Notes under the pieces: generated by a model | Told to the model about the DNA's origin: nothing | The model's database searches: none | What the model saw: only the letters and a program-made list of their open reading frames with translations | Translations under genes and position numbers: made by a program | Shown here: positions 1 to 64,000 of the stretch, piece after piece | Position numbering within the stretch: the stretch's first letter is position 1 | How the letters are laid out: each line of letters opens with the position of its first letter | Assembly (NCBI GenBank): GCA_002415855.1 | Contig: DIAS01000162.1 | Coordinates: 3,647-67,646, forward strand | Direction: 5' to 3' | Length of the DNA stretch: 64,000 bases | Origin: Bacteroidales bacterium UBA5072 | GTDB lineage: Bacteria; Bacteroidota; Bacteroidia; Bacteroidales; UBA10428

Positions 1-1441
1 CATCCTTTACCATGAAATCAAGCTTGGGTCCGTAAAAAGCTGCTTCACCCCTCACAACGGTGGTTTGCATTTCTTTTTCCTGTGTAGCTTCGATAATGGC
101 TTGTTCTGCCTTTTCCCAATTTTCATCAGAACCGATATATTTTTCGCGGTTTTCCGGATCACGTAGTGACACCTGAGCAACAAAATCGTGAAAATCAAAT
201 GCTTTAAAAACAGTATAAATGATATCGATTACTTTGATAAACTCTTCCTTGATCTGATCAGGGCGACAGAAAAGGTGGGCATCATCCTGTGTAAAACCCC
301 GGACCCTGGTTAATCCGTGCAGTTCTCCGCTCATCTCATAACGGTATACTGTGCCAAATTCAGCATACCTGATCGGTAAATCTTTGTATGACCTGGGTTT
401 ACTTTTATAGATCTCGCAATGATGCGGACAATTCATGGGTTTCAGCAGGAACTCTTCACCTTCCTCGGGGGTATGGATCGGTTTAAAGGAGTCTTTTCCG
501 TACTTTTCGTAATGTCCTGAAGTTACGTAGAGTTCTTTTTGACCGATATGGGGAGTTATTACAGGTAAATAGCCATGTTTTGTCTGAATTTTCTTCAGGA
601 AACTTTCAAGCCTTTCTCTCAGTTGTGCTCCTTTGGGGAGCCAAAGCGGAAGTCCCTGTCCCACTTTTTGCGAGAAAGTAAACAATTCAAGCTCCCGTCC
701 GAGCTTACGGTGGTCCCTTGCCTTTGCCTGTTCAAGCATGACCAGGTAATCATCAAGCATTTGCTTTTTCGGGAAGGAGATTCCGTAAATACGGGTCAGC
801 TGTTTCCGTTTTTCATCACCGCGCCAATAGGCACCGGCCACGCTCAGGAGTTTAATGGCCTTGATATGGCTTGTATCGGGAAGATGGGGGCCACGGCAAA
901 GATCCGTGAAGTTACCATGCCGGTAGAGGGTTATTGTACCATCCTCAAGTTCCCGGATCAGTTCGATTTTATATTCGTCTCCCTTGGCACCAAACAGGTC
1001 AAGCACTTCCTTTTTTCCAATTTCTTCCCTTTTGTACGCACTGTTCTTCCTGCTGAGCTCGTACATTTTCTCTTCGATCCTGGGCAGGTCTGTTTCGGTA
1101 ATCACCACACCGTCACCTGGATCAACATCATAATAAAAACCGTTTTCGATGGCAGGGCCGATGCCGAACTTAATACCGGGATAAAGGGCTTCGAGTGCTT
1201 CAGCCATGAGGTGAGCCGAAGAATGCCAAAAGGCATGCCTGCCTTCGGGGGTATCAAACTTATGCAGCACCACGCTGGCATCACTCCTGATGGGCCGCGT
1301 AGCATCCCATATTTCATTGTTGACGCTCACGGCGACCACCTCACGGGCAAGGCTGTTACTAAGATTCCTGGCTATGTCCAGGCCTGTTACACCCTGTTCA
1401 TACTCACGGATGGAATTATCGGGAAATGTGATCCTGATCAT
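1..1441 (-). CDS. thrS: threonine--tRNA ligase (ThrRS), N-terminal ~480 codons; the 3' end runs off the window
   Basis: Absent from the supplied ORF track because its stop is off-window. Reverse-strand translation from the ATG at 1441..1439 reads [28 protein letters not shown]...[28 protein letters not shown]...[22 protein letters not shown]...[12 protein letters not shown]...[14 protein letters not shown] and stays open to position 1. These are the TGS domain, editing-domain HxxxH and class II core motifs of ThrRS. Confidence 0.92.
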
Positions 1442-1466
1442 CACTGATTATTTTGTAAATGAGGTG

Positions 1467-1474
1467 CAAAGATA
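1467..1474 (-). promoter_or_regulatory. candidate Bacteroidota -7 promoter box (TATCTTTG) for thrS
   Basis: The minus strand reads TATCTTTG, matching TAnnTTTG. It ends about 25 nt upstream of the thrS ATG. Confidence 0.4.
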
Positions 1475-1540
1475 AAAAAAAATTAAAAAGCTTTGCTATT
1501 GCCGTGCATGTCAATGATTGTACTGAAAAATATAAAGTTT

Positions 1541-4500
1541 TCAAGAGCTTGTGCGCCTGATGGGGCGGTTTTGTTCCGCAATTTTTATGAGCCTGTTTAT
1601 TCTCATTCGGTTCAACCTGTTCAGCCTGAGTGTCTCCAGGTAGTTGAGCACCCTCCGGATAATATCATAGTACAGCAATGCAAGGAGTAATCCGGTAAAG
1701 ATCCAGATAAGCACAAGGTTATACCAAAAGGTATCGACCTTTTGATGAAACAGGTTCTTGAAAGGTGCATAAAAATGGGCTCTCCAGCTACTCATTCTGG
1801 ATTCCCGGAAAATGGCATCTTTTATGGGAACCATTTCACCGTCATGTACCGAATATTGCTGGATTTCTTTTTCGTTGGTTACAGCCATTGCCAGTTGCTT
1901 GTTGTAATACCTTTGCTTAAACTGCATGAAGTTTTCTTCCCCTCCCAGTTTGGCAACCAGGTCCCGGTATATCCGGTCCCTTTCATCAACAGCCCGGTTG
2001 TACCGACGACGGTAGATGACCAGTGCCTTGTCGAGAATAGCTTGCACAGATTCATTCATGGAAGGATGATAAAGTCCGGGGGTCAGACTGTCGGTGAAGT
2101 CGGGTGGATTTTGTCCGATATCCAGGCAGATGATATTCATCTCAGACCGCATGACACTGAGGTTGTTGGCATACCTGAAAGTGTCGGTAGGATTTTGATA
2201 AAGATCTTTCGTATCCCTGGCAATCTCCGAAAGACCGGAAATTACATAGGATCGGAAATAACCGGCATTCTTTGCCCTCCTTTCAGCCTCGTAAAAATAC
2301 TTTTCATAAGCATTGTCCTTGAACTGAGTAACCGCCAGGGCTTCGTAAGCCCATCTGGATGTCATCAGGTCGCCGATAATCGGAACTGCTTTGTCGTTTG
2401 CAATTTTGTTGTGCATTTTGCTGAAATCAACCACAACACCGCTGAACAATAACTGTGGTACGAGGATCAGTGGTACCAGAATATAGATTGTGACCACTGA
2501 ATTAAAACCCGATGAAATGTTGAGGCCTACCATGTTCGCCCAGCAGGAGGCCGTGAACAGGATTATCCAGTAACGGAATAACATTCCCTGTATTTCAAGC
2601 ATGGAATTTCCGATCAGGACAAAAATAAATGTCTGTAATGCTGAAATCATGAAAAGGATACAGATCTTGGAAAACAGGTAACTGGACCGGCTCAGGTTCA
2701 GAAATTTCTCCCGCTTCAGTATTTTCCTGTCCTTGAAGATTTCCTCTGCGCTGATCACAAGGCCCAAAAACAGCGCAACGATAACCGCCATGAACAGGAA
2801 CGCCGGCATTACAGTGTTTTCGCCGAATATATAACGGGGAACACCATTAACAAAGGTGAAGTTCTTTGAAAAGAAGGCAAGAATAAAAGCCAGTATCGGA
2901 GCCTCAAGTGCCAGAAGCATGAGGTATTGCTTGTTATAATACTTTGCCAGCAAGTCGCGTTTCAGGAATATCCAAAACTGATGGAAGTGATCAGGAATTT
3001 TGAAATTATTCCTTGGAATGGATGAATCATGTTCCCGAACGATCAGTTTGGTATTGACATCAATATTCTCAAGAAACCGCTGATACCATTCCTCCGGGTT
3101 TGTTTTGCGCTTGCGGGTAAGTCTTCCGTTTGCATCCACTTCCCGTGATTCGATGATCCGCAGGATTTCATCTGAGTTGATATTACCACAGGAAAGGCAT
3201 TCTGTTTCCTCAGCATCCGCATAATGGACTTCCTGCTTGAAATAGGTAATGGCACTGATAGGATGGCCATAATACACCACCCTTCCTCCCTGATCCATCA
3301 CCAGGAGTTTGTCAATCATGCGGAAAACATCTGAGGATGGCTGGTGTATGTTGGCGATTATCAATTTACCCTTCAGGGTTTGCCTTTTCAGGAGGGTGAT
3401 GACCTTTTCCGAATCGGCAGATGACAATCCGGATGTGGGCTCATCTACAAAAAGAATGGATGGCTCCCTGATCAGTTCCAGGGCGATATTAAGGCGTTTT
3501 CGCTGTCCGCCGCTCAGGAAAGTGGTAAATGCGTCACCAACGTTCAGGTCACGTGCTTCAACCAGGTCGAAATCAACAAGTGCATCGTCCACAACTTCGT
3601 TAATTTGTTCATGGGTATACCCATCGAAACACAACCTAGCATTGAAGTAAAGGTTTTCATATACGGTTAGTTCCTTGATCAACAAGTCATCCTGTGGAAC
3701 ATAACCGATAATTCCCTTGACCAATTCCTTGTTTTCATGAATGTCCCATCCGTTGATCCTGATTGAACCCTGGCGGGGTTTCAGATTTCCGTTCAGGACA
3801 TTCAGCAAGGTTGACTTTCCTGAACCACTTCCGCCAATTATGCCGACAAGCCGTCCGGATTCCTCGGTCAGATTGAATTTTTTTACGCCATTCTTGCTGT
3901 TGAAATAAGTGAACTGTATATCCTCTGCAGTAAATACAAATTTCACCTCAGCACTGGCTTGGATAAATTTTCCCCGGACCCAGCTGAAGTATATGGAGCC
4001 TATCTTCGGATTTCTCAAAACTGAACCCAAAGACCAGATATAGGAACGACCTGGTTTGATGCGATGCCCGTTCATGAGCAACATCATATTGCCATAATAC
4101 CTGAAGATGTAAGTATCAGCACTTGGAATCCTTAAAACCACGATCTGGCCATCCAGTTTATCAATCCCCAGTTGTTTGATTTCCGGAGAGGATGTTGCAT
4201 TCCGGGTCCTGATGAACAGTAACCAATCGCGATGTACTACACTATTAATCTCTTCGAATGTAAAAGATTTTGCGTCTTTAAACTCGTCTTCCTCTACCTT
4301 CAGGTAGGTGGCGGCTGTTCTTACGAGACTTAATTCGGTTCTTGTATGTTTTTCCCCGCTTTGTATAAAGTCGAGCAGATAAATCAGCACAATGATTTTT
4401 TGCTCATGCTCAAGCTCCTCATTAATCTGGTCGCACAACTGGATGATCCGGTTCTCGGCGTTGATTTTCCTGACAGCCGGATCAGCGATGACCGGATCAT

Positions 4501-4690
4501 TACTGATCTGATGAAGGTATTTTACCTGCTGGTCAAAGAATTCAATGTATTTATGAACTATCTCATAACTGTATTGCCGGTCGAGGTAATCCATGACAAT
4601 ACTGCGCTTGCTATCGGATTGCCCCTCCTTGTTGATATCAGAGACAATCGCAAATAAACGCATCAGCGCCCGTAAAATTGATTCGTTCAT
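1541..4690 (-). CDS. fused ABC transporter: N-terminal regulatory region, ATPase and ABC-2-type permease
   Basis: Walker A is GGSGSGKSTLLNVLNG, the signature is LSGGQRKR and Walker B is ILFVDEPTSGLS. The C-terminal half has about 6 hydrophobic TM segments. The track start at 4723 is a TTG that overlaps a hairpin, so the ATG at 4690 (MNESILRAL...) is preferred. Confidence 0.88.
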   Translation of the reverse strand: MNESILRALMRLFAIVSDINKEGQSDSKRSIVMDYLDRQYSYEIVHKYIEFFDQQVKYLHQISNDPVIADPAVRKINAENRIIQLCDQINEELEHEQKIIVLIYLLDFIQSGEKHTRTELSLVRTAATYLKVEEDEFKDAKSFTFEEINSVVHRDWLLFIRTRNATSSPEIKQLGIDKLDGQIVVLRIPSADTYIFRYYGNMMLLMNGHRIKPGRSYIWSLGSVLRNPKIGSIYFSWVRGKFIQASAEVKFVFTAEDIQFTYFNSKNGVKKFNLTEESGRLVGIIGGSGSGKSTLLNVLNGNLKPRQGSIRINGWDIHENKELVKGIIGYVPQDDLLIKELTVYENLYFNARLCFDGYTHEQINEVVDDALVDFDLVEARDLNVGDAFTTFLSGGQRKRLNIALELIREPSILFVDEPTSGLSSADSEKVITLLKRQTLKGKLIIANIHQPSSDVFRMIDKLLVMDQGGRVVYYGHPISAITYFKQEVHYADAEETECLSCGNINSDEILRIIESREVDANGRLTRKRKTNPEEWYQRFLENIDVNTKLIVREHDSSIPRNNFKIPDHFHQFWIFLKRDLLAKYYNKQYLMLLALEAPILAFILAFFSKNFTFVNGVPRYIFGENTVMPAFLFMAVIVALFLGLVISAEEIFKDRKILKREKFLNLSRSSYLFSKICILFMISALQTFIFVLIGNSMLEIQGMLFRYWIILFTASCWANMVGLNISSGFNSVVTIYILVPLILVPQLLFSGVVVDFSKMHNKIANDKAVPIIGDLMTSRWAYEALAVTQFKDNAYEKYFYEAERRAKNAGYFRSYVISGLSEIARDTKDLYQNPTDTFRYANNLSVMRSEMNIICLDIGQNPPDFTDSLTPGLYHPSMNESVQAILDKALVIYRRRYNRAVDERDRIYRDLVAKLGGEENFMQFKQRYYNKQLAMAVTNEKEIQQYSVHDGEMVPIKDAIFRESRMSSWRAHFYAPFKNLFHQKVDTFWYNLVLIWIFTGLLLALLYYDIIRRVLNYLETLRLNRLNRMRINRLIKIAEQNRPIRRTSS

Positions 4691-4704
4691 GATAAGTACT
4701 CTAT

Positions 4705-4738
4705 ACCAAAACAGCCCTAGCAAATTGCACAGGGCTGT
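4705..4738 (-). terminator. candidate intrinsic terminator after the lipoprotein gene
   Basis: The 8-bp stem ACAGCCCT/AGGGCTGT (4711-4718 and 4731-4738) is followed on the minus strand by TTTT. Confidence 0.4.
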
Positions 4739-4764
4739 AGGTATTTTAAGGAATTAGCAAGATT

Positions 4765-5598
4765 TTAAACCAGGGAATTCCTGACAGATTTGATAGTCTT
4801 TAAGATCAGGTTGTAATCTGCCTCGGACAATCCGGTATCCACTTTATCGTAAACCGGTTTAAGAACCTGCAGTTTTGCTTCCAGGCTTTGGATATCTGCA
4901 TTGGTATTCCTTGCGGTCAGAAGGCTCATAACTTTATCATAGGAAGCCTTCTGCTTGCTGATTATGTCAACCATACCCGTAAAATTGTATGAATTTTCAG
5001 ATATATTGGTAGCAAGGTACATCAGTTCAACCCACATACCGGTAACCATATTGACAGCCAGATCAGGATTGCTTTTCTGATCCAGGTACTGGTAAGTATC
5101 GTAAATCGTATTGGTAACAATAGAAATAAGAGAATCCTTGTTCTCGAATTTGGTTTTGTATTCTTCGGACAGCAATTTCGAATAATCATATGTTACGCCA
5201 AGCTGATCAGCAAGAGTTTTTATGGAATTCAGGTACGTCTGAATATCCTGTTGTTGCTGGTAGGTTGAGGCATAGGCGAGATCTGCGCCGTAAATACCCA
5301 GGTTAATTGCCTTACTTTGTTCGGTAATGTATTTCTCAACCTTTCCCGGAGCATTCAGGTTCTTAGATGAATAAGTTGCACCGATGTCAGTAAGCATCTG
5401 TGTCATTTCAAATGGAGCGGGCAGCGGATATAAAACCTCTTTTATATCGGAGGCCAGTAATTCTTTGCTAAGACTATCTGCGGCCAGTTGGTCCTGGTCG
5501 GCCGATTTGCCTCCTCCCTTGCAGGATGCCACGAAGAATATGGCAACGACTACTATCGCCAGTGAACTGGTTGAACTTAAGAATTTGTTTGTACTCAT
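4765..5598 (-). CDS. hypothetical lipoprotein
   Basis: There is a signal peptide ending in a lipobox-like VASC (MSTNKFLSSTSSLAIVVVAIFFVASCKGG). The rest looks helical and has no motif I recognise. Confidence 0.6.
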   Translation of the reverse strand: MSTNKFLSSTSSLAIVVVAIFFVASCKGGGKSADQDQLAADSLSKELLASDIKEVLYPLPAPFEMTQMLTDIGATYSSKNLNAPGKVEKYITEQSKAINLGIYGADLAYASTYQQQQDIQTYLNSIKTLADQLGVTYDYSKLLSEEYKTKFENKDSLISIVTNTIYDTYQYLDQKSNPDLAVNMVTGMWVELMYLATNISENSYNFTGMVDIISKQKASYDKVMSLLTARNTNADIQSLEAKLQVLKPVYDKVDTGLSEADYNLILKTIKSVRNSLV

Positions 5599-5601
5599 AT
5601 T

Positions 5602-5675
5602 ATTTATTGATTTAATGATTTGTTGATTTATTGATTTAATGATCTGTTCATTTTATGATTTATTGATCCAATGAT
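5602..5675. repeat. three AT-rich direct repeats, ATTTATTGAT(TT/CC)AATGAT
   Basis: Copies start at 5602, 5626 and 5658. They lie immediately upstream of the lipoprotein start codon, which is on the minus strand at 5598. Confidence 0.55.
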
Positions 5676-5785
5676 CAGATGATTCAATATTTTATTAATT
5701 GAATGCAAATATAAGGATTGTAATTTATATTACAGAGGGACCGGGCAATTTTATTATGGTGAGAGGATATCCGTGAAGTCCGTCA

Positions 5786-8700
5786 TCAGTCATTATCAAT
5801 GATCAGCTTCCTGTTGTAGACGGATCCATCAATGTGCACAGTGATATAATATACACCAACTCTCAGTTCATAATCAGAAATCACGATTAAGCGGTTGGTT
5901 CCGTCGGCGATTCTTCTCTGCAACAGATTTCCGCTCTGATCAAACAATTCAATGACTGCTTTCCTGAAATCTTCTCTTCCGAGATCGATGTAAAAATAAT
6001 CATCCCGGACAGGATTGGGAAATACAGTAATGGTAGCATTGTTGCCCGGGAAACCCGTGGTGACTTCCAGGTATTCACAAGTGTCGGAAATATTTCCTGC
6101 TGCGTCTCCGGCACTGACACTCATATAATAGGCTGTATTATACGGCAACTCATTGAAGAATGCTTCTGTTCCGGTTACAGTAGCAACCAGCGAATCATTC
6201 TGGAAAACAAAATACTCTGTAACGCCCACATTATCCGCTGCCGAATTCCACTTCAGTTTAAAGCTTTTGTAGGTAATGTTGACAGCGGTCAGCCCTTCCG
6301 GGATCCCCGGACGCTGTGTATCGGGAGTTATGAGTTGAATCTCCGTACTGGCGGTGGAGGAATTGCCGGCTGCATCCCTGGCTTTCACAAAGACTACGTA
6401 TTGCGTGGAGGAGGCAAGTCCTGTAATCATAATGGAGGTATCAGATGTGATCAGGTCGGGCATGTTGTTACAGTAAACCTCATATTCCACAACGCCAACA
6501 TTGTCGGATGCCGGAGACCAGCTTAAGGTGAACGTGCTGTCGGTAACATTATCAGCAATGACTTCTGCCGGTGCTGCCGGAGATTGCAAATCAAGTGTCT
6601 GTACCTTTATGGCATCACTCACCGGGGAGTAATTCCCCGCTACATCCTTTGCCCTGACTGTCATGACATATTGCTTATAAGCGACCAGTCCGTCAATTTG
6701 AGCAACAGTATCGGTACATATTGTCAATAATGACCCATCCCTGTAAATCTCATATCCATTGATACCAACATTGTCTGACGATGCCTTCCATTTCAGCGTA
6801 AAACCGGTTTCAGTAATGTCGTTAGTTGTCAACGCAGCAGGAACTGTAGGAGGCTCTGTATCAGGCGTGGTAACATTCAGAACAGAACTGACAGCTGAAG
6901 TATTACCGGCTGCATCTTTGGCCCTTACAGTCATGGCATAAGTTCTGAAAGCAGCGAGTCCAACCAGAACAGTGCTATTCCCGGTAACCCTGGTCACCTG
7001 AACGCCATTCTGATACACCAGGTATTCAGTTACCCCTACATTGTCCGTGGAGACAGCCCACCGCAGCGTAAAGCCAGACTGGGTAAGGTTGGTATAATTC
7101 AAACCCGAAGGGACTGTCGGAGCCTCCGTATCAGGTGTTGTAACTTCCAGAACATCACTGGGAGTAGACAGGTTACCCGCACCATCCCTGGCCCTTATGG
7201 TTATGGAATAGGTTCTGGCAGCAGCCAGACCAGTAAGCGTTGCAGCGGTACCTGTAACTGTTCTAGCCAGGATATTATGCTCATAGATCTCATATTCAGT
7301 AACTCCAACATTGTCGGTAGAGCCTGTCCAGTTCAACGTGAAGCCCGATTGAGTCAGGTTGGAATACGTCAGCCCGGTTGGTGTGGTCGGATGTTCGGTG
7401 TCCGGCGTAGTAACTCTCAATACGGCACTTGCAGCAGAGACATTCCCGGCTGCATCCCTTGCTCTCACGGTCATATTATAAGATCTGAAGGCTGACAGCC
7501 CCGTCACCCCTGCTGCAGTACCTCCGACTGTTGCTACAAGAACTCCGTCCCTGTATATATCATAGCCGGTAACATTTACATTGTCGGTTGAAGAACTCCA
7601 GGTAAGCGTAAAGCCTGTTTGTGACAGGTCGGAGAATGATAACCCTGCCGGGACACTCGGTGCTTCGGTATCCGGGGTTGTAACAGGTAGCGGGCTGCTG
7701 AGAGGCGATGTATTACCCACAGCATCTCTGGCTCTGACTGTCATAATATAACTTGCTGAAGCTCTTAAGCCGGTAATGTTAACATAGTTGGTTGTAACCG
7801 TAGCAACCTGAACACCATTCTGGTAAACATCATATCCTGCAACTCCCACATTATCAGTGGATGCGGTCCAGTTCAACCTGAAACCCGATTGTATCAGATT
7901 GCTTATTGATAGTCCTGCAGGGGTCGTTGGGGGTTGGTTATCGAGGGTCCGGACATTTAAAACAGCACTCGCAGAAGAAATATTATTAGCCGCATCCTTC
8001 GCTCTTACTGTCATTGCATATGATGTGTAGGCAGCCAGTCCTGAAATTCCGACGGTATTGCCAGTAACGGTAACAAGGAATACCCCATTCTGATAAACAT
8101 CGTAACCGGTGGTGCCTACATTATCTGCTGATGCCGTCCAGGTTAATGTAAAGCTTGATTGTGAAATATTGCTGGAAGTCAGGCCGGTTGGAACAGCCGG
8201 AGCCTGTGTATCGGGCGTGGTAACCACAAGAACGGAACTGGATGATGATATATTTCCGGCAGCATCAATTGCACTTACCGACATGGAATAAGATACAGAT
8301 GCTGACAAACCACTCACATTTGCTGAAGGAGCGGTTACCGTTTGCAGCAATGTTCCATTCCTGTATACATTGTATCCTGTTACGCCCACATTGTCGCTGG
8401 CGGCGGTCCAGTTCAGCGTGAAGCTTGATTGCGTGAGGTTGCTGCTGGTAAGTCCCGTTGGTGCGGAGGGAGCGTGGGTATCCAGGGTTGTTACATTCAG
8501 GATGCTGCTCACTGGGGAAGTGTTACCGGCTGCGTCTTTTGCCCTGATCGTTATCGCATAGGCTGTGCCTGCATTCAAACCGGTTATAGTCATGGAGGCA
8601 CTGGTGACAGAATTTAACAGACTCCCATTCCGGTAAACATCGTAACCAGTAACACCCACGTTATCGGTTGAGGGCGTCCAGGTAAGGCTAAAGCTTGTTT

Positions 8701-11700
8701 CTGTAATATTTGCAGCAGCCAGACCAGCAGGGACATTTGGTGCATGAAGATCAGCGGTGGTAACATAAAGAATACTGCTGAGGCCAGAAGTATTTCCGGC
8801 GGCATCTCTTGCTCTGACAGTCATTGAATAGGCAGATCCGGCACTAAGCCCGGTAACATTGAAGGATATGCCTGTGATCGTATTCAGCAAGGTACCGTTC
8901 CGGTACACATCATACCCGGTAACACCGGCGTTATCAGTAGAAGCGGTCCAGTTAAAGGTGAAGCTTGTTTCCGTGACAGCAGCGGATGATAATCCGGTAG
9001 GAACCGTAGGGGCTTGAAAATCAGCAGTAGTAACATAAAGTATGTTACTCCGTGCAGAGACATTATTGGCCGCATCTTTAGCGCTGACAGTCATTGAATA
9101 AGTTGCACCGGCATTCAGTCCGGTAATGTTCATGGAAGTACCTGTGACTGTATTCAATAAAATACCGTTTCGGTAAACATCGTATCCGGTGACGCCGACA
9201 TCATCCGCAGATGCAGCCCAGGTCAGTGTAAATCCAGTTTCAGTAACAGATGCTGAGGACAAGCCTGCAGGAACGGTCGGAGCCTGCGTATCAGGAATGA
9301 TCTCATCTAAGGTCCTGACAATGAGTTCGGTACTGGGATCAGAAAGATTGCCTGCTGCATCCTTTGCGATTACGGTCACAGAATAATTTGTGGCAGATGG
9401 AAGATCGCTCAGCGTAGCCGTGGTTGAAACAACTGTGGTGACGTGCGTGCTGTTCAGGAGAATATCGTATCCGGTAACGGCAATATTATCTGTGGAGGCA
9501 GTCCAGGTAAGGGTAAATCCGGTTTCACTGATATCAGATGAAGACAAACCGGTTGGGGCTGTAGGTTTTTCGGTGTCAGGTATAACTACCTCGAGGGTAG
9601 TTACATTCAGGGGCACAGATAAGCCGGATATGTTTCCGGCAGCATCTCTTGCGCTCACTGTCATAGCATAGGTCGCAGAAGCCGTCAGTCCTGAAATGTC
9701 TGCCGAGTTTACTGCCACCGTGGCGATCAGCACTCCGTCCTGGTATACATCGTATCCTGTGACACCCACATTGTCTGTTGAAGCGGTCCAGCCTAAAGTA
9801 AATCCGGTTTGTGTTACATTGGAGAAGGTTAATCCTGTGGGGACCGCCGGTGCCTGGCTATCAACAATCACGGCCTCAGCTGTGGTAACATTCAGAATTG
9901 CACTTGAAACTGAAGTATTGCCGGCTGCGTCCTTTGCCCTAACAGTCATGGCATAACTGGTGGAAGCCGCTAAGCCTGTGATACTTGCCGTTGTGCCGGT
10001 AACCGACGATTCATAAGAACCGTTCCGGTAAACATCATATCCGGTAACACCAACGTTATCCAAGGAGGCTGTCCAGCTTAATGTAAAACCGGACTGTGTG
10101 ATGTTGCTTGCAGATAATGGGCCGGGAGCAGCGGGAGCCTGTGTGTCAGGGGTAGTAACGTTAAATACCGCGCTGGCAATGGAAATATTGCCTGCAGCAT
10201 CTTTAGCCTTAACTGTCATGGCGTAGGTTGTGGATGCGGATAAACCCGTAATATTCGCAGAAGTACCGGTAACTGAAGCTACTCTCGTACCATTCTGAAA
10301 AACATCGTACCCCGTAACACCAACATTATCTGCCGAGGCGATCCAGCTAAACAAAAATCCCGTTTCCGTAAGACTTCCGGATGACAGTCCGGTTGGTGCT
10401 GCAGGAGCTTCGGTATCGGGGGTGGTTAAAGATAACGGACTGCTGACAGCAGAAAGATTGCCGGCCGCATCTCTTGCCCGCACCGTAAATGAATACAAAG
10501 TCGAGACATTCAAACCGGTAATGCTGGCAGATGTACTGGTGACAGTAATTTCCAATACACCGTTCTTATATACAAGGTAACCTGTAACACCAACATTATC
10601 TGTAGACGCTGTCCAGCTCAGAATAAAACTGGTCTGGGTGATGCCGGAGGATGCAAGTGCTGTTGGTGCGGTAGGTGGCTGGCTATCGACTACAACTGGA
10701 TCAAGGGTTTTGACACTGAGGGCAGTGCTTGCTGCCGATACATTATTGGCGGCATCTTTGGCTCTGACCGTCATAACGTAGGTAGTACCGGCAGACAATC
10801 CGGAGATGCCAAAAGTAGTGCCTGTAACGGTCTCCAGATAGGTCCCGTCTCTATAAACATCGTAACCGATAACACCCACATTATCTGTGGAAGCAGTCCA
10901 GCTCAGGGTAAAGCTGGTCTGAGTTATGTTGGCTGATGCAAGTCCAGCAGGAACAGCAGGTGCATGTGTATCGGGAGTAGTAACGTTGAATATCGTGCTT
11001 TGAGCTGAAGCATTGCCTGCTGCATCCCTTGCTCTTACTGTCATGGCATAGGTGGTGGAGGCCGTCAGACCTGATATTACAGCAGATGTACCGGTAACTG
11101 AGCTCAGCAATGAGCCGTTCCGGTAAACATCATATCCTGTAACGCCTACGTTATCCGTTGCGGCAGCCCAGCTTAATGTGAAACCGGTTTCTGTAAGGTT
11201 GCCGGAGGACAAGGCAAGCGGTACTGTAGGAGCCTCGGTATCTGCTGTGGTAACAATTAATGAGGCGCTAAGCGGAGATAGATTGCCAGCACCGTCCCTT
11301 GCTCTGACCGTGAACGTATAAGCGGTGGCGGCACTCAGTCCTGTAATGCTTGCAGTGGTGAGTCTGCCTGTACTAACCTGCACACCATTCATATAGACTG
11401 TATATCCTGATATGCCGACATTATCAGTAGATGCAGTCCAGTTCAATGTCAGGCTTGATTGTTGCACACTTGTAGCATTTAGCCCTGTGGGAGCCGTGGG
11501 AGCCTGAGTATCAGGCACATCATATGCTCCGACGTACCATGTCGCCAGGTTGTTATAAACAACTGCCTTTGCAGCATTCCTGATATTCGCAGCATCAGTT
11601 GCAGACAGTGTATAATTATAGGTAAGAAGCGACGGGTCCTTTCTGAAAATTGCAGCATAGAAAGCGCAAGCTGCAGCGTAGGAGCCTGCTTCGGAAGGAT

Positions 11701-12289
11701 GGCTGCCATCGATATTGTACAATTCAATGGCAGGGAAGTTTTGACGGATATTACGCCAAACGGCACCAACAGGACTAACTTCTGCCTGATTATCGATTGC
11801 CATGTACATATACCTTTCCCTGGTAAGGTCATCCATTCCGATATAAGTACATACTTCAGGGAGCCTGGCACACCTGTCGGCATCACCGTCTCTTCTGCCC
11901 CATGTCATGTAAAACATGGTACGGGCATTAGTATTGTACGAATTAACCTGTGAATGTAAGTTGCGTGCATACGGATATACATATACCTCAACCGTGCTTA
12001 ACGGCTCGGAAGGATACTGGCTGAATTCCTGTAAAATAACATAATCCCAGCCACCCTGTTGTATCAATCCCAGAGTAGTACTGTTTGAGGAGTGCTGCTG
12101 AAGGGTATAACCCGGAAGTGCACTAGACTGCCAGATCAGGGTTGCACCCCCGGAACTAGCCAGATTGGCAACGATCTGTGGCATGTCATTATAAAAGGTG
12201 TAACTGTTCCCGATAAACAATACCCTCCTTGTCTGACTGTTCCCAAACAGATAAAAAAAGATCAGTAACAGGGTAAGCGCTCTTTTCAA
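5786..12289 (-). CDS. giant T9SS-secreted surface protein: SGNH/GDSL-like N-terminal domain, 20 fibronectin type III repeats and a T9SS CTD
   Basis: The signal peptide is MKRALTLLLIFFYLFGNSQ. The N-terminal domain reads RRVLFIGNSYTFYNDMPQ...GGWDYVILQEFSQ. I counted 20 repeats of (L)(T/S)W.AS.DNVGV.GY.VY.NG...TV.A.DAAGN.S by eye. The C-terminus ITVFPNPVRDDYFYIDL...YYITVHIDGSVYNRKLI is a Por sorting domain. The start must be the TTG at 12289, because an in-frame TAG lies two codons upstream. Confidence 0.9.
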   Translation of the reverse strand: MKRALTLLLIFFYLFGNSQTRRVLFIGNSYTFYNDMPQIVANLASSGGATLIWQSSALPGYTLQQHSSNSTTLGLIQQGGWDYVILQEFSQYPSEPLSTVEVYVYPYARNLHSQVNSYNTNARTMFYMTWGRRDGDADRCARLPEVCTYIGMDDLTRERYMYMAIDNQAEVSPVGAVWRNIRQNFPAIELYNIDGSHPSEAGSYAAACAFYAAIFRKDPSLLTYNYTLSATDAANIRNAAKAVVYNNLATWYVGAYDVPDTQAPTAPTGLNATSVQQSSLTLNWTASTDNVGISGYTVYMNGVQVSTGRLTTASITGLSAATAYTFTVRARDGAGNLSPLSASLIVTTADTEAPTVPLALSSGNLTETGFTLSWAAATDNVGVTGYDVYRNGSLLSSVTGTSAVISGLTASTTYAMTVRARDAAGNASAQSTIFNVTTPDTHAPAVPAGLASANITQTSFTLSWTASTDNVGVIGYDVYRDGTYLETVTGTTFGISGLSAGTTYVMTVRAKDAANNVSAASTALSVKTLDPVVVDSQPPTAPTALASSGITQTSFILSWTASTDNVGVTGYLVYKNGVLEITVTSTSASITGLNVSTLYSFTVRARDAAGNLSAVSSPLSLTTPDTEAPAAPTGLSSGSLTETGFLFSWIASADNVGVTGYDVFQNGTRVASVTGTSANITGLSASTTYAMTVKAKDAAGNISIASAVFNVTTPDTQAPAAPGPLSASNITQSGFTLSWTASLDNVGVTGYDVYRNGSYESSVTGTTASITGLAASTSYAMTVRAKDAAGNTSVSSAILNVTTAEAVIVDSQAPAVPTGLTFSNVTQTGFTLGWTASTDNVGVTGYDVYQDGVLIATVAVNSADISGLTASATYAMTVSARDAAGNISGLSVPLNVTTLEVVIPDTEKPTAPTGLSSSDISETGFTLTWTASTDNIAVTGYDILLNSTHVTTVVSTTATLSDLPSATNYSVTVIAKDAAGNLSDPSTELIVRTLDEIIPDTQAPTVPAGLSSASVTETGFTLTWAASADDVGVTGYDVYRNGILLNTVTGTSMNITGLNAGATYSMTVSAKDAANNVSARSNILYVTTADFQAPTVPTGLSSAAVTETSFTFNWTASTDNAGVTGYDVYRNGTLLNTITGISFNVTGLSAGSAYSMTVRARDAAGNTSGLSSILYVTTADLHAPNVPAGLAAANITETSFSLTWTPSTDNVGVTGYDVYRNGSLLNSVTSASMTITGLNAGTAYAITIRAKDAAGNTSPVSSILNVTTLDTHAPSAPTGLTSSNLTQSSFTLNWTAASDNVGVTGYNVYRNGTLLQTVTAPSANVSGLSASVSYSMSVSAIDAAGNISSSSSVLVVTTPDTQAPAVPTGLTSSNISQSSFTLTWTASADNVGTTGYDVYQNGVFLVTVTGNTVGISGLAAYTSYAMTVRAKDAANNISSASAVLNVRTLDNQPPTTPAGLSISNLIQSGFRLNWTASTDNVGVAGYDVYQNGVQVATVTTNYVNITGLRASASYIMTVRARDAVGNTSPLSSPLPVTTPDTEAPSVPAGLSFSDLSQTGFTLTWSSSTDNVNVTGYDIYRDGVLVATVGGTAAGVTGLSAFRSYNMTVRARDAAGNVSAASAVLRVTTPDTEHPTTPTGLTYSNLTQSGFTLNWTGSTDNVGVTEYEIYEHNILARTVTGTAATLTGLAAARTYSITIRARDGAGNLSTPSDVLEVTTPDTEAPTVPSGLNYTNLTQSGFTLRWAVSTDNVGVTEYLVYQNGVQVTRVTGNSTVLVGLAAFRTYAMTVRAKDAAGNTSAVSSVLNVTTPDTEPPTVPAALTTNDITETGFTLKWKASSDNVGINGYEIYRDGSLLTICTDTVAQIDGLVAYKQYVMTVRAKDVAGNYSPVSDAIKVQTLDLQSPAAPAEVIADNVTDSTFTLSWSPASDNVGVVEYEVYCNNMPDLITSDTSIMITGLASSTQYVVFVKARDAAGNSSTASTEIQLITPDTQRPGIPEGLTAVNITYKSFKLKWNSAADNVGVTEYFVFQNDSLVATVTGTEAFFNELPYNTAYYMSVSAGDAAGNISDTCEYLEVTTGFPGNNATITVFPNPVRDDYFYIDLGREDFRKAVIELFDQSGNLLQRRIADGTNRLIVISDYELRVGVYYITVHIDGSVYNRKLIIDND
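6056..11515 (-). repeat. coding tandem array of 20 units averaging ~273 bp (FN3 repeats)
   Basis: The boundaries come from residues ~259-2078 of the 2,167-aa protein. Some units carry 3-5 extra linker codons (VVVDSQ, AVIVDSQ, EVVIPDTEK, DEIIPDTQ). Confidence 0.85.
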
Positions 12290-12608
12290 CGGCTAACTTT
12301 TATAGTTTAGGTTTTTGTGATCAGGCCCTAAAGATAAATCATGGCCTGGGATTCGTTCAAATAATATTGACGGGCAATCTAATTAATTTGATAAAAATCA
12401 TAAAACAGTCAGTGGAAAAACTTATAATTTTTTTTCAACAGGAGTCTATCCGTCAAAGATCAGTAAAGTAACCTTTTTGTTCCCTGGTGTGCGTTACCCT
12501 CCTTTTTCGCACCGTTTACTTTTGGCCAGTTTCTCTTGTAATTTCAAATTAAATGCTTCACCTTTGCATGCTTAAAAAATCCCGGGAGGCTCACTGTAGC
12601 GTATTAAG

Positions 12609-14555
12609 ATGACAAGCAACGGCAAAAGCCATGGCATTAAATTCAGTGCGGCAGGTTTACTCGTTACACTTGGAATAGTTTTTGGCGATATCGGGACATC
12701 CCCGCTGTATGTAATGAAGGCCGTAATCCGAGAGGATTTCCCAATTGAGACCGATTTTATTGTGGGCATTCTTTCCTGTGTGATCTGGACCCTCACCATA
12801 CAGACAACAATCAAGTATGTAATTATTACACTTAGAGCGGATAACAAGGGTGAAGGCGGCATCTTCTCTTTGTTTGCACTGCTGCGTAAAAGCAAGCGGT
12901 GGGTATATATCCTGGCAATCATTGGTGGCAGCACGCTGCTGGCCGATGGGATCATTACTCCCTCTATCACGGTTGTTTCATCCATTGAGGGGCTTCAGCT
13001 GATCAATCCCGCCATCAAGGTAGTGCCGATTGTAATTGCCATTTTAACTGCGCTGTTTTTGGTGCAGCAATTCGGAACCGAGTACATCGGAAAGTTCTTC
13101 GGACCAGTTATGTTTTTCTGGTTTTTAATGCTTGGGGTCCTTGGTCTGCTGGAGATCCATGAGCAGCTCTCGGTACTGAAAGCTTTCAATCCCTGGTACG
13201 CAGTGCATTTATTGTGGAAATATCCGGGAAGTATTCTCCTTTTAGGAGCTGTATTCCTTTGCACCACCGGGGCAGAAGCGCTGTATACTGATCTCGGGCA
13301 CTGCGGAATTAAAAACATCCGGATATCCTGGATCTTTGTAAAAATAACACTGATTCTGAATTATTTAGGACAGGGTGCCTGGTTGCTCAGTCATGGCAAT
13401 GCCATCAACAACCTGACCAATCCATTTTTTGCCTTTATGCCTGCGTGGTTCCTCCCGTTCGGGGTTGCCCTTGCCACGGCAGCAGCCATAATCGCCAGCC
13501 AGGCACTGATCAGCGGTTCGTATACGCTGATCAGTGAGGCCATTTCATTGAATTTCTGGCCCAAGATCAAGATCAAATACCCTACCCTGCAGAAAGGCCA
13601 GATGTACATTTCAAGCATTAACTGGTTTTTATGGTTCTCCTGCATGCTTGTGGTTTTAATATTCAGGGAATCAAACAATATGGAAGCTGCTTACGGACTT
13701 TCCATCACCATCACCATGCTGATCACCACCTTTCTCATGGTATCTTACCTGTCGATAAAACGAACTCCCCTGGTCGTCAGGGTTGCTTTTCTGGGTATTT
13801 ACCTGTTGATCGAGGGGGCTTTTCTGTATGCCAATCTCTTCAAGTTCTCGCATGGTGGCTGGTTTACCATTCTGGCTGCCGGAATTCTTGTCATTGTTAT
13901 GCTTTCGTGGTATCATGGTCGTAGAATTACCAACCGGTTTTTGCGATTCCTTCCTTTGGAACAATATATTGATACCATCAAAGATCTCCGCAATGATACC
14001 AGCATTCCGAAAACTTCCTCCAACCTGGTATACCTTACCAAAGCCAATCGTGTCACAGATGTAGAATCAAAGATCATCCTGTCAATTCTGAACAAGCAGC
14101 CCAAACGTGCCGACCATTACTGGCTGATCCATGTGGACATCATGGACGATCCCCGGACCATGGAATACAAAGTCACGCATATAATTCCTGGTATCCTGAC
14201 CAGGATTGACTTTTTCCTGGGTTTCAAGGTTGAACGGCGGATTCACAGCATGTTCAAACACATTACCAATGAAATGGCAAAAAGGGGAGATATTGATCTC
14301 TTCAGCGGCTATCCTTCACTGCGCAAGCACAATGTGATCACTGATTTCCGGTTTATTATCATCGACAGGTTGAATCTCTCCGACCTGGAATTTAAATTTC
14401 TGGAACGGGTGATCATCAACATCTACCTCTTTTTCGTCCGGCACAGTCTTTCCGATGTGAAGGCCCTCGGATTTGATGCCAGCTCCGTATACGTTGAGCA
14501 GATGGCCTTGGGTTTTGAAGGTGGCACTAACTTCAGGCTGGTCGAAAGATCCTGA
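12609..14555 (+). CDS. kup: KUP/HAK/KT family potassium uptake transporter
   Basis: The N-terminal signature is GIVFGDIGTSPLYV. There are about 12 TM segments and a cytoplasmic C-terminal domain, and 648 aa is typical of Kup. Confidence 0.93.
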   Translation: MTSNGKSHGIKFSAAGLLVTLGIVFGDIGTSPLYVMKAVIREDFPIETDFIVGILSCVIWTLTIQTTIKYVIITLRADNKGEGGIFSLFALLRKSKRWVYILAIIGGSTLLADGIITPSITVVSSIEGLQLINPAIKVVPIVIAILTALFLVQQFGTEYIGKFFGPVMFFWFLMLGVLGLLEIHEQLSVLKAFNPWYAVHLLWKYPGSILLLGAVFLCTTGAEALYTDLGHCGIKNIRISWIFVKITLILNYLGQGAWLLSHGNAINNLTNPFFAFMPAWFLPFGVALATAAAIIASQALISGSYTLISEAISLNFWPKIKIKYPTLQKGQMYISSINWFLWFSCMLVVLIFRESNNMEAAYGLSITITMLITTFLMVSYLSIKRTPLVVRVAFLGIYLLIEGAFLYANLFKFSHGGWFTILAAGILVIVMLSWYHGRRITNRFLRFLPLEQYIDTIKDLRNDTSIPKTSSNLVYLTKANRVTDVESKIILSILNKQPKRADHYWLIHVDIMDDPRTMEYKVTHIIPGILTRIDFFLGFKVERRIHSMFKHITNEMAKRGDIDLFSGYPSLRKHNVITDFRFIIIDRLNLSDLEFKFLERVIINIYLFFVRHSLSDVKALGFDASSVYVEQMALGFEGGTNFRLVERS

Positions 14556-14647
14556 TGACCAATTGTCCCGTCCTCATTTTATGTAAAAAGAAGGATTACT
14601 TGTTATTTTTGGTGTAAGTTTACTCAGGAATCTTTTATGAAATAGAA

Positions 14648-15361
14648 ATGCACATATTCTTCAGCCCCCATATCCACGACAACCAAGCCCTGCTTTCACC
14701 CGAAGAATCAGCGCATTGTATACGTGTGCTTCGTCTCAGGCGCGGAGACAAGATCCGGCTCATTGACGGCCTGGGAGGCATGTACGATGCAACAATTACC
14801 ATACCCGACGCCAAACAATGCGTTTTGAGCATTACGGGAATCGTTGCACATCATAAAGCCAGAAGTTTTTCTCTGCACATTGCCATTGCACCCACAAAAA
14901 ATATTGACCGTTTTGAATGGTTTATCGAAAAGGCAGTCGAGATTGGCGTAGATGTTATCACTCCCCTGCTCTGTCACCGTTCAGAGCGCCATGTACTAAA
15001 AACTGACAGGCTTCAGAAGATGATCATTGCCACCATGAAACAGGCCATGGTCCCTTATTTACCCGTACTTCACGAACTAACGGATTACAGCAGGTTTATT
15101 GAAAGTATTTCCGGGTCTCCTTACAACCGTTTTATTGCACACTGTGAGGAATCAGAGCGAAAAAAGCTATCGGAAGTTGTGGTCACGAGGACCCATGTTC
15201 TCCTGCTCATCGGACCGGAAGGTGATTTTACCCAGGGAGAGATCGACATGGCGCTCAGCCATGATTTCATACCCGTTTCACTGGGGACTAACCGGCTCCG
15301 TACAGAAACTGCGGGGATCATCGCCTGTCATACGGTGAACCTGCTTAATGAAATGCAATAG
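14648..15361 (+). CDS. rsmE: 16S rRNA (uracil1498-N3)-methyltransferase
   Basis: The 237-aa protein has a PUA-like N-terminus (HCIRVLRLRRGDKIRLIDG) and the SPOUT knot motif LLIGPEGDFTQGE...LGTNRLRTETA. Confidence 0.85.
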   Translation: MHIFFSPHIHDNQALLSPEESAHCIRVLRLRRGDKIRLIDGLGGMYDATITIPDAKQCVLSITGIVAHHKARSFSLHIAIAPTKNIDRFEWFIEKAVEIGVDVITPLLCHRSERHVLKTDRLQKMIIATMKQAMVPYLPVLHELTDYSRFIESISGSPYNRFIAHCEESERKKLSEVVVTRTHVLLLIGPEGDFTQGEIDMALSHDFIPVSLGTNRLRTETAGIIACHTVNLLNEMQ

Positions 15362-15564
15362 GTGCAGGGGATCTCATTTGGCCAAAAACCATCGTCCATT
15401 TATCCAAGCAAATGACCCCTTGATAAAAAAAGGACTGCATTTCTTATAAAAAAAAACAACCTTTGCCACCATCATGCAGTATAATGACTTTGCACCAAAG
15501 CGCCGAAATAATGCAGCAATGCACCAATGCTATACAAGAATAATCATCTAACTTCTGATAAATC

Positions 15565-16614
15565 ATGAAAATACTTATTGCAGGAAATTTAGGCTATATT
15601 GGCCCCAGTGTTACCAATCAACTCAGAAAGACATACCCCGATGCAGATCTGATCGGATTTGATATCGGTTATTTTGCCCATTGTTTGTCGAATGCAAGCT
15701 ATTGTCCCGAAACTAAACTGGATATGCAGGTATTCGGCGATATCCGTAAATTTCCTGCCGCAATTCTTAAAGGAGTTGACGTCATCGTTGATCTGGCCGC
15801 CATCTCCAATGACCCCATGAGCTTCAGGTTCGAAGAAATGACGCTGGACATCAATTACCGCTCGGCTGTAAAGCTGGCAAAACTGGCCAAGGACAACGGG
15901 GTGAAATCATTTGTTTATGCCTCTTCCTGCAGTATGTACGGACTGGCCGACGATTCCGAGCGCAAGGAAGGCGACAAACTGAATCCCCTTACTGCCTATG
16001 CACGTTCGAAAGTTATGGCCGAAGAAGAACTGGAACCATTGGCCGACAATAATTTTACCATTACCTGCCACCGCTTTGCAACCGCCTGCGGATGGACAAA
16101 CCGGCTTAGGCTCGATCTTGTATTAAACGATTTTGTAGCGGGCGCTCTGGTTAACAGGGAAATTTCCATCCTGAGCGACGGTTCGCCATGGCGACCCATG
16201 ATCAATACCAAGGACATGGCCCGTGCCATCGACTGGGGCGTTTCAAGGAAAGCCGCAAACGGTGGTAAGTTCCTGGCTGTCAATACCGGGAGCAACCAGT
16301 GGAACAACCGTATCCTGGCCCTTGCCGAGGCCATTGAGACTGTCATACCGGGAGTAAAAATATCGGTCAACCCCGATGCACCTCCTGATAAACGATCCTA
16401 CAGGGCCAATTTTGACCTGTTCAAAAAACTGGCACCCGGTCACCAGCCACAGGAGGACCTGATCAGTACCGTTAAAGAAATCAAGGACAACCTGGTGGCC
16501 ATGGGTTTCAACGATCCCAATTACCGTGAATCGATGTTTATCCGGTTAAAGGTTCTGGATTACCTGATGCAGAACGGACTGCTGAACAATAATCTTGAGT
16601 GGACACATAAATAA
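15565..16614 (+). CDS. NAD-dependent epimerase/dehydratase (extended SDR)
   Basis: The Rossmann N-terminus is MKILIAGNLGYIGPSV and the catalytic motifs are ASSCSMYG...YARSK (S...YxxxK). Confidence 0.8.
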   Translation: MKILIAGNLGYIGPSVTNQLRKTYPDADLIGFDIGYFAHCLSNASYCPETKLDMQVFGDIRKFPAAILKGVDVIVDLAAISNDPMSFRFEEMTLDINYRSAVKLAKLAKDNGVKSFVYASSCSMYGLADDSERKEGDKLNPLTAYARSKVMAEEELEPLADNNFTITCHRFATACGWTNRLRLDLVLNDFVAGALVNREISILSDGSPWRPMINTKDMARAIDWGVSRKAANGGKFLAVNTGSNQWNNRILALAEAIETVIPGVKISVNPDAPPDKRSYRANFDLFKKLAPGHQPQEDLISTVKEIKDNLVAMGFNDPNYRESMFIRLKVLDYLMQNGLLNNNLEWTHK

Positions 16615-16623
16615 CACCTCCCC

Positions 16624-17166
16624 ATGATATTCACTGAAACCAAGCTCAAAGGCGCTTTTACAATCGAAATTAAGAAAATAGGTGACGATCGCGGTTTTTT
16701 CGGACGGTCCTGGTGCAAAAAAGAAATGGAAGAACATGGACTGGAAGGGTCAATCGCCCAGATAAACACATCACTGAGCAAGTTTAAGGGAACACTCAGG
16801 GGACTTCATTTTCAGATTGCTCCCTATCAGGAGTGTAAAATGATCCGTTGTACCCGCGGTGCCATTTTTGATGTCATTGTCGATCTCCGTCCCGGTTCTG
16901 CAACATTTTTACAGTGGGTGGGCGAAGAACTTACTATGGATAACCACAAGGCATTATACTCTCCAAAAGGATTTGCACAGGGATTTATTACCATGACAGC
17001 GGATGCCGAAATCACTTATTTCACCACTGATTTCTACGCACCCGGCATGGACCGGGGTGTCCGATGGAACGATCCGCAGATCGGCATTCAATGGCCACTG
17101 CAACCGGCAATCATTTCGGATAAGGACCAGACATGGCCCGATTTCACATTAGACATACTTAAATAA
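16624..17166 (+). CDS. NDP-4-dehydro-6-deoxyhexose 3,5-epimerase (RmlC-like cupin)
   Basis: FTETKLKGAFTIEIKKIGDDRGFF...GTLRGLHFQ...KMIRCTRGAIFDVIVDLR is the typical RmlC/RfbC fold signature. Confidence 0.8.
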   Translation: MIFTETKLKGAFTIEIKKIGDDRGFFGRSWCKKEMEEHGLEGSIAQINTSLSKFKGTLRGLHFQIAPYQECKMIRCTRGAIFDVIVDLRPGSATFLQWVGEELTMDNHKALYSPKGFAQGFITMTADAEITYFTTDFYAPGMDRGVRWNDPQIGIQWPLQPAIISDKDQTWPDFTLDILK

Positions 17167-17174
17167 GAACACGC

Positions 17175-18344
17175 ATGTTACATACCCATTGCCCGAATTG
17201 CGGCGGTAATCAGATCGAAGGATTCTTTGAAATCAAAAACGCGCCCATTTTCAGCCTGGTGACCGTGAAATCAAAGGAAGAAGCGTTGAATGTACCCAGA
17301 AAGGACATTGAACTGGGCTTTTGTAATACCTGTGGTTTTATCTTCAACCGGCTTTTTGATACCAGCATTGATTATTTTACACTGGGTTATGAAGATCAGC
17401 AGGGTTTTTCCGCCACGTTCATGAATTACCTCAGAAAGATCTCCGAAAACCTGATCCAGAAATATGACCTGAAAGGCAAAACGCTTATGGAGATAGGCTG
17501 CGGAAAAGGTGATTTCATCAACCTGCTTACAGAACTCAGCGCAGGAAAAGGTATCGGCATAGATCCCGCATATCAGGACGGCCGACAGACCAATCCCAAC
17601 CTGACCTTTTACAAGGAATTCTACAAGCTTGATCATGGGAAACTGCCGGCTGATTTCATCTGCTGTCGTCACACACTGGAACATATTCATGGGACGAAGG
17701 CTTTCCTGCAGTTAATCAGGGATTCCTTGGGAAATGATACAAACAAGGTGATCTTCTTCGAGATCCCCCAGATTACAAGGATCCTGGAAGTTCAGGCTTT
17801 CTGGGATATCTATTACGAGCACTGTTCCTACTTCAGTGCCGGCTCACTGGCCCGCCTGTTCAGGAGTACCGGATATGAGATCCAGGATCTCCACCTCGAT
17901 TACAACGATCAATACCTGCTGATTGAGGCCATGCCTGTAAATACGCTTTCTTCAAAAGCTTTCTCCATTGAGGAGGGCATTGGGGAACAGAAGAAACGGG
18001 TGGACAATTTCAGGGTAAAAATCAGGGAACAGCTCGACGATTGGAGAATGAAACTGTCCGCATTAAAAACCAAGGGCCAAAAGACAGTGGTATGGGGAGG
18101 CGGATCGAAATCCGTAGGTTTCCTCACCAATTTTGCAGACCTGGAGTTGATCGAATATGTAGTGGATATCAATCCGCACATGGAAAACAATTTCATTCCC
18201 GGTATCGGCAAAAAATATGTACAACCAAAATTCCTGAAGGATTACAAGCCGGAAGCCGTGATTATCATGAACGGTATTTATAAGGATGAGATCACGAAAA
18301 CCCTTCACGAAATGGATGTTTTTCCCGAAATTTATGCATTGTAA
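17175..18344 (+). CDS. NDP-hexose C-methyltransferase-like SAM-dependent methyltransferase
   Basis: The N-terminal zinc ribbon is CPNCGG...CNTCGF. The SAM motif is LMEIGCGKGDF, followed by RHTLEHI. The C-terminal domain ...VVWGGGSKSVGFL... gives the architecture of TylCIII-type sugar C-methyltransferases. Confidence 0.7.
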   Translation: MLHTHCPNCGGNQIEGFFEIKNAPIFSLVTVKSKEEALNVPRKDIELGFCNTCGFIFNRLFDTSIDYFTLGYEDQQGFSATFMNYLRKISENLIQKYDLKGKTLMEIGCGKGDFINLLTELSAGKGIGIDPAYQDGRQTNPNLTFYKEFYKLDHGKLPADFICCRHTLEHIHGTKAFLQLIRDSLGNDTNKVIFFEIPQITRILEVQAFWDIYYEHCSYFSAGSLARLFRSTGYEIQDLHLDYNDQYLLIEAMPVNTLSSKAFSIEEGIGEQKKRVDNFRVKIREQLDDWRMKLSALKTKGQKTVVWGGGSKSVGFLTNFADLELIEYVVDINPHMENNFIPGIGKKYVQPKFLKDYKPEAVIIMNGIYKDEITKTLHEMDVFPEIYAL

Positions 18345-18356
18345 AATATTGAATCG

Positions 18357-19148
18357 ATGAAAGTTGTTCTTTTTTGCGGTGGTTTGGGAATGCGACTCAG
18401 GGAGTATTCCGATCAAATACCTAAACCCATGGTTCCCATCGGGTATCGTCCGATCATCTGGAACATCATGAAATATTATGCCCATTTCGGACACAAGGAC
18501 TTCATACTCTGCCTGGGGCATAAGGCCGACATGATCAAGAACTACTTTGTAAATTACGATGAAACCATTTCTAATGACTTCGTATTTACACAGGGAGGCA
18601 AGAATATTGAGCTGCTGAACACGGATATCGACGACTGGAGAATAACCTTCGTGGATACCGGCATCAACTCAAACATCGGGATGAGACTTATGGCAGTGAA
18701 GGACCATCTGAAGAATGAGGAAATGTTCCTGGCCAATTACAGTGACGGACTGACCGACCTTGCCTTGCCGGCAATGATCGACTGGTTTGCAGGGCAGATT
18801 GATAAAACGGCAGCTTTCATGGCGTATCAGCCGACACAAAGCTTTCATGTTGTGCAGCGACAGGAGGACGGTCTGGTGAAAAGCATCAACCATATCGGCA
18901 GCTCCGGTTTGTACATCAATACCGGTTATTTCATCCTTCGCCCGGATATCTTCAATTACATGGAATGGGGTGATGAGCTGGTTAATCAGCCATTTCAGCG
19001 ACTGATCAAGGAGAACCGGCTGGTGTCGTGGGAGCACAAAGGCTTCTGGGCCAGCATGGATACTTACAAAGACAAACAGACCCTGGATGAAGCCTATGCC
19101 AAAGGCAAAGCACCCTGGGAAGTATGGCGTGAAAACGGCAGACACTAA
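18357..19148 (+). CDS. rfbF: glucose-1-phosphate cytidylyltransferase
   Basis: MKVVLFCGGLGMRLREYSDQIPKPMVPIGYRPIIWNIMKYYAHFGHKDFILCLGHK is a near-textbook RfbF N-terminus. The C-terminal ...GFWASMDTYKDKQTLDE fits as well. Confidence 0.9.
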   Translation: MKVVLFCGGLGMRLREYSDQIPKPMVPIGYRPIIWNIMKYYAHFGHKDFILCLGHKADMIKNYFVNYDETISNDFVFTQGGKNIELLNTDIDDWRITFVDTGINSNIGMRLMAVKDHLKNEEMFLANYSDGLTDLALPAMIDWFAGQIDKTAAFMAYQPTQSFHVVQRQEDGLVKSINHIGSSGLYINTGYFILRPDIFNYMEWGDELVNQPFQRLIKENRLVSWEHKGFWASMDTYKDKQTLDEAYAKGKAPWEVWRENGRH

Positions 19149-19164
19149 AAAACCTTAATATTTT

Positions 19165-19806
19165 ATGCTGGGCTTTTTACTGGACAACAGGAAACCGATC
19201 AACGTGCTGTGCCTTGGGGCACACTGCGATGATATTGAGATTGGTGCCGGCGGCACGCTGTTGAAATTATTTGACAACTACCAGGTTAACGCAGTAAAAT
19301 GGGTGGTATTTGCTTCCACGGAGGTTCGTAAACGCGAAGCTACCGCAAGTGCCGAGAGGTTTCTGGGTAAAGCCGGAAAATCTGAAATTGTCATCAATTC
19401 TTACCGGGATGGTTTTCTGCCCTTTCTTGCCGCAGAAGTAAAGGACTTTTTCGAGTCGGTAAAAAAGGAATTCCAGCCCGATCTTATTTTCACGCATTAC
19501 CGTGATGACAGGCACCAGGACCACCGGCTGGTCAGTGACCTGACCTGGAACACCTGGCGGAATCACCTGATCCTCGAATATGAAATACCTAAATATGACG
19601 GTGACCTGGGAATACCCAATTTCTATGTTCCGTTAGAAGAGCAGTATATTAACAGGAGAAACACCATCATCATCGAATCTTTTGAATCGCAGCGGGAAAA
19701 GCACTGGTTTGACGATGCCACGTTCAAGGCACTCCCGCGTTTGAGAGGCATGGAATCGACCACGATGTTTGCCGAGGCATTTTATGCCCGGAAGATTATC
19801 TTTTAG
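19165..19806 (+). CDS. PIG-L/LmbE family N-acetyl-sugar deacetylase
   Basis: VLCLGAHCDDIEIGAGGT...HYRDDRHQDH matches the LmbE-type zinc-site motifs. Confidence 0.75.
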   Translation: MLGFLLDNRKPINVLCLGAHCDDIEIGAGGTLLKLFDNYQVNAVKWVVFASTEVRKREATASAERFLGKAGKSEIVINSYRDGFLPFLAAEVKDFFESVKKEFQPDLIFTHYRDDRHQDHRLVSDLTWNTWRNHLILEYEIPKYDGDLGIPNFYVPLEEQYINRRNTIIIESFESQREKHWFDDATFKALPRLRGMESTTMFAEAFYARKIIF

Positions 19807-19828
19807 TTCCTACCATACAAAATAACAA

Positions 19829-19860
19829 AAAACCGGATCTGTATAAGATCCGGTTTTTTG
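19829..19860. terminator. bidirectional intrinsic terminator between convergent genes
   Basis: The sequence is AAAAAACCGGATC-TGTATAA-GATCCGGTTTTTT. A perfect 9-bp stem (19831-19839 and 19847-19855) is flanked by an A-run and a T-run. Confidence 0.8.
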
Positions 19861-19876
19861 CTGATAAGCATTATTT

Positions 19877-20641
19877 CTAAAAGGGTTTCTTAAAATATAC
19901 GGCAGATTGTGTATCAACTTCGGTCCCCTGCTCATAGCAGTCTACCACAAAACCGGCATCGGTAAACATCTTTAAAAAGTAATTCTTTTCAAACCTAACA
20001 ATTTGTCTGGGATAGGTGCATTTCATTACATAGCCTTCTGGATTCTCGGTCATATCCGGAACATTTTCCTCGATGAAATCTGTCAGGAACAAGGTTCCTC
20101 CCGGTTTGAGCAAACGGAAATATTCCCTGGCAAAAATCCGGATCTCCCAGTCAACGCTGTTCGGAAGCACGGATTGGAGATACAGGATGTCGAACGTGCC
20201 GGCTTCGAAATCGAGCCTGAAATTATCGTCCAGCCTGAGCGATCCGTTCGGATTGAATAAGATGTGCCACAGATCGATGTAATGAAATTCGCAGAAATCA
20301 TGTTTGCTGGCAATATACTTGTTGCACCAGTTTACATTTAAGATATTGGCATCCACGCCGACATATCTTTTTATCCTGCCTACTTTTTCAATCAGTCCGA
20401 TCACCGACCGTCCCGATGAACAGCCAATTTCGAGCAGCACGGTATCCTTGTTCACTTTAAGCCGGTTGGCAAACTTGTCGCCTTCACGCAACGATGAATC
20501 GAGATAGAACTGGTCATCCAAAAACTTATCCCCCATGAGCCGCATCCCAAGGGGAGGCAAAATAATGCCTTTGTACTTGCGGTAGTCTAGTTTTAGTGTC
20601 CGTTTGATCTTTCCAATAATTCTTCTGAACAGGTCTTTCAT
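19877..20641 (-). CDS. class I SAM-dependent methyltransferase (paralog A)
   Basis: SAM motif I is LLEIGCSSGRS and the post-I acidic residue lies in VGVDAN. By eye it is about half identical to the 29661..30422 product along its full length. Confidence 0.7.
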   Translation of the reverse strand: MKDLFRRIIGKIKRTLKLDYRKYKGIILPPLGMRLMGDKFLDDQFYLDSSLREGDKFANRLKVNKDTVLLEIGCSSGRSVIGLIEKVGRIKRYVGVDANILNVNWCNKYIASKHDFCEFHYIDLWHILFNPNGSLRLDDNFRLDFEAGTFDILYLQSVLPNSVDWEIRIFAREYFRLLKPGGTLFLTDFIEENVPDMTENPEGYVMKCTYPRQIVRFEKNYFLKMFTDAGFVVDCYEQGTEVDTQSAVYFKKPF

Positions 20642-20661
20642 TGCATTATTCGTTTAGGCAT

Positions 20662-20669
20662 CAAATATA
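20662..20669 (-). promoter_or_regulatory. candidate -7 box (TATATTTG) for methyltransferase A
   Basis: The minus strand reads TATATTTG, which ends 20 nt upstream of the ATG at 20641. Confidence 0.45.
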
Positions 20670-20738
20670 AATACTTTTTTAATCGGTGATTTGCCGGACA
20701 TGGAGTTTATCAACTGTTTTACCGTTGATTACGGGGTG

Positions 20739-20748
20739 TTGGTCAAAT
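20739..20748 (+). promoter_or_regulatory. TTGGTCAAAT motif forming the loop of a hairpin
   Basis: The exact 10-mer is flanked by ACGGGGTG (20731-20738) and CACCCGT (20749-20755). It lies in the intergenic DNA between family member P1 and methyltransferase A. Confidence 0.3.
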
Positions 20749-20772
20749 CACCCGTAAAAATGACGGTAAATG

Positions 20773-23049
20773 CTATTGTTTGATAACCTTGCAGGAGATT
20801 TCCTTTCCATCAGCATCAATAGCCTTCAGAATATACAGTCCGGCAGGAACGTCCTCCATCTCCAATGCAGATTTGCTGGACACCAGTATTTTATGAATGA
20901 CTGCAGCACCACTGCCGTTCAGAATCTTTAAGTCGACTGGTAAGGTAATGTCCCTGGTGATATCCAGGTAAAGAACATGATCAAAGGGACTGGGATAAAC
21001 CAGCAATGACCCGACCGGTCGCTCGATACCGGGACCTGATGATGTCAGTACTTTATAATACGTTTTAAATACATCCGAGGCAAAATTACCCGGGCTCACT
21101 GCATTGGCAACTACCTTGACCGTCACATCGCCGGTGGCAACAGGATCAATTTTAATATTCAAACCGCCAGTATGTGTTACCGTAGCATTGGTGACCTCGA
21201 TATCATCTGCTGCAAAGCCGGTAACTGACTGATGAAAATCAATCGCAGCCGTGAAACCGGCATTTACGGTATCCGTTGCGGCAGTTGTCAAAACGGGCCT
21301 TTGGTCGACAGACAGAAGGAAAACACTGCTGGCAAAAGAAGAAGGCGTGTATTTAACCCGGAAATACAAATCAGTGCCCGGTACAAGTCCGAGTGTGCTG
21401 CCTGATCCGACATTCGGAGCGGACATGTCAGCTGAAGCAGAATATTCTACCGTTACCGGAATACTCTCGGCAGTGTGTTCAATGGAATAGTTCACGGTAT
21501 AAGCCGGGGTTGCAGGACGAACAGGAATAACCAGTGTCTGAACAGCCGAAACAAATTGCGACGAAGTTGCCTTTTTCCTGAAATACAAGGTTGATCCCGG
21601 AGTAAGGGGAATGGTGCTTCCGGTTCCGGAAACAGCCGAGGTCATGCCTGCATTATTGGCATATTCACAATCCGTTGGAACGGCCGTTGCTGTGGATTCA
21701 GTCTGGTAATTTATTGTGAAAGCTGGCGTAGAGGGTCTGGCCGGGACCGTAAGATGTTGTGTAAGGGAGGCAAAAGAGCTTGCGGTTTCCTTTACCCAGA
21801 AGTAAAGATCCTGTCCGGGCGTTAAGGTGACCGGGGCACCTGTTCCGTTGACCGGAGAGGTGTAGGAGGGTGAGGTGGAGTAAGCAACCGTGGTACTTAC
21901 GTTTTCATTGGTTCTTTCATTGACATAATTAATGGTATAGGCTGGCGTGACTGCTGTTCTTGCGGGAACAACAAGATGTTGTATGTTGGATGCAAGATAG
22001 CAATCACCACTGGCTTTGGTACGGAAATAGACATCTGTTCCGGGAGTCAGATACAAATAACTACCGGTTCCGCTGACAGCGCCCGACATGTTGGAACTGT
22101 AAGAATATTCATCCGTGGCGGGAACGGCTTTATCTGTCCTCTCGTAGGAATAATTGATACCATAGGTGGGTGTCGGCAGTTGGGTGGGGGTACAGCCGAC
22201 TCCGACGGTTACGGCCAAACTCCTTGCTGTGCTTGCACCACATCCGTTGTTTGCTGTAACGTAAATCGTTCCGCTGTTACTGCCAACTGTCGTTGTTATT
22301 GATGAGGTAGTTGAGGTTCCGGTCCAGCCTGAAGGCAGGGTCCAGGTATACGATGTGGCTCCCGAAACAGCTGATATGCTGTATGTTTCTGACGCCCCTT
22401 GGGTGGGATTGGCATTTCCGGAGATGGCCCCGGGTTGTGCAGGAGTACTGCAGCCGCCGAGATAGTTGCTCCAGCCTGAGAAGTTATGACCTGAGGCAAC
22501 TGCTACAACCACAACGCGAAGCACCAGGGGAAAGTACAAGGCCTGATTTGCCCATTCCTCCGGATTATCGGTACAAAAGGGTCCATTTCCCATGTTGTGC
22601 CCGTTTACCCACAAGGGAATCCCGTACCGCCATAATTTTGACAGGTCGGTCCAGTCGATCCCTCCATTCCAGGCTGGCAGGACAGGACTACTGAACTGGG
22701 CTGATGAACCGGGCCCTGCAAGAACGCTGCTTCTGTATCCGCAACTTTCCTGCCATGTGGTACCGTCGGTACTACGGTCCGCCCATATGCAGAAATTCAA
22801 TTGAAAAGGGGCACTGGAAGGCTGGTTAATGATCTCAAAATAATAATAAAACAGCCCGTTCTGATAGTCGTATGGATAGGTCCAGTTCATGGTAGGTGCA
22901 TTTCCATGATCGTACCAGTAGCTGTAACCGCCACAGACGTCATCATCCGCATGCCAGGTATACGTTTTGTCGTGTAACAGGAATTCCTGTGACAAGATTG
23001 CCGGCATACCCGACAGGCAGATCAAAATGATGAACAGTATTTTTTTCAT
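20773..23049 (-). CDS. T9SS-secreted family member P1: N-domain, Cys-bracketed Ig/PKD-like domain, 4 'YFR' modules, Ig-like VTNA/VTNG domain and CTD
   Basis: The real start is probably the ATG at 23049 (MKKILFIILICLSGMPAILSQEF, a signal peptide), not the track start at 23160. The N-domain ends ...LRVVVVAVASGHNFSGWSNY. The four modules are PTPTYGINYSYERTD..YFRTKASGDCYLASNIQHLVVPAR and three relatives. The CTD is LLVYPSPFDHVLYLDI...GLYILKAIDADGKEISCKVIKQ. Confidence 0.85.
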   Translation of the reverse strand: MKKILFIILICLSGMPAILSQEFLLHDKTYTWHADDDVCGGYSYWYDHGNAPTMNWTYPYDYQNGLFYYYFEIINQPSSAPFQLNFCIWADRSTDGTTWQESCGYRSSVLAGPGSSAQFSSPVLPAWNGGIDWTDLSKLWRYGIPLWVNGHNMGNGPFCTDNPEEWANQALYFPLVLRVVVVAVASGHNFSGWSNYLGGCSTPAQPGAISGNANPTQGASETYSISAVSGATSYTWTLPSGWTGTSTTSSITTTVGSNSGTIYVTANNGCGASTARSLAVTVGVGCTPTQLPTPTYGINYSYERTDKAVPATDEYSYSSNMSGAVSGTGSYLYLTPGTDVYFRTKASGDCYLASNIQHLVVPARTAVTPAYTINYVNERTNENVSTTVAYSTSPSYTSPVNGTGAPVTLTPGQDLYFWVKETASSFASLTQHLTVPARPSTPAFTINYQTESTATAVPTDCEYANNAGMTSAVSGTGSTIPLTPGSTLYFRKKATSSQFVSAVQTLVIPVRPATPAYTVNYSIEHTAESIPVTVEYSASADMSAPNVGSGSTLGLVPGTDLYFRVKYTPSSFASSVFLLSVDQRPVLTTAATDTVNAGFTAAIDFHQSVTGFAADDIEVTNATVTHTGGLNIKIDPVATGDVTVKVVANAVSPGNFASDVFKTYYKVLTSSGPGIERPVGSLLVYPSPFDHVLYLDITRDITLPVDLKILNGSGAAVIHKILVSSKSALEMEDVPAGLYILKAIDADGKEISCKVIKQ

Positions 23050-23136
23050 GGCCGGAGGAGTTTTGGGTGGAATAATTGTATCAAAATAACGACTTTTTAG
23101 GATAAAGAAAAAAAAACCTGTAGCATAAATACCCTG

Positions 23137-23170
23137 ATTTTGACCCTGAATCCGGTACATTTGTCAAAAT
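23137..23170. promoter_or_regulatory. inverted pair ATTTTGAC / GTCAAAAT in a divergent promoter region
   Basis: The perfect 8-bp arms are at 23137-23144 and 23163-23170, with an 18-bp spacer. Each arm reads GTCAAAAT toward one of the two divergent genes (P1 and the GT4 gene). Confidence 0.35.
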
Positions 23171-23207
23171 TGTGGGATATTCCTGAAGCAGGCGTTTTTT
23201 AAAAAAG

Positions 23208-23215
23208 TAGATTTG
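23208..23215 (+). promoter_or_regulatory. candidate -7 box (TAGATTTG) for the GT4 gene
   Basis: It matches TAnnTTTG and ends 28 nt upstream of the ATG at 23244. Confidence 0.45.
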
Positions 23216-23243
23216 CTGAATATTCCAAAAGCATATCTGAATT

Positions 23244-24407
23244 ATGAACCTGTTGTTCCTTAGCGAAGTGACTCCTTTTCCACCCAACGGAGGTGAAAAG
23301 CTCAGGAGTTACGGACTGTTGAAATTAATGTCGGAATCGGACCTTACAGTACACGCCATTACCGGTAATTCGCCGGTAGAAAGTTCTGATATCAGTGCCT
23401 TCAGGAACATCCGGTTCTACAAGCATGAATTCTGTTATGACCATGAATACTACAAGGCTCCCAGCAGGTTTCAATGGTATATGCGTCTGTTCAGGCAGGA
23501 TGAAAAACTTGTATCCCTTATCAATAACATCCTGGGACAGAACAACATTGATGTGGCCTTTATTGACTATAATTTCTATGGTCAATATATCAGCCTGTTC
23601 CGGAAAAGGAAGATACCAGTAATTTATGGTACCCATAATGCTCAGGCTGAATTGTTAAATCAGACTCCCGTGAAGACCCTGAGGGCAAGAAGATCCAAAT
23701 TAATACAATATTTAACCAACAAACTGCACGAGACCTGGTATTTCAGGAAAGCCAATGCATTACTTGTTGTTTCGGAAAACGATAAAAGATACCACCAGGC
23801 TTTTGTAAGGAAGGAGAAAATATTTGTAATTCCCAATTTTTTAATTGAATCAGCATACGCTGAGACCTCCGCCAAAAAGGAGAATTATATCCTGATGACC
23901 GCCAACTTTTCCGCTTTTCAGAATTCGTGCGGGCTTGAATGGTTCATCCGCGAGATCTGGGACAAGGAATTGTGGGACCGTACGGAACTCCTGGTAGTGG
24001 GCACACATTCCACGGAAGCATTCAACAATATTAAAGGAAGATACAATACTACCCATATCAAAGCAGTCGGACAGGTTGTAGATCTGAAGTATTATATTTC
24101 CAGGGCGCTTGTTTCCATTGTCCCGTTGCTGCACGGAAGTGGATCAAGGCTCAAATGCCTCGAATCCATGGCTTTAAAAACGCAGTTGATCAGTACATCA
24201 AAAGGCGCTGAAGGGATTGACCACAATGATTCGATCATTATTGCTGATACACCGGAAGAATTTAAATCTGCAATCCTGAAAGCGCTCAACAGGGAAGTAG
24301 ATCTTACCGCAAAAGCCTATCAGGCTTTTATCGGAAAATATTCGCTTCCACCGAACAAGAGAATATTTTCCGATATTATACATCGGCTGACTGGTGGAGG
24401 CAAATAA
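23244..24407 (+). CDS. glycosyltransferase, GT4 (GT-B) family
   Basis: The N-terminus MNLLFLSEVTPFPPNGGEKLRSYGL and the C-terminal sequence PLLHGSGSRLKCLESMALKTQLISTSKGAEGI are typical of GT4 retaining transferases. Confidence 0.8.
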   Translation: MNLLFLSEVTPFPPNGGEKLRSYGLLKLMSESDLTVHAITGNSPVESSDISAFRNIRFYKHEFCYDHEYYKAPSRFQWYMRLFRQDEKLVSLINNILGQNNIDVAFIDYNFYGQYISLFRKRKIPVIYGTHNAQAELLNQTPVKTLRARRSKLIQYLTNKLHETWYFRKANALLVVSENDKRYHQAFVRKEKIFVIPNFLIESAYAETSAKKENYILMTANFSAFQNSCGLEWFIREIWDKELWDRTELLVVGTHSTEAFNNIKGRYNTTHIKAVGQVVDLKYYISRALVSIVPLLHGSGSRLKCLESMALKTQLISTSKGAEGIDHNDSIIIADTPEEFKSAILKALNREVDLTAKAYQAFIGKYSLPPNKRIFSDIIHRLTGGGK

Positions 24408-24656
24408 AGAATGCAGCACTGAACTTTATTAACAGCATTAACATGCTGGGGTAATCCGCTGGTAACGTTCCAGGAGCAATCTGTTGAAGAATACCGAGGT
24501 TCTGTCAAACTTCAAAGGCTGTTAATAAAAAATATCGCTGGATATTCCGGGTTTTGCTTTAATTTAGGCCAGCATTTTGCTGAATTTATGTGAACCTTAT
24601 AAGAAATTATACGTAGATAAATAGATCAGAAATTAATAAACTTTAATTACGCCATT

Positions 24657-26804
24657 ATGAAGAAAAAATTACTCTCTGCTCCTAAAATTGCTTTGATAGC
24701 CTTGCTCTTATTATCAGCAAGATTAGCATCCGGTCAGGTGATCTTTACCAGCACGCCTGATTCGATTGCCGTTTTGAACGAACTCTACACCTATGATGTT
24801 GAAGCAGCTTCCTCTCCGAATGCTCCTGTATATTCCCTGGAGGTTGCCCCTGCCGGTATGAGCATCAACGCCTCCTCGGGTCTGATAACCTGGACACCCA
24901 CCAGTCTGACGCTGGGCGGTATGGTTAAGGTTAAAGCGGTTAACAGTGCAGGAACCTATTATCAGACTTATTATATTTATATCACAAACGCAGTATCCTG
25001 TGATGAAGCTATCATTTCATACTGGCCACTGGATGCCAAGACCGCTCAGAAATCGGTAATTGACTATGCCGGTGGTTATAATGGCTTGTGGGAAGGTGCT
25101 CCTGGTCCGGAACCAACACTCACTGATGATGCCATGGTTGACAAGGCCATAGAATTTATTCCCACATCGAACCTTGACTGGGGGTATAACATCAATGATG
25201 AAAACCAGTATGATTTTAAAGGCAACATGCCATTTTCCATATCATTCTGGTTTAAAAACAAGGCAAGCTCGGTTGTCGGTGTTACAAATAAGGAAGTTAT
25301 CGTAGGAAGATGGGCTGGTGCTGCCAGTGGAAACGCAGGTTTTAATGTTCAATGGAATCCGGTTACCTGGCGTTTAGAATTCAGGATGAGGGATACAGGT
25401 GGCACAGATACAACACTTGTCAGTTTGCAGGAAATACCTGATAATGACAACGAATGGCATCATGTTGTAGCTGCATTCTATCCCGATCCGGCAAATGACA
25501 GCTATATGCATCTATTTGTCGATGGTGTTCACACTTCGTTGCGGTATGATTTCTGGTTGGATGATTTTAGCGGTACTGAGGATGCCTACCTTGGTTACAA
25601 TTACAATTATGAATTCCCCTTCTCAGGCTTGCTCGATGAGGTTGCCATCTGGAACAAGGAGCTCGTTTCATCGGATGTCAGCTCGTTGCGTTCAAAAGGA
25701 CTAGCCGGCACACCGCTTTGCCAGGAAGGTGATGTTGCTCCCATTATTACCTCAGTTCCGGTTACGACCGGCACAGAAGACATTGATTATTCGTACAAGC
25801 TTACCTACCGTGCCATGGCTGGACACACAGTAACCATGTCAGCTCCCACGCTGCCTTCTTGGCTTTCCTTTAATTCAAGCACCGGAATGCTGACGGGCAA
25901 GCCCCTCAATGCCAATAGCGGCAATCACAATGTCACCCTGAGGATCACTGAAGGAAGCATCAACGTTGACCAGTCTTTCACCATCAATGTTACCGGTGTT
26001 AACGATCCCCCGGTATTTACTACAACTCCGGGTCTCTCCGCTATCACAAAACAACAATATACTTACATTATAAGCGCAACCGACGAGGAAGGACAAGCAC
26101 TTACCATTACCTGTCCTACCAAACCGGCCTGGTTAGCCTTTTCTGCAACCGCCGGGAATGGCGTACTCATAGGCACACCACAAAGAACTGATGCTGGAAC
26201 GGCAAATGTAACGGTGCAGGTGACCGATGGAACCACTGCGGTTCCGCAGAACTTCTCTATTGTAGTAACGCTTGACAACAACGTTCCGGTGATCACCTCT
26301 ACTGCTGTAACTTCAGGTATGACCGATGTACTTTATACCTATACCATTACGGCAACTGACGCTGATGCCGAAGCACTTACCTATAGTGCACCCACTCTGC
26401 CGGCATGGTTGAATTTCAATAGTTCCACGCATGTACTGAGCGGTATTCCGGCACAGGCTAATCTGGGCACCCATAACGTTGTTCTCGAGGTAACTGACGG
26501 CAAGGATCCGGTTCAGCAATCCTTCACGATCAATGTAGTTGCCAATGGCATTAATGACAAGGTAGGTTCACTGGCCAAGGTTTATCCCGTGCCTTCTTCA
26601 GACTTTGTCATCATGGAATTTGCTGAAAGACTAGGAAAAGCCGATCTGCAAATTCTGAGTACCTCAGGTGAACTGATGAAACGGATCGACATTTCCAACC
26701 TTTCTTCATACCGGTTGGATGTTCGTGACCTGAGACCGACCTATTACATTTACAGGATTGTTACCAGCAATGGTCAACAAACCGGCTCCATTATTGTACA
26801 GTAA
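24657..26804 (+). CDS. T9SS-secreted protein with cadherin-like/putative-Ig repeats and a LamG (concanavalin-like) domain
   Basis: There is a signal peptide. The repeats look like YTYDVEA...APAGMSINASSGLITWTP and APTLPSWLSFNSSTGMLTGKP...FTINVTGVNDPPVFT (4 by eye). The LamG-type segment ends GLLDEVAIWNKELVSSDV. The CTD is KVYPVPSSDFVIMEF...YYIYRIVTSNGQQTGSIIVQ. Confidence 0.8.
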   Translation: MKKKLLSAPKIALIALLLLSARLASGQVIFTSTPDSIAVLNELYTYDVEAASSPNAPVYSLEVAPAGMSINASSGLITWTPTSLTLGGMVKVKAVNSAGTYYQTYYIYITNAVSCDEAIISYWPLDAKTAQKSVIDYAGGYNGLWEGAPGPEPTLTDDAMVDKAIEFIPTSNLDWGYNINDENQYDFKGNMPFSISFWFKNKASSVVGVTNKEVIVGRWAGAASGNAGFNVQWNPVTWRLEFRMRDTGGTDTTLVSLQEIPDNDNEWHHVVAAFYPDPANDSYMHLFVDGVHTSLRYDFWLDDFSGTEDAYLGYNYNYEFPFSGLLDEVAIWNKELVSSDVSSLRSKGLAGTPLCQEGDVAPIITSVPVTTGTEDIDYSYKLTYRAMAGHTVTMSAPTLPSWLSFNSSTGMLTGKPLNANSGNHNVTLRITEGSINVDQSFTINVTGVNDPPVFTTTPGLSAITKQQYTYIISATDEEGQALTITCPTKPAWLAFSATAGNGVLIGTPQRTDAGTANVTVQVTDGTTAVPQNFSIVVTLDNNVPVITSTAVTSGMTDVLYTYTITATDADAEALTYSAPTLPAWLNFNSSTHVLSGIPAQANLGTHNVVLEVTDGKDPVQQSFTINVVANGINDKVGSLAKVYPVPSSDFVIMEFAERLGKADLQILSTSGELMKRIDISNLSSYRLDVRDLRPTYYIYRIVTSNGQQTGSIIVQ

Positions 26805-26820
26805 TTCTATGAACCTAAAC

Positions 26821-26854
26821 AAAAAACCCGCCACAATTAGGCGGGTTTTTTTTA
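26821..26854 (+). terminator. intrinsic terminator
   Basis: AAAAAACCCGCC-ACAATTA-GGCGGGTTTTTTTTT has its stem at 26827-26832 and 26840-26845, followed by a T9 run. Confidence 0.8.
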
Positions 26855-26863
26855 ACAGCCTGA

Positions 26864-26873
26864 TTAGTCAAAT
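26864..26873 (+). promoter_or_regulatory. TTAGTCAAAT motif upstream of the Wzy-like gene
   Basis: This is a one-mismatch variant of TTGGTCAAAT. The flanks tgaTTAGTCAAATaa resemble tgaTTGGTCAAATaa at 50903. The G of GTCAAA lies 45 nt upstream of the -7 box at 26912, the same spacing as at 23163/23208. Confidence 0.35.
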
Positions 26874-26911
26874 AATGCAAATTGTCCGGACGGCAATAGG
26901 GATATTTACAT

Positions 26912-26919
26912 TAGTTTTG
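26912..26919 (+). promoter_or_regulatory. candidate -7 box (TAGTTTTG) for the Wzy/Wzx genes
   Basis: It matches TAnnTTTG and ends 76 nt upstream of the ATG at 26996. Confidence 0.4.
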
Positions 26920-26995
26920 TTTCCGGTATAGATCATCAAAAGGAAACTCAGATCTGAAAATAAAAAATCAATCCTTTGTATAACTGCTGATTAAT

Positions 26996-28222
26996 ATGTT
27001 TAAGAAAGTTGTCATTCTGATAGTAATTTTATCATCAGTATCGCTCTATACACTTATAATTTTTCCTGATCGTTTCATCAATGTCTTACGGCTTGCTGTG
27101 CCTGTAGCCATGTTTTTTCTGTTTCTTGTGTACAGGGTATATGACAATTCCTACCGGTTCAAACCAAAATTCAGAATCGAAGTCGGCCTGATTTTATTCT
27201 CGGTTGTTTTAAGCATGTTCGGCGCTTACTACTTCCACAAACAGGATTTTGCTGTTACTGCAGTGGCTCAAAGGTTCATTTATTTTATCATGTTTTATCC
27301 TTTGCTTCATGTCCTTAAGCCGAAACCTGAATTCCTCATTAAACTCATTATCATTCTCGGTATCTTTTATGCAGTGTTGTACATCATTCAGATTTTGATA
27401 TACCCGACTGAACTGGTCTCTGCTAAAATATTCGTAGACAGGGAGACGCTCAGGATAAGTTTACCCGGTTCAGGATTTCTTATGCTGGCCTATCTCATTG
27501 GTTTGTCGCGCCTTATCAAAACAAATAATCTCAAATACCTTCTGCTCTGCCTGCTTTCATTGATTGTTCTTGCACTCCTGGGTACAAGGCAGGTAATCGC
27601 CCCGGCTGCGCTGGTTACAATACTAAGTGTTCTATTCAGCAAAAGAGTTAAATCAAGACCCTTGATCATTGTTTTGATCGCAATTGCCACCATACCGGTA
27701 TATTTTATTTTCCTGGATATCTTCAACGCCATGTTTGAGGTATCAAAGATGCAAGCCACCAACTATCAAGGAGATATCAGGGTAAAAGCGGCTACCTTCT
27801 TCTTGCTGGATTTCTTCCCCAATACAATGTCTTATATCATCGGGAACGGTGTTCCGAGCGCTCTTTCTCCCTATGGCATAAGAATGAATGCCTATGCTAA
27901 GTTTCTCGGGTATTATCAGTCTGATATCGGGATCATTGGAGATTATACGAAGTTTGGGATATTGATCGTCATTGCCCAGATTTCGATGTATGCCCGTGTA
28001 ATGTCCAAACGTTTGCCACTGGAACTTGACTTTATCAAAAATAATTTTCTGATCGCATTGCTGACTATCTTTTTTGGCAGCTCCTTTGGATATGCCGATT
28101 ACATTGTTATTATATGTATATCACTTTATCTGATCGACACGGCTTCCTATTTCAATCCTCCCGATACAGGTGTTCCTGCTGCCGATATGCCAAATGATGA
28201 GAAGCCGATTCTGATACAGTAA
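26996..28222 (+). CDS. polytopic membrane protein, O-antigen polymerase (Wzy) or ligase-like
   Basis: The 408-aa protein has about 10-11 hydrophobic segments, is AT-rich and sits next to a flippase-like gene in a glycan locus. I recognised no diagnostic motif, so the call rests on context and topology. Confidence 0.5.
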   Translation: MFKKVVILIVILSSVSLYTLIIFPDRFINVLRLAVPVAMFFLFLVYRVYDNSYRFKPKFRIEVGLILFSVVLSMFGAYYFHKQDFAVTAVAQRFIYFIMFYPLLHVLKPKPEFLIKLIIILGIFYAVLYIIQILIYPTELVSAKIFVDRETLRISLPGSGFLMLAYLIGLSRLIKTNNLKYLLLCLLSLIVLALLGTRQVIAPAALVTILSVLFSKRVKSRPLIIVLIAIATIPVYFIFLDIFNAMFEVSKMQATNYQGDIRVKAATFFLLDFFPNTMSYIIGNGVPSALSPYGIRMNAYAKFLGYYQSDIGIIGDYTKFGILIVIAQISMYARVMSKRLPLELDFIKNNFLIALLTIFFGSSFGYADYIVIICISLYLIDTASYFNPPDTGVPAADMPNDEKPILIQ

Positions 28223-28240
28223 TTAATTAGCTTAACCACT

Positions 28241-29674
28241 TTGATAAAAAGGATATTTAATAACGCCACCCTGATGTCCTGGGCTTCCTATTTCGTTCAA
28301 TTTGGAAGCGTGCTTTTTATTTTTCCCTTATTGATCAAGGTATATTCACCACTTGAACAGTCATTCTGGTGGCTGCTGAACACAATCATCGGTTTGGCAA
28401 TGCTTGCCGATTCAGGTTTTGGGGCAGTATTGCTGAGAGGTGTTGCCTATTTCAGCTCCGGTGCAGATTATCTGCCACGCAACAGGGAAGAATTCGAAAA
28501 GAAACAAGATCTCCTTAGTTTCCAGCCGAATGTTAACAAGCTTGCCGACCTTCTGACAACAACAAAAAGAGTATATGCTTACCTCAACCTGGTTCTGATA
28601 GGCATGCTGATCACCCTGGGCCCGCTGATCATGTGGAACGTGATGAAACTTTCACATCACCGGATCGATTTCTGGATTGCTTACCTGTTATTGATCCCAA
28701 ATTGCATGCTGCTGATCATGACAGTGAGATGGAGATCATTTTTGCGGGGATTGGATTATGTTGCCAAGGAAGCAAGAATAAACACCTACCTTGGCGTTGC
28801 CCGGCTGACCGGTTTTATAGTGTTCCTGTCTTTTGGACTTTCTCCCGTGTACCTGATCATCTGTATGCTGGCTGAATCAGCAATCAAGTATTTTATCCTA
28901 AAAGATCTTGTTATCAGATGGTTCAGGGCAAACAACAAAATCATCACAAACAGGAATTATTTTGATAAAGATATATTCAAGTCGCTTTGGACAGCCACCT
29001 GGAAGGAAGGTCTTATCCAATGGGGTAATTACCTGTTGGCTTCGGGAAACTCAATCATTATGGCCCAGATAAGCAATGCACAGCTAATGGCCAACTTCCT
29101 GTTAACCACACGACTACTCACCATTATAGCCAGTGTTTCTGAAATAACGCTCTTCTCGAATATTCCAAGGATCTATAGCTATGCCGCAAAAAACGACCGG
29201 CATAACATGAAGATAACCGCTGCGGGATACATGTTCCTGGGCATGGCCATTATGGTAATATCCTGTTTGTTCATTATTCTTTTCGGCAATACAGCGCTGG
29301 AAATGCTCAATAAGGAATCACAGCTCGTACCCATGGGAATTCTGATCATTATGGTTCTCACCCAAATACTGGACAGTCATTCAACCTTTCATGCCGGCAT
29401 TTATATTTCTACCAACCATATTCCTTTTGTGCTGCCTTCCCTCATTTCGGGTGTTGTAATCCTGGGTGGCGGATTTCTGGTCTTGCCCAGGTATGGCCTG
29501 ATGGGAATAATAATGATGAAATTCGTGGTTCAGCTTGCCTTTAGCAATTGGTACGCAATGGTTTTATCCCTTCGTTTATTGAAATGGCCGATAAAAAACT
29601 ACTTATGGGAATTTCCGGTACTGGGCAGCAAATTCGTATATGCTAAGATCAAATCATTCTTTAACTTATCTTAG
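28241..29674 (+). CDS. polytopic membrane protein, oligosaccharide flippase (Wzx/MOP-like)
   Basis: The 477-aa protein has about 12-14 TM segments and sits in a glycan locus. The track start is a TTG; an ATG 11 codons downstream (MSWASYF) is an alternative. Confidence 0.55.
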   Translation: MIKRIFNNATLMSWASYFVQFGSVLFIFPLLIKVYSPLEQSFWWLLNTIIGLAMLADSGFGAVLLRGVAYFSSGADYLPRNREEFEKKQDLLSFQPNVNKLADLLTTTKRVYAYLNLVLIGMLITLGPLIMWNVMKLSHHRIDFWIAYLLLIPNCMLLIMTVRWRSFLRGLDYVAKEARINTYLGVARLTGFIVFLSFGLSPVYLIICMLAESAIKYFILKDLVIRWFRANNKIITNRNYFDKDIFKSLWTATWKEGLIQWGNYLLASGNSIIMAQISNAQLMANFLLTTRLLTIIASVSEITLFSNIPRIYSYAAKNDRHNMKITAAGYMFLGMAIMVISCLFIILFGNTALEMLNKESQLVPMGILIIMVLTQILDSHSTFHAGIYISTNHIPFVLPSLISGVVILGGGFLVLPRYGLMGIIMMKFVVQLAFSNWYAMVLSLRLLKWPIKNYLWEFPVLGSKFVYAKIKSFFNLS

Positions 29675-30422
29675 TCAGATAATATGCAGATTGGAAATCA
29701 ATTTCCGTTCTGTGTTCAAAACTGTCGATTCTGAAGCCCTGCTCGCTTATTAACTTCTCAAAGAAGTTCTTTTCGTACCTCACAATCTGACGGGGATAGG
29801 TAAAGGTCATCAGGTAGTTTTCAGGATTCTCTTCCATATCTGGAACATCTTCCTCGACAAAAGAGGTAAGAAACAGCCTTCCGCCGATCTTTAACATCCT
29901 GTTGAAATCCTTCAACAGGATCAGCACTTCTGAATCAATATAATTGGGAATTACGCCAGTAGCATATACCAGATCAAAATAACCAGTCTCGTAAGGAAAT
30001 CTGAAGTTCTCATTCATCTCGATCTTACCATTCGGATTGTACATGACATGTTTCAGATCGAAATAATGAAAATTGTAATTCGGGTTCTCCTTTGCCAGGT
30101 ATTTTTTGCACCAGTCAATATTCCACTGGTTAATGTCGATCCCGATATAATAAATATCAGGTACCTTTTGCACAAGGCCGATAAACGACCTGCCGGTGGT
30201 ACAACCAATTTCAAGAATCCTTGTTTTGTCCGTGACGCCCAACCTTTGGGTGAATTTAATACCTTCCATTACCGTAGACTCATAGAACAGTTTATCACTC
30301 CGGTATGCTTCGCGCAGGTACCTGCTGTCGCGTGGCGGCAGTAAAACACCTTTGTAGATATGATAATTTTTCCTCAGTCTCCGCTTAATTGATCCTGCCA
30401 ATTTTGACCATAGTTCTCTCAT
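29661..30422 (-). CDS. class I SAM-dependent methyltransferase (paralog B)
   Basis: SAM motif I is ILEIGCTTGRS, followed by IGIDIN. It is colinear with paralog A, sharing blocks such as YKG..LPP, FHY.DL, YNPNG, DVPDM.ENPE.Y and TYPRQIVR.EKN.F. Its 3' end overlaps the convergent Wzx-like gene by 14 bp. Confidence 0.7.
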   Translation of the reverse strand: MRELWSKLAGSIKRRLRKNYHIYKGVLLPPRDSRYLREAYRSDKLFYESTVMEGIKFTQRLGVTDKTRILEIGCTTGRSFIGLVQKVPDIYYIGIDINQWNIDWCKKYLAKENPNYNFHYFDLKHVMYNPNGKIEMNENFRFPYETGYFDLVYATGVIPNYIDSEVLILLKDFNRMLKIGGRLFLTSFVEEDVPDMEENPENYLMTFTYPRQIVRYEKNFFEKLISEQGFRIDSFEHRTEIDFQSAYYLTKIS

Positions 30423-30446
30423 AGAAGTGTGTTATACGTTTGCTTT

Positions 30447-30454
30447 CAAATGTA
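30447..30454 (-). promoter_or_regulatory. candidate -7 box (TACATTTG) for methyltransferase B
   Basis: The minus strand reads TACATTTG, which ends 24 nt upstream of the ATG at 30422. Confidence 0.45.
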
Positions 30455-30503
30455 AGTTTTTTTGAGCTTTTTTCAAAACCACTGCCGGGAATTACATAAA
30501 TCC

Positions 30504-30511
30504 TATATTTG
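30504..30511 (+). promoter_or_regulatory. candidate -7 box (TATATTTG) for family member P2
   Basis: It matches TAnnTTTG and ends 78 nt upstream of the ATG at 30590. It is embedded in a small palindrome, AAATCCT..AGGATTT (30498-30520). Confidence 0.4.
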
Positions 30512-30589
30512 CAAAGGATTTTAGACTGGTGTGCTTGAAGCAAGGCAATAATTCCAGTAGCCTTCAGTTTATTAATTGATCAGTGATTG

Positions 30590-31480
30590 ATGAAACAAAA
30601 CGTAAAAAATATTGCAGAGCATTATTTCATCGTATTGCTGGGCTTCTTTTCCCTGATATCGCAGTGTGCCCGGAGCGGTGAATTCCTGATCATTGACAAA
30701 GCCATTACATGGGACGAAAATGCCCAAAGTGCTTTCTATATGTTCATGCCCGATGCCACCATGCCTTCCAACTGGATGTACCCGGACGATTATTATAACG
30801 GCATGATATATACCCGTTATGAGATACTGGAAGTAGCCACCCGTATACCCTGTGGAATGCAATTCGGCATATTTCAATGGAAAGATGCCAATCACACGGT
30901 CTGCGGTGAGTTGTGCGAAAACATCAGGTGGCTGGAAAATGGCACCGGTTCGGTAGCCGAAAATGGAAGCAGTCCTTCTACCTGGTGGGAGTCATATGGT
31001 GGTGTCGATTTCTCCAAAATCAGTGATCTTCAGAGTCTGAGCCCTACAATCTGGAGCAAGGATCCAAGATCGCCCATTGCCAGGCCCGGACAGGGAGGCG
31101 ATGATGCAGGTGAAGCCTGGAGATTGCGCTATAACTGGTTCCCGATAACGGTAAGAGTCACTGTTGTGGCTGTTTCCGCAGGTTCTGCCTTCTCAGGCTG
31201 GGATTACTATATTGGAAATACGCCTCCGAATTCCGACGTATTCGAAAAATACTTACTGGTTTATCCTAACCCGGGTTCCGATGGTCTGTTCAACATTCAA
31301 ACGGACATAGAACCTCCATTTACACTGGAAGTCCTGTCAACAGATGGTAAGATACTAAAGAGCACAACAGTACAGGAAACACTGAATCCTGAACTCAGCT
31401 TGCAGGAACTGAACCAGGGGATCTATATCATCAGAGTTTTGGGTAATAACTTCACTGTTGCACGCAAGATCATCCGGTAG
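30590..31480 (+). CDS. T9SS-secreted family member P2 (minimal form: N-domain plus CTD only)
   Basis: The ATG at 30590 lies one codon inside the track's TTG start. A signal peptide is followed by the N-domain GEFLIIDKAITWDENA...MPSNWMYPDDYYNGMIYTRYEI...GIFQW...GELCE...SSPSTWW..GGVDFS...YNWFPITVRVTVVAVSAGSAFSGWDYY. The CTD follows directly: LLVYPNPGSDGLFNIQ...GIYIIRVLGNNFTVARKIIR. Confidence 0.85.
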   Translation: MKQNVKNIAEHYFIVLLGFFSLISQCARSGEFLIIDKAITWDENAQSAFYMFMPDATMPSNWMYPDDYYNGMIYTRYEILEVATRIPCGMQFGIFQWKDANHTVCGELCENIRWLENGTGSVAENGSSPSTWWESYGGVDFSKISDLQSLSPTIWSKDPRSPIARPGQGGDDAGEAWRLRYNWFPITVRVTVVAVSAGSAFSGWDYYIGNTPPNSDVFEKYLLVYPNPGSDGLFNIQTDIEPPFTLEVLSTDGKILKSTTVQETLNPELSLQELNQGIYIIRVLGNNFTVARKIIR

Positions 31481-31628
31481 CAACCAACGTTCAAAATGCT
31501 CTCACAACTGAATTTGCTGCAAACGGTTAAGTACAATTATGCATATTCCGTCAGGAATTTTAGTTGGTTTATCAATAATCTAAATCTGAGGTCCTTATTT
31601 CAGTTATTTTCGGGCAAAAATAGTTCAT

Positions 31629-34433
31629 ATGAAAACTCCTTGCAGAAGCTTTACAAAATTCCTGTTGTCCTCCATGGCGGTTCTCCTGTTATGCGTTCCC
31701 CAGGATGTAAACAGCGCCGAGTTTGTTGTTATCAACAGAATAATCTCTTACGATATCAATGCATCCAGTGGATTCTGGTCATTTGGTATGAATGCCAGCA
31801 TGCCGGCAAACTGGGCATCGCCCAATGACTATTACCACGGGACTTTTTACACCCGTTATGAAATACTGAGTGTTCCGACGAATGTTCCATGCGGGATACA
31901 AATGGGTATTTTTCAGTGGCAGGGAGCCCATAATGATTCCTGCGGTGAGTTATGCGAGAGCATACGTGGTCCGCTGGCAGGTGTCGGAGCTGTTGTTACC
32001 AACAGCAGCAGCCCATCAACCTGGTGGCGTACTGAGGGCGGAGTCGATTTTTCCCGAATGAGCTACCTTGAAAGCATGGCCATTGTCCTCTATTCGTGGG
32101 ACACAAGGTATCCGGTAGCCCAGGCGGGACAAGGTGGTGATGCTGGCGGGATAAGCTGGAACCAGCGCTTCAACTGGTTCCCGATCACCCTCAGGGTTAC
32201 GGTTGTTGCTGTATCGTCAGGTTCCACCTTTTCCGGGTGGGACAATTATATACCCAATCCTGCCCTGCAAAAGCCCACTCCTGCATATGGCATTGATTAT
32301 ATCAATGAAACCACGGACAAGGTGGTTCCCGCAACAGATGAATACGCCCTGTTTCCGACAATGTTTGGCCGAGTAAGTGGCAGCGGTCAGAAAATGACCC
32401 TGATTCCCGGACGGGATGCATACTTTCGTACAAAGGCCGGAGACGGTTTACGCCAATCCGAGATCCAGCATTTTGATGTGCCCTGCAGGCCTGCCACTCC
32501 GAAATTTATTATGGATAAGGTCAACTACCGGACAACAACTACTGTGAGCAGTGAATATGAGTATTCTGATTATTCGGATATGTCTGAGGCTGTTACCGGG
32601 AACGGCACCTATGTTTCAATCCCCGCCGGAACAACCAAGTTCTTCAGAAAGAAGGCCACAGTTACTTCCTTTAAATCAGAAATCCAGGCACTGAACGAAT
32701 CATCCAAATCAGCTATACCACATGAACTTCTTGTTTTCAATGGTGTGATTGACTATCCGAATACAACGGATACCAATGGTTTTTACTATTTCTATTATAA
32801 TGCCGACATGCCCAAAGACTGGACAACGCCTGATAATTATTACAACGGAAATTTTTATATGCGTTATGAAATTATCAGCCAGAAAACTTCTACTCCGGTT
32901 GGTATGCAATTTGGATTGTGGCAGCTTCTGCCACCAGAAACAGGAGAATTGCATGAAACCATGTCTGGAATCACAACACTGAATGGCCCCGGCAGCTATG
33001 CAACTGCCGTCAGTAGTCCAAGTTCCTGGTGGAGACTGGATGGAGGATTTGATTATACCAAGATGGATCTCACCTGGCATATGGGTATAAATCCATGGAA
33101 GTTAGATAGCTATAATGGCAACCTTCAAATCAGGCAGGAAAACGCCAGTGTGTGGGCAGAAAGAAATACATACTGGTTTCCCATGAAGGTATATGTCACC
33201 ATTGTGGCGGTTGCTTCAGGATATTCCTTTTCAGGATGGAACAACTACCTGGGTGTGAAATATCCAACCCCGGCATATACCATCAATTATACAACCGAGA
33301 AAACAAGCCAGGTGGTTCCTGCAACCGACGAGTATTCCTATTCGCCAACCATGTCTCCTGCATATCCGGGCACAGGTGCTACGATAGACCTGTTACCGGG
33401 ACAGAATGTTTATTTCCGTACAAAGGCACAGGGAAGATTCCTGACATCAGATATCCAGCGCCTGGTTGTTCCGGAAAGACCAGCGCCGGTGTATACCGTA
33501 AACTACCAGGAGAAAAAGACCAACGAACCTGTTTCGGTGAACGATGAATATTCGACCAGCCCGGACATGACAGGTGCTTACGTGGGTACAGGTTCCACAA
33601 TCACCATTACCCCGGGTACCGATCTTTATTTCAGAACCAAGGCTACAACGTCTTCTTTCCGATCTGCAATCCAGCATCTGGTTGTACCCACCGTACCAGC
33701 GCCGCCGGCTTTTACCATTAATTATGACTTGGGCACCACGAATGAAACAGCCGGGACCAACATTGCCATTTCAAATTATGCAAATTTCTCCGGCCAGATC
33801 TTTGGCACCGGGACGTTTGTGACACTTGTACCCGGACAGGATTTGTACTTTAAACAGGTTGCCACAGGTTCATCTTTTGGCAGTGATGCTTCACACCTGG
33901 TGGTTCCGGCCTGCAACTTCCTCGGCTATTCCGGTGCAGACACCGTTACGTCAAGCAAGTTCACGGTGTATGCTATTCTCACCGATCAATCTCATGTACT
34001 GACCTTGGCCGATATCCAGGTGACCAACGGAACCGCACAGAACCTGCGTACCGGTAATGTGTTCGACATTTACCCGGCATCAAAGGGTTGGGTTACAGTT
34101 GTTATACCGGCGAATTCCATCAGTGAGAACTCCTTTGCCTCCAATGAAGTACGTGCCTATTACAATGTGGTAACAGGAGTAGATGAAATTACGGACATTG
34201 ATTTCGAAGTTTTTCCCAATCCCAGCTTCGACGGCCTGGTACAAATAAGGAACAATCGGCGAAAGGACTACCAGGTATGCGTTTACAATGTGAACGGGAA
34301 CATGACAAAGACTTTTGAAGTAAATGGAGGCGGCGATCAGCTGATCGACATGCGGGCTTACCCGAAGGGGATGTACTTCCTTCAGATAAGCTCGGATAAT
34401 TACACCCGTTTGCACAAGATCATTTTACAATAA
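31629..34433 (+). CDS. T9SS-secreted family member P3: N-domain, 2 modules, second N-domain, 3 modules, Ig-like VTNG domain and CTD
   Basis: There is a signal peptide. N-domain copy 1 runs AEFVVINRIISYD...FSGWDNY and copy 2 runs HELLVFNGVIDYP...FSGWNNY. The modules are of the PTPAYGIDYINETTD..YFRTKA type. The Ig-like block is CNFLGYSGADTVTSSKFTVYAILTDQSHVLTLADIQVTNGTAQNL. The CTD is FEVFPNPSFDGLVQI...GMYFLQISSDNYTRLHKIILQ. Confidence 0.87.
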   Translation: MKTPCRSFTKFLLSSMAVLLLCVPQDVNSAEFVVINRIISYDINASSGFWSFGMNASMPANWASPNDYYHGTFYTRYEILSVPTNVPCGIQMGIFQWQGAHNDSCGELCESIRGPLAGVGAVVTNSSSPSTWWRTEGGVDFSRMSYLESMAIVLYSWDTRYPVAQAGQGGDAGGISWNQRFNWFPITLRVTVVAVSSGSTFSGWDNYIPNPALQKPTPAYGIDYINETTDKVVPATDEYALFPTMFGRVSGSGQKMTLIPGRDAYFRTKAGDGLRQSEIQHFDVPCRPATPKFIMDKVNYRTTTTVSSEYEYSDYSDMSEAVTGNGTYVSIPAGTTKFFRKKATVTSFKSEIQALNESSKSAIPHELLVFNGVIDYPNTTDTNGFYYFYYNADMPKDWTTPDNYYNGNFYMRYEIISQKTSTPVGMQFGLWQLLPPETGELHETMSGITTLNGPGSYATAVSSPSSWWRLDGGFDYTKMDLTWHMGINPWKLDSYNGNLQIRQENASVWAERNTYWFPMKVYVTIVAVASGYSFSGWNNYLGVKYPTPAYTINYTTEKTSQVVPATDEYSYSPTMSPAYPGTGATIDLLPGQNVYFRTKAQGRFLTSDIQRLVVPERPAPVYTVNYQEKKTNEPVSVNDEYSTSPDMTGAYVGTGSTITITPGTDLYFRTKATTSSFRSAIQHLVVPTVPAPPAFTINYDLGTTNETAGTNIAISNYANFSGQIFGTGTFVTLVPGQDLYFKQVATGSSFGSDASHLVVPACNFLGYSGADTVTSSKFTVYAILTDQSHVLTLADIQVTNGTAQNLRTGNVFDIYPASKGWVTVVIPANSISENSFASNEVRAYYNVVTGVDEITDIDFEVFPNPSFDGLVQIRNNRRKDYQVCVYNVNGNMTKTFEVNGGGDQLIDMRAYPKGMYFLQISSDNYTRLHKIILQ

Positions 34434-34462
34434 CCGGGTATTTTTCGACGGCGGAAACCAAT

Positions 34463-34507
34463 AAAACCTGCAATAGTAAGCACTCACTCAAATTGCAGGT
34501 TTTTTTG
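34463..34507 (+). terminator. intrinsic terminator after P3
   Basis: The 10-bp stem AACCTGCAAT/ATTGCAGGTT (34465-34474 and 34492-34501) is followed by a T7 run. Confidence 0.75.
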
Positions 34508-34538
34508 TTGGCCGGTTACCTGAATAAAAACAATTACA

Positions 34539-37500
34539 ATGAGAAAACCTGTTTACACATTACAACGGTTAATCCTGATACTTCTGTTGTTGCTGTCGAT
34601 GAGATATTCCCAGGGAAGCGAGTTTGTCCTTATGAACAGGATCATATCCTATGATGTCAATGCTTCGGACGGTTTCTGGCTTGTAATGCCTGATGTCACA
34701 ATGCCCTCAAACTGGTTTACACCCGATAATTATTATTACGGTACAATTTACAGCAGGTATGAGATAATAAGCGCTCCCACCAGTGTGCCCTGTGCCATCG
34801 GCTGGGGATTCTTCCAATACAAAAACCCCCAGCAAACCGAACTCGGTGAGCTGTGTGAGCTGGCGCCAACCCTCGCCGGTACGGGAGCGGTTGCCTACAA
34901 AACGAGCAGTCCCTCCACCTGGTGGAGGACCGACGGAGGGGTGGATTTCTCAAAAATCGCTGATATGCAGAGTATGGGGGTTATCCTTTACTCAAAGAAT
35001 CCGGGTGATGGCAACGGCTGGCCGGTTTGCAGGTCAAACAATGGAGGCGATCCGGGAGGTATTACCTGGAATGAACGATTCAACTGGTTCCCGATGACCA
35101 TACGGGTCACTGTGGTAGCAGTATCCAATGGTTCAACCTTTTCCGGCTGGGACAGGTATGTTATTGATCCTTCGCGCAGGCAGCCTAAAACTGCATACGG
35201 AATTGATTTTATCAACGAAACCACGGACAGGGTAGTTCCTTCCACCGATGAGTTTTCAATATATTCGGGCATGGCCTATGCCGTTTCGGGCACGGGACAA
35301 CGGATGCCCATCACCCCCGGGCAGGATCATAATTTCAGGACAAAGGCCGGATCGGGTCTTCTGGCATCGGAAGTACAGCATTTCCGCGCCCCCGTGAGAC
35401 CCGGAACACCTGCTTTTGTATTGGACAAGGTCAACCACCGGACTACTACCGGGGTTTCAGGTGAGTATGAATATTCCGACAATCCGGATTTTACGGGAGC
35501 CGTTACCGGTACCGGAAGCCAGGTCAATATCCCTGCAGGCACTACGATGTACTTTCGCAAAAAAGCCACTGCCATCGCGTTCCGATCAACCGTACAGGCC
35601 CTGAACGAGTCGTCGGAGCTGCCGATTGCACATGAGCTGCTGCTCATCAACGACACCATTGAGTGGCCAAATGCCACCGATACGAACGGATTTTATTATT
35701 TCTATTACAATGCCGATATGCCGGCCAACTGGATAACACCTGACGATTATCATTACGGGGAGATATTTGCCCGTTACGAGATCATCAGTGAAAAAACCGA
35801 GGAAACCGTGGGTCTCCAGACAGGATTTTGGCAGATGCTTCCCCCGGAGACGGGTGAGTTGCACGAAACCATGTCGCCGATGGCCGTAATGAACGGCACC
35901 GGATCGGTAGTTACTGTGCGCAGCAGCCCCTACCAATGGTGGAAACTTACCAGCGGTTTCGATTATACACAGATGGACCGCACCTGGCACCTGGGTATCA
36001 ATCCCTGGAAGGTTGACCCAACCGATAACAGCAGGCTTCAGATCAGGCAGGAAAATTCATCGGTTTGGGCTGAACGCAATTCCAAATGGTTCCCGATGAA
36101 AGTATATGTTACCATTGTTGCTGTGGCTGCCTACCGGGAATTCTCAGGATGGCAGCATTATGTCAATTACAGCGCCAAAAGGAAAAGAGCCATGCCATCC
36201 ATCGGCATTGACTATATAAACGAGCAAACTAACCTGGTAATCCCTGATTCCGTTGAATATGCGTACGACGCCGGAATGTCGGGAGCAAGGAACGGCAGCG
36301 GGCAGAGACTGGCACTGACCCCTGGCAATGATGTGTATTTCAGAACGAGGGCCGGCATTGGGAATTATGCTTCCGACATCCTCCACCTGGTGGTTCCTGC
36401 AAATCCCCCGGCACCCGCAGTGACAATTAATTATGCAGGCGAGACCACAGCTGTACTTACACCCGGCACGGAATGGTCAGTTAACGCAGATATGTCGGGT
36501 GCCGTATCGGGAACGAATACAGCCATCCAGGTTACACCCGGTACGCACCGCTATTTCAGAAACAAGGCAACCGCCTCTGCCTTCAGGTCGGGTATCCAGG
36601 ATCTTTATATTCCGGTCAGGCCCGCAGCACCTGAAATTTCCATAAATTTTGCCGGCAATAGCACCGCTGTCATTCCATCCACCATGGAATGGGCCTTTAA
36701 CGCTACCATGATTCCGGCAGCCCGTGGACAGGGTATTACCGTACCGGTAACTCCCTCTGTAGATATGTATTTCAGGTCAGTCGCAACAGCCTCCGCATTC
36801 CGTTCAGAGATCCAACACCTTGTTGTTCCAGCCCTTCCCGCAACACCGGCCTATGGCATCAACTTCGTGCAACAAACAACCAACATTCCGGTTTCCGCAA
36901 ATGATGAGTATGCTTTTTCAGCGGATATGTCGGGTGCGGTTGCCGGCAGCAACACAGCGGTTAACGTAACACCGGGAATTGACATGTACTTCAGGCGCAA
37001 AGCCTCGGCAACTGCATTCCGATCGCTCATACAAACATTGGATGTACCTGCAAAACCAGCATCCCCGGCATTTACCATAAATTACACGGACGGTACTACC
37101 AACGAAGCGGCCGGAACGGATATAGCCTTTTCGGGTTATGCGGATATGGCTGGTCAGGTTTTTGGAACCGGAGTACCCGTGACGCTGCAGCCGGGTCACG
37201 ACCTGTACTTCAAACAGGTTGCCGGTTCAACATCCTTTACCAGTGATATTTCATTCCTGGCAGTGCCCTTCTGCAACTTCCTCGGCTATTCGGGCGCGGA
37301 TACCGTTACATCAAGCAAGTTCACGCTCTATGCTATTCTCACCGATCAGTCCCATGTACTGACATTAGCCGATATCCAGGTGACCAACGGAACCGCACAG
37401 AATCTCAGGGCCGGAAATGTATTCGATGTTTATCCTTCGGTTAAAGGTCCGGTATCAGTTGTTATTCCTGCAAACACGATTGCCGATAATACATTTGCCT

Positions 37501-37793
37501 CGAATGAGGTAACTGTTTATTACAATGTAGCTACGGGCCTTGCGGAATATGAAAAGGACAATATCAGTATCTATCCGAATCCAAGTGATGACGGGATCAT
37601 CTTCATACAGACCAATCAAAACAGGCCTTATTTGATAGGTATATATTCCCTTGATGGTCACCTGATGAAAACCCTGGAAATGCCTGACGGAGGAACGCGA
37701 CAGATCGATCTCAGCGATTTTCAGAAAGGCATGTATTTCCTGAAAGTAAGTTTACAAAACAATAACCGTATACACAAAATAATCTTGAATTAA
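34539..37793 (+). CDS. T9SS-secreted family member P4: N-domain, 2 modules, second N-domain, 5 modules, Ig-like VTNG domain and CTD
   Basis: It has the same architecture as P3 with two extra modules. The CTD is ISIYPNPSDDGIIFIQ...GMYFLKVSLQNNNRIHKIILN. Confidence 0.87.
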   Translation: MRKPVYTLQRLILILLLLLSMRYSQGSEFVLMNRIISYDVNASDGFWLVMPDVTMPSNWFTPDNYYYGTIYSRYEIISAPTSVPCAIGWGFFQYKNPQQTELGELCELAPTLAGTGAVAYKTSSPSTWWRTDGGVDFSKIADMQSMGVILYSKNPGDGNGWPVCRSNNGGDPGGITWNERFNWFPMTIRVTVVAVSNGSTFSGWDRYVIDPSRRQPKTAYGIDFINETTDRVVPSTDEFSIYSGMAYAVSGTGQRMPITPGQDHNFRTKAGSGLLASEVQHFRAPVRPGTPAFVLDKVNHRTTTGVSGEYEYSDNPDFTGAVTGTGSQVNIPAGTTMYFRKKATAIAFRSTVQALNESSELPIAHELLLINDTIEWPNATDTNGFYYFYYNADMPANWITPDDYHYGEIFARYEIISEKTEETVGLQTGFWQMLPPETGELHETMSPMAVMNGTGSVVTVRSSPYQWWKLTSGFDYTQMDRTWHLGINPWKVDPTDNSRLQIRQENSSVWAERNSKWFPMKVYVTIVAVAAYREFSGWQHYVNYSAKRKRAMPSIGIDYINEQTNLVIPDSVEYAYDAGMSGARNGSGQRLALTPGNDVYFRTRAGIGNYASDILHLVVPANPPAPAVTINYAGETTAVLTPGTEWSVNADMSGAVSGTNTAIQVTPGTHRYFRNKATASAFRSGIQDLYIPVRPAAPEISINFAGNSTAVIPSTMEWAFNATMIPAARGQGITVPVTPSVDMYFRSVATASAFRSEIQHLVVPALPATPAYGINFVQQTTNIPVSANDEYAFSADMSGAVAGSNTAVNVTPGIDMYFRRKASATAFRSLIQTLDVPAKPASPAFTINYTDGTTNEAAGTDIAFSGYADMAGQVFGTGVPVTLQPGHDLYFKQVAGSTSFTSDISFLAVPFCNFLGYSGADTVTSSKFTLYAILTDQSHVLTLADIQVTNGTAQNLRAGNVFDVYPSVKGPVSVVIPANTIADNTFASNEVTVYYNVATGLAEYEKDNISIYPNPSDDGIIFIQTNQNRPYLIGIYSLDGHLMKTLEMPDGGTRQIDLSDFQKGMYFLKVSLQNNNRIHKIILN

Positions 37794-37810
37794 CTGCCAC
37801 AATGCATTCC

Positions 37811-37851
37811 AGATCCTGCAGCTCATGACCATCCTGACTGCAGGATTTTTC
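37811..37851 (+). terminator. intrinsic terminator after P4
   Basis: The stem ATCCTGCAG/CTGCAGGAT (37812-37820 and 37838-37846) is followed by TTTTT. Confidence 0.7.
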
Positions 37852-37948
37852 ATTTCGGTAAATCATTAAAAATCTTTCCTGGTTATCCTTTTCATAAAAA
37901 AAATCAGGGCCTTCATCAAAAATAAAATATCAAAAAAACTTATTTAAA

Positions 37949-37956
37949 TACTTTTG
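37949..37956 (+). promoter_or_regulatory. candidate -7 box (TACTTTTG) for P5
   Basis: It matches TAnnTTTG and ends 72 nt upstream of the ATG at 38029. Confidence 0.4.
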
Positions 37957-38028
37957 TTAACCATGGCATAATCTGCATTGCATATTATGTTGTCATCAAA
38001 AGTATGAAACCTGAAAACTATATGCTTT

Positions 38029-40323
38029 ATGAAACCCCAATTTACACTTTACAGAAAATTCCTTTGCATCCTGTTTCTGGGGATTTTCCCGCTGTTCATT
38101 TATAACGTAAAAAGCGCAGAATTTGCGATCATCAACGGCACTTATTATTATCCATCCAGTGCCAATGCCTTTTACTGTCATGCTTCTCCTCCTTACGCCA
38201 ACTATCCATCTACAAACTGGCTTTCGCCCAATGATTTCTGGAACGGCACATTCTATGCCTATTATGAAGTAATCGATATACCTACTAACGAACCTTTCGC
38301 CATGCAGTTGGGAATTTTTCAATATTACCCCAATGCGGCAAACTGGGATTACCAGAATTTCTATGAGACATGTTCGCTGGTTTTTCCTCAGCTTCAGGGA
38401 GCAGGCTCATATGCTGAGGTAAATTGCGGCTCACCGGCCAACTGGTGGCAGCATCCAAACGGGGCAGTGGATTTTACCAGGGTGTATGACTTTGAAAGCG
38501 TTGGTCCGGTAATGTATAGCCGTACAGCCGGTGCCTATGGAATTTTGTACCCGCCGGATGCTGCTGCATGGGCCGTGCGTGCGAATTATTTCCCATGCAC
38601 CATCCGGGTAATCGTGGTTGCGGTTTCTGCCGGATCACAGTTTTCAGGATGGGCCAATTACATCAACGGCGGTGGCGGAGGCGGTGGTTGTACACCTGTG
38701 CAACAGGCCACGCCAACCTATGCAATCAATTTTGCCACTGAAAGAACCAACAAGGTCGTTCCAACTACAGACGAGTATTCTTACAATTCCAACATGTCAG
38801 GTGCAGTAAGCGGCACCGGGTCCACCCTTTTGCTTACGCCCGGTCAGGATGTATATTTCCGTACCAAGGCCAGTGGTGATTGTTATCTGGCTTCCAACAT
38901 TCAGCATCTTGATGTACCCACCCGGCCTGCAGGCACTCCTTCTTATTCTATTGATTATTACAACGAACGAACCAATGAGACTGTGAGTTCCACTGTCGCC
39001 TATTCAACAACTCCCAATTTTACCTCTCCGGTGAGCGGTACCGGTGCAACGGTTAACTTAACACCCGGACAAGACCTGTACTTCTGGGTGAAAGAAACCT
39101 CCAGCACCTTTGCTTCTGACGTTTATCATCTTCCGGTTCCTGCCCGTCAGCAAACACCTGCAATAACGGTTGATTTTAACAACGAGGTCACCTCAGCCGT
39201 TTCATCTGCGCAGGAATGGTCTACCAGCGCTTCCATGACTTCTCCAACCACAGGTACCAATGCCGCATTACCGGTCTCACCCGGTACGAACCTTTATTTC
39301 CGGACAAAGGCGACAGCAAGTGCATTCTTATCTGCTGTGCAAACCCTGAACGTACCTGCCCGTCCCGCAACTCCGACTTACGGAATCGATTATGCAACGG
39401 AAAAAACATCACAGGCTGTTCCTGCAACAGATGATTATTCTGTACATTCCGATATGTCATCCGCCTCAGCCGGAACCGGAGCTGCTATAACACTGACTCC
39501 CGGCACGGACCTGTATTTCAGAACCAGGAACAGTGCCAGTTCCTTCCGGTCAGCAACTCAGCACCTGACAGTTGCCGCACGACCTGCAACACCATCATTC
39601 CATATCGATTATGGCAATGAAACCACCTCAGAAACAGTAGGTGGCACAATTGAGTATGCTGCCACCGCAGATATGACATCACCAGCGTCAGGTACAGGAG
39701 TAAAACTTCCCCTTACACCGGGTGAGGACCTCTATTTCAGGGTAAAATCAACCGGATCATCATTCGCCAGCCAGAATTACCAGCTGGACGTACCGGCACG
39801 ACCAACCCTGGAATACACAGGGGAGGACACCGTAACCTCCGCAACCATTACCATGCATGCCTTACTGGATGCCGGCATGACAGGATTCGACCTCAATGAT
39901 TTGTCGGTTACCAATGGCATCGCCCAGAATTTAAGGGCCGCAAATTATTTCGACGTCATCGGGCAGAACAAGGGTGATGTCACAGTAATCATTCCGGTTA
40001 ATAAATTTGGTGGAGCAAGCTTTGCTTCCAATGAAGTGGTTGTTTATTACAATAAATCAGCTACCGGGATATCGGAAGAAAATGAGGATGGTTTTATTGT
40101 CTATCCCAATCCGAATGGCAGCGGTATCCTGTATATCCGTGCAAGACAGGTTACCCCCTATTCCATTGAAGTTTTTTCAGCTGACGGTAATCTGGTCAAA
40201 ACTGTCCTCATGGACAAGGGAGAAGAACAACCCCTTGACCTGAAGGAACTGACAAAAGGCATATACTTCCTGAAATTTCAAACAAAAGAAAGTCATTCGG
40301 TGGTAAAGGTTGTCCTGAAATAG
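38029..40323 (+). CDS. T9SS-secreted family member P5: N-domain, Gly7 linker, 5 modules, Ig-like VTNG domain and CTD
   Basis: There is a signal peptide. The N-domain runs AEFAIINGTYYYP...FSGWANY and is followed by GGGGGGGC. The modules are ATPTYAINFATERTNK...YFRTKASGDCYLASNIQHL and four relatives. The CTD is FIVYPNPNGSGILYI...GIYFLKFQTKESHSVVKVVLK. Confidence 0.87.
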   Translation: MKPQFTLYRKFLCILFLGIFPLFIYNVKSAEFAIINGTYYYPSSANAFYCHASPPYANYPSTNWLSPNDFWNGTFYAYYEVIDIPTNEPFAMQLGIFQYYPNAANWDYQNFYETCSLVFPQLQGAGSYAEVNCGSPANWWQHPNGAVDFTRVYDFESVGPVMYSRTAGAYGILYPPDAAAWAVRANYFPCTIRVIVVAVSAGSQFSGWANYINGGGGGGGCTPVQQATPTYAINFATERTNKVVPTTDEYSYNSNMSGAVSGTGSTLLLTPGQDVYFRTKASGDCYLASNIQHLDVPTRPAGTPSYSIDYYNERTNETVSSTVAYSTTPNFTSPVSGTGATVNLTPGQDLYFWVKETSSTFASDVYHLPVPARQQTPAITVDFNNEVTSAVSSAQEWSTSASMTSPTTGTNAALPVSPGTNLYFRTKATASAFLSAVQTLNVPARPATPTYGIDYATEKTSQAVPATDDYSVHSDMSSASAGTGAAITLTPGTDLYFRTRNSASSFRSATQHLTVAARPATPSFHIDYGNETTSETVGGTIEYAATADMTSPASGTGVKLPLTPGEDLYFRVKSTGSSFASQNYQLDVPARPTLEYTGEDTVTSATITMHALLDAGMTGFDLNDLSVTNGIAQNLRAANYFDVIGQNKGDVTVIIPVNKFGGASFASNEVVVYYNKSATGISEENEDGFIVYPNPNGSGILYIRARQVTPYSIEVFSADGNLVKTVLMDKGEEQPLDLKELTKGIYFLKFQTKESHSVVKVVLK

Positions 40324-40375
40324 GGCCTGTCTGCCATTGTGACGATCTCAAAGATCTGTAAAATTCTGAAAATTT

Positions 40376-40413
40376 GACAACTCAAGACACCTGTGGTGTC
40401 TTGAGTTGTCTTT
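40376..40413 (+). terminator. strong hairpin (probable terminator) after P5
   Basis: The 16-bp perfect stem GACAACTCAAGACACC/GGTGTCTTGAGTTGTC has a 3-nt loop and is followed by TTT. Confidence 0.65.
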
Positions 40414-40440
40414 ACCGCAGTAACCCTAAACCAATAACCC

Positions 40441-43400
40441 ATGAAGACATTGTATGCCCATTGCAGGCTTATCCTTGTTTTTGTCAGTGTCTTATTCATG
40501 TTGTTCTCGCACAAAGCCCTGGGAGGTGAGTTCGTGATCATGAACCAGACCTTCACCTATACAGTAAATGCCAATGCCTTCGCCTGTCATGTTTCTCCAC
40601 CGTTTGACAATTCAATTCCAGCAAACTGGTTATCTCCGGAGAATTACTGGACCGGAAGTATTCATGCCTATTATGAAGTTATCAGCGTTCCCACAAGTGA
40701 ACCCTTCGGGTTTCAGATGGGTATTTTTCAATATATGCCCAGCCAGGCGCAATGGGATGGGGTTAACTTTTATGAAACCTGTTCCTATGCCGTCCCCGAA
40801 CTCCGGGGTGTCGGAGATGTGTTGGAATATAACTACGGCTCCCCCTCAAGCTGGTGGCAACACTGGAATGGCGCTGTCGATTTCTCCAGGGTCTACGATT
40901 TTGAAAGTGTAGGACCAGTCATTTACAGTCTTGTACCAGGAGCCAGTGGTGCCTTGAGCACCACTGCCGGAGGAGGTGATGATGCAGCCTGGGCGATTCG
41001 CTATAACTGGTTTCCCTGTACCATACGGGTTATTATCGTTGCAGTGTCAGCAGGATCACAGTTTTCAGGTTGGGCAAATTATGTTAACGGAGGTCCCTGT
41101 ACACCTGTCGCACAGGCAACTCCATCCTATGCGATTGACTATGCCAATGAAACCACGACCTCGGTTGTTCCGAGCACGGATGAGTATTCCGGCAATGCCG
41201 ACATGTCGGGAGCTGTTAGCGGAACCGGACAAAAGCTGGCCCTTACTCCCGGTCAGACGGTTTATTTCCGGACCAAACAACTGGATGAATGTCACCTTGC
41301 CTCTAACATACAGACGCTTGTTGTGCCCCAGCGGCCATCTGCGCCATCCTTTTCAGTTGATTATATTTATGAAACCACTGTGGAGGCAGTGAGCAGTAAC
41401 GTGGAATATTCCACCAGCCCCGGTATGACTTCCACCTCAACCGGAACTGGAGCGACTGTTGCGCTAACACCCGGTCAGGATATGTACTTCAGGATAAAAG
41501 CAACCGGATCTGCATTTGCCAGTCTGAATTTCGTTCTGGATGTGCCGGAAAGGCCTGCTGCACCGGCCGGATATACCATTGATTTTCTCAACGAAAGAAC
41601 CGTGGAGAACGTGGGTTCCAACATAGCCTATTCTACTTCCCCGGTTTATTTAAATCCCGTAAGTGGTTCGGATATTACGGTGTCCGTAACTCCAGGTCAG
41701 GATCTGTACTTTTGGGTGAAGGGTTCTGCCTCGGTATTCAAATCCGCCACCTACCGGCTGATCGTTCCGGCCCGGCCGGCAGCTCCATCCATTGCCATTA
41801 ACTTCATCACCGAGGTCACCTCGGTCATTTCATCAACCCAGGAATGGTCCACCAGCGCCGTCATGGCATTACCCGTTGCAGGTACCAACTCCGGGGTACC
41901 TGTAACTCCGGGAATTGACCTGTATATCAGGAACCTTGCAACTGTGAATGCATTCAAATCCTCCATACAAACCCTTGATGTTCCTGATCGTCCGGCTGCC
42001 CCGGCATACCAGATCAACTACACTACGGAAAGGACTGTGCAGGTTGTCCCGTCTTCTGATGAATACTCGCTCAATCCCGACATGTCCGCGGCTTCATCGG
42101 GTTCAGGTGTTGCTCTGACCTTGACGCCGGGCACAGATGTTTATTTCCGGACCAAAGCATCTCTGGGTTCTTTCATTTCCGGTATTCAGCACCTGACTGT
42201 TGGCCTTCGGCCTGCATCTCCCGAATTTCAGATCAATTATGTGAATGAAACCACCGCGGAAAACGTAAGCAATACTATTGAATATTCTACTGCAGCGAAT
42301 ATGGCTTCCGCCATGACCGGAACCGGAATTCCTGTGACCCTGACACCCGGACAAGACATGTATTTCAGGGTGAAAGCCTCAGCTACTGCATTTGCCAGTC
42401 TCAATTTCGTTCTGGATGTGCCGGAAAGGCCTGCTGCACCAGCCGGGTATACAGTTGATTTCATCAACGAAACGACGGTGGAAAATGTGAGTACTGCCCT
42501 TGCTTATTCCACATCCCCTGCTTATTTGAATCCTTTAAGCGGAACCGGCAACAAGGTCCCGGTGACACCCGGTCAGGACCTGTATTTCTGGATAAAAGGG
42601 TCAATAGGTGTATTCAATTCTTCCACGTTTCGGCTGGCTGTGCCGAACCGGCCTGCTGCGCCTGCCATAGCCATTAACTTCACCACCGAAGTCACCTCGG
42701 CTATTTCATCAACCCAGGAATGGTCCACCAATCCTTCTATGGTTTCAGCCTTTCCGGGTACCAATACAGGGATACCGGTCACCCCGGGTATGGACCTGTA
42801 TATAAGGAACATGGCCACTGCGGGAACATTCAGATCTTCAGTACAAACCCTTGATGTTCCTGACCGGCCATCGGTCCCGGCCTACCAGATCAATTATGCC
42901 ACGGAAAGGACCTCCCAGCTTATTCCTGCAGCAGATGAATATTCTTATTATTCCGACATGTCCTTTGCTACTTCCGGAACCGGCGTGGCATTGTCCCTTA
43001 TTCCTGGTACGGATGTATATTTCAGAACGAAGGCCTCAATCAACTCCTTCATTTCCGGCATACAGCACCTGACGGTAGGTCTGCGGCCCGCATCTCCGGA
43101 GTTTCATATCAACTATGTCAATGAAACGACGTCGGAAAACATAAACAATACCATTGAATATTCTCCTGCAGCGGATATGGCTTCCGCCCTCACCGGAACC
43201 GGAGTGCCTGTGACGCTGACACCCGGCCAGATCATGTATTTCAGGGTGAAAGCTACCGCATCTTCCTTTGCCAGCCTCAACCATCTATTGAATGTACCAG
43301 CACGACCGGCGGCTCCTCCTGGATACACCATTGATTATATCAATGAAAGAACCATAGAAGAGGTCAACACTGACATAACTTTTTCAACCTCCCCGACATA

Positions 43401-44703
43401 CTCAAACCCGGTGAGCGGTACCGGTTCAAGGGTCACCGTAACGCCAGGTCAGGACCTGTATTTCTGGATAAAAGGTTCAACAGGCGTATTCAACTCTTCC
43501 ACCTTCCGGCTGATTGTGCCGAACCGTCCGGTTGCTCCCGCAGTAACCATTGATTTTACCCGGGAAGTTACCTCGACAATTTCATCAGCCGAGGAATGGT
43601 CAACCAGTCCAACCCTGGCTACGGCGATAACAGGCACCAATACCGGCATACCGGTTACCCCGGGTACCGATCTTTATATCAGGAACCTGGCGACAGCCAA
43701 TGCTTTCAAGTCTTTGACCCAAAATCTGAATGTCCCTGACCGGCCGGCTACCCCGAGCTACCAGATCAATTACGTCACGGAGAAAACGTCAAAAGCCGTT
43801 CCCATAACGGATGAATACTCCAGGTACCCGGATATGTCATCTGCTTCATCGGGAACAGGTATTGCTTTGTCCCTTACGCCAGGTACAGATCTGTTTTTCA
43901 GGACCAAAGCTTCTGCGAGTTCTTTCATTTCTGAAATTCAGTATCTGTCTGTCGGCTTCCGTCCTGCTCCGCCAGCGTTCCAGATCAACTTCGAAAACAT
44001 AACCACCCTTGAAAACGTGAATAACACTATTGAGTATTCTTCCTCATCCGATATGGCATCTGCCACAACAGGCAAGGGCGTTCCTGTCAGCCTGTCACCC
44101 GGTCATGATATGTATTTCAGGATCAAAGCAACCGGATCTGCCTTTGCCAGCCTGAACTTTCCTTTGTTGGTACCGGCTGCTCCAATACTCGTTTATACCG
44201 GGAATGACACCACAACATCCGGAACAATAACCGTGCAGGCAGTATTAGAGGAAACCATGACCGGTTTTGATCTGACGGATTTATCGGTCATCAATGGTAC
44301 CGCACAAAACATCCGGGAAAATAACACATTCGACGTTATTGCCGGGGAAAGGGGCCTCGTCACGGTGAACATTCTCAGCAATGCATTTGGAGGAGCCAGT
44401 TTCCCTTCGAATGCCGTAACGGTATTTTACAACAAGAACGCAACAGGAATTTCCCTTTCTGAAGAAAGTCAGTTTATTGTATATCCAAATCCCAGCCACG
44501 ACGGGATCATACACATTAAGGCCGAAAACGGGCTGCCTTTTACAGTTGAAGTCTACTCGAATGAGGGCGCCTTGGTGAAAATCTGGGACATGAATGGAGG
44601 GAAAGACCAAATCATCAACCTGCAGGCACTGGCTAAGGGAATCTACTTCCTTAAGATCAATGCCCGTGGAAAAACTTTTATAAAAAAGGCAGTACTGGAG
44701 TAA
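40441..44703 (+). CDS. T9SS-secreted family member P6: N-domain, 14 modules, Ig-like domain and CTD
   Basis: There is a signal peptide. The N-domain runs GEFVIMNQTFTYT...FSGWANY. I counted 14 ~73-aa modules by eye. The CTD is FIVYPNPSHDGIIHI...GIYFLKINARGKTFIKKAVLE. Confidence 0.87.
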   Translation: MKTLYAHCRLILVFVSVLFMLFSHKALGGEFVIMNQTFTYTVNANAFACHVSPPFDNSIPANWLSPENYWTGSIHAYYEVISVPTSEPFGFQMGIFQYMPSQAQWDGVNFYETCSYAVPELRGVGDVLEYNYGSPSSWWQHWNGAVDFSRVYDFESVGPVIYSLVPGASGALSTTAGGGDDAAWAIRYNWFPCTIRVIIVAVSAGSQFSGWANYVNGGPCTPVAQATPSYAIDYANETTTSVVPSTDEYSGNADMSGAVSGTGQKLALTPGQTVYFRTKQLDECHLASNIQTLVVPQRPSAPSFSVDYIYETTVEAVSSNVEYSTSPGMTSTSTGTGATVALTPGQDMYFRIKATGSAFASLNFVLDVPERPAAPAGYTIDFLNERTVENVGSNIAYSTSPVYLNPVSGSDITVSVTPGQDLYFWVKGSASVFKSATYRLIVPARPAAPSIAINFITEVTSVISSTQEWSTSAVMALPVAGTNSGVPVTPGIDLYIRNLATVNAFKSSIQTLDVPDRPAAPAYQINYTTERTVQVVPSSDEYSLNPDMSAASSGSGVALTLTPGTDVYFRTKASLGSFISGIQHLTVGLRPASPEFQINYVNETTAENVSNTIEYSTAANMASAMTGTGIPVTLTPGQDMYFRVKASATAFASLNFVLDVPERPAAPAGYTVDFINETTVENVSTALAYSTSPAYLNPLSGTGNKVPVTPGQDLYFWIKGSIGVFNSSTFRLAVPNRPAAPAIAINFTTEVTSAISSTQEWSTNPSMVSAFPGTNTGIPVTPGMDLYIRNMATAGTFRSSVQTLDVPDRPSVPAYQINYATERTSQLIPAADEYSYYSDMSFATSGTGVALSLIPGTDVYFRTKASINSFISGIQHLTVGLRPASPEFHINYVNETTSENINNTIEYSPAADMASALTGTGVPVTLTPGQIMYFRVKATASSFASLNHLLNVPARPAAPPGYTIDYINERTIEEVNTDITFSTSPTYSNPVSGTGSRVTVTPGQDLYFWIKGSTGVFNSSTFRLIVPNRPVAPAVTIDFTREVTSTISSAEEWSTSPTLATAITGTNTGIPVTPGTDLYIRNLATANAFKSLTQNLNVPDRPATPSYQINYVTEKTSKAVPITDEYSRYPDMSSASSGTGIALSLTPGTDLFFRTKASASSFISEIQYLSVGFRPAPPAFQINFENITTLENVNNTIEYSSSSDMASATTGKGVPVSLSPGHDMYFRIKATGSAFASLNFPLLVPAAPILVYTGNDTTTSGTITVQAVLEETMTGFDLTDLSVINGTAQNIRENNTFDVIAGERGLVTVNILSNAFGGASFPSNAVTVFYNKNATGISLSEESQFIVYPNPSHDGIIHIKAENGLPFTVEVYSNEGALVKIWDMNGGKDQIINLQALAKGIYFLKINARGKTFIKKAVLE
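41527..44154 (+). repeat. higher-order coding tandem repeat: 3 copies of an 876-bp unit (4 modules, 292 codons each)
   Basis: AATTTCGTTCTGGATGTGCCGGAAAGGCCTGCTGCACC occurs at 41527 and again at 42403, an offset of exactly 876 bp. The third copy starts at 43279. The four module subtypes recur in the same order in each copy. Confidence 0.85.
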
Positions 44704-44720
44704 TATGAGGCGGAGCGTTG

Positions 44721-45731
44721 CTAGCAGCCGGTGATTAACCGGCTGTTCTTCTTGAAAATCAGCTTAAATGGTACAAGAAGCAATATGCTGAATGCAACGA
44801 TCAGCATAAATGAAAAAATCAGGCCCACGCCATTTGAATTAAGAAATCCATCGACTGACAGTTTGACATAAGCATAGGATACCAGGATGATGGTATATTT
44901 ATGGATGAAAAAGATCCCGAAACTGTATTTTGCTACCAGTCCCATGACCGTATCGAGTTTAACCGAGGAAATCTTGTAAAACATAAACAGGCACAAGAAG
45001 GTAAGCGGTAGTTTCTGCAGGTAGCTGAATCGCTCATCCACAAAACAGGCAGCAGTAAGGACAAGTAATGCAACCAGGAGGAGTACCCAGTTTCTGGTGA
45101 GGTAGCTGAAATATCGCTCGGCATAGTGCGAGGTATGCATACCCAGCAAATAAACGGGCAAAAAGTATACAAAGGATTGCAAAGTATTGTCATTCATAGG
45201 CGGTCGATCCACAATCAAGGATATAATTATTAAACCCGGTATAATGGCGTACCACGCAGGATGACGGTCGATATACCGAAGAATTGGTGAGATCAGGTAG
45301 AAAATGCTGATCATGGGAATAAACCAGAACTGCGGCAGGTGTGAGCCGGTAGCATAAAAAAGGATAATTTTTACAAATACTGGTCTACTTTGAAAAGACG
45401 GGGTGTTGATCCAGCTGCTGTCAAGCCATTCTGGCCTGGTCAGCATCAAAAAGATGGCCGGCACCGACATGATAATATAGGGAAGTATCACATTCTTGAA
45501 CTTTTTGCCCAGGTACGATGCGTACGTGTATCTGTCGAGCAGGTACTGGAACAGATAGCCCGAAATGAAGATAAACAGCATGGAGCTGTTTGAAAGCAAT
45601 ATCCTGAGCACATTGAACTCACCGGGACTTGAATCCGCTATTAAATAAATGGTATGTACTGCTACGATCAGCAGCATCGCAAATCCCCTGAAATTGTTAA
45701 TATAATTAAGATAGGACCTTTCTTTCAACAC
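44721..45731 (-). CDS. membrane-bound acyltransferase family 3 (O-acyltransferase)
   Basis: The N-terminus YINNFRGFAMLLIVAVHT and about 10 TM segments are typical of Acyl_transf_3 proteins in glycan loci. Confidence 0.8.
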   Translation of the reverse strand: MLKERSYLNYINNFRGFAMLLIVAVHTIYLIADSSPGEFNVLRILLSNSSMLFIFISGYLFQYLLDRYTYASYLGKKFKNVILPYIIMSVPAIFLMLTRPEWLDSSWINTPSFQSRPVFVKIILFYATGSHLPQFWFIPMISIFYLISPILRYIDRHPAWYAIIPGLIIISLIVDRPPMNDNTLQSFVYFLPVYLLGMHTSHYAERYFSYLTRNWVLLLVALLVLTAACFVDERFSYLQKLPLTFLCLFMFYKISSVKLDTVMGLVAKYSFGIFFIHKYTIILVSYAYVKLSVDGFLNSNGVGLIFSFMLIVAFSILLLVPFKLIFKKNSRLITGC

Positions 45732-45804
45732 TTTAAGAATTTAGGGTTAGAGAATCATAAAATTCATGCAGATCATTGTGCGCTGAAGCGGTGCGTGGTG
45801 CACA

Positions 45805-46725
45805 TTACCTTAAACGATCTCCAAAGCATAACTTATAAATATACCAGTTCATAAAACGGCTGAATAACGGAAGTTTCATCAGAAATCCGGTGAATTTCAT
45901 GTACCCCGGATTTGGATAGGCTGTTGTGATCTCAACATTGGGATACTGATTGACAAAAAATTGTATACCGGTAATCCTCACATATTCGACTGCCAGCCTG
46001 GTCACAATGTTATTCTTAACATTCCTTTCACGAATGAGGCTTAAGCGATATTTATAAACATTGTTGATCATATCATCAATCAGCCTGTTGGTGGACTGAT
46101 TGGGAGATATTCTGTAATAGGCCAGCTCCTGGTCAATGTAAAGCATCAGGGAGTTTTCCGTCAGCCGCCTCCAGAAATCGAGGTCTGCAATAGGATGCAA
46201 GGGCACATTGAAACCATTCAGTTTTAGCCCAAGTTCGCGGTTAAATACAACGCCCGGGAAAGGTGAGAGCTGCCTGAAATAGAAGTACGTAGGCTTTACA
46301 GGAATAAAAACATCCGTGAGGCGGGTCAATTGATTTGCCTCAGGCCATTCCTCCGACCCCACATGATTGTTAACAGCAAACCCGCCAACTTTGCTCTTAA
46401 ACCGGGTCAGGATCTCCCGGGTAAGCTCAACAAACTGGCAATGCAGGTAATCATCGTCATGAAGAATGGTAATCCAGGGCGTTTTAGTAAACCTGATGCA
46501 ATTGTTGAAATTCTCATCCTGGGGTACGGTTTCAGCAGTTTTAATATACGCAATCAATGGACTATTGTAGCTATCAATGATAGCCTTGAACTCATCGTGA
46601 GGAGAATTGTTGTCAACAACCAGAATCTTGCATTTTACGGTTTGATTCAAAGCGCTTTCAATCGCTTTTCTGAAATACTCCGTTCGCTTATAAACAGGCA
46701 AAGCAATCGTTAGGGTATCTACCAT
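45805..46725 (-). CDS. glycosyltransferase family 2
   Basis: LTIALPVYKRTEYFRKAIESALNQT...ILVVDNNSPHD...ILHDDDY shows the GT-A fold and the DxD region. Confidence 0.85.
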   Translation of the reverse strand: MVDTLTIALPVYKRTEYFRKAIESALNQTVKCKILVVDNNSPHDEFKAIIDSYNSPLIAYIKTAETVPQDENFNNCIRFTKTPWITILHDDDYLHCQFVELTREILTRFKSKVGGFAVNNHVGSEEWPEANQLTRLTDVFIPVKPTYFYFRQLSPFPGVVFNRELGLKLNGFNVPLHPIADLDFWRRLTENSLMLYIDQELAYYRISPNQSTNRLIDDMINNVYKYRLSLIRERNVKNNIVTRLAVEYVRITGIQFFVNQYPNVEITTAYPNPGYMKFTGFLMKLPLFSRFMNWYIYKLCFGDRLR

Positions 46726-47145
46726 GGACTTTAATTGTTTAAACCTTCAAAAGTAACTAAAAACAAATTGCCGTGAAAATCGCACCTTTGTTATACCAGC
46801 TAAACCACAATGATTTATGAGCAGTTGAGAACCAAAAATCCTCTGTTTATAACCCGGTGTCAGCATTTTATCAAAATTGGCAATCAACTTAAAAAACACT
46901 ATGAATTATGGCTTTATTGGTGTTGCAGCTTCTTCATGCTATTACGAGATGTCAATTTGAATGGTTACGGTCATGGTGCGTTCACAGCATAGGATTAATT
47001 TTACAGGTGTAATAGCAGGAACAATTTTCAGTTATCCTCGTAAAGGTATTGCATCATTTCGTGCAGGGATACTGGCTGAAATCTGACCGGAAGATGAGCT
47101 TAGCAGATTATCATCCAACTGAATAACCACATTTAATGACTTACC

Positions 47146-48243
47146 ATGGAACCAAAAGTTTTAATTGTTCAACGTTTTTATTACAACTTCAGAGAGGGCT
47201 TTTATGATTACCTGTATGAAAGCAAGGTCAATTTCCGGCTCATTAATTCCACCTGTTCATTGGGCAGGGTCACCGTTCATAAGACGGCCAGGGAGAAGCC
47301 CTATATCAAACAGGTTCCCATGTTTACCTTGGGGCTTAATTATGTCATATTCCCATTTCTCTTTTTCCACATCTGGTTCATAAATCCGGCATGGATCATT
47401 ACCGAAGGGGGACAGAATACGTTCAATAACCTGCAGGTACTGTTATACCATTTCCTGACCCGGAAAAAATACATCATCTGGGACCTGGGGAAAGGGTATG
47501 ATGAATTCCCGGATACCTTTTTGAGGAAGATTTATATGCGTTTTTACAAACTGACGCTCAGAAAAGCATCCTGGATCTATACTTACAACTCTTCGGGTAA
47601 ATTGTATTTTGAATCGCTGGGAATTGACGGCAACAAGGTCCTGGTTTTGAACAATACGGTGGATACGCGGAAAATAAAGCTTTACCGTGAAAAATCAGCC
47701 GGCATGAGACCCGGTGAAACGGATCTTTCAAAGGAGGGGGACAGGATCAACCTGATCTTTGTCGGGGCCCTCCTGCCATCCAAAAATATTGAAGACCTGA
47801 AGCCACTGATGGATTTACTGGGTGAAAAATATTTTCTGATCATGGTTGGTGACGGTGAGCCGGAATACAGGGCACGGTTGCATAAACTTTTTGAGCATAC
47901 CCCGTGCAGGTTCGTCGGTTATAAGAAACTGGATGAAATCGCACCCTACTATAATCTTGCCTCTTTTGCCGTTTTACCCGGTCTTGGGGGATTATCCATT
48001 AACCAGGCCCTGGCGTTTGGATTGCCTGTCATATGCCGGAGCGCAGATGGTGCAGAAAAAGATCTGATCCATGAAAATGAGACAGGTCACATCTATTCAT
48101 CCTTGCAGGATGCAGCAGATTACATCAGGAGTCAAAGTCAGGAAGATTGGGAACGCATGGGGCAATTGTCCCAAAAGCTTATTTATTCTGAGCATAGCCT
48201 GGAATCGATGACTGAGAAATTCCTTTCCAAAATTAAATCCTGA
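47146..48243 (+). CDS. glycosyltransferase, GT4 (GT-B) family
   Basis: The C-terminal half reads LIFVGALLPSKNI...FAVLPGLGGLSINQALAFGLPVICRSADGAEKDLIHENETG, an E(x7)E-type motif region. Confidence 0.8.
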   Translation: MEPKVLIVQRFYYNFREGFYDYLYESKVNFRLINSTCSLGRVTVHKTAREKPYIKQVPMFTLGLNYVIFPFLFFHIWFINPAWIITEGGQNTFNNLQVLLYHFLTRKKYIIWDLGKGYDEFPDTFLRKIYMRFYKLTLRKASWIYTYNSSGKLYFESLGIDGNKVLVLNNTVDTRKIKLYREKSAGMRPGETDLSKEGDRINLIFVGALLPSKNIEDLKPLMDLLGEKYFLIMVGDGEPEYRARLHKLFEHTPCRFVGYKKLDEIAPYYNLASFAVLPGLGGLSINQALAFGLPVICRSADGAEKDLIHENETGHIYSSLQDAADYIRSQSQEDWERMGQLSQKLIYSEHSLESMTEKFLSKIKS

Positions 48244-48325
48244 AATAGTTTATTTGCACTTCAAAATTAAGTATATTCATAGCAGCCAACCCGTGGCACA
48301 ATAACCGGAACATGTCAAACAGTTA

Positions 48326-49345
48326 ATGAATTATTTTATGCTCAGGGGTTTTATCTATCCATACACCGCCAGGGAAGGAGTTATTAAGAATCCATACATC
48401 AGCAATTTCATGAATGCCTTTGAAGGCAGGATTGAATTTGTCAACAGGAACAACACCTCGGTTTTAGGCTTGTTTGACATATTGAAGTATATGCATAAGA
48501 TAGATATTCTCTTTGTGAACTGGCCGGAAGACATCCTTGAAAAACGGGGGGGCTTGCTGCAGATGATCTTCTATTTTTTTCTGATCCATTATTTAAGATT
48601 CAAAGGGATCCTGATCTTTCTGACCTTCCACAACAAAGAATCTCATAACAAGATCAATATCCGGTTGAAGAATTTTTTACGGAATTTCACAGTCCGAAAG
48701 GCAGATTATATTATGACACATGCCCGTGAGGGCGTTAAGATGGTGGAAATGCTTGCCGGAGAAGGTAATGCGAGGATAGGGTTCTTTCATCATCCCGTAT
48801 TGCCCGTCATTACTCTTCCGATTCCGGCTACCAAGAAATATGACCTGTTGATCTGGGGTATGGTTGCTCCCTACAAAGGGGTTGATCATTTCCTGGAATT
48901 CATCAAGGAAGAGAAGCTCGATCATTTGAAAATACTGATCGCCGGGAAGATATCCGGAGAGGAATATCGCAGCAAGATCTTAGCCTACAGCACATCGCAG
49001 ATCGAGATCATGGATAAATTTATATCCACGCAACAACTGGAGGATTTTATCGTGCAAAGCCGGGCCGTATTGTTTACTTATTTGGGAAAAAGCATATTAA
49101 GCAGCGGTGCTTTGATGGACACCCTGCGTTATGGGCCCTTGATTATCGGACCGAATTACGGGTCTTTTAAGGATCTTCATGAAGAAGGGCTAATAGAGGT
49201 GTACGATGATTATGCCCATTTAAAAGTACTTTTAAACAATCTGGACAGGCGACCTGACAGGAACAGAACGGAGAAATTCATTGCTGAACATTCCTGGAGC
49301 AGGTTTGGCGCTGATGTTTATAATTTCATTGCATTGAACCCCTAA
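48326..49345 (+). CDS. putative glycosyltransferase (GT-B-like), family uncertain
   Basis: The call rests on size, context and a C-terminal half with (K/R)GVDHFLEF...ILIAGK...[27 protein letters not shown] saw no clear catalytic motif. Confidence 0.45.
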
Positions 49346-49358
49346 ATTAAATAGGACT

Positions 49359-49895
49359 ATGCGGAAGGCAATCGTGAAGATCCGGGACTTATTGCTTGCA
49401 AAAATCATCTGGCGCAGGCATGCTATCGGGAAAGGCTTTCATGCCGGGGCCCGGGTGCATTTGTGGAGCAAACATACCCTGGTAATCGGCAAGAATTTTT
49501 ACATCGGCAGAGACTCCCTGATCGAGTGTGACGCCATCATTGGGGATGATGTCATTTTTGCAAACCGGGTAGCGCTGATCGGTAGATACGATCATAATTA
49601 CCAACAGATTGGCGTACCGGTCAGAAGGGCTTCACAGATCAGGGATCCTGGTTATGCCTGGAAAGGACTGAATATGAAGGTTGTGATCGGTGACGATGTG
49701 TGGATCGGTTATGGAACGATCGTGTTAAGCGGCGTAACCATCGGCAACGGCAGTATCATTGCAGCCGGTTCGGTGGTTACCAAAGATGTGGAACCCTATA
49801 GTATTTATGCGGGATCTCCTGCAAAAAAAATAACAAACCGGTTTGACTCCGAAGAGGATACGCGAAAGCACATTTCCCTTTACTATCAGAAATAA
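49359..49895 (+). CDS. hexapeptide-repeat (left-handed beta-helix) acetyltransferase
   Basis: [47 protein letters not shown] is a classic LbH O-/N-acetyltransferase C-terminus. Confidence 0.85.
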
Positions 49896-49917
49896 GCAGA
49901 CTCAGCAGGTGCCTGGC

Positions 49918-50796
49918 TTACCTGAAAAGGCTTTTCAACCAGTGTTTGAAGAAACTTCCGAAATACAGTATGTTGCTGTAAAGGAAATAAAAATGAAAGA
50001 CAAAGGATGTGCAATGCCTTTTCCGGAATTTGTAGGCAACAGCAATGTTATAATTTGATTTAATGCTGGTGAGCGTTCGAAGAAACAGACGCCATTGAGC
50101 CTTATGTTCCAGACCTGAACTCGATTTGTCATTCCAGATTTTCAGATCAGGTAAGGCCATGAGGATAAATCCCTTTTCCTTTGCACGGAGAAAGAAATCA
50201 CAATCACCATAATACTGCGGGAAATTTTTTTGGTCGAACAATCCTACCTGCCTGAAGACCTCAACGGGAATCAGCGTGCCCATACCTCCAGTCCAGTCAA
50301 CCTGAACAGGATGATTGAATTCAGCCGAATCGGTCATACCATAACCGTTCATTTTAAGCTTGCCGGTCGTGGGATTGAAGAATGCCCCCATTCCAAAGAG
50401 CACATCCGGTTTTGCCAGGAAGTAAACTTTTGAGGCTATGATTGTTTTGCTGTTATATTTATCAACATTTTTTATCAGGTTGTTGAAAAAATTCTCAGCA
50501 CAAATAGTATCGTGGTTCCAGAGTAAAACATACTGATATTCCTGATCAGCAAGGGCATACCGAACACCCAGGTTTATCCCTCCGCTCCACCACAGGTTAC
50601 CGTCGCCTTTGAGGACAATAATACCGGGATAATTCAAGTTTAACCATTCAGCAGTGCCGTCATTGGAATTGTCATCGGCGACGATGATCGTGAACTTCCG
50701 GTGCTCAATTGCATTGATCTGTGCCATGATGGGAGGCAAAGAATTCTGAAGATATTTAAGTCCGTTGAAAACAGGAATAACAATGGCGATGCTCAT
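49918..50796 (-). CDS. glycosyltransferase family 2
   Basis: MSIAIVIPVFNGLKYLQNSLP...IIVADDNSNDGT...LLWNHD shows GT-A motifs. Confidence 0.85.
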   Translation of the reverse strand: MSIAIVIPVFNGLKYLQNSLPPIMAQINAIEHRKFTIIVADDNSNDGTAEWLNLNYPGIIVLKGDGNLWWSGGINLGVRYALADQEYQYVLLWNHDTICAENFFNNLIKNVDKYNSKTIIASKVYFLAKPDVLFGMGAFFNPTTGKLKMNGYGMTDSAEFNHPVQVDWTGGMGTLIPVEVFRQVGLFDQKNFPQYYGDCDFFLRAKEKGFILMALPDLKIWNDKSSSGLEHKAQWRLFLRTLTSIKSNYNIAVAYKFRKRHCTSFVFHFYFLYSNILYFGSFFKHWLKSLFR

Positions 50797-50905
50797 GTTA
50801 AAAAATTATAATTTATATAGAAGTGATGTATATCATCAGAAAAAAAATAACTTTACGCAATAATTCACGTTATAAGTTTAGTTGTTCGTCACTGATTTTA
50901 GTTGA

Positions 50906-50957
50906 TTGGTCAAATAAATTGATAAGTTGGTCAAATTAATGAAGTTATTAGTCAAAC
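50906..50957 (+). promoter_or_regulatory. three phased direct repeats TT(G/A)GTCAAA(T/C); candidate transcription-factor binding array
   Basis: TTGGTCAAAT starts at 50906 and 50927, and TTAGTCAAAC at 50948. The start-to-start spacing is exactly 21 bp (two helical turns). The array lies 40-90 bp upstream of the ATG at 50997. Confidence 0.45.
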
Positions 50958-50996
50958 CCCCTCAATCAATGAACAATAACTAAACTTATTTTTACA

Positions 50997-53966
50997 ATGG
51001 AGAAGTACATAAATATGATGCGGGCAAAGTTAAATAAAGAAAAGTTTCAACCAAGCAGTTTTTTCAACACACTCTTTCTGTTAGTTCTTGTTATTCTGAT
51101 CAATGGATTAATGCCCGTTGCGGCACAAAATAGTGAGGTAGTTGTATTTTCGGAAAACTGGAATGACAGTTATTTGTTGGAGCCCTGGAAGCCCAACAAT
51201 AGTGCAGGCTGGTTTCTTACATCACCTAAAAACCAGTTGGTTGCACAGGAGAATCGTGGTAATTCTCTGCGGGTAAATTTCGACGCAGGAGACCTGGGTT
51301 CGGCATCGGGTATGGGTAATTACCGGATATACCTTGATTCCATGTATAAGGAGCTTTATATCAGCTGGGAATACTGGCTTACAGCAGATTTCGATTTTGG
51401 GTATGCTGACGGAAATGGCGGAGGCAAATTCTTTGGTGGCGTAAGCGGCGGTAACATGTATGATATTCCGCGGACAGCAATAGATACGGCTGATGGCTGG
51501 GCGTACTTCATGATGTTCCAGAACGGCAGCTATTATACCTACCCTTATTTTTACAATGCTGAATATTGGGGCGGATATCCGGCCGGTTATAAAATTACAG
51601 CTTTAACGCGAGGTGAATGGAGAGAAATTACCGTACGGCTGAAGGTTAATGATCCGCAAGTGGCGAACGGGATTGTTGAGGTTTTCGATAACGGTAAGCT
51701 TGTATTTCAGCAGACAAATGCCCAGATGACATCTCCAACACATCCTGAATGGCTTATCGACGCACTGTATCTGAACAACTTCTTCGGAGGCACCAGCGCC
51801 TGTCCCAAAGCGCAGTATGCCATGTATGACAACCTTGTTGCCTGGTATTACCCCAAAGGAAGCAGTATGTACAGGTCAGGCGTCAGTGAATCGGGAAGAA
51901 CACTATATGCTCCCAGGGTTTCGAATTATCATCCGAAAGTGCCGAATAAATTCACGGAAACTGTTTATTCCGATGCTGCCGGAAAGATATCCAGTCATTG
52001 CGGATTTGAAATGCCTATCTATCATGGCGATGATTATGAAACTTCCACCATTGAAATCAGTAATGCATCCAGAATATCCATTAATGTTTCCGAGTTTACC
52101 TATGACAAGGGCCAAAGTTACACCGGATATAAGCAAATACTTAATATTTATCAGGGAAAAGGAAGCAACAGAACCCTGGTAAAATCTTTCATGTATGGAC
52201 AGAACACCTCTGTTCCATCGCAAATAGAAATATCAGGAAATACGGCCGAAATCGAATGGCAGGCAGGCAATGGGCAGCACAGAGGTTTTACATTGACCTA
52301 CACCTCCAATGGTACCGGCTCCGGGAAGAACTTTACGTGTGGAAAATTTACGGCCACGCAGCGGGGTGCAAATCAAACCACCACACAAACAGAACCTACG
52401 GCATACCCGCCTTATACCCCTTCAAATCTGCAGGTTACGTCGGCGACCACCACTTCGATAGGTATAAAATGGAATGACAATTCAGCCATTGAAACCGCTT
52501 ATGAAATTGAGCGCATGGGACCAGCCGATCAAAGAAAGACAACCCGGGTTGGCGCCAATATAACTACTTATAACGATACCGGGCTGGAATCCAATGCAAC
52601 TTATACATACTGGGTCAGAGCCTATAACACAACCGGCGGGTATTCGGCCTATACAGCGTCAGTTCAGGCCAAAACACAATCCCCTGCGGTGCCCCTGAAT
52701 GCACCAAGCAGCCTGACAAGTACTGGATATACCGAAAAGAGCATCACCATACAATGGAGTGACAATTCCAATAATGAAAACGGATTTATGATTACCCGAA
52801 CGCTGGGCATGAATCCGGACAGCAGTGTCAACATCATTGTTGGAGCCAATGAGACCGGTTTTACCGATGACAGTCTTGCATCCAATACAACCTATATTTA
52901 CACAGTTAAAGCTGTTAACAATAACGGAACCTCGGCTTCCAGTAACAAGAATGTGGCGGCAACGTTATCGATCATTGAAACACAACGTGTTAAGGAAGGT
53001 CTGATCGCTTATTATAATTTCGGATATGATCCTGATTATATTGTTCACGACTTATCAGGATACGGTAATCCTTTAAACCTTAAGATATTGCAGCCATCCG
53101 CAGTTGCCTGGAATGAAAATAACCGGATTGAGATTATCTCAAACACGGCTATCGTATCCGCTTCCTCTGCCAGTAAAATAACCTCAGAGATCAAAAGAAC
53201 CGGGGAAATTACCATGGAATGCTGGATAAGACCTTCAGACCCTGACTTATCAGCAAGCTCCCGGGTGATATCACTGGCTATCAATGATGCAGAGGTAGGT
53301 TTCGTGCTCGATCAGCATTACAGTGATGTGGATGATGGAAAATCATTGAGTTACAGTGTCCGGCTTCAAACAGAGTCAACCAATAAATCAGGGTTCCCCG
53401 AAATTTCCCCGTTGAACAGTATTGCCTATCTCAATATGCAGCATGTGGTATACATACGGGATACACTCGGCAATGAATCCCTTTATGTAAACGGGGAAAA
53501 GTCAGCCGAAGGATTTCGTCCCAGCAACTTCAGCACCTGGAGCAATAACTTTTACCTGAGGCTGGGTAATGAAAATGACCTTACCCACCCCTGGAAAGGA
53601 ACGTTTTATTCCATGGCCATTTATAACAAAGCCTTATCGGTTGGTGAAATCAGTAAGAATTATGCCCTTGGACCCTGTGATAACATCAAGACTGATGGCC
53701 AGGAATTTACAATCAATGTTTACCCCAATCCTATCACCGATGTTGCAAACATTGAGATTGTGCCGGTCAATTTGCAGGATTATATTCCACTTACCACCAT
53801 ACGGTTACTGGACATGTATGGTAAAGTCCATTATCAGACCACGCTGTTTAATCCGGATGACGGGTATCATACGACCATGGATTTTGGCAGGTATTCCAAG
53901 GGTATTTATTTTCTGCAAATAGTATCCGGAAATGATCAGTCAGCTACCAAGCTTATTGTTCAGTAG
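50997..53966 (+). CDS. T9SS-secreted protein: unassigned N-terminal beta-rich domains, 2 FN3 domains, a LamG domain and a CTD
   Basis: The signal/anchor is FFNTLFLLVLVILINGLMPVAAQ. The FN3 domains read PSNLQVTSATTTSIGIKWNDNS..YEIER and PSSLTSTGYTEKSITIQWSDNSNNENGFMITR. The LamG-type end is WKGTFYSMAIYNKALSVGEISKNY. The CTD is INVYPNPITDVANIEI...GIYFLQIVSGNDQSATKLIVQ. Confidence 0.8.
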   Translation: MEKYINMMRAKLNKEKFQPSSFFNTLFLLVLVILINGLMPVAAQNSEVVVFSENWNDSYLLEPWKPNNSAGWFLTSPKNQLVAQENRGNSLRVNFDAGDLGSASGMGNYRIYLDSMYKELYISWEYWLTADFDFGYADGNGGGKFFGGVSGGNMYDIPRTAIDTADGWAYFMMFQNGSYYTYPYFYNAEYWGGYPAGYKITALTRGEWREITVRLKVNDPQVANGIVEVFDNGKLVFQQTNAQMTSPTHPEWLIDALYLNNFFGGTSACPKAQYAMYDNLVAWYYPKGSSMYRSGVSESGRTLYAPRVSNYHPKVPNKFTETVYSDAAGKISSHCGFEMPIYHGDDYETSTIEISNASRISINVSEFTYDKGQSYTGYKQILNIYQGKGSNRTLVKSFMYGQNTSVPSQIEISGNTAEIEWQAGNGQHRGFTLTYTSNGTGSGKNFTCGKFTATQRGANQTTTQTEPTAYPPYTPSNLQVTSATTTSIGIKWNDNSAIETAYEIERMGPADQRKTTRVGANITTYNDTGLESNATYTYWVRAYNTTGGYSAYTASVQAKTQSPAVPLNAPSSLTSTGYTEKSITIQWSDNSNNENGFMITRTLGMNPDSSVNIIVGANETGFTDDSLASNTTYIYTVKAVNNNGTSASSNKNVAATLSIIETQRVKEGLIAYYNFGYDPDYIVHDLSGYGNPLNLKILQPSAVAWNENNRIEIISNTAIVSASSASKITSEIKRTGEITMECWIRPSDPDLSASSRVISLAINDAEVGFVLDQHYSDVDDGKSLSYSVRLQTESTNKSGFPEISPLNSIAYLNMQHVVYIRDTLGNESLYVNGEKSAEGFRPSNFSTWSNNFYLRLGNENDLTHPWKGTFYSMAIYNKALSVGEISKNYALGPCDNIKTDGQEFTINVYPNPITDVANIEIVPVNLQDYIPLTTIRLLDMYGKVHYQTTLFNPDDGYHTTMDFGRYSKGIYFLQIVSGNDQSATKLIVQ

Positions 53967-54014
53967 CAGGTTTACCGGAAATAATTGCTCCTATCCAACT
54001 TCAGAAAAAAAACT

Positions 54015-54022
54015 TACATTTG
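54015..54022 (+). promoter_or_regulatory. candidate -7 box (TACATTTG) for the WecG/TagA-family gene
   Basis: It matches TAnnTTTG and ends 76 nt upstream of the ATG at 54099. Confidence 0.4.
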
Positions 54023-54098
54023 TCCTTTCCTCAGGGATCAATGCATGATTGATCTTACGGAGAGCCAATCATTCATAAAACGATAATTTATTAATTGA

Positions 54099-54836
54099 AT
54101 GGATTTTGTTAATTGCTTGGGATTTAATGTTTTCCCCGGTAATCTGCAAGAGATTACGCTCAGTAAAGAAAACAAGATTCTGAATACAATAAGTCCCATC
54201 TCCTATGGTATATCTACCAGGGATAAACTCTTCAGGCAGGCCCTAAAGTCGTCTGATATACTGGTCCTGGACGGAGTCTATTTTGGTTTGAGCAGTTTGT
54301 TTCTGCATGGAAGGATCATGACGGTAAACCAGGGCCCTGACGTATTTTATCATTTTATGAAGAGAATGAATGCCGTGCATGGCAAAGTCTTTCTGCTGGG
54401 AGCTTCCAATTCCACGCTTGAAAAAATGAAGCTTAGGGCACTGGTAGATTATCCGAATGCAGAGGTTTCGTTCTTCTCTCCTCCTTATAAGGACGAGTTT
54501 ACCGATGAGGATAACCGTATCATGCTGGAAAAGATAAACAGTTTTGAGCCGGATATTCTGTTTGTCAGCATGACATGTCCCAAGCAGGAAAAATGGGCCT
54601 TCAAGAACAAAAACAATATCAAGGCATGCCTGACGTGCGACATAGGTGCCGTTTTTGATTGGTACGCCGGAATAAAACCCATTGCTCCTATTTGGTGGAA
54701 GCTGCGGCTGGCCTGGTTAAAAAGGCTCATCGACAGACCCGAAATGATCAAACGATATCCGAATATTGTGCTGTTTTTCTGGCATTTATTTCTGGCTGTT
54801 ATGGGAATCAAGAAATACAGGAATGGTAACTTCTAA
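54099..54836 (+). CDS. WecB/TagA/CpsF family (GT26) glycosyltransferase, WecG-like
   Basis: VFLLGASNSTLEKMK...FFSPPYKDEFTDEDNRIMLEKINSFEPDILFVSMTCPKQEKW...DIGAVFDWYAG is the GT26 core (G.P.QE.W). Confidence 0.85.
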   Translation: MDFVNCLGFNVFPGNLQEITLSKENKILNTISPISYGISTRDKLFRQALKSSDILVLDGVYFGLSSLFLHGRIMTVNQGPDVFYHFMKRMNAVHGKVFLLGASNSTLEKMKLRALVDYPNAEVSFFSPPYKDEFTDEDNRIMLEKINSFEPDILFVSMTCPKQEKWAFKNKNNIKACLTCDIGAVFDWYAGIKPIAPIWWKLRLAWLKRLIDRPEMIKRYPNIVLFFWHLFLAVMGIKKYRNGNF

Positions 54837-55043
54837 TATCTTTACCTGAAGATTAATTTTTACGGTAATCTTCTGGCAATCCTTGCATTGAAGTTGTCAT
54901 AAATCCGCAAGGTTTATCTTTTATTCAGATCATAAAAAGTTTTATCACAAATAACATGACTTTCATCAAAACGCATTTGAGAGTCAATGCAGCATTATAT
55001 TGCCATAATTCACTGATATAAAGACGATTTCGCTAGGTTCAAC

Positions 55044-55051
55044 TACCTTTG
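55044..55051 (+). promoter_or_regulatory. candidate -7 box (TACCTTTG) for WecA-like copy 1
   Basis: It matches TAnnTTTG about 147 nt upstream of the ATG at 55199, which implies a long leader. The equivalent position in copy 2 does not match. Confidence 0.35.
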
Positions 55052-55198
55052 TATTGATTCCGTTCATCCAAAAAATGTATCCTTGCGTTGATTCATGGAC
55101 TATTTTTACACAGAAAAATAATTGAAAAGACTTAAGGCGAATTTAAAATCTGAACAACCTGAACCACCCAAAATCATAATCTCTATAATTTCACTGAT

Positions 55199-56419
55199 AT
55201 GATTCCCTATCTCAATTATTCCTCACAAGTAATCTCCTTATGGGTTTTGGCAATCCTGGGATTTGCTTTTGCATTGATACTCACCTATGTTTCAATCCCA
55301 TCACTGGTTACTATTGCTAAAAGAAAAAGCCTTCACGCCACTCCCAATGGACGTACTTCTCACACCGGTTCAACTCCGATACTCGGAGGTGTAGCCATAT
55401 TTAACGGTTTCATTTTATCCACTGCCATCGTAGCCGGTACTTTCTTCAAGTTTGACCTGGTATATGTCATTTCAGGGCTCATCATCCTTTTTATTGCTGG
55501 ACTGAAGGATGATATACTCGAGATTCATCCGCGCAGCAAACTTGCTGCAGAAATTACGGCCACGCTGCTGATTGCATTGCTGGCAGATATCAGGATCAGT
55601 GATTTTCACGGCTTGTTTGGTTTGCATGAAATACCTTACCTGCTTAGTATCCTTATTACAGTATTCGTATTTATCGTTATTATCAACGGATTTAATCTGA
55701 TTGACGGAATTGATGGACTTGCTGCCGGGGTGACCATACTTACATCCTCAGTCCTTGGCATCTGGTTCTGGAGAACCGGTAACGTAGCCTATACCATCAT
55801 GAGCTTTGCTCTTGCCGGATCACTTGTAGCCTTCTTCAGGTACAATGTTTTCGGCAAAGAAAATAAGATCTTTATGGGTGATACAGGATCGCTTATCATT
55901 GGCCTTGTCATGTCAATCCTGACGACCCGTTTTCTACAGTTGGATCTGCATGCCGAAGGTACCATGGCCATTCAGTCTGCACCAGCTGTTACTGTTGGTA
56001 TTCTTATCATTCCACTTTTTGACACGCTTCGTGTTTTTTCCATCCGGATCAGTCAGGGCAAATCTCCTTTTTCTGCTGACCGGCAGCATTTGCACCATCG
56101 TCTTTTGCAGCTCGGCCTTACACACTTTCAGACCACCCTCACGCTTCTTGCAGTAAACGTAGCCTTTATTTTAATGTGCTATGCGCTTCAGAATGTTGGG
56201 ATCCTTTGGCTCATGATCATTATTCTGGCGACTGCACTGATGTTATCACGGACCCTGATGTATTTTGTACACAAAAAGACCGCAAGGGAGATTATTGATA
56301 CCAGATTTGTTACCGCCGAGAATCTCGATACTGTATACGGCAAGAGAAAGACCGAGAGGTTGCAGCCTAAGGAACCAACGGTCAAGGAAACCGCCAAAAC
56401 AACTACAGTTGTACCTTAA
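55199..56419 (+). CDS. MraY/WecA family polyprenyl-phosphate N-acetylhexosamine-1-phosphate transferase (copy 1)
   Basis: The motifs are GRTSHTGSTPILGG, AGLKDD, NGFNLIDGIDGLAAG, FMGDTGSL and SPFSADRQHLHHRLL, with about 11 TM segments. Confidence 0.87.
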   Translation: MIPYLNYSSQVISLWVLAILGFAFALILTYVSIPSLVTIAKRKSLHATPNGRTSHTGSTPILGGVAIFNGFILSTAIVAGTFFKFDLVYVISGLIILFIAGLKDDILEIHPRSKLAAEITATLLIALLADIRISDFHGLFGLHEIPYLLSILITVFVFIVIINGFNLIDGIDGLAAGVTILTSSVLGIWFWRTGNVAYTIMSFALAGSLVAFFRYNVFGKENKIFMGDTGSLIIGLVMSILTTRFLQLDLHAEGTMAIQSAPAVTVGILIIPLFDTLRVFSIRISQGKSPFSADRQHLHHRLLQLGLTHFQTTLTLLAVNVAFILMCYALQNVGILWLMIIILATALMLSRTLMYFVHKKTAREIIDTRFVTAENLDTVYGKRKTERLQPKEPTVKETAKTTTVVP

Positions 56420-56480
56420 AGTAATGCTGCTTAGGTTTCCTGAAGCAACAGAAACAGTCTGTTAAGCAAGTCTTGCAATG

Positions 56481-56519
56481 ATCCGTGCATGAAACCTCCG
56501 CGTACATGCACGGATTTTG
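56481..56519 (+). terminator. intrinsic terminator between the two WecA-like copies
   Basis: The 11-bp stem ATCCGTGCATG/CATGCACGGAT (56481-56491 and 56505-56515) is followed by TTTT. Confidence 0.7.
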
Positions 56520-56826
56520 TATATCGGGCTTCATCATTAAAGGTCCCGTCAGGCGCAAAGTCACAAAACGAATTTATCACAGATATGCTGCCTTTCATCA
56601 AATCAGCATTTGGCGCCAAATGCTGAACTGACAAGCATAACCTATTGTATTATAATGCATTTGATCAGAGTTCCCCCTTCCAATATTGATTCCCTTCATC
56701 CAAAACCATTTTATTTTCACTTGGGCAACCATTACTTTTACATTGAAAACGAAACAAAAACGTCTCTGACAAGCGTGATTTTAAAACCTGAAGCATCCAA
56801 AATAGTAAATTAAAATTTTCACTGAT

Positions 56827-58044
56827 ATGATTCCCAATCTCGACATCCTGTCCCCTTCCCTTTCGTTCTGGTTAATGACCATATTGGGATTTGCAATTGC
56901 ACTTTTCATTACACATGCTTCAATCCCGTCGATTGTTTTGATCGCCAGGACAAAAAATCTTAATGCCACACCCAATGGCCGTACTTCCCATACGAATTCC
57001 ACACCGATTCTGGGCGGTGTTGTCATATTTGCCGGTTTTATTTTATCCACCATTATTGTTGCAGGGGGTCATTTCAACCATGAACTTGTTTACATTTTCT
57101 CCGGCCTCTTTATTCTTTTTATTGCAGGGCTGAAAGATGATATATTAGAACTTCATCCACACAGCAAACTTCTGGCACAAATTATAGCCACACTTCTGAT
57201 TGCCGTGCTGGCTGATATCAGGATCAATGATTTCCACGGCTTATTTGGTTTGCATGAAATTCCTTATCTGCCAAGCATTCTCATCACAATATTTGTTTTC
57301 ATTGTCATCATCAACGGTTTTAATCTCATTGACGGCATTGACGGACTTGCTGCCGGTGTTACCATTCTGACATCATCCATACTGGGCATTTGGTTCTGGA
57401 TGACAGGGAACGTTGCTTATACTGTAATGTGCTTCGCACTGGCAGGATCACTGGTTGCTTTCTTCCGTTACAATGTCTTTGGTAAAAAGAACAAGATTTT
57501 CATGGGTGATACTGGCTCACTCACCATTGGTCTCATCATGTCGATTTTAATAACCCGCTTTCTCCAGTTGGATCTTCATGTTGAAGGGAATATGGCCATT
57601 AATGCTGCGCCTGCCGTTGCTTTTGGACTGTTCATCATACCGCTTTATGATACGCTGCGTGTTTTTACGATCCGGATCAGTCAGGGCAAATCACCCTTTT
57701 CCGCTGACCGTCAGCATATCCACCACCGATTGTTGCAGCTTGGTCTTACGCATTTACAGACTACGCTGACACTACTCGCCGCCAACCTGGCATTTGTTGT
57801 GATGTGCTACGCCCTCCAGGGAATCGGAATCCTCTGGCTCATGATCGTTAATTTAGTTACTGCAACTGCATTGTCGTCCATCCTGGTGTATTTTGTCAAC
57901 CGGAAAAATGCAAAGGACATTATCAGCACCAAATTTGTCACTGCTGAAAATCTGGATGATATTTACAGAAAGAGAAAGGATCTGCGGCTACAACCCAATG
58001 TACCTGCTATGATAGGTGAAAGGAAAATAACCACAAGTGCTTGA
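56827..58044 (+). CDS. MraY/WecA family polyprenyl-phosphate N-acetylhexosamine-1-phosphate transferase (copy 2)
   Basis: It has the same motifs as copy 1. By eye it is roughly four-fifths identical in amino acids, diverging most at both termini. Confidence 0.87.
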   Translation: MIPNLDILSPSLSFWLMTILGFAIALFITHASIPSIVLIARTKNLNATPNGRTSHTNSTPILGGVVIFAGFILSTIIVAGGHFNHELVYIFSGLFILFIAGLKDDILELHPHSKLLAQIIATLLIAVLADIRINDFHGLFGLHEIPYLPSILITIFVFIVIINGFNLIDGIDGLAAGVTILTSSILGIWFWMTGNVAYTVMCFALAGSLVAFFRYNVFGKKNKIFMGDTGSLTIGLIMSILITRFLQLDLHVEGNMAINAAPAVAFGLFIIPLYDTLRVFTIRISQGKSPFSADRQHIHHRLLQLGLTHLQTTLTLLAANLAFVVMCYALQGIGILWLMIVNLVTATALSSILVYFVNRKNAKDIISTKFVTAENLDDIYRKRKDLRLQPNVPAMIGERKITTSA

Positions 58045-58126
58045 TTTTACTTACACAAGGCATGTCGTGCCGGCATAAGTACGGTTAATGCAGACCGGAT
58101 GCTTTTTCCCGGCAATACTTATCAAA

Positions 58127-58137
58127 TTGACCAACTT
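58127..58137 (-). promoter_or_regulatory. AAGTTGGTCAA motif in reverse orientation upstream of the wza-like gene
   Basis: The plus strand reads TTGACCAACTT. Its reverse complement, AAGTTGGTCAA, is an exact 11-mer match to 50924..50934. It lies 68-78 nt upstream of the ATG at 58205. Confidence 0.3.
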
Positions 58138-58204
58138 TATTTAATTTAGCACGTAAATAAATTTCAGCATTGCCCATTTCAGATAATTAATAAAATCTTA
58201 TCCC

Positions 58205-58984
58205 ATGAATACCAAAAAACAGTTCATAAAAGCTTTATTCCCTGTCCTATCGGTTGTAGTGCTCCTATTATCATCCTGTGCACCAATTGATAAGCTAAAA
58301 TATGTCGCAGATGTCTCACAAAGCAGTTCAATCAAAAATGATTTTTACAATGACAGAACTGAAAAGACCATCCAGCCTTATGATTATCTGTATGTCAAGA
58401 TCTTCAGTCTCGAAGAAAAAACCAACGCCATATTCAATGACAGAAACACCAACGTTGACAATGAATTATTAAGTTATTCGATAGATGGCAAGGGGAACAT
58501 CAGCCTTCCATTCATCGGTGATGTTTATGTCAAGGATCTTACTTTAAATCAGGCACGGGAAAAGATTGAAGCCGCTCTTGGAAACAGGCTGAATTATATT
58601 TCTGTTATTGTTCGGTTTGTAAGCAATAAGGTGACCGTGCTGGGAGAGGTTCAAATGCCCGGTCAGCATGCCTTTTTTGATGAAAAGATCAGCGTTTTTC
58701 AGGCGTTGGGATATGCCGGAGGCTCCTCAGATTACGGCAATTTATCGAATGTCACCCTGGTAAGAGAAAAAGACAATGTCATTAAATATTTTACTTTGGA
58801 CCTTACGAAAAAGAATATCGCCTCCTCAGAATACTTTTACCTGCTGCCCAACGATGTACTCATTATTAATCCAATTCCGGCAAAGTACAGAGATTTGAAG
58901 GATTATCCGCTGAATATTGCCGCGGTGACATTAACCTCGATATCAGCTTTGCTTTCGATTATTTTAATTGTTAATTCACTGTAA
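58205..58984 (+). CDS. polysaccharide export outer-membrane lipoprotein (Wza-like)
   Basis: The lipobox is LLLSSCAP. The Poly_export-type segment is GNISLPFIGDVYVKDLTLNQAREKIEAAL and the SLBB-like segment is VTVLGEVQMPGQHAF. Confidence 0.85.
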   Translation: MNTKKQFIKALFPVLSVVVLLLSSCAPIDKLKYVADVSQSSSIKNDFYNDRTEKTIQPYDYLYVKIFSLEEKTNAIFNDRNTNVDNELLSYSIDGKGNISLPFIGDVYVKDLTLNQAREKIEAALGNRLNYISVIVRFVSNKVTVLGEVQMPGQHAFFDEKISVFQALGYAGGSSDYGNLSNVTLVREKDNVIKYFTLDLTKKNIASSEYFYLLPNDVLIINPIPAKYRDLKDYPLNIAAVTLTSISALLSIILIVNSL

Positions 58985-59002
58985 AATCAATTAAAAATAC
59001 CC

Positions 59003-61459
59003 ATGAAAGAAGGTCAGGATTTATTTGCGAGCAATTTAGATTATAAGAAGCTGTTTCAAAAACTGTATTCTTACAGGAGAGCATACATAACCCTTGTTTT
59101 GGTTTTCCTTTTTGCGGCATTCCTCATGAATCGTTATTCAACCGTTAAGTACCGGAACACCACGATCTTAAATCTCAGTGATAAGAACAATGCGAGTTCT
59201 TTCAATTCCTCTGAAGATCTTTTTCAAAGTTTTGGATTGTTTAACACCAAGGAAAATATTGATAATGAACTGGAATTGCTGAAGTCCTTCACGCTCATCA
59301 AGAAGGTTATTTCCGAGACCGATATGGGAGTCACTTATTATGCTTATAGAAATACACCGCTTTCAGAATTTCTTTCGAAAACACCCCTTGTAAGAAAAAC
59401 TGAGTTATATACCCTTTCGCCGATTGAGGTTATTATTGATCAATCAGTTCCGCAGGCTTCGCTTGTGAACTTTCATGTTACCATATTAAATGATAACGAA
59501 TTTACGCTCAATGCTGATGGTGAAGATGTACCGCTTTATAATTACATCGATGACCAGATCGTATCCTATGTTGACAAGCTTACCTTCCGGCAGCGGTTCA
59601 AATTTGGTGATGAAATCAAAACGAGGTATTTCAACTTCCGGATACAAAAAACCAAAAACTTCTCGAAAGATTTTACCGATAATAACAACCTTTGTTTTTA
59701 TTTAAACAATATCAATTATCTCACATTGCAGTTTCAGGATGCGCTGAAGACCGAAACCATTAATGAAAGAGCCACACTGATCAAGATTTCGGTTACAGGT
59801 TCCAATCCTCATATGATTATTGATTTCCTGAATAATCTCACCGCTGCTTATCTGGGTAAAAGCCTTGAAAGAAAGAACAAAACAGCCCTCAGCACAATAG
59901 ATTTTATTGATTCACAAATTTCAGAAGTAGCAGATTCCCTGAATTATGCCGAATCATCCTTAAAGACCTTCCGCTCTGCACAGGGAGTGATGGACCTTAA
60001 TTTTCAGGGTCAGCAGGTATTTGAGCAGTTAGGCAAACTAGAAAATGACCGTGCGGCACTACAGGTGCAAAAGAGGTACTATGAAAGTTTAAGCACTTAT
60101 CTGGCTACGAATTCAGAAATATCGGATGTCATGGCACCCTCTTCGATGAACGTAGTTGATCCCATTCTTACCGGCCTCGTAACACAATTGATTGCTTTGA
60201 ACTCCGAGCGGGCCAGTTTGCTGAAGAATTCGACCAACCAGCAGAATCTTTATCTTTCTGATATCAACGTACGAATTGACAACATCAGGCAAACCATCAG
60301 AGAGACTGTAAAGAATAATCTCAATACAATCAACATGTCTCTTAATGAGATCAATTACAGAATGAACAGGGCCTCCGGTCAGATCGCCCAGATGCCAAAA
60401 ACTGAACTTCAATTGCGGGGTATTGAACGCAAGTTCAAACTCAGCGACGCAATGTATACCTTCCTGCTGCAGAAGCGTTCGGAAGCGCAAATAGCCAGGG
60501 CCTCCAGCATGCCCGATTATGAAGTGGTTGATCCTGCTATCCTGGCCATGTCGCGCGAGGTATCTCCCAAAAGAACGCTGAATTATTTGGGCGCCCTGGT
60601 TCTGGCATTTTTACTTCCTACGTTATTGATACTCATGAAAGACTTCATGAACAACAATATCACGGATGCCGATGAGGTTGAGCATCTAACCAATTACCCG
60701 ATACTGGGTCGGATTTTCCATAATTTCCACCGGTCCAAACAGATTGTCAATGATCACCCGAATTCATCGGTTACAGAATCGTTCCGGGCCGCCCGCACAA
60801 ATTTCCAATTTTTCTCCGAGGGCGGAAAGCGCCAGGTATTGTTGATCACCTCGTCAACCAGTGGTGAAGGAAAGACATTCTGTTCCATTAACCTGGGAAC
60901 GGTATTTGCTTTGAGCGGTCACAGGACCGTGTTGTTGGAGTTCGATCTCCGTAGGCCGAAGATCCACCAGGAATTTGGCTCGAGCAATATCATAGGGATC
61001 AGTTCATTTTTAATTGACAAAGCCAATATCGAGGATATCGTTCTGCCCACGCACATCGAAAACCTTGATCTGATCTCCGCAGGTCCGGCAGCTCCCAATC
61101 CGGCCGAATTGATCAACTCCGAACGTACAGGTGAGCTTATTGACAAGCTTAAGGAAATGTATGATTACATAATTATCGACTCAGCTCCGGCAGGTATTTT
61201 AACTGAAACCATGCTGCTGATGAAGCATACTGACCTGAATATTATGGTTGCCAGGATGGATAAGACCAACAGGGAGGCCTTCAAGACCGTTCTCAAATCA
61301 TTTGAAAACAGCCGGATCAATAATATATCTGTATTAATCAACGACCTGAACGTTAGGCGGGATTCCTACAAATATGGGTATGATAATAAATATTATACCG
61401 ATGACAGAAATGTCGGACTCCTTTCCAGACTTTTCCGTCGGAATAAGAAAGCTTCCTAA
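59003..61459 (+). CDS. polysaccharide co-polymerase / BY-tyrosine kinase (Wzc/GumC-like)
   Basis: There is an N-terminal TM segment, a long coiled periplasmic region and a second TM segment. The kinase domain has Walker A ITSSTSGEGKTF, A' VLLEFDLRRP and B IIIDSAP. The C-terminal Tyr cluster is SYKYGYDNKYYTDD. Confidence 0.87.
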   Translation: MKEGQDLFASNLDYKKLFQKLYSYRRAYITLVLVFLFAAFLMNRYSTVKYRNTTILNLSDKNNASSFNSSEDLFQSFGLFNTKENIDNELELLKSFTLIKKVISETDMGVTYYAYRNTPLSEFLSKTPLVRKTELYTLSPIEVIIDQSVPQASLVNFHVTILNDNEFTLNADGEDVPLYNYIDDQIVSYVDKLTFRQRFKFGDEIKTRYFNFRIQKTKNFSKDFTDNNNLCFYLNNINYLTLQFQDALKTETINERATLIKISVTGSNPHMIIDFLNNLTAAYLGKSLERKNKTALSTIDFIDSQISEVADSLNYAESSLKTFRSAQGVMDLNFQGQQVFEQLGKLENDRAALQVQKRYYESLSTYLATNSEISDVMAPSSMNVVDPILTGLVTQLIALNSERASLLKNSTNQQNLYLSDINVRIDNIRQTIRETVKNNLNTINMSLNEINYRMNRASGQIAQMPKTELQLRGIERKFKLSDAMYTFLLQKRSEAQIARASSMPDYEVVDPAILAMSREVSPKRTLNYLGALVLAFLLPTLLILMKDFMNNNITDADEVEHLTNYPILGRIFHNFHRSKQIVNDHPNSSVTESFRAARTNFQFFSEGGKRQVLLITSSTSGEGKTFCSINLGTVFALSGHRTVLLEFDLRRPKIHQEFGSSNIIGISSFLIDKANIEDIVLPTHIENLDLISAGPAAPNPAELINSERTGELIDKLKEMYDYIIIDSAPAGILTETMLLMKHTDLNIMVARMDKTNREAFKTVLKSFENSRINNISVLINDLNVRRDSYKYGYDNKYYTDDRNVGLLSRLFRRNKKAS

Positions 61460-61540
61460 TTCCTCATCCTGAATGATGTATGCAACAAAGAGGCGTGTAT
61501 TTTTCCGATATCTTCAGCAAATAAATAATCACGATATAAA

Positions 61541-62749
61541 ATGGAAAATTCAAAAGTATGCGTACTGGGCCTGGGTTATATAGGATTGCCGACGGCAGCC
61601 CTGCTGGCCACCAAAGGTTACAAAGTTCATGGTGTGGATGTCAAGCCTGATGTTGTTGAGACCATTAACAAAGGTTTGATTCATATCGTTGAACCGGAAC
61701 TGGATGCTTTTGTTAAATCAGCCGTGCAATCAGGAAACTTAAAGGCTTCCCTAAAACCTGATTTTGCAGATATTTTTATTATTACTGTACCCACCCCGGT
61801 TGAGGAAAACAATGATCCTGACATCTCATTTGTTATGGAGGCCGCAAATGCAATTATTCCCTATGTAAAGGAAGGCAATTACGTCATACTTGAATCTACA
61901 TCACCTATTGGAACTACGGAAAAACTGGTAAAGCTTTTTAAGGAAAAAGGCCTCGACACCGATGGTCTTCATTTCGCTTATTCACCTGAGCGTGTGCTTC
62001 CCGGACAAACCATGCGGGAACTCGTTGAAAACGATCGCATAGTCGGGGGTATAACCAAAGAAGCAGCCTTGCATGTAGCTTTGTTTTATGAATCATTTGT
62101 TCAGGGGAATGTGATCATCACCAATTCCAGAACGGCAGAAATGTCAAAGCTTACAGAGAATGCATGCCGCGATGTGAATATAGCTTTTGCCAACGAATTG
62201 TCCATTTTATGCGACAAGTTTGGGATTGATGTCTGGGAACTGATCAGCCTGGCCAATCGTCACCCGCGCATTAATATCCTAAAACCCGGCAGTGGTGTAG
62301 GCGGTCACTGCATTGCCATTGATCCCTGGTTTATTGTGGCTGAAGGAAAAGAAGATGCCCGGATAATCCGTACCGCCAGAGAAATCAACAACAACAAGCC
62401 CTTATGGGTAATAAACAAGGTTGAAAAAGCGGCAGCTGAATTCAGGCAAAAGAACAACAGGGATCCAAAAGTTGCCTGTATGGGTATAGCCTTCAAGCCA
62501 AACATTGATGACCTGCGGGAATCACCCTCGTTGTTCATCGTCAATAGTCTGATCAAAAGAGGATTGGATATTCTTGTGGCTGAGCCCAATGTTAAGAAGC
62601 ATAATAATCTGAAACTCACTGAATATCAGGAGGCTATTAAACAAGCAGATATCATACTCTTCCTTGTAGCCCACAAAGAATTCAAGACGGTTCTGGTACA
62701 AGAAGGAAAAACAGTCCTTGATATTTGTGGTATCAGGAGTAATTATTAA
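61541..62749 (+). CDS. wecC: UDP-N-acetyl-D-mannosamine dehydrogenase
   Basis: KVCVLGLGYIGLPTAALLATKGYKVHGVD, ...GGHCIAIDPWF... and the ~400-aa UDP-sugar dehydrogenase layout support the call. Adjacency to wecB favours ManNAc specificity. Confidence 0.82.
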   Translation: MENSKVCVLGLGYIGLPTAALLATKGYKVHGVDVKPDVVETINKGLIHIVEPELDAFVKSAVQSGNLKASLKPDFADIFIITVPTPVEENNDPDISFVMEAANAIIPYVKEGNYVILESTSPIGTTEKLVKLFKEKGLDTDGLHFAYSPERVLPGQTMRELVENDRIVGGITKEAALHVALFYESFVQGNVIITNSRTAEMSKLTENACRDVNIAFANELSILCDKFGIDVWELISLANRHPRINILKPGSGVGGHCIAIDPWFIVAEGKEDARIIRTAREINNNKPLWVINKVEKAAAEFRQKNNRDPKVACMGIAFKPNIDDLRESPSLFIVNSLIKRGLDILVAEPNVKKHNNLKLTEYQEAIKQADIILFLVAHKEFKTVLVQEGKTVLDICGIRSNY

Positions 62750-62757
62750 GCAGTTTC

Positions 62758-63903
62758 ATGAAGAAGATACTCATTGTTTTTGGAACAAGGCCCGAGGCTA
62801 TCAAAATGGCCCCGCTGGTTAAAGAATTTCAAAAACATCCTGATGCTTTCCTTACCAAAATATGTATAACCGCGCAGCACCGTGAGATGCTGGATCAGGT
62901 CCTGTCGATATTCGAAATTGTACCGGATTATGACCTTAACATCATGAAAGCCGGCCAGGATCTTTACGATATAACAAGCCGCGTTTTGATGGGCATGCGT
63001 GACGTATTGCAGGAATACAAACCTGACCTTCTCCTTGTTCATGGTGATACCACAACTTCATCCACCGCGGCCCTGGCTTCATTCTATCAGCAGATTCCTG
63101 TTGCACATATTGAAGCAGGACTCAGAACCGGCAATATATTTGCTCCCTGGCCCGAAGAGATGAACCGGATGCTAACACGCTGCCTGACGCAATTTCATTT
63201 TTCACCTACACCAACGTCGAGGGAGAACCTGTTAAAGGAGAATGTAAAAGCAGAAAACATCATCATTACCGGTAATACTGTAATTGACGCCCTCCATCTG
63301 ATACTTGAGAAGATACGGCTGAATCAGTCCCTGCATGATTATATTGCTAAGATCCTAACTGAAAAAGGCATTGAGATCAAAAAAGACAGAAAGATCATTC
63401 TTATCACCGGTCATCGCAGGGAAAACTTTGGACCCGGTTTTATCAACATATGCAATGCCATCAGGGAGATCGCCGTTTCACATCCTGATGTGGATCTTAT
63501 ATATCCCGTGCATTTGAATCCCAACGTGCAAAAGCCCGTCCATGACATACTCAATGGCCAGCCTAACATACTTCTGACTGATCCTTTGGAATATCTGCCA
63601 TTCATTTACCTGATGGAAAGATCGGACATCATCCTCACAGACAGCGGAGGTATTCAGGAGGAAGCGCCCAGCCTGGGTAAACCCGTACTGGTCATGCGCG
63701 ACACCACCGAACGTCCGGAGGCTGTTGAGGCAGGCACCGTAAAACTGGTAGGTACAGATAAGGAAAAGATCGTTGAAGAGTTAACCCTGCTCCTCGAGAG
63801 ATCAGCTTATTACCAGGCAATGGCAAAAGCACATAACCCTTACGGGGATGGTCTGGCATCAAAAAGGATAGTGGACTTTTTCATCAGCCATTTCTCCCTC
63901 TGA
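62758..63903 (+). CDS. wecB: UDP-N-acetylglucosamine 2-epimerase (non-hydrolysing)
   Basis: MKKILIVFGTRPEAIKMAPL...LLVHGDTTTS...HIEAGLRT...TDSGGIQEEAPSLGKPVLVMRDTTERPE are canonical WecB/MnaA motifs. Confidence 0.92.
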   Translation: MKKILIVFGTRPEAIKMAPLVKEFQKHPDAFLTKICITAQHREMLDQVLSIFEIVPDYDLNIMKAGQDLYDITSRVLMGMRDVLQEYKPDLLLVHGDTTTSSTAALASFYQQIPVAHIEAGLRTGNIFAPWPEEMNRMLTRCLTQFHFSPTPTSRENLLKENVKAENIIITGNTVIDALHLILEKIRLNQSLHDYIAKILTEKGIEIKKDRKIILITGHRRENFGPGFINICNAIREIAVSHPDVDLIYPVHLNPNVQKPVHDILNGQPNILLTDPLEYLPFIYLMERSDIILTDSGGIQEEAPSLGKPVLVMRDTTERPEAVEAGTVKLVGTDKEKIVEELTLLLERSAYYQAMAKAHNPYGDGLASKRIVDFFISHFSL

Positions 63904-64000
63904 TCCCCTTGTACAACTGGTCAACCTGATCGCTCTGATAGTATTGCCGGCTGTCAATATCCATCATGCTCAATACCCCGCCGGACCAACCGGCACCGGT
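63894..64000 (-). CDS. possible 3' end of an unidentified convergent gene (fragment)
   Basis: The minus strand is open from the window edge to a TGA at 63896..63894 and reads ...TGAGWSGGVLSMMDIDSRQYYQSDQVDQLYKGIRGRNG*. It overlaps the wecB 3' end by 10 bp. Only ~35 codons are visible, so this could be chance. Confidence 0.2.

Follow-up and report, generated by a model that had tools for sequence, protein, structure and literature searches.

A Bacteroidales locus that may join synthesis of an exported polysaccharide containing ManNAcA to T9SS-secreted proteins of its own

Why do genes for T9SS cargo lie among the genes of a glycan pathway? The question is raised by a stretch of 64,000 nucleotides from the Bacteroidales bacterium UBA5072 (the window), for which the original prediction proposed that the glycan is the attachment or binding partner of the co-encoded cargo. 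Judging from gene content, there is an even chance that the genes from 15565 to 63903 form a locus specific to a Bacteroidales clade, which encodes both an exported capsule/EPS and T9SS-secreted accessory proteins of its own.

The glycan pathway

The glycan locus reaches from 15565 to at least 63903, and its right end may extend past the window (Table 1). It had been thought to start at 19877; the actual left end is a block of genes for an NDP-sugar epimerase/dehydratase, an RmlC-type 3,5-epimerase, a C-methyltransferase (with an orthologue of 57% identity at one end of the related locus L023), a Glc-1-P cytidylyltransferase-like protein (NCBIfam TIGR02623, 218 bits, under the cutoff) and a PIG-L deacetylase. 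Six glycosyltransferases, two methyltransferases and two acyltransferases belong to the pathway, and orthologues from the block 45805-50796 are present in L014, L015, L023 and L024. The genes form several transcription units on both strands, with a strong terminator-like hairpin at 26821-26851, 3' of the He_PIG gene. The tandem WecA/MraY-family transferases share 76% identity, and the WecG/TagA/CpsF-family enzyme is, by its sequence, a probable ManNAc(A) transferase. WecC (NF008286, 534 bits, cutoff 459) and WecB (TIGR00236, 507 bits, cutoff 210) both score above equivalog cutoffs and would jointly supply UDP-ManNAcA. WecC is the sole sugar dehydrogenase of the locus, which contains neither a Gfo/Idh/MocA oxidoreductase nor a DegT aminotransferase.

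The pathway had been described as a complete Wzx/Wzy/Wza/Wzc system. Wzx, OPX/Wza and Wzc were indeed found, while "Wzy" is assigned by context alone. The candidate for this polymerase is the 408-aa membrane protein, whose family has no Pfam model and which shows marginal matches to Wzy_C (E=0.015) and to the profile of WaaL 7tpg (E=0.58); apart from this marginal similarity, no WaaL is recognisable in the locus. Homologues of the protein adjoin a Wzx homologue or lie at most one gene away from it in L006, L008, L010, L014 and L023, and adjoin Wzc in L024. The Wzc tyrosine kinase together with the OPX protein points to an export route of the capsule/EPS type. The OPX protein is too short for a Wza-like C-terminal pore helix and resembles class-3 (short) OPX proteins such as Myxococcus EpsY, aligning to positions 23-210 of 211 of model NF041843 (E=8e-10) with a score far under the equivalog cutoff. 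Short OPX proteins have no domain for a pore in the outer membrane and depend on a beta-barrel partner (PMC9601211, PMC12819527), for which no gene is visible in the window.

Table 1. Features of the window; CTD scores are TIGR04183 bits (cutoff 23) unless stated otherwise
Position	Strand	Feature	CTD score	Remarks
5786-12289	-	ninth CTD protein, fn3 giant	PF18962 28.8 (cutoff 27)
15565-19806	+	five nucleotide-sugar genes		first genes of the glycan locus; Pfam
19877-20641	-	SAM methyltransferase MT-a		48% identity with MT-b
20773-23160	-	P member: signal peptide, jelly-roll N-domain, PKD_6, 4 repeats, type A CTD	30.2
23244-24407	+	GT4-family glycosyltransferase		orthologues in L010, L015
24657-26804	+	cargo protein: He_PIG (x4), Laminin_G_3, type A CTD	24.8
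26996-28222	+	polytopic membrane protein, 408 aa		~8 or more hydrophobic segments; candidate Wzy-type polymerase
28241-29674	+	Wzx-like O-unit flippase		NF041503 E=4e-61, 207 bits (curated cutoff 300)
29661-30422	-	SAM methyltransferase MT-b		kept beside P-family array in relatives
30587-31480	+	minimal P member: signal peptide, jelly-roll N-domain, CTD; zero repeats	43.6
31629-34433	+	P member: two N-domains, 5 repeats (2+3), CTD	43.3
34539-37793	+	P member: two N-domains, 7 repeats (2+5), CTD	46.5
38029-40323	+	P member: one N-domain, 5 repeats, CTD	41.4
40441-44703	+	P member: one N-domain, 14 repeats, CTD	46.9
44721-45731	-	Acyl_transf_3 membrane O-acyltransferase		same position after P array in L008
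45805-46725	-	GT2
47146-48243	+	GT1
48326-49345	+	GT1-like
49359-49895	+	hexapeptide acyltransferase
49918-50796	-	GT2
50997-53966	+	PL14 (polysaccharide lyase family 14) domain, 2 fn3, Laminin_G_3, type A CTD	33.9
54099-54836	+	WecG/TagA/CpsF-family glycosyltransferase		TIGR00696 85.8 bits (cutoff 69)
55199-56419, 56827-58044	+	WecA/MraY-family initiating phosphoglycosyl transferases, tandem pair
58205-58984	+	short (259 aa) OPX/Wza-type export protein		Poly_export, SLBB domains
59003-61459	+	Wzc-type co-polymerase and tyrosine autokinase		Wzz, GNVR, AAA_31 domains; TIGR01007 161 bits (cutoff 108)
61541-63903	+	WecC (UDP-ManNAc dehydrogenase) and WecB (UDP-GlcNAc 2-epimerase)

Secreted proteins of the locus

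The nine CTD proteins counted in the original prediction all carry type A T9SS CTDs, eight exceeding the TIGR04183 cutoff, and in each of the nine the CTD ends at the final residue. In an AF2 model of the 297-aa P member, the CTD superposes on that of NucA in the T9SS complex 8glk_D with a target-normalised TM of 0.81. Eight of these genes had been placed in or against the glycan locus, and eight lie inside 15565-63903; the fn3 giant is outside, with Kup and RsmE in between. The eight represent three protein families and not eight independent events, one of them, the P family, having grown by tandem duplication.

The proteins named P1-P6 in the original prediction are six true paralogues (starting at 20773 on the minus strand, 30587, 31629, 34539, 38029 and 40441) of a single undescribed family. 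They consist of a signal peptide, a jelly-roll domain of ~185 aa, 0-14 Ig-like repeats of ~70 aa and the CTD, the repeat counts being graded as 0, 4, 5, 5, 7 and 14 and the N-domains sharing 31-56% identity. The minus-strand member probably starts at the internal Met38, near 23049. No Pfam model exists for the jelly-roll domain, which is modelled confidently as a jelly-roll beta-sandwich (pLDDT 94, pTM 0.89). A two-domain P model finds GH2 glucuronidases, with a sugar-binding jelly roll and Ig domains, as top PDB matches. For the N-domain taken alone, Foldseek gives no significant structural match (best E-value 2.6e-3, viral capsid jelly rolls), and CBM30 reaches a TM of only 0.41; because of this, the term lectin-like is a fold-level guess for the modelled domain. 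The N-domain family itself is real and comprises 778 representative clusters at E<=1e-3. Among 110 likely complete representatives, the domain is N-terminal in 87, and therefore distal to the C-terminal anchor, and 45 are without a detectable CTD. Distant members are fused to CBM6, CBM96, F5/8-C, LamG or GDSL esterase domains.

LamG domains occur in the two other cargo proteins of the locus. L006, L008 and L010 each have an orthologue of the He_PIG protein at the corresponding position. In the second protein, the PL14 domain covers profile positions 4-214 of 215 of PF21294 (37.6 bits, cutoff 27). Since this domain is full length and above its cutoff, and WecB and WecC, above their equivalog cutoffs, supply ManNAcA, a polymer containing this hexuronic acid is a plausible substrate of the putative lyase.

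Linkage in related genomes

The original prediction proposed to check whether cargo and glycan genes travel together in relatives, and they do: in a comparison of individual loci, nine Bacteroidales lineages (the window, L006, L008/9, L010, L011, L014, L015, L019 and L023) have P genes inside Wzx/Wzy-like/GT or WbaP/Wza/Wzc clusters. L006, L008/9 and L010 share the order He_PIG/LamG-CTD, Wzy-like, Wzx, minus-strand methyltransferase, P array and Acyl_transf_3, with identities to the window of 75-79% for Wzx and 56-64% for the Wzy-like protein. The linkage is seen down to ~33% identity. The more distant P members (33-47%) lie beside WbaP/Wza/Wzc in L011, between Wzx and Wzy-like homologues in L014, beside GT2/Wzx/GT4/GT2 in L015 and beside GT1 and a PL14 gene in L019. 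L023 was reached from the glycan side, with a Wzy-like homologue of 45% identity as the search start; it contains a P member (N-domain E=9e-27) inserted between WecG and GT2, a PL14-fn3-LamG-CTD protein with the architecture of its counterpart in the window, and orthologues of the window's C-methyltransferase, GT2, Wzx and GT1-like genes.

The linkage is probably not due to chance, and a functional link is likely because both P and PL14 genes co-occur with glycan clusters in relatives. In L012, L020, L021 and L022, members of the N-domain family lie outside glycan loci, where distant members adjoin CBM9, sulfatase or CBM6 contexts. The related glycan locus L024 has no CTD gene within 10 kb, and no CTD match was found at the loci of non-Bacteroidota MAGs (Deltaproteobacteria L016/L017, Opitutaceae L018).

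Possible relations between glycan and cargo

In an A-LPS-like anchor, a PorU-type sortase would join the new C-terminus, after CTD removal, to the glycan of the locus. All eight cargo proteins carry type A CTDs, a class that P. gingivalis and, dependent on WaaL, Cytophaga hutchinsonii anchor to LPS (PMC13086638, PMC12860637). The locus shares with the A-LPS (AO-PS) system of P. gingivalis the type A cargo and a Wzx/Wzy-type glycan with an acidic sugar, here ManNAcA; what little similarity the 408-aa protein has, two marginal matches, lies within the Wzy_C/WaaL superfamily, and the conserved linkage also agrees with an anchor. This reading is nevertheless very unlikely. The Wzc (a PCP-2a kinase) and OPX, by which the locus differs from the P. 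gingivalis anchor pathway, mark capsule/EPS export and not WaaL ligation to lipid A-core, and the 408-aa protein as WaaL would leave the pathway without a polymerase because it is the sole free polytopic candidate in the locus. The P. gingivalis pathway requires a Wbp/Vim linking sugar, WzzP, WaaL and PorU (PMC13086638), none of which is identifiable in the locus; counterparts of WbpA, B, E, D and S and of VimA, E and F (gene list of PMC13086638) are absent from it. Both studied species use as anchor a general LPS common to all type A cargo and not linked to particular cargo genes (PMC13086638, PMC12860637). The N-domain proteins and non-Bacteroidota loci without a CTD likewise speak against an anchor. 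The covalent half of the predicted partnership is thus poorly supported, whereas a non-covalent partner or substrate fits the lectin-like modules and the lyase and is preferred on these sequence grounds. A further role for the glycan would be that of an oligosaccharide for protein O-glycosylation, with the cargo as glycoprotein substrates like the Tannerella S-layer glycoproteins. Wzx, several glycosyltransferases, methyltransferases and WecB/WecC resemble Bacteroidota protein O-glycan loci, and the Wzy_C superfamily, to which the 408-aa protein is remotely alike, also includes O-oligosaccharyltransferases. The sequon D(S/T)(A/I/L/V/M/T) of Bacteroidota (PMC8550257) is not enriched in the six P proteins, with 0-3 sites each and a total of 8 against ~18 in composition-matched shuffles (z from -0.4 to -1.8), and the presence of Wzc and OPX argues for a polymer that crosses the outer membrane on export, which makes this explanation far-fetched.

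Alternatively, the cargo may be outward adhesins or enzymes for external ligands that do not bind the glycan of their own locus. The graded stalks with the N-domain at the distal tip, the fast divergence of the paralogues, as expected of exposed, variable proteins, the distant relatives outside glycan loci and the several transcription units agree with such a role. Harder to reconcile with it is the joint travel of lyase and LamG proteins across lineages, more easily explained by the locus's own glycan as target, and the placement of P genes amid core biosynthetic genes (L014, L023) and not merely at the edge. External ligands, with the locus shared solely through joint exchange or variation as an island or through a matching of stalk length to capsule thickness, are therefore an unlikely explanation. 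It is quite improbable that there is no functional link at all and that a variable surface region gained duplicated CTD genes by chance, which relatives share through common descent. Six of the eight genes stem from tandem duplication of one family, some family members are located elsewhere, and the window may belong to a single genus together with L006, L008 and L010, the loci most similar to it. The association, however, survives reshuffled gene order and content at 33-47% identity (L011, L014, L015, L019, L023), involves three different cargo families and was recovered independently from the glycan side.

The best reading, with a probability of about 0.5, is that the locus makes a polysaccharide containing ManNAcA, destined for export, and equips it with a lyase and lectin-like proteins secreted by T9SS. 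WecA-type initiation, the WecG-family transferase, six glycosyltransferases, Wzx and the Wzy-like membrane protein would build a polymer with ManNAcA from the WecB/WecC product, which the methyl- and acyltransferases would decorate and the Wzc co-polymerase/kinase and short OPX exporter would carry out. After T9SS export, the C-termini of the cargo would be kept at the cell surface via the organism's general cargo-attachment route. The distal jelly-roll and LamG domains may then bind the uronic-acid polymer at varying heights above the cell and so hold it in place or organise it, and the PL14 lyase may trim or release it.

Secreted structural proteins had been said not to be interspersed in typical capsule or O-antigen loci; Vibrio cholerae vps/rbm is an exception, the rbm genes lying between vps-I and vps-II. 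There, matrix proteins and a dedicated lyase are encoded with the EPS pathway: the proteins RbmA, RbmC and Bap1 associate with VPS, and the lyase is RbmB (PMC11637428, PMC11695861). In the Bacteroidales locus, too, genes for putative polysaccharide-interacting proteins, here built of LamG, jelly-roll and Ig-repeat modules, and for a predicted lyase are interleaved with the Wzx/Wzy/Wzc/OPX genes of a probably anionic capsule/EPS. It differs in that the lyase is a PL14 enzyme, the secreted proteins use T9SS and type A CTDs instead of T2SS, the cargo is expanded to six paralogues with graded stalks, and no sequence relationship to the Rbm proteins was detected. If the preferred reading is true, the locus would be a polysaccharide-plus-matrix-protein module working by analogy with vps/rbm.

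EPS and capsule operons with their own processing enzyme or retention lectin include those of AlgL (alginate), PslG (Psl) and Wzi (E. coli group 1). As in these, a lyase lies within the biosynthetic locus of a uronic-acid product, and genes of putative lectin-type proteins accompany a Wza/Wzc-type pathway. No Wzi homology is found here, and AlgL, PslG and Wzi are periplasmic or outer-membrane proteins and not T9SS cargo, with one such protein there compared to eight secreted proteins in the Bacteroidales locus.

Extent and gene content of the glycan locus

[quoted passage not shown] The glycan locus thus begins ~4.3 kb to the left of 19877, the start given in the original prediction, and it may extend past the right end of the window. 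The five genes at its left end point to a glycan component that is a CDP-sugar, either C-methyl-branched or deoxy, and the C-methyltransferase among them is 57% identical to its orthologue at the edge of L023, a related locus from another source.

Features of the window and of related loci; positions are those of the window unless a locus (L number, homologous loci in other genomes or metagenomes) is named
Feature	Position	Strand	Remarks
ABC transporter	left part of window		
2167-aa cargo protein (fn3 giant)	5786-12289	minus	N-terminal DUF4886, ~20 fn3 repeats, CTD
Kup and RsmE	between fn3 giant and glycan locus		housekeeping genes
Nucleotide-sugar genes	15565-19806		epimerase/dehydratase, RmlC-like 3,5-epimerase, C-methyltransferase, Glc-1-P cytidylyltransferase-like, PIG-L deacetylase; same locus as the glycan genes
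P gene	20773	minus	4 repeat copies
He_PIG gene	24657-26804		He_PIG ×4, Laminin_G_3, CTD
Hairpin terminator	26821-26851		strong; 3' of He_PIG gene
Wzy-like gene	26996-28222		408 aa
P gene	30587		0 repeat copies
P gene	31629		5 repeat copies
P gene	34539		7 repeat copies
P gene	38029		5 repeat copies
P gene	40441		14 repeat copies
PL14 protein gene	50997-53966		PL14 lyase, fn3 ×2, Laminin_G_3, CTD; PL14 match full length, above cutoff
Tandem WecA-type initiators	55199-56419, 56827-58044		76% protein identity; ~70% DNA identity over 300 nt; 407-bp spacer
Short OPX/Wza gene	58205-58984		259 aa; aligned across the entire EpsY model
TAnnTTTG motif	upstream of 20641(-), 23244, 26996, 30422(-), 30587, 38029, 46725(-), 54099, 55199		
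MBOAT gene + gene for ~306-365-aa partner	L006 790-3152, 6420-8943; L008 759-3129, 6341-8870; L024 16230-21147		flank Wzy-like, Wzx
L011			WbaP, Wza, Wzc beside P gene
L014			GT2, Wzx, unannotated gene, P, Wzy-like
L015			CTD-protein fragment, GT2, Wzx, GT4, GT2, P, P
L019			GT1, PL14, P
L023			C-methyltransferase, epimerases, 2-epimerase, WecG, P-family CTD protein, GT2, Wzx, Wzy-like, GTs, PL14-fn3-LamG-CTD

The initiating phosphoglycosyl transferases are two PF00953 proteins (TIGR02380, E = 5e-47); that there are two may reflect either a recent duplication or a choice between two first sugars. The assembly set comprises a WecG/TagA-family transferase and six other glycosyltransferases. A Wzx-like flippase matches positions 2 to 422 of the 429 in model NF041503 (E = 4e-61), with a score under the subfamily cutoff. 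The Wzc co-polymerase/tyrosine kinase (PCP-2a) shows Wzz, GNVR, and AAA_31 domains and reaches 161 bits against a TIGR01007 cutoff of 108. The OPX protein contains Poly_export and SLBB domains; at 259 aa, it is too short for the C-terminal pore helix found in Wza of E. coli and looks like a class-3 OPX protein, a class requiring a separate β-barrel partner (PMC9601211, PMC12819527). A gene for such a partner is not visible in the window.

Sugar supply is represented by WecB and WecC, which each exceed the respective equivalog cutoff and lead to UDP-ManNAcA, with further supply from the CDP-sugar, 3,5-epimerase, and C-methyltransferase set at the left end. Two SAM methyltransferases, one Acyl_transf_3 protein, and one hexapeptide acyltransferase make up the decoration genes. 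The methyltransferase paralogues (19877-20641 and 29661-30422) are 48% identical, and each is located directly left of a P gene, a member of the six-gene family described below; the second adjoins the P array in L006, L008, and L010 as well. Their target may be the glycan or the proteins.

The polymerase is the weak point of the pathway assignment. The protein in question is polytopic, with ~eight hydrophobic segments, and its best match in a Pfam search at E ≤ 10 is Wzy_C (E = 0.015). Its homologues form at least 75 clusters, all unnamed and none with a Pfam domain, and a profile built from 75 homologues matches only WaaL (7tpg) in the PDB, at an E value of 0.58. These marginal matches fall in the common Wzy_C/WaaL superfamily, so Wzy and WaaL are not separated by sequence. 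The label Wzy-like is therefore based on context: the gene adjoins the Wzx homologue, or lies within one gene of it, in every related locus, is found beside Wzc in L024, and encodes the sole free polytopic protein for the polymerase role that the pathway needs. Conserved residues include R149, R153, R198, R262, the GNG motif (283-285), and D310.

The use of both strands, the hairpin following the He_PIG gene, and the copies of the Bacteroidetes -7 motif TAnnTTTG upstream of genes indicate that the locus is more than one operon. This motif is not enriched in the window overall (39 found, compared to 50 expected); about a dozen copies are located directly upstream of gene starts, a placement that suggests several transcription units. 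A scan of the window for sigma-70 promoters and terminators gave results at chance expectation, and an Rfam scan gave no match.

T9SS cargo proteins and the N-domain of the P family

All nine type A CTD proteins of the original prediction were recovered, eight above the TIGR04183 cutoff and the ninth above that of PF18962, and its placement of eight of them inside or directly against the glycan locus holds, all eight lying inside. The CTD reaches the last residue in each of the nine, and the N termini, as read from the translations, are hydrophobic and show a conserved A/G-E-F junction. For the shortest cargo (30587-31480), an AF2 model (pLDDT 82.8) has a CTD that superposes on the NucA CTD in a T9SS translocon complex (8glk_D) with a TM score of 0.81 normalized to the target, an rmsd of 2.5 Å, and 32% identity. 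Genes for SprA, PorV, PorU, PorZ, and GldKLMN are absent from the 64-kb window. The fn3 giant is encoded beyond the limits of the glycan locus and has no relationship to the P family; its similarity to the PL14 protein is through fn3. The G+C content of the CTD-protein genes (6001-12000 and 32001-44000) is 0.47 to 0.50, compared to 0.38 to 0.44 in adjoining glycan genes, which may reflect amino acid composition rather than foreign origin.

The six paralogues of the P family share a plan of putative signal peptide, N-domain of ~185 aa, repeats of ~68 to 73 aa, and type A CTD, with the N-domain doubled in 31629 and 34539. For 20773-23160(-), listed in public gene calls in a 795-aa form, the start of the longest open reading frame is probably too early, as residue 38, near 23049, opens a typical signal peptide (MKKILFII...).

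The N-domain has no match in Pfam or NCBIfam. A profile built from the eight copies in the window, searched against 1.84 billion representatives, matches 778 representative clusters at E ≤ 1e-3, of which 356 pass E ≤ 1e-10; these numbers indicate a real, moderately widespread family. Among the 110 likely complete proteins within the best-scoring 150 representatives listed, the domain is N-terminal in 87, and a C-terminal CTD is present in 65. Modelled alone with 41 sequences, the N-domain forms a confident jelly-roll β-sandwich (pLDDT 94.1, pTM 0.89). A Foldseek search of the isolated domain against the PDB gave no match at E ≤ 1e-3, the top matches being viral capsid jelly rolls at E ~3e-3 with CBM30 reaching a TM score of only 0.41, and a profile search of PDB sequences found no relative. 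Given these structure and sequence searches, no specific carbohydrate-binding module (CBM) or enzyme family can be claimed. For an earlier model with two domains, GH2 β-glucuronidases were matched in their sugar-binding jelly roll and Ig domains, at E ~5e-6 and with a low TM score. Derivation from the PL14 jelly roll was rejected, with an hhalign probability of 0.4%. In distant members, the N-domain is joined to LamG, FG-GAP, GDSL esterase, F5/8 type C, CBM96, CBM6, PKD, and Ig domains, which are usual partners of carbohydrate-binding or carbohydrate-active modules. Conserved positions, numbered on the 191-aa segment 30659-31231, are W39, P42, G48, E55, E84, G97, W110, D117, P162, F178, and G180. 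The N-domain is a candidate for a new domain family.

Outside the Bacteroidota, relatives of the N-domain are found in two Deltaproteobacteria metagenome-assembled genomes (MAGs) (L016, L017), in an Opitutaceae MAG (L018), and in L027. The neighboring genes in these four loci show no homology to window genes, and no CTD was found in L018 and L027, the two that were checked. This indicates that the domain works independently of the T9SS.

Linkage of cargo and glycan genes in related loci

The eight cargo genes within the locus amount to three families, one of which has grown by duplication, so the window by itself is weak evidence that the interleaving is not due to chance. The comparison with related loci argues strongly for more than chance. 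All relatives, exact or near, trace to sediment metagenomes and to MAGs of uncultured Bacteroidales. L006, L008/9, and L010 share the order He_PIG/LamG-CTD, Wzy-like, Wzx, methyltransferase on the minus strand, four or five P genes, and Acyl_transf_3, with identities to the window of 75 to 79% for Wzx, 56 to 64% for the Wzy-like protein, and 47 to 69% for the P proteins. These loci contain an insertion of two MBOAT gene pairs that is missing from the window, which has Acyl_transf_3 and the hexapeptide transferase instead; acylation of the polymer thus seems to depend on the lineage, whereas the P array is constant.

In the more divergent lineages L011, L014, L015, and L019, the arrangement is reshuffled and the association is kept. 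The CTD-protein fragment of L015 matches only the fn3 region of the PL14 protein in the window. A reverse search starting from a Wzy-like homologue at 45% identity led to L023. The expectation that cargo and glycan genes stay together across relatives is borne out in these loci, with exceptions: in L012, a P homologue of 42 to 46% identity lies among peptidase and sensor genes; L020, L021, and L022 hold distant family members outside glycan loci; and in L024, where the Wzy-like protein is 35% identical, CTD genes are absent within 10 kb. Judged from the loci compared, the linkage appears to characterize a single Bacteroidales subclade within the family and not the N-domain at large. The genome scan used an N-domain alignment (A1) that reaches closer relatives only, and the metagenome scan gave three loci, just one of them long, and was uninformative.

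Relationship between the polysaccharide and the cargo

The original prediction regarded the glycan as the attachment or binding partner of the co-encoded cargo. The genetic linkage behind this proposal is real, and a covalent, A-LPS-like anchor is improbable. In Porphyromonas gingivalis, the SAGA linking sugar of the anchor is provided by WbpA, B, E, D, and S with VimA and E, the transferases are WbaP, GtfC, GtfF, and VimF, and Wzy, WzzP, and WaaL are also used before the PorU sortase attaches the cargo (PMC13086638). In Cytophaga hutchinsonii, anchoring of type A cargo requires WaaL and ordinary LPS (PMC12860637). Of the 37 window genes scanned, none encodes an oxidoreductase of the Gfo/Idh/MocA type, a DegT aminotransferase, or a Vim-type protein; such genes may be located in other parts of the genome. 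The one dehydrogenase matches WecC at equivalog level and is not WbpA, and there is no clear WaaL. The chain-length and export proteins are of the capsule or exopolysaccharide (EPS) kind, with a kinase-bearing Wzc and not a simple Wzz. Known anchors, moreover, are shared by every type A cargo of a cell, so one reserved for eight neighbors would be unprecedented.

Glycosylation of the cargo itself at the Bacteroidota O-glycosylation sequon, D(S/T)(A/I/L/V/M/T) (PMC8550257), is likewise disfavored. The cargo proteins carry 0 to 4 sequons each, at or under the shuffled expectation and thus without enrichment, and the presence of Wzc and OPX points to a polymer that is exported.

All parts are best fitted by an exported polysaccharide that is encoded together with its own secreted lyase and lectin-like proteins. 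The polysaccharide would contain uronic acid and be methylated and acylated, and the lectin-like proteins and lyase of the locus would bind, organize, retain, or trim it. Domain content, fold class, and conserved gene linkage are established directly, and glycan binding or processing by the cargo is plausible from these. The graded stalk lengths with a jelly-roll domain at the distal end suggest that the P proteins may bind the polymer at a range of distances from the outer membrane; they would then tether the glycan, not vice versa. The full module, a capsule/EPS pathway with T9SS-displayed jelly-roll lectins on stalks of 0 to 14 repeats that retain and layer the cell's own capsule and a PL14 protein that releases polymer, is put forward tentatively, with a probability of about 0.3.

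The closest working analogy is Vibrio cholerae, whose rbm cluster, next to the vps genes, codes for VPS-interacting matrix proteins and the VPS lyase RbmB (PMC11637428, PMC11695861), vps/rbm-type clusters being a functional class and not a homology family. In the window, too, the EPS biosynthesis genes are accompanied by genes for secreted proteins of lectin or Ig type and for a lyase, an arrangement kept in L006, L008, L010, and L023. EPS loci that encode dedicated matrix proteins and a lyase are already known as a general principle; the variants new here are the T9SS/Bacteroidales version and the jelly-roll and Wzy-like families. In the part of the full-text literature covered, no paper was found on T9SS cargo genes conserved within Wzx/Wzy/Wzc loci.

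To our knowledge, work on the surface assembly of cargo and polysaccharide in Bacteroidota has dealt almost exclusively with A-LPS anchoring in P. gingivalis. If the proposal is true, the locus offers a genetically defined system for the joint assembly of T9SS cargo and exported polysaccharides into a surface coat. It predicts a ManNAcA-containing polymer that is bound by the N-domain and LamG proteins and cleaved by the PL14 protein. The ~185-aa jelly-roll domain and the Wzy-like membrane protein, neither with a Pfam model, are two uncharacterized families worth describing. The source organisms of the locus and its relatives are uncultured sediment Bacteroidales.

What the first reader, a model, noticed from the sequence alone, without database searches (positions are those of the whole stretch)
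30590..44703. Tandem array of five paralogous T9SS-cargo genes, plus a sixth inverted copy at 20773..23049, built from domain types I cannot assign
About 16.4 kb of coding sequence, a quarter of the window, is devoted to one protein family. P2-P6 lie head-to-tail on the + strand and P1 lies on the - strand about 7.5 kb away.

Every member has a signal peptide, a ~180-aa N-domain and a Por/T9SS C-terminal sorting domain. Five of the six also carry 4-14 copies of a ~73-aa Pro-bounded module and an Ig-like 'D(I/L)xVTNG.AQN(L/I)R' domain just before the CTD.

Member sizes are 296, 758, 764, 934, 1084 and 1420 aa, so copy number has changed repeatedly. Several genes end in their own strong hairpin.

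The family sits inside a polysaccharide biosynthesis/export locus rather than among housekeeping genes. Neither the N-domain nor the module matches a family I can name from memory. This may therefore be an undescribed surface-protein system functionally tied to the glycan made by the flanking genes.
Basis: partly seen in the sequence, partly recalled or inferred. Interest (0 to 1): 0.9.

Follow-up and report, generated by a model that had tools for sequence, protein, structure and literature searches.

The report
Secreted surface-protein family in polysaccharide locus
Six related genes in an uncultured Bacteroidales genome encode secreted surface proteins built from two protein domains that match no described family, and their relatives almost always sit inside the same polysaccharide-making gene cluster, so they are probably a protein partner of that sugar coat.

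Summary
Six paralogs (P1 to P6) share a signal peptide, a roughly 180-aa N-terminal head (8 copies) and a type-A T9SS sorting domain. Five also carry ~74-aa modules (35 in total: 4, 5, 7, 5, 14) and a weakly Big_12-like Ig domain.

Neither the head nor the module matches Pfam, NCBIfam, PDB sequences or PDB/BFVD folds, although both AlphaFold models are confident (pLDDT about 90). The head looks like a generic beta-sandwich or jelly-roll.

The family is real and fairly large. The head profile finds 743 clusters (50% identity) in 1.84 billion proteins. The head–modules–Ig–CTD layout recurs in dozens of them, often as tandem arrays, and all named sources are uncultured Bacteroidales.

All eleven loci carrying a head-bearing member, the window included, hold polysaccharide genes. 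Nine of them, with heads only 31–46% identical in the distant ones, hold orthologs of window glycan genes. The only locus outside a glycan cluster encodes a modules-only relative with a different head.

Best reading: these are surface-anchored stalk proteins that present a lectin-like head and act as matrix or adhesin partners of the locus's exopolysaccharide. The mechanism is inferred, not shown.

This is a new variant of a known kind and of moderate interest.

The parts
20773..23049 (-). P1, 758 aa: signal peptide, N-domain, PKD_6 (aa 203-280), 4 modules (aa 292-585), Ig-like domain (aa 586-680), T9SS type-A CTD (aa 684-758)
   Evidence: It occupies the same position (next to a SAM methyltransferase, the sugar cassette and glycosyltransferases) as the single family gene in L019.
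30590..31480 (+). P2, 296 aa: signal peptide, N-domain and CTD only, with no stalk
   Evidence: (P0001 is this protein). Orthologs with the same N-CTD layout are P0002 to P0007.
31629..34433 (+). P3, 934 aa: N, 2 modules, N, 3 modules, Ig, CTD
   Evidence: The N-M-M-N-...-Ig-CTD subtype recurs in many other metagenomes.
34539..37793 (+). P4, 1084 aa: N, 2 modules, N, 5 modules, Ig, CTD
38029..40323 (+). P5, 764 aa: N, 5 modules, Ig, CTD
   Evidence: Query.
40441..44703 (+). P6, 1420 aa: N, 14 modules arranged as a four-module super-repeat a(bdca)x3 b, Ig, CTD
19877..20641 (-). SAM-dependent methyltransferase MT1, directly downstream of P1 on the same strand
   Evidence: Pfam. 48% identical to MT2 and 53% to the methyltransferase beside the family gene in L019.
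29661..30422 (-). SAM-dependent methyltransferase MT2, divergent from P2
   Evidence: Pfam. 74% identical to the methyltransferases beside the arrays in L006 and L018.
15565..19806 (+). Nucleotide-sugar cassette: NAD epimerase/dehydratase, RmlC-like isomerase, C-methyltransferase, nucleotidyltransferase, PIG-L deacetylase
   Evidence: Pfam. Epimerase, RmlC-like, C-methyltransferase and nucleotidyltransferase are syntenic with family genes in L010, L011, L019, L022 and L023. The PIG-L ortholog was seen only in L019.
23244..29674 (+). GT4 glycosyltransferase, He_PIG+LamG+CTD cargo (24657-26804), Wzy-like membrane protein with no family hit (26996-28222), and Wzx-like flippase (28241-29674)
   Evidence: Wzx and Wzy-like orthologs lie next to family genes in L006, L008, L010, L019 and L021-L023.
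44721..46725 (-). Acyltransferase_3 and a GT2 glycosyltransferase immediately downstream of P6
   Evidence: Orthologs of this GT2 lie close to the family genes in L007, L010, L011, L019 and L021-L023.
47146..63903 (+). Remainder of the polysaccharide locus: GT1, hexapeptide transferase, GT2 (on the - strand), PL14+fn3+LamG+CTD lyase (50997-53966), WecG, two WecA-like genes, Wza, Wzc, UDP-sugar dehydrogenase, UDP-GlcNAc 2-epimerase
34452..34514 (+). Inverted repeat (23-nt arms, 83% complementary) after P3
37813..37846 (+). 9-bp perfect inverted repeat followed by a T-run, after P4
40376..40410 (+). Perfect 16-bp stem with a 3-nt loop, after P5

Best explanation
[quoted passage not shown] Each is exported with a Sec signal peptide and carried across the outer membrane by its type-A C-terminal domain. 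By analogy with studied T9SS cargo, the CTD is then removed and the protein is linked by its C-terminus to a surface glycolipid.

That orientation places the Ig-like domain nearest the cell. A stalk of 0 to 14 modules of about 74 aa extends outward, and the ~180-aa beta-sandwich head sits at the distal tip.

The family is an extracellular protein component of the Wzx/Wzy/Wza-Wzc exopolysaccharide system that surrounds it. Most likely the heads are lectin-like and bind that polysaccharide, or a glycan on neighbouring cells, so that the proteins hold and organise the coat or matrix at several distances from the cell. The co-encoded PL14 lyase would trim the polymer.

Shown here: the domain anatomy, the T9SS signal, the absence of any match to a known family, the breadth of the family, and the conserved gene neighbourhood. 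Inferred: surface anchoring, the orientation of the protein, and glycan binding.
For: **Anatomy and sorting signal.**

**Head fold.** The head folds confidently (pLDDT 90.5) into a roughly nine-strand beta-sandwich. Its best, weak structural neighbours are jelly-roll capsids and a CBM65 module.

**Position of the head.** It follows the signal peptide directly. The mature end is x-E-F, with E2 nearly invariant across 45 diverse members.

**Choice of anchor.** The same head is paired with T9SS CTDs in Bacteroidota and with MYXO-CTERM tails in P0017 and P0032. This is typical of domains displayed outside the cell.

**Domain partners.** In other proteins the head is fused to FG-GAP, LamG, CBM6, GDSL esterase, He_PIG and BACON domains.

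**Family size and tandem arrays.** The head profile finds 743 clusters at E<=1e-3. The head–modules–Ig–CTD layout and tandem arrays recur.

**Conserved neighbourhood.** Family genes sit near orthologs of the window's GT2, Wzx, Wzy-like and epimerase/RmlC-like/C-methyltransferase genes in L010, L011, L019 and L021-L023. Partial sets occur in L006, L007, L008 and L018. L020 is a different glycan locus with its own lyase.

**Export genes and lyase.** Wza, Wzc and a PL14 lyase are in the window.

**Head-only homolog.** P0018 lies in a SusC/D locus beside two PL14 T9SS lyases.

**Anchoring precedent.** PMC4560394, PMC8545088 and PMC7468200.

**Precedent for matrix proteins plus a lyase inside an exopolysaccharide cluster.** PMC11451748 and PMC11637428.
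Against: - No carbohydrate-binding or lectin family is matched by sequence or by fold. TM-scores are at most 0.5, and there is no Pfam hit.
- hhalign shows no relation of the head to the LamG or PL14 domains of the same locus.
- Glycan binding is not tested, and neighbourhood conservation cannot say what the protein does.
- Head-only homologs in L014 (Myxococcota) and L015 have no glycan neighbours.
- The modules-only relative in the 6.9-Mb genome (L016) is outside any glycan locus.
- No T9SS machinery gene lies in the window, so secretion is inferred from the CTD alone.
Confidence: 0.5

Rival explanations
1. General adhesins for external ligands. The heads bind something outside the cell's own coat, such as plant or algal polymers, mineral surfaces or other cells. 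The genes sit in the polysaccharide locus only because surface structures are co-regulated or inherited together as one surface island.
For: - The tip-stalk-anchor architecture is that of adhesins.
- The paralogs are old and diverse, with heads 30-59% identical. That would suit several ligands.
- The head-only homolog P0018 lies in a polysaccharide-utilisation locus rather than a biosynthesis locus.
- The modules-only relative in L016 is not in a glycan locus.
Against: - The neighbourhood is conserved down to 31-46% head identity and through rearranged gene orders. The family gene usually lies close to the same GT2.
- The methyltransferase paralogs were duplicated together with family genes. 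This argues for more than passive linkage.
Confidence: 0.18
2. Glycoprotein coat. The family is the substrate rather than the binder. The flanking glycosyltransferases, Wzx and the unassigned Wzy-like membrane protein build and transfer a glycan onto the Ser/Thr-rich modules. The result would be a glycosylated S-layer-like coat, as in the T9SS-secreted S-layer glycoproteins of Tannerella forsythia (own knowledge).
For: - Ser plus Thr make up 19.4% of residues.
- One D-T-[V/T] sequon is conserved at the start of the Ig-like domain in all five stalked paralogs.
- The 408-aa membrane protein has no family assignment, so a transferase role is not excluded.
- A GT2 and a methyltransferase are close to family genes.
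Against: - The Bacteroidota O-glycosylation sequon D[ST][AILMTV] is depleted, not enriched: 7 sites observed against about 18 expected from shuffles.
- Wza and Wzc point to a high-molecular-weight exported polymer.
- No oligosaccharyltransferase-type domain is detected.
Confidence: 0.15
3. Undescribed carbohydrate-active enzyme. The head is a small jelly-roll catalytic domain (lyase, hydrolase, epimerase or esterase-like) that processes the exported polymer, and the stalk positions it.
For: - Charged residues are strongly conserved across 45 diverse heads: E78 is invariant, and E2 and R47 are nearly invariant.
- Jelly-roll folds host several lyase and hydrolase families (own knowledge).
- The head co-occurs with CBM6, LamG and GDSL domains, and with PL14 lyases in loci.
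Against: - Foldseek shows no real similarity to any lyase or hydrolase. A GH16 laminarinase scores a TM of 0.22.
- Two heads occur in one polypeptide, and there are six paralogs. That is more usual for binding modules.
- The locus already has a dedicated PL14 lyase.
Confidence: 0.12
4. Anchor glycan. The locus makes the glycolipid to which T9SS cargo are covalently attached, an equivalent of A-LPS. The cargo genes are co-located with the synthesis genes for their own anchor.
For: - Nine CTD-bearing proteins are encoded in 64 kb around the glycan genes.
- T9SS cargo are attached to A-LPS through a dedicated linking sugar in P. gingivalis (PMC7468200, PMC8545088).
Against: - Wza and Wzc indicate capsule or exopolysaccharide export rather than LPS O-antigen.
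- No O-antigen ligase is detected in the window.
- A lyase and O-acetylation genes (MBOAT and AlgX-like in L019, L022, L023) fit a secreted polymer.
Confidence: 0.05

Closest known systems
Flavobacterium johnsoniae RemA and SprB (T9SS-secreted repeat-rich surface adhesins; RemA is described as a mobile cell-surface lectin)
   Same: - Both are T9SS cargo of Bacteroidota with long repetitive bodies displayed on the cell surface.
- RemA is reported as a lectin (paper title cited in PMC5445135). The interplay of RemA with polysaccharide made by the cell is from my own knowledge.
   Different: - There is no sequence or fold relationship. Pfam finds no SprB repeat or lectin domain.
- The genes here are embedded in the polysaccharide locus itself.
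- There is no evidence of gliding motility.
Vibrio cholerae biofilm matrix cluster (vps-1, rbm, vps-2: matrix proteins RbmA and RbmC/Bap1 plus the lyase RbmB)
   Same: A polysaccharide biosynthesis cluster also encodes secreted matrix proteins and a polysaccharide lyase (PMC11451748, PMC11637428). Here the family, the He_PIG/LamG cargo and a PL14 lyase lie among Wzx, Wzy, Wza and Wzc genes.
   Different: - Different phylum and different secretion route (T9SS with covalent anchoring).
- The domains are unrelated.
- The family forms tandem arrays with variable stalk length.
- This is a functional analogy only; nothing was tested.
Porphyromonas gingivalis and Tannerella forsythia T9SS cargo anchored to A-LPS (gingipains, S-layer TfsA/TfsB)
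   Same: Both have a type-A CTD (TIGR04183/PF18962) above threshold. The expected fate is CTD removal by PorU and attachment to a surface glycolipid (PMC4560394, PMC8545088, PMC7468200).
   Different: - The functional domains are unrelated.
- No protease or S-layer family is matched.
- Anchoring has not been shown for this organism.
Haft-type 'choice-of-anchor' extracellular domains (NCBIfam)
   Same: The head occurs with alternative C-terminal sorting signals: T9SS CTD in Bacteroidota and MYXO-CTERM in P0017 and P0032.
   Different: No NCBIfam choice-of-anchor model matches the three family proteins tested, P1, P2 and P5.

Membership tests
T9SS type-A CTD cargo (PF18962 / TIGR04183) | C-terminal sorting domain of about 75 aa scoring above the curated cutoff | tested here: met
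   Pfam scores are 38.5-47.2 bits against a cutoff of 27 for P2 to P6. P1 scores 22.7 in Pfam but 30.3 against a cutoff of 23 in TIGR04183.
T9SS type-A CTD cargo (PF18962 / TIGR04183) | N-terminal Sec signal peptide | tested here: met
   Read directly from the sequences. Each has basic residues, then 15-20 hydrophobic residues, ending just before the conserved E-F of the head. No signal-peptide predictor was run.
T9SS type-A CTD cargo (PF18962 / TIGR04183) | T9SS machinery (PorK/L/M/N, Sov, PorU/V) present in the same genome | not testable with these tools
   None lies in the 64-kb window and the rest of the genome is not available. Nine CTD proteins in the window make a T9SS very likely.
T9SS type-A CTD cargo (PF18962 / TIGR04183) | Secretion, CTD cleavage and glycolipid attachment | not testable with these tools
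   Needs proteomics of wild type against a T9SS mutant.
Bacterial Ig-like domain Big_12 (PF19078), for the pre-CTD domain | Pfam match above the gathering score | tested here: inconclusive
   Scores are 19.1 bits (P6) and 16.4 bits (P1) against a cutoff of 27. Several homologs carry precomputed PF19078 hits.
PKD_6 (PF19408), P1 only | Pfam match above the gathering score | tested here: met
   72.3 bits against a cutoff of 25, residues 203-280. Orthologs have one to three copies.
Carbohydrate-binding module or lectin, for the N-domain | Sequence membership in a described CBM or lectin family | tested here: not met
   No Pfam hit at E<=1 in 45 diverse heads. No NCBIfam hit. No PDB sequence hit with a 45-sequence profile.
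Carbohydrate-binding module or lectin, for the N-domain | Fold match to a solved CBM or lectin | tested here: inconclusive
   No hit at E<=1e-3. The best relevant match is CBM65 4afm (TM 0.39/0.50, prob 0.93) among many jelly-roll capsids with TM about 0.3. BFVD gives the same picture.
Carbohydrate-binding module or lectin, for the N-domain | Demonstrated glycan binding | not testable with these tools
   Needs recombinant protein and binding assays.
Jelly-roll polysaccharide lyases and glycoside hydrolases (for example PL14, GH16, concanavalin-like) | Sequence or fold similarity to a catalytic family | tested here: not met
   hhalign of the head profile against the locus's own PL14/LamG proteins gives probability below 1%. 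The GH16 structure 4crq scores a TM of 0.22.
Fibronectin type III or Ig repeats, for the 74-aa module | Sequence or fold similarity to fn3 or Ig families | tested here: not met
   - No Pfam hit.
- hhalign against the 19-fn3 protein of the window and against the family's own Ig+CTD region gives probability below 1%.
- The best Foldseek match has E 0.058 and TM 0.3-0.4, to antibody V domains.
- The SAKe designer-protein hits cover only 23 residues and are taken as spurious.
Bacteroidota general O-glycoproteins | Enrichment of the D-(S/T)-(A/I/L/V/M/T) sequon | tested here: not met
   7 sites across the six proteins against about 18 expected from shuffles. One site at the start of the Ig-like domain is conserved in all five stalked paralogs.
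Matrix proteins encoded within an exopolysaccharide locus (functional class, as in the Vibrio rbm cluster) | Encoded within the polysaccharide biosynthesis/export cluster, conserved across lineages | tested here: met
   Seen in the window and in L006, L010, L011 and L018-L023.
Matrix proteins encoded within an exopolysaccharide locus (functional class, as in the Vibrio rbm cluster) | Binds or organises the cognate polysaccharide | not testable with these tools
   Experimental.

The most novel reading that the evidence does not exclude
The head founds a new carbohydrate-recognising (or carbohydrate-active) domain family specific for an unusual exopolysaccharide containing a branched C-methyl sugar. 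The paralog array, with stalks of 0 to 14 modules, forms a length-graded protein scaffold that sets the thickness and architecture of the coat in a widespread group of uncultured sediment Bacteroidales. That would be a T9SS-based counterpart of the Vibrio matrix-protein system, built entirely from undescribed folds.
Probability: 0.25. Interest if true: 0.65.

Novelty: new variant of a known kind. Interest (0 to 1): 0.5.

Why it matters
- **Two unannotated domain families.** The head alone has at least 743 clusters at 50% identity. These proteins make up a quarter of this window and form arrays in many uncultured sediment Bacteroidales, yet public records call them only 'hypothetical' or 'T9SS sorting domain-containing'.
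- **A concrete, testable functional lead.** The conserved placement beside the same glycosyltransferase, flippase and C-methyl-sugar genes points to protein partners of an exopolysaccharide. That could explain how T9SS-bearing anaerobes build or hold their coats and aggregates.
- **Candidates for annotation.** The domains could become new Pfam or CAZy entries.
- **Limit.** The finding does not overturn any principle. Repeat-rich T9SS surface proteins and matrix proteins encoded in polysaccharide loci are both known concepts.

Tried and rejected
- **Module profile against the 5.8-billion-protein index.** It returned nothing. This is a limit of the word index, because P0009 and P0033 clearly contain modules, and the full-length P5 query later found 154 relatives.
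- **First genome scan with the 8-sequence head alignment.** A 4-sequence alignment worked but found only six loci, so the genome survey is shallow.
- **SAKe designed Kelch-like proteins.** They match only module positions 20-42, summed over the six blades of a symmetric design. I rejected them as spurious.
- **TOBE, OspG_kinase, ATP_sub_h and TcfC Pfam hits.** These are short, have no significant stretch, and are inconsistent between paralogs. Rejected.
- **Tandem Repeats Finder and the terminator/promoter consensus scans.** They gave nothing above background.
  - The Bacteroidetes -7 motif TAnnTTTG occurs upstream of P2 and P5 only. That is too weak to define transcription units.
- **LPMO-like idea.** I considered it because the domain is an N-terminal beta-sandwich directly after the signal peptide. 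I dropped it because the first mature residue varies and is not a conserved His.
- **PF27065.1.** It is listed on two homologs, but it is absent from the local Pfam copy and from the paper library, so I could not identify it.
- **The RemA paper (PMC3393505).** It is not held in the library.

Full report
**1. What is in the sequence**

- P1 lies at 20773..23049 on the minus strand.
- P2 to P6 lie head-to-tail on the plus strand from 30590 to 44703.

I built an HMM from the P6 repeats and searched all six proteins. It found 35 modules of about 74 aa, each with a per-copy E-value between 1e-18 and 1e-38: P1 4, P3 2+3, P4 2+5, P5 5, P6 14.

The regions outside the modules align into three further elements:
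- eight copies of a roughly 180-aa N-domain, with mean column identity 52% and 22 invariant positions;
- a roughly 95-aa domain just before the C-terminus in five proteins;
- a roughly 75-aa C-terminal domain in all six.

A six-frame scan of the whole window with these four HMMs finds exactly these six genes. It also finds three unrelated proteins that share only the C-terminal domain.

Each protein starts with basic residues and a hydrophobic stretch that ends just before a conserved E-F, which opens the N-domain.

The paralogs are not recent.
- Nucleotide identity between corresponding segments is 55-76%.
- Tandem Repeats Finder sees no DNA-level repeat.
- Clustering the modules shows positional orthology between paralogs. 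In P6 it shows a four-module super-repeat, a(bdca)x3 b, whose copies are 65-78% identical in protein.

Inverted repeats follow P3, P4 and P5, the last with a perfect 16-bp stem. The generic terminator scan is not above shuffled background.

**2. What the domains are**

Pfam and NCBIfam recognise the C-terminal domain as the type-A T9SS sorting domain. P2 to P6 clear both cutoffs. P1 clears only the NCBIfam one.

P1 has an additional PKD_6 domain. The pre-CTD domain gives only sub-threshold Big_12 hits, although several homologs carry that assignment.

Nothing is found for the N-domain or the module.
- Pfam at E<=0.1 on the six proteins gave nothing.
- NCBIfam gave nothing.
- Profile searches of PDB sequences gave nothing real. 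The only scoring entries are designed symmetric Kelch proteins matching 23 residues, which I regard as spurious.
- A deeper head profile of 45 diverse sequences (A5) also gave nothing against PDB sequences.
- Pfam on every one of those 45 sequences at E<=1 gave no consistent hit.

AlphaFold2 models are confident: head pLDDT 90.5 and pTM 0.86, module pLDDT 90.1. Foldseek nonetheless finds no match at E<=1e-3 in the PDB for either model, or in BFVD for the head.
- The head's best neighbours are jelly-roll capsid proteins with TM about 0.3, and one CBM65 module with TM 0.39/0.50.
- The module's best neighbours are antibody V domains with TM 0.3-0.4.

hhalign shows no relation of the head to the LamG or PL14 domains encoded in the same locus. 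It also shows no relation of the module to fn3 or to the family's own Ig+CTD region.

The safe description is therefore a beta-sandwich, jelly-roll-like head and a small beta module, neither assignable to a described family with the libraries available here.

One caveat remains. A newer Pfam accession, PF27065.1, is precomputed on two homologs. I could not identify it.

**3. How widespread the family is**

An exhaustive HMMER search of 1.84 billion representative proteins with the head profile found 743 clusters at E<=1e-3 and 347 at E<=1e-10.

I applied my four HMMs to the retrieved proteins. The head–modules–Ig–CTD layout, with 1 to 12 modules, occurs in dozens of clusters. The subtypes seen in the window also recur:
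- head plus CTD only;
- head, two modules, head, further modules;
- head followed by PKD_6.

So the window's paralog types each have orthologs elsewhere.

The head also occurs in other arrangements.
- It occurs alone in 200-300-aa proteins.
- It occurs at the N-terminus of proteins carrying FG-GAP, LamG, CBM6, Ig, GDSL esterase, He_PIG or BACON domains.
- In two proteins it occurs with MYXO-CTERM tails.

The modules can also follow a different head (P0204).

Every source name is 'hypothetical protein' or 'T9SS type A sorting domain-containing protein', and the named organisms are uncultured Bacteroidales or Bacteroidetes. The window itself is a wetland-sediment metagenome contig.

**4. Genomic context**

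The window is a complete polysaccharide locus. It contains:
- a nucleotide-sugar cassette with a C-methyltransferase;
- several glycosyltransferases;
- a Wzx-like flippase and a 408-aa membrane protein with no family hit, taken as Wzy-like;
- acyl- and methyltransferases;
- WecG and two WecA-like genes that are 76% identical;
- Wza and Wzc;
- a UDP-sugar dehydrogenase and UDP-GlcNAc 2-epimerase;
- a PL14 lyase carrying a T9SS CTD.

I obtained flanks for ten other loci that carry head-bearing family members, and for one locus that carries a modules-only relative.
- **L006 and L018** are close relatives with the same array.
- **L010, L011, L019, L021, L022 and L023** have heads only 31-46% identical where measured.
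  - The family gene or array still lies near orthologs of the window's GT2, and usually near Wzx, the Wzy-like protein and the epimerase/RmlC-like/C-methyltransferase trio.
  - Gene order differs between these loci.
- **L022** even shares the Kup-RsmE boundary.
- **L020** is a different glycan locus with UDP-sugar genes and a heparinase-type lyase.
- **L007 and L008** are short contigs but still show the GT2 or Wzx and Wzy-like genes. A third short contig, **L009**, showed no ortholog of the window's glycan genes.

Tandem arrays occur in L006, L010, L011, L018 and L021. One member in L021 has 17 modules.

Two SAM-methyltransferase paralogs (48% identical) each flank a family gene in the window, and their orthologs do the same in L006, L018 and L019.

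The exceptions are these:
- the modules-only protein in a 6.9-Mb genome, which sits among housekeeping genes;
- the head-only proteins. One lies in a SusC/D utilisation locus beside two PL14 T9SS lyases. Two lie in uninformative neighbourhoods.

**5. How it most likely works**

*Shown here:*
- the proteins have a Sec signal and a type-A T9SS signal;
- the unassigned head is always the first domain of the mature protein;
- the number of modules varies from 0 to 14 in the window and up to 17 elsewhere;
- the genes are conserved components of one type of exopolysaccharide locus.

*From established knowledge of T9SS (PMC4560394, PMC8545088, PMC7468200):* type-A cargo are translocated, lose the CTD to the PorU sortase, and are attached by the new C-terminus to an anionic LPS.

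*Inferred:* the proteins stand on the surface with the head outermost, on stalks of different lengths. The head is a glycan-recognition module for the locus's own polymer or for glycans on partners. The family would then act as the protein part of the coat or matrix, with the PL14 lyase remodelling the polymer.

The nearest functional precedents are two:
- the Vibrio cholerae matrix cluster, where matrix proteins and the lyase RbmB are encoded between the vps clusters (PMC11451748, PMC11637428);
- the T9SS lectin adhesin RemA of F. johnsoniae (cited in PMC5445135).

I give this model about 0.5.

**6. Rival explanations**

- **Adhesins for external ligands, linked to the locus only by co-regulation (0.18).**
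- **Glycoprotein substrates of the locus (0.15).** This is weakened by depletion of the Bacteroidota O-glycosylation sequon, although one conserved D-T-[V/T] site exists.
- **A new catalytic jelly-roll (0.12).** It is suggested by invariant E78 and near-invariant E2 and R47. It is weakened by the absence of any enzyme-like fold match and by two heads occurring in one chain.
- **The locus makes the T9SS anchor glycan (0.05).** This is weakened by the presence of Wza and Wzc.

**7. Novelty and verdict**

The general kind is familiar: T9SS-anchored, repeat-rich surface proteins, and matrix proteins encoded in polysaccharide clusters. What is new is threefold:
- the two building blocks match no described family available here;
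- the family is sizeable;
- its coupling to one polysaccharide-locus type in uncultured Bacteroidales is conserved and, as far as my searches show, undescribed.

I class it as a new variant of a known kind, with interest 0.5. Function remains an inference from anatomy and neighbourhood. Binding assays and a phylogenetically controlled genome survey would settle it.

Noticed in passing
window 5786-12289 (-): A 2167-aa T9SS cargo protein with about 19 fibronectin type III repeats, an N-terminal DUF4886 domain and a type-A CTD. It is unrelated to the family, and it brings the window to nine CTD-bearing proteins in 64 kb.
   Followed up: partly
window 24657-26804 (+); L006 1027-3162; L022 15265-17763; L023 13479-15968: A second conserved T9SS cargo of the locus, with four He_PIG Ig domains, LamG and a CTD. 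It recurs next to the family in distant loci, often with a GDSL-esterase+He_PIG+CTD protein.
   Followed up: partly
window 50997-53966 (+); L018 16362-19877 and 21682-end; L012 2988-9037: A PL14 polysaccharide lyase with fn3, LamG and a T9SS CTD sits inside the biosynthesis locus, and L018 has two copies. Two PL14 T9SS lyases also flank the head-only homolog P0018 in a SusC/D utilisation locus.
   Followed up: partly
window 15565-19806 (+): A conserved nucleotide-sugar cassette includes an NDP-hexose C-methyltransferase-type enzyme (Methyltransf_23 plus Methyltransf_14). This suggests a rare branched C-methyl deoxysugar in the polymer. The cassette is syntenic in L010, L011, L019, L022 and L023.
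   Followed up: partly
window 19877-20641 (-) and 29661-30422 (-): Two paralogous SAM methyltransferases (48% identical) each lie beside a family gene. Their orthologs keep that position in L006, L018 and L019, so the methyltransferase seems to have been duplicated together with the family. The substrate is unknown.
   Followed up: partly
window 55199-56419 and 56827-58044 (+): Tandem duplicate WecA/MraY-type initiating transferases (PF00953), 76% identical over 403 aa.
   Followed up: yes
window 26996-28222 (+): A 408-aa polytopic membrane protein beside the Wzx-like flippase has no Pfam or NCBIfam hit. Its orthologs travel with the family in seven other loci. I took it as Wzy-like, but a ligase or transferase role is not excluded.
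   Followed up: partly
P1 aa 593, P3 aa 771, P4 aa 921, P5 aa 600, P6 aa 1256 (start of the Ig-like domain): One D-T-[V/T] motif of the Bacteroidota O-glycosylation type is conserved at the same position in all five stalked paralogs, although the sequon is depleted overall.
   Followed up: partly
P0017 and P0032 (homologs; L014): The head domain also occurs in roughly 295-aa proteins ending in Cys-containing MYXO-CTERM tails. The same extracellular domain is therefore used with a different sorting system outside Bacteroidota.
   Followed up: partly
homologs P0191 and P0206: The precomputed Pfam accession PF27065.1 appears on two of 120 homologs. It is absent from the local Pfam copy and from the paper library. 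It may be a recent model covering one of the unassigned domains.
   Followed up: partly
window 1541-4723 (-): A 1060-aa ABC-transporter-like protein (ABCG/pigment-permease type ATPase plus permease) with a roughly 260-aa N-terminal extension.
   Followed up: no
L019 17652-21476; L022 2580-5152; L023 801-3391; L006 4637-5806: Related loci carry MBOAT, and all except L006 also carry AlgX-like genes. These are alginate-type O-acetylation genes, where the window has an Acyl_transf_3 gene (44721-45731). The polymer is therefore probably O-acylated.
   Followed up: no

Follow-up and report, generated by a model that had tools for sequence, protein, structure and literature searches.

A previously undescribed aromatic-rich domain family on T9SS-exported proteins of a Bacteroidales polysaccharide-synthesis cluster, possibly a glycan-recognition module

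The aromatic-rich N-domain that occurs eight times in a 64-kb stretch of DNA from Bacteroidales bacterium UBA5072 (the window, meaning here the whole stretch that was analysed) is a real, well-delimited and previously undescribed family of a familiar kind, absent from Pfam, NCBIfam and the PDB. From its predicted structure and its surroundings, it is most likely an autonomous extracellular beta-sandwich that serves non-catalytic glycan recognition. In a more specific form, which we favor while placing it just short of probable, it would be a new lectin- or CBM-like module borne on the tips of T9SS-anchored stalks and binding glycan, perhaps the polysaccharide of its own locus. New beta-sandwich domains without assigned function are common on bacterial surface proteins, and the findings reported here break no known rule.

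Six proteins encoded in the window, P1 to P6, carry the domain, once in P1, P2, P5 and P6 and twice in P3 and P4 (Table 1); all six are annotated as 'hypothetical protein' in every public source. A tblastn search with the N-domain of P2 detected seven more copies (E 1e-64 to 1.5e-14; next match at E = 2.1), and a family-wide HMM built from 53 diverse members and applied, with filters off, to the six-frame translation of the window recovered these eight and no others (domain E <= 2e-52, the next candidate standing at E = 1.6), in agreement with the number given in the original prediction. The alignment of the eight copies has 22 invariant columns, and their identity to P2 ranges from 32 to 56%. 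The aromatic richness that had been claimed for the domain is also real, as Trp makes up 4.9% of its residues vs 1.3% in the other ORFs of the window, and Trp, Tyr and Phe together account for 14-20% of the copies vs 11%.

The motifs first proposed for the domain were less accurate, and as typed they fit three, five and two of the eight copies where all or seven had been claimed. Thus, NW..P.(D/N)Y..G..Y..YE(I/V) is found as written in 3/8 copies, but its relaxed form [ND]W..P.[DN][YF]..G..[YHF]..[YF]E[IV] describes all eight, and SSP..WW, present as such in five, holds for seven copies when written [SG]SP..WW. E(L/T)(C/H)E, attributed to seven copies, fits only 5/8 and does not line up with the invariant Glu in the internal copies of P3 and P4 (P3b and P4b). 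The terminal motif begins with (W/Y)FP rather than with (F/Y)(F/W)P, and the string HELL(V/L)..N given for the internal copies has its spacing off by one. On the other hand, the substitution reported in the second copy of P4 was correctly seen, Gly199 being replaced by Tyr in P4b.

The boundaries of the domain are fixed twice, independently, first by the layout of P2 and second by the 73-aa repeats lying directly against the internal copies. Counted from the TTG at 30587, the P2 ORF encodes 297 aa, and residue numbers of P2 follow this count throughout; gene callers begin at the ATG at 30590, which gives 296 aa. By inspection, the first 28 residues comprise a basic n-region followed by the hydrophobic stretch YFIVLLGFFSLI, and a linker of 10 aa (residues 215-224) separates the N-domain from the C-terminal sorting domain (CTD). 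The latter scores 38.5 bits with PF18962 (cutoff 27) and 43.6 with TIGR04183 (cutoff 23), and Pfam and NCBIfam recognize nothing in P2 beyond these last 72 residues. The ORF, the HMMs and the domain edges thus bear out the idea that P2 consists of a signal peptide, an N-domain and a CTD only. In P3, one repeat ends at residue 362 and the next begins at residue 547, immediately on either side of the internal N-domain, and the internal copy of P4 is framed by repeats in the same manner. The domain is therefore self-contained, as predicted, with sharp edges. The identical P2 protein has been recorded on nine metagenomic contigs, among them contigs from wetland-sediment samples.

Table 1. Features of the six N-domain proteins in the window, in order of position
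Feature	Position	Strand	Residues and remarks	Basis
P1 T9SS CTD	20785..21000	-		sorting-domain HMMs
P1 stalk	21292..22173	-	4 copies of 73-aa repeat	repeat analysis
P1 N-domain	22444..22995	-	aa 56-239 of 795-aa protein 20773..23160 (-); most divergent copy	tblastn, HMM
P2 gene	30587..31480	+	signal peptide + N-domain + T9SS CTD	TTG 30587 / ATG 30590 to stop
P2 putative signal peptide	30587..30670	+	aa 1-28	inspection of sequence
P2 N-domain	30671..31228	+	aa 29-214 (186 aa); reference copy	tblastn, HMM, alignment
P2 T9SS type A sorting domain	31259..31474	+	aa 225-296 (72 aa)	PF18962, TIGR04183
P3 N-domain copy a	31710..32267	+	aa 28-213 of 31629..34433	tblastn, HMM
P3 N-domain copy b	32715..33266	+	aa 363-546; internal, 73-aa repeats both sides	tblastn, repeat edges
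P3 T9SS CTD	34209..34424	+		sorting-domain HMMs
P4 N-domain copy a	34611..35177	+	aa 25-213 of 34539..37793	tblastn, HMM
P4 N-domain copy b	35625..36179	+	aa 363-547; internal; Gly before FSGW replaced	tblastn, repeat edges
P4 T9SS CTD	37569..37784	+		sorting-domain HMMs
P5 N-domain	38110..38679	+	aa 28-217 of 38029..40323	tblastn, HMM
P5 stalk	38710..39807	+	5 copies of 73-aa repeat	repeat analysis
P5 T9SS CTD	40099..40314	+		sorting-domain HMMs
P6 N-domain	40519..41100	+	aa 27-220 of 40441..44703	tblastn, HMM
P6 stalk	41119..44187	+	14 tandem 73-aa repeats	repeat analysis
P6 T9SS CTD	44479..44694	+		sorting-domain HMMs

Beyond the window, the domain defines a large family. A word-indexed homolog search, which returned 15-24 short proteins, badly under-reports it, and an exhaustive profile search over 1.84 billion cluster representatives gave 951 matches at E <= 0.001, of which 433 reach E <= 1e-10 and 134 reach E <= 1e-30; the profile also spanned the signal-peptide, linker and CTD columns, and the weakest of the 951 may lack the N-domain. 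Scored with an HMM built solely from the eight copies of the window, 160/160 public relatives contain the N-domain, the set being made up of 150 of the proteins listed among these 951 and of earlier matches. Conservation was assessed over 141 near-full-length instances (clusters <=50% identical) in 166 proteins, namely the 160 relatives and P1-P6. The best conserved positions, in P2 numbering, are Gly72 (100%), Pro186 (99%), Trp63 (98%), Glu108 (96%), Pro66 (95%), Glu32, Glu79 and Gly121 (93% each), Arg77 (91%, with Tyr in 8%, including P1, P5 and P6), Gly119 (89%), Trp178 (88%), Asp141 (86%, with Asn in a further 10%), and Trp134 and Trp133 (85 and 84%). Toward the end of the domain follow Val194-Ala-Val196 (92%, 87% and 99%), Phe202-Ser-Gly-Trp205 (94-100%) and Tyr208 (82%). 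The paired copies of P3 and P4 all retain the family-conserved residues, with the sole exception of Gly199 in P4b.

The architectures of the relatives indicate a mobile module. The most common arrangement is an N-domain followed by Ig-like repeats and a T9SS CTD, the latter present in 62 of the 105 longer relatives; among their remaining domains, Ig-like, PKD, FG-GAP and LamG predominate, and most of these proteins, like P1-P6, have no recognized catalytic domain. In P0109, in contrast, the N-domain precedes an SGNH esterase and a PL14 lyase domain, and P0150 is organized as PKD - N-domain - PKD - SGNH. Others combine the N-domain with known carbohydrate-binding modules, which lie upstream of it: two F5/8-C domains in P0124, CBM96 in P0095 (which ends with a CTD), and CBM4_9 with a Pro-rich linker in P0166 and P0174. 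Tandem copies are found in P0053 and P0115, and a Pro/Thr linker precedes the domain in P0167, P0168 and P0172. In P0161, from a high-GC genome, the N-domain is followed by Big_7 and a Cys-rich C-terminal anchor, and the high-GC locus L013 encodes five small secreted paralogs in tandem, some with a CBM and some lacking one, two of which consist of a signal peptide and the N-domain only (216-218 aa). The family is spread over T9SS cargo of the Bacteroidota and over high-GC lineages whose sorting signals are of other kinds.

As 112 of the 141 instances begin no more than 60 residues from the N-terminus, right after the signal peptide, the domain could have been taken for an N-terminal pro-region, an intramolecular chaperone or a secretion element removed after export. 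This idea is extremely improbable and was rejected on architecture. The remaining 29 instances are internal or C-terminal, the internal copies of P3 and P4 have repeats on both sides, two or three copies are present in 14 of the 166 proteins, and the domain also stands alone, all of which upholds the earlier view that it is a mobile module and no mere pro-region. Moreover, P2 and the 216-218-aa proteins of L013 hold no other domain besides their sorting signals, and there is therefore nothing in them to chaperone. Selection points the same way, in that the comparison of P2 with its ortholog in locus L016 (77% identity) yielded dN/dS values of ~0.04 (N-domain), 0.11 (CTD) and 0.10 (signal peptide). 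These values are rough, with dS saturated (~2), and they suggest that purifying selection is stronger on the N-domain than on the CTD.

Except in P2, the N-domains are followed by stalks made of a 73-aa repeat, of which there are 35 occurrences across P1 and P3-P6. The stalks of P3 and P4 are interrupted by the internal N-domain and comprise 2+3 and 2+5 copies, respectively. The repeat has no match in Pfam; it is modelled as a small beta-sandwich (pLDDT 89.4) and is weakly similar to Ig/FN3 and biofilm-associated-protein modules (best E = 0.57). All six proteins have a type A sorting domain above a curated cutoff of PF18962 or TIGR04183. The CTDs of P3-P6 score 43.8-47.2 bits with PF18962, and that of P1, at 22.6 bits, is under the Pfam cutoff but above that of TIGR04183 (30.2 vs 23). 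By inspection, all six also have a hydrophobic N-terminus with small residues just ahead of a conserved Glu-Phe. No por, gld or spr genes were found within the 64-kb window.

The window itself is a polysaccharide-synthesis cluster. It carries genes for Wza, Wzc, two WecA-like transferases and a UDP-glucose dehydrogenase, a rhamnose-pathway epimerase, methyltransferases, a PIG-L deacetylase and acyltransferases, as well as GT2 and GT4 glycosyltransferases and flippase- and polymerase-like membrane proteins. Other T9SS cargo proteins are scattered in the cluster, with the architectures He_PIG+LamG and PL14+fn3+LamG, or as a 2167-aa fn3 protein. Among the related loci, which were retrieved with a five-copy N-domain alignment, N-domain genes form tandem arrays in three Bacteroidales MAG loci (L001, L002, L003) and in four metagenomic ones (L011, L016, L020, L021). 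Where flanks are present (L001, L002, L003, L011 and L016), these genes adjoin homologs of the polysaccharide genes of the window, the shared neighbors being glycosyltransferase, flippase, polymerase, methyltransferase or Wza/Wzc homologs. Around the N-domain genes of the distant members L013, L015, L027 and L028, no recognizable polysaccharide locus was found, and the frameshift-ridden assembly L012 contributes no context.

Searches for a known family were negative throughout. Pfam detected only CTD and Ig-like domains in the six proteins, and over 53 diverse N-domain instances no Pfam family was matched by more than two members even at E <= 1. NCBIfam and PHROGs gave no match to the N-domain, and the best hit among PDB chain sequences, searched with profiles of 8 and of 53 sequences, was a WW domain at E = 0.15. 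None of the described CBM families (Pfam, NCBIfam and PDB sequence profiles) matched the domain by profile, nor did the jelly-roll glycanases and lyases of Pfam (GH11/12/16, PL7/14/18/20), and no description of it was found in the literature searched. Kinship with the PL14 lyase domain encoded in the window was rejected (hhalign probability 0.5%), and so was an LPMO-like identity, as the domain has no N-terminal His and is also found in internal and C-terminal positions. Together with the structural comparison below, the check for a confident placement of the domain in a known enzymatic or structural family came out empty.

The AlphaFold2 model of the P2 N-domain, computed from a 19-sequence alignment, comprises nine strands and one helix, with a pLDDT of 91.6 and a pTM of 0.87. 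Foldseek found no match at E <= 0.001 in the PDB. Among the best 50 of 1525 PDB matches, the highest TM-score was that of CBM30 (1wmx_B; TM 0.43, rmsd 5.3 A, probability 0.98), aligned over 176 columns at 8% sequence identity, and no superposition on a solved CBM reached a TM-score above 0.5. The domain is predicted to be a jelly-roll-type beta-sandwich without a close solved relative. The analogy with carbohydrate-binding beta-sandwiches drawn in the original prediction is thus compatible with the predicted fold, with a CBM ranked first by TM-score, but the match is weak. In the model, Tyr75, Arg77 and Glu79 alternate on strand 2 and point to one face, which is probably a surface patch, because charged residues are unlikely inside the core, and many of the conserved Trp, Tyr, Glu, Arg, Asp and Gln positions lie in loops.

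The lowest Foldseek E-values (1e-3 to 1e-2, in the PDB and BFVD) were obtained with the jelly rolls of picornavirus VP2 and VP3 capsid proteins, at TM-scores of 0.27-0.37, an rmsd of ~10 A and ~10% identity; with values of this order, the resemblance is therefore one of general topology only. A viral origin was rejected on these low TM-scores, on the cellular polysaccharide-gene neighbors and on the lack of a match in PHROGs. As the capsid proteins are self-assembling single jelly rolls, as six paralogs with the same tip domain are encoded in one locus, and as a stalk with an anchor is an adhesin architecture, the N-domain might mediate protein-protein or self-association, its tips binding each other or another surface protein of the same or neighboring cells to produce cell-cell adhesion or a surface lattice. 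We regard this as quite improbable, since the capsid matches share no more than general topology, PHROGs gave no match, and the CBMs, esterase and lyase domains of the relatives, as well as the polysaccharide loci, point to glycans instead.

If the N-domain is a glycan-recognition module, its mode of action might be as follows. Each protein would be exported by Sec via its putative signal peptide and would then cross the outer membrane via the T9SS, which would recognize the type A CTD detected by the HMMs. Characterized type A cargo, the processing of which was worked out in P. gingivalis, loses its CTD by cleavage and becomes linked to anionic LPS through the C-terminus thus created (PMC5445135), and the same would apply here. 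Cargo being anchored by its processed C-terminus, the N-domain would therefore be the distal end of each protein, lying directly on the cell surface in P2 and raised, in P1 and P3-P6, on stalks that count 4 to 14 of the small beta-sandwich repeats, with two binding units in P3 and P4. A conserved polar and aromatic surface, possibly formed by Tyr75-Arg77-Glu79, Glu108, the loop residue Trp63, Trp133/134, Trp178 and the FSGW motif, would contact the polysaccharide. Because the genes lie inside a cluster with Wza, Wzc, flippase, polymerase and glycosyltransferase genes, both here and in four related Bacteroidales loci, the most economical ligand would be the polymer of the surrounding cluster, which the proteins might tether or organize around the cell.

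Several lines of evidence argue for glycan recognition: a distal domain on a stalk with an anchor, tandem copies that keep the conserved residues, the enzyme neighbors in relatives, the conservation of Trp, Tyr, Glu and Arg, and the conserved link to polysaccharide loci. The conserved Trp and Tyr, together with Glu, Arg, Asp and Gln, fit the type of residues found in sugar sites, and the place of the N-domain beside the SGNH and PL14 catalytic domains of P0109 and P0150 fits that expected of a CBM. On the other hand, the likeness to CBMs is weak and the top E-values belong to capsid jelly rolls, some members lie outside recognizable polysaccharide loci (L013, L015, L027 and L028), and Glu32, Glu79 and Glu108, with Arg77 and Asp141, could equally be those of an active site. 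In addition, P0166, P0174, P0124 and P0095 combine CBM4_9, F5/8-C or CBM96 with the N-domain only, and when a known CBM is joined to one unknown part in carbohydrate-active proteins, that part is usually catalytic.

These last observations would favor the main rival reading, which we consider unlikely, namely that the domain is a small enzyme of a hitherto undescribed family, such as a glycoside hydrolase or polysaccharide lyase; it would trim or remodel the polysaccharide of the locus or an environmental glycan, and its catalytic residues would, with similarly low likelihood, be conserved carboxylates of neighboring strands in a jelly-roll cleft. The three Glu residues are conserved at 93-96% over the 141 instances, next to Arg77 and to Asp141, the proteins with a CBM contain no other catalytic candidate, and the five-paralog array of L013 is reminiscent of secreted enzyme families. 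The size and aromatic content of the domain also recall, by analogy, those of small jelly-roll glycanases. Against catalysis stand the lack of any enzyme-family match in Pfam, NCBIfam and PDB sequences, even at E <= 1 for 53 members, the lack of a glycanase or lyase among the best 50 of 1525 Foldseek PDB matches, and the hhalign result with the PL14 domain. Moreover, tandem copies that both keep their residues (bar Gly199 in P4b) and stalks of up to 14 repeats typify binding modules, and in P0109 and P0150 the N-domain co-occurs with established catalytic domains.

A broader formulation, which we find doubtful, is that the N-domain founds a new carbohydrate-active family, whether CBM or small glycanase or lyase, directed at the cell's own polysaccharide, with P1-P6 as T9SS-anchored tethers. 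Identical tip domains would then stand at stepwise increasing distances above the outer membrane, corresponding to 0, 4, 5, 5-7 and 14 repeats, with two tips in P3 and P4, and would capture, space or trim the capsule or EPS of a Wzx/Wzy-type locus, and the choice of the sugar recognized would be tuned by the alternation of Arg and Tyr at position 77 among the paralogs. If a ligand is found, the domain would stand as a new family, of CBMs or lectins or else of enzymes, and would provide an entry point for learning how uncultured Bacteroidales of sediments retain or shape the polysaccharide outside their cells. Residues 29-214 of P2 provide a natural minimal construct for expression.

Comparison with known systems places the glycan-recognition reading among related arrangements. 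The picornavirus VP2 and VP3 proteins share the general strand topology of the N-domain model, but the N-domain has a cellular context, with a signal peptide and a T9SS sorting domain. CBM30 (PDB 1wmx) is a beta-sandwich of similar size, and, like CBMs, the N-domain is modular, mobile, found in tandem and, in some relatives, near catalytic domains; in contrast to CBMs, it is attached to no enzyme in the window, has no profile match to a solved or Pfam CBM, and resembles CBM30 at 8% identity and a TM-score below 0.5. The RemA protein of Flavobacterium johnsoniae is described, in the account given by PMC8481357 citing Shrivastava 2012, as a mobile surface lectin delivered by the T9SS that binds the cell's own EPS. 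Its interaction with EPS causes aggregation, and EPS synthesis needs Wza/Wzc-type genes (PMC8481357, PMC5445135). As far as these accounts go, RemA and P1-P6 have in common their origin in the Bacteroidota and their export to the surface by the T9SS, and in RemA a long body of repeats carries the sugar-binding domain. Its lectin domain belongs to a known family, however, whereas the N-domain matches no Pfam lectin family; RemA is a gliding adhesin and, by the same accounts, binds EPS, whereas no motility link was seen for P1-P6 and glycan binding by the N-domain is predicted by analogy. P1-P6, unlike RemA, form a set of six paralogs whose genes lie within the biosynthesis locus. A similar setting exists in the vps-rbm region of Vibrio cholerae, where the secreted beta-sandwich or lectin proteins RbmA, RbmC and Bap1 bind and organize the polymer of the locus. 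These proteins differ from P1-P6 in phylum, in secretion route (T2SS vs T9SS) and in fold, with no homology, but the P1-P6 genes are likewise embedded among polysaccharide-synthesis genes, a parallel of logic only, by which their products might similarly bind the polymer made next to them.

The N-domain, the Trp-rich beta-sandwich domain of the predicted surface proteins P1–P6, is present in eight copies. Arg77 (P2 numbering) is conserved across the N-domain family, and Tyr takes its place in P1, P5 and P6 as well as in 8% of the family; this Arg/Tyr exchange may be the sign of a specificity switch among the paralogs. The same three proteins (P5, P6 and P1) carry, after the domain, a Gly run followed by Cys-Thr/Ser-Pro that is absent from P2–P4, in the variants GGGGGGCTP, GGPCTP and GGCST. 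In both P3 and P4, a unit composed of the N-domain and two 73-aa repeats is present twice as a block, a layout shared by the relatives P0016–P0023. This arrangement points to a segmental duplication older than the P3/P4 split.

Outside this locus, five N-domain paralogs form a tandem array in a distant high-GC lineage (NCBI GCA_964398825.1, 65% GC; L013, 10001..15324), not within any polysaccharide locus. There the domain is C-terminal and follows a Pro/Thr linker in one gene, a CBM4_9 module in two and only a signal peptide in two others.

Features of the locus, in window positions
Feature	Position	Strand	Remark
T9SS cargo, 2167 aa	5786..12289	(-)	DUF4886, about 19 fn3 repeats
SAM-dependent methyltransferase	19877..20641	(-)	directly adjoins P1
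73-aa repeats, P1	21292..22173	(-)	
T9SS cargo	24657..26804	(+)	He_PIG x4, LamG
Polytopic membrane protein	26996..28222	(+)	no match in Pfam search
Polytopic membrane protein	28241..29674	(+)	no match in Pfam search
SAM-dependent methyltransferase	29661..30422	(-)	directly adjoins P2
P2 residue 77	30815..30817		
P3	31629..34433		
73-aa repeats, P3	32277..32714 and 33267..33917		
P4	34539..37793		
73-aa repeats, P4	35190..35618 and 36192..37274		
Gly run + Cys-Thr/Ser-Pro, P5	about 38668..38691		aa 214-221; equivalents in P6 and P1
73-aa repeats, P5	38710..39807		
73-aa repeats, P6	41119..44187		
T9SS cargo	50997..53966	(+)	PL14 lyase, fn3, LamG
WecA-like initiating transferase (PF00953)	55199..56419	(+)	
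WecA-like initiating transferase (PF00953)	56827..58044	(+)	

The two methyltransferases are paralogs (48% identity). The pairing with P2 is also kept in three related loci (L001, L011 and L016), as are both polytopic membrane proteins beside it, whose hydrophobic sequence and gene position suggest that they serve the locus as its polymerase and flippase. The tandem WecA-like transferases, 76% identical, may correspond to two priming sugars or to a recent duplication. Besides P1–P6, the locus encodes three additional T9SS cargo proteins.

The 73-aa repeat, of which 35 copies are distributed over P1, P3, P4, P5 and P6 (consensus xPxYxINYxxExTxxxVxxTxEYSxxxxMxxAxxGTGxxxxLTPGxDxYFRxKATxxxFxSxxQxLxVPxRPA), had no match in a Pfam search and is a second undescribed module in the locus, beside the N-domain. 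Its predicted structure is a small beta-sandwich (pLDDT 89.4), with structural matches of the Ig/FN3/Bap-like type, all of them weak (best E = 0.57).
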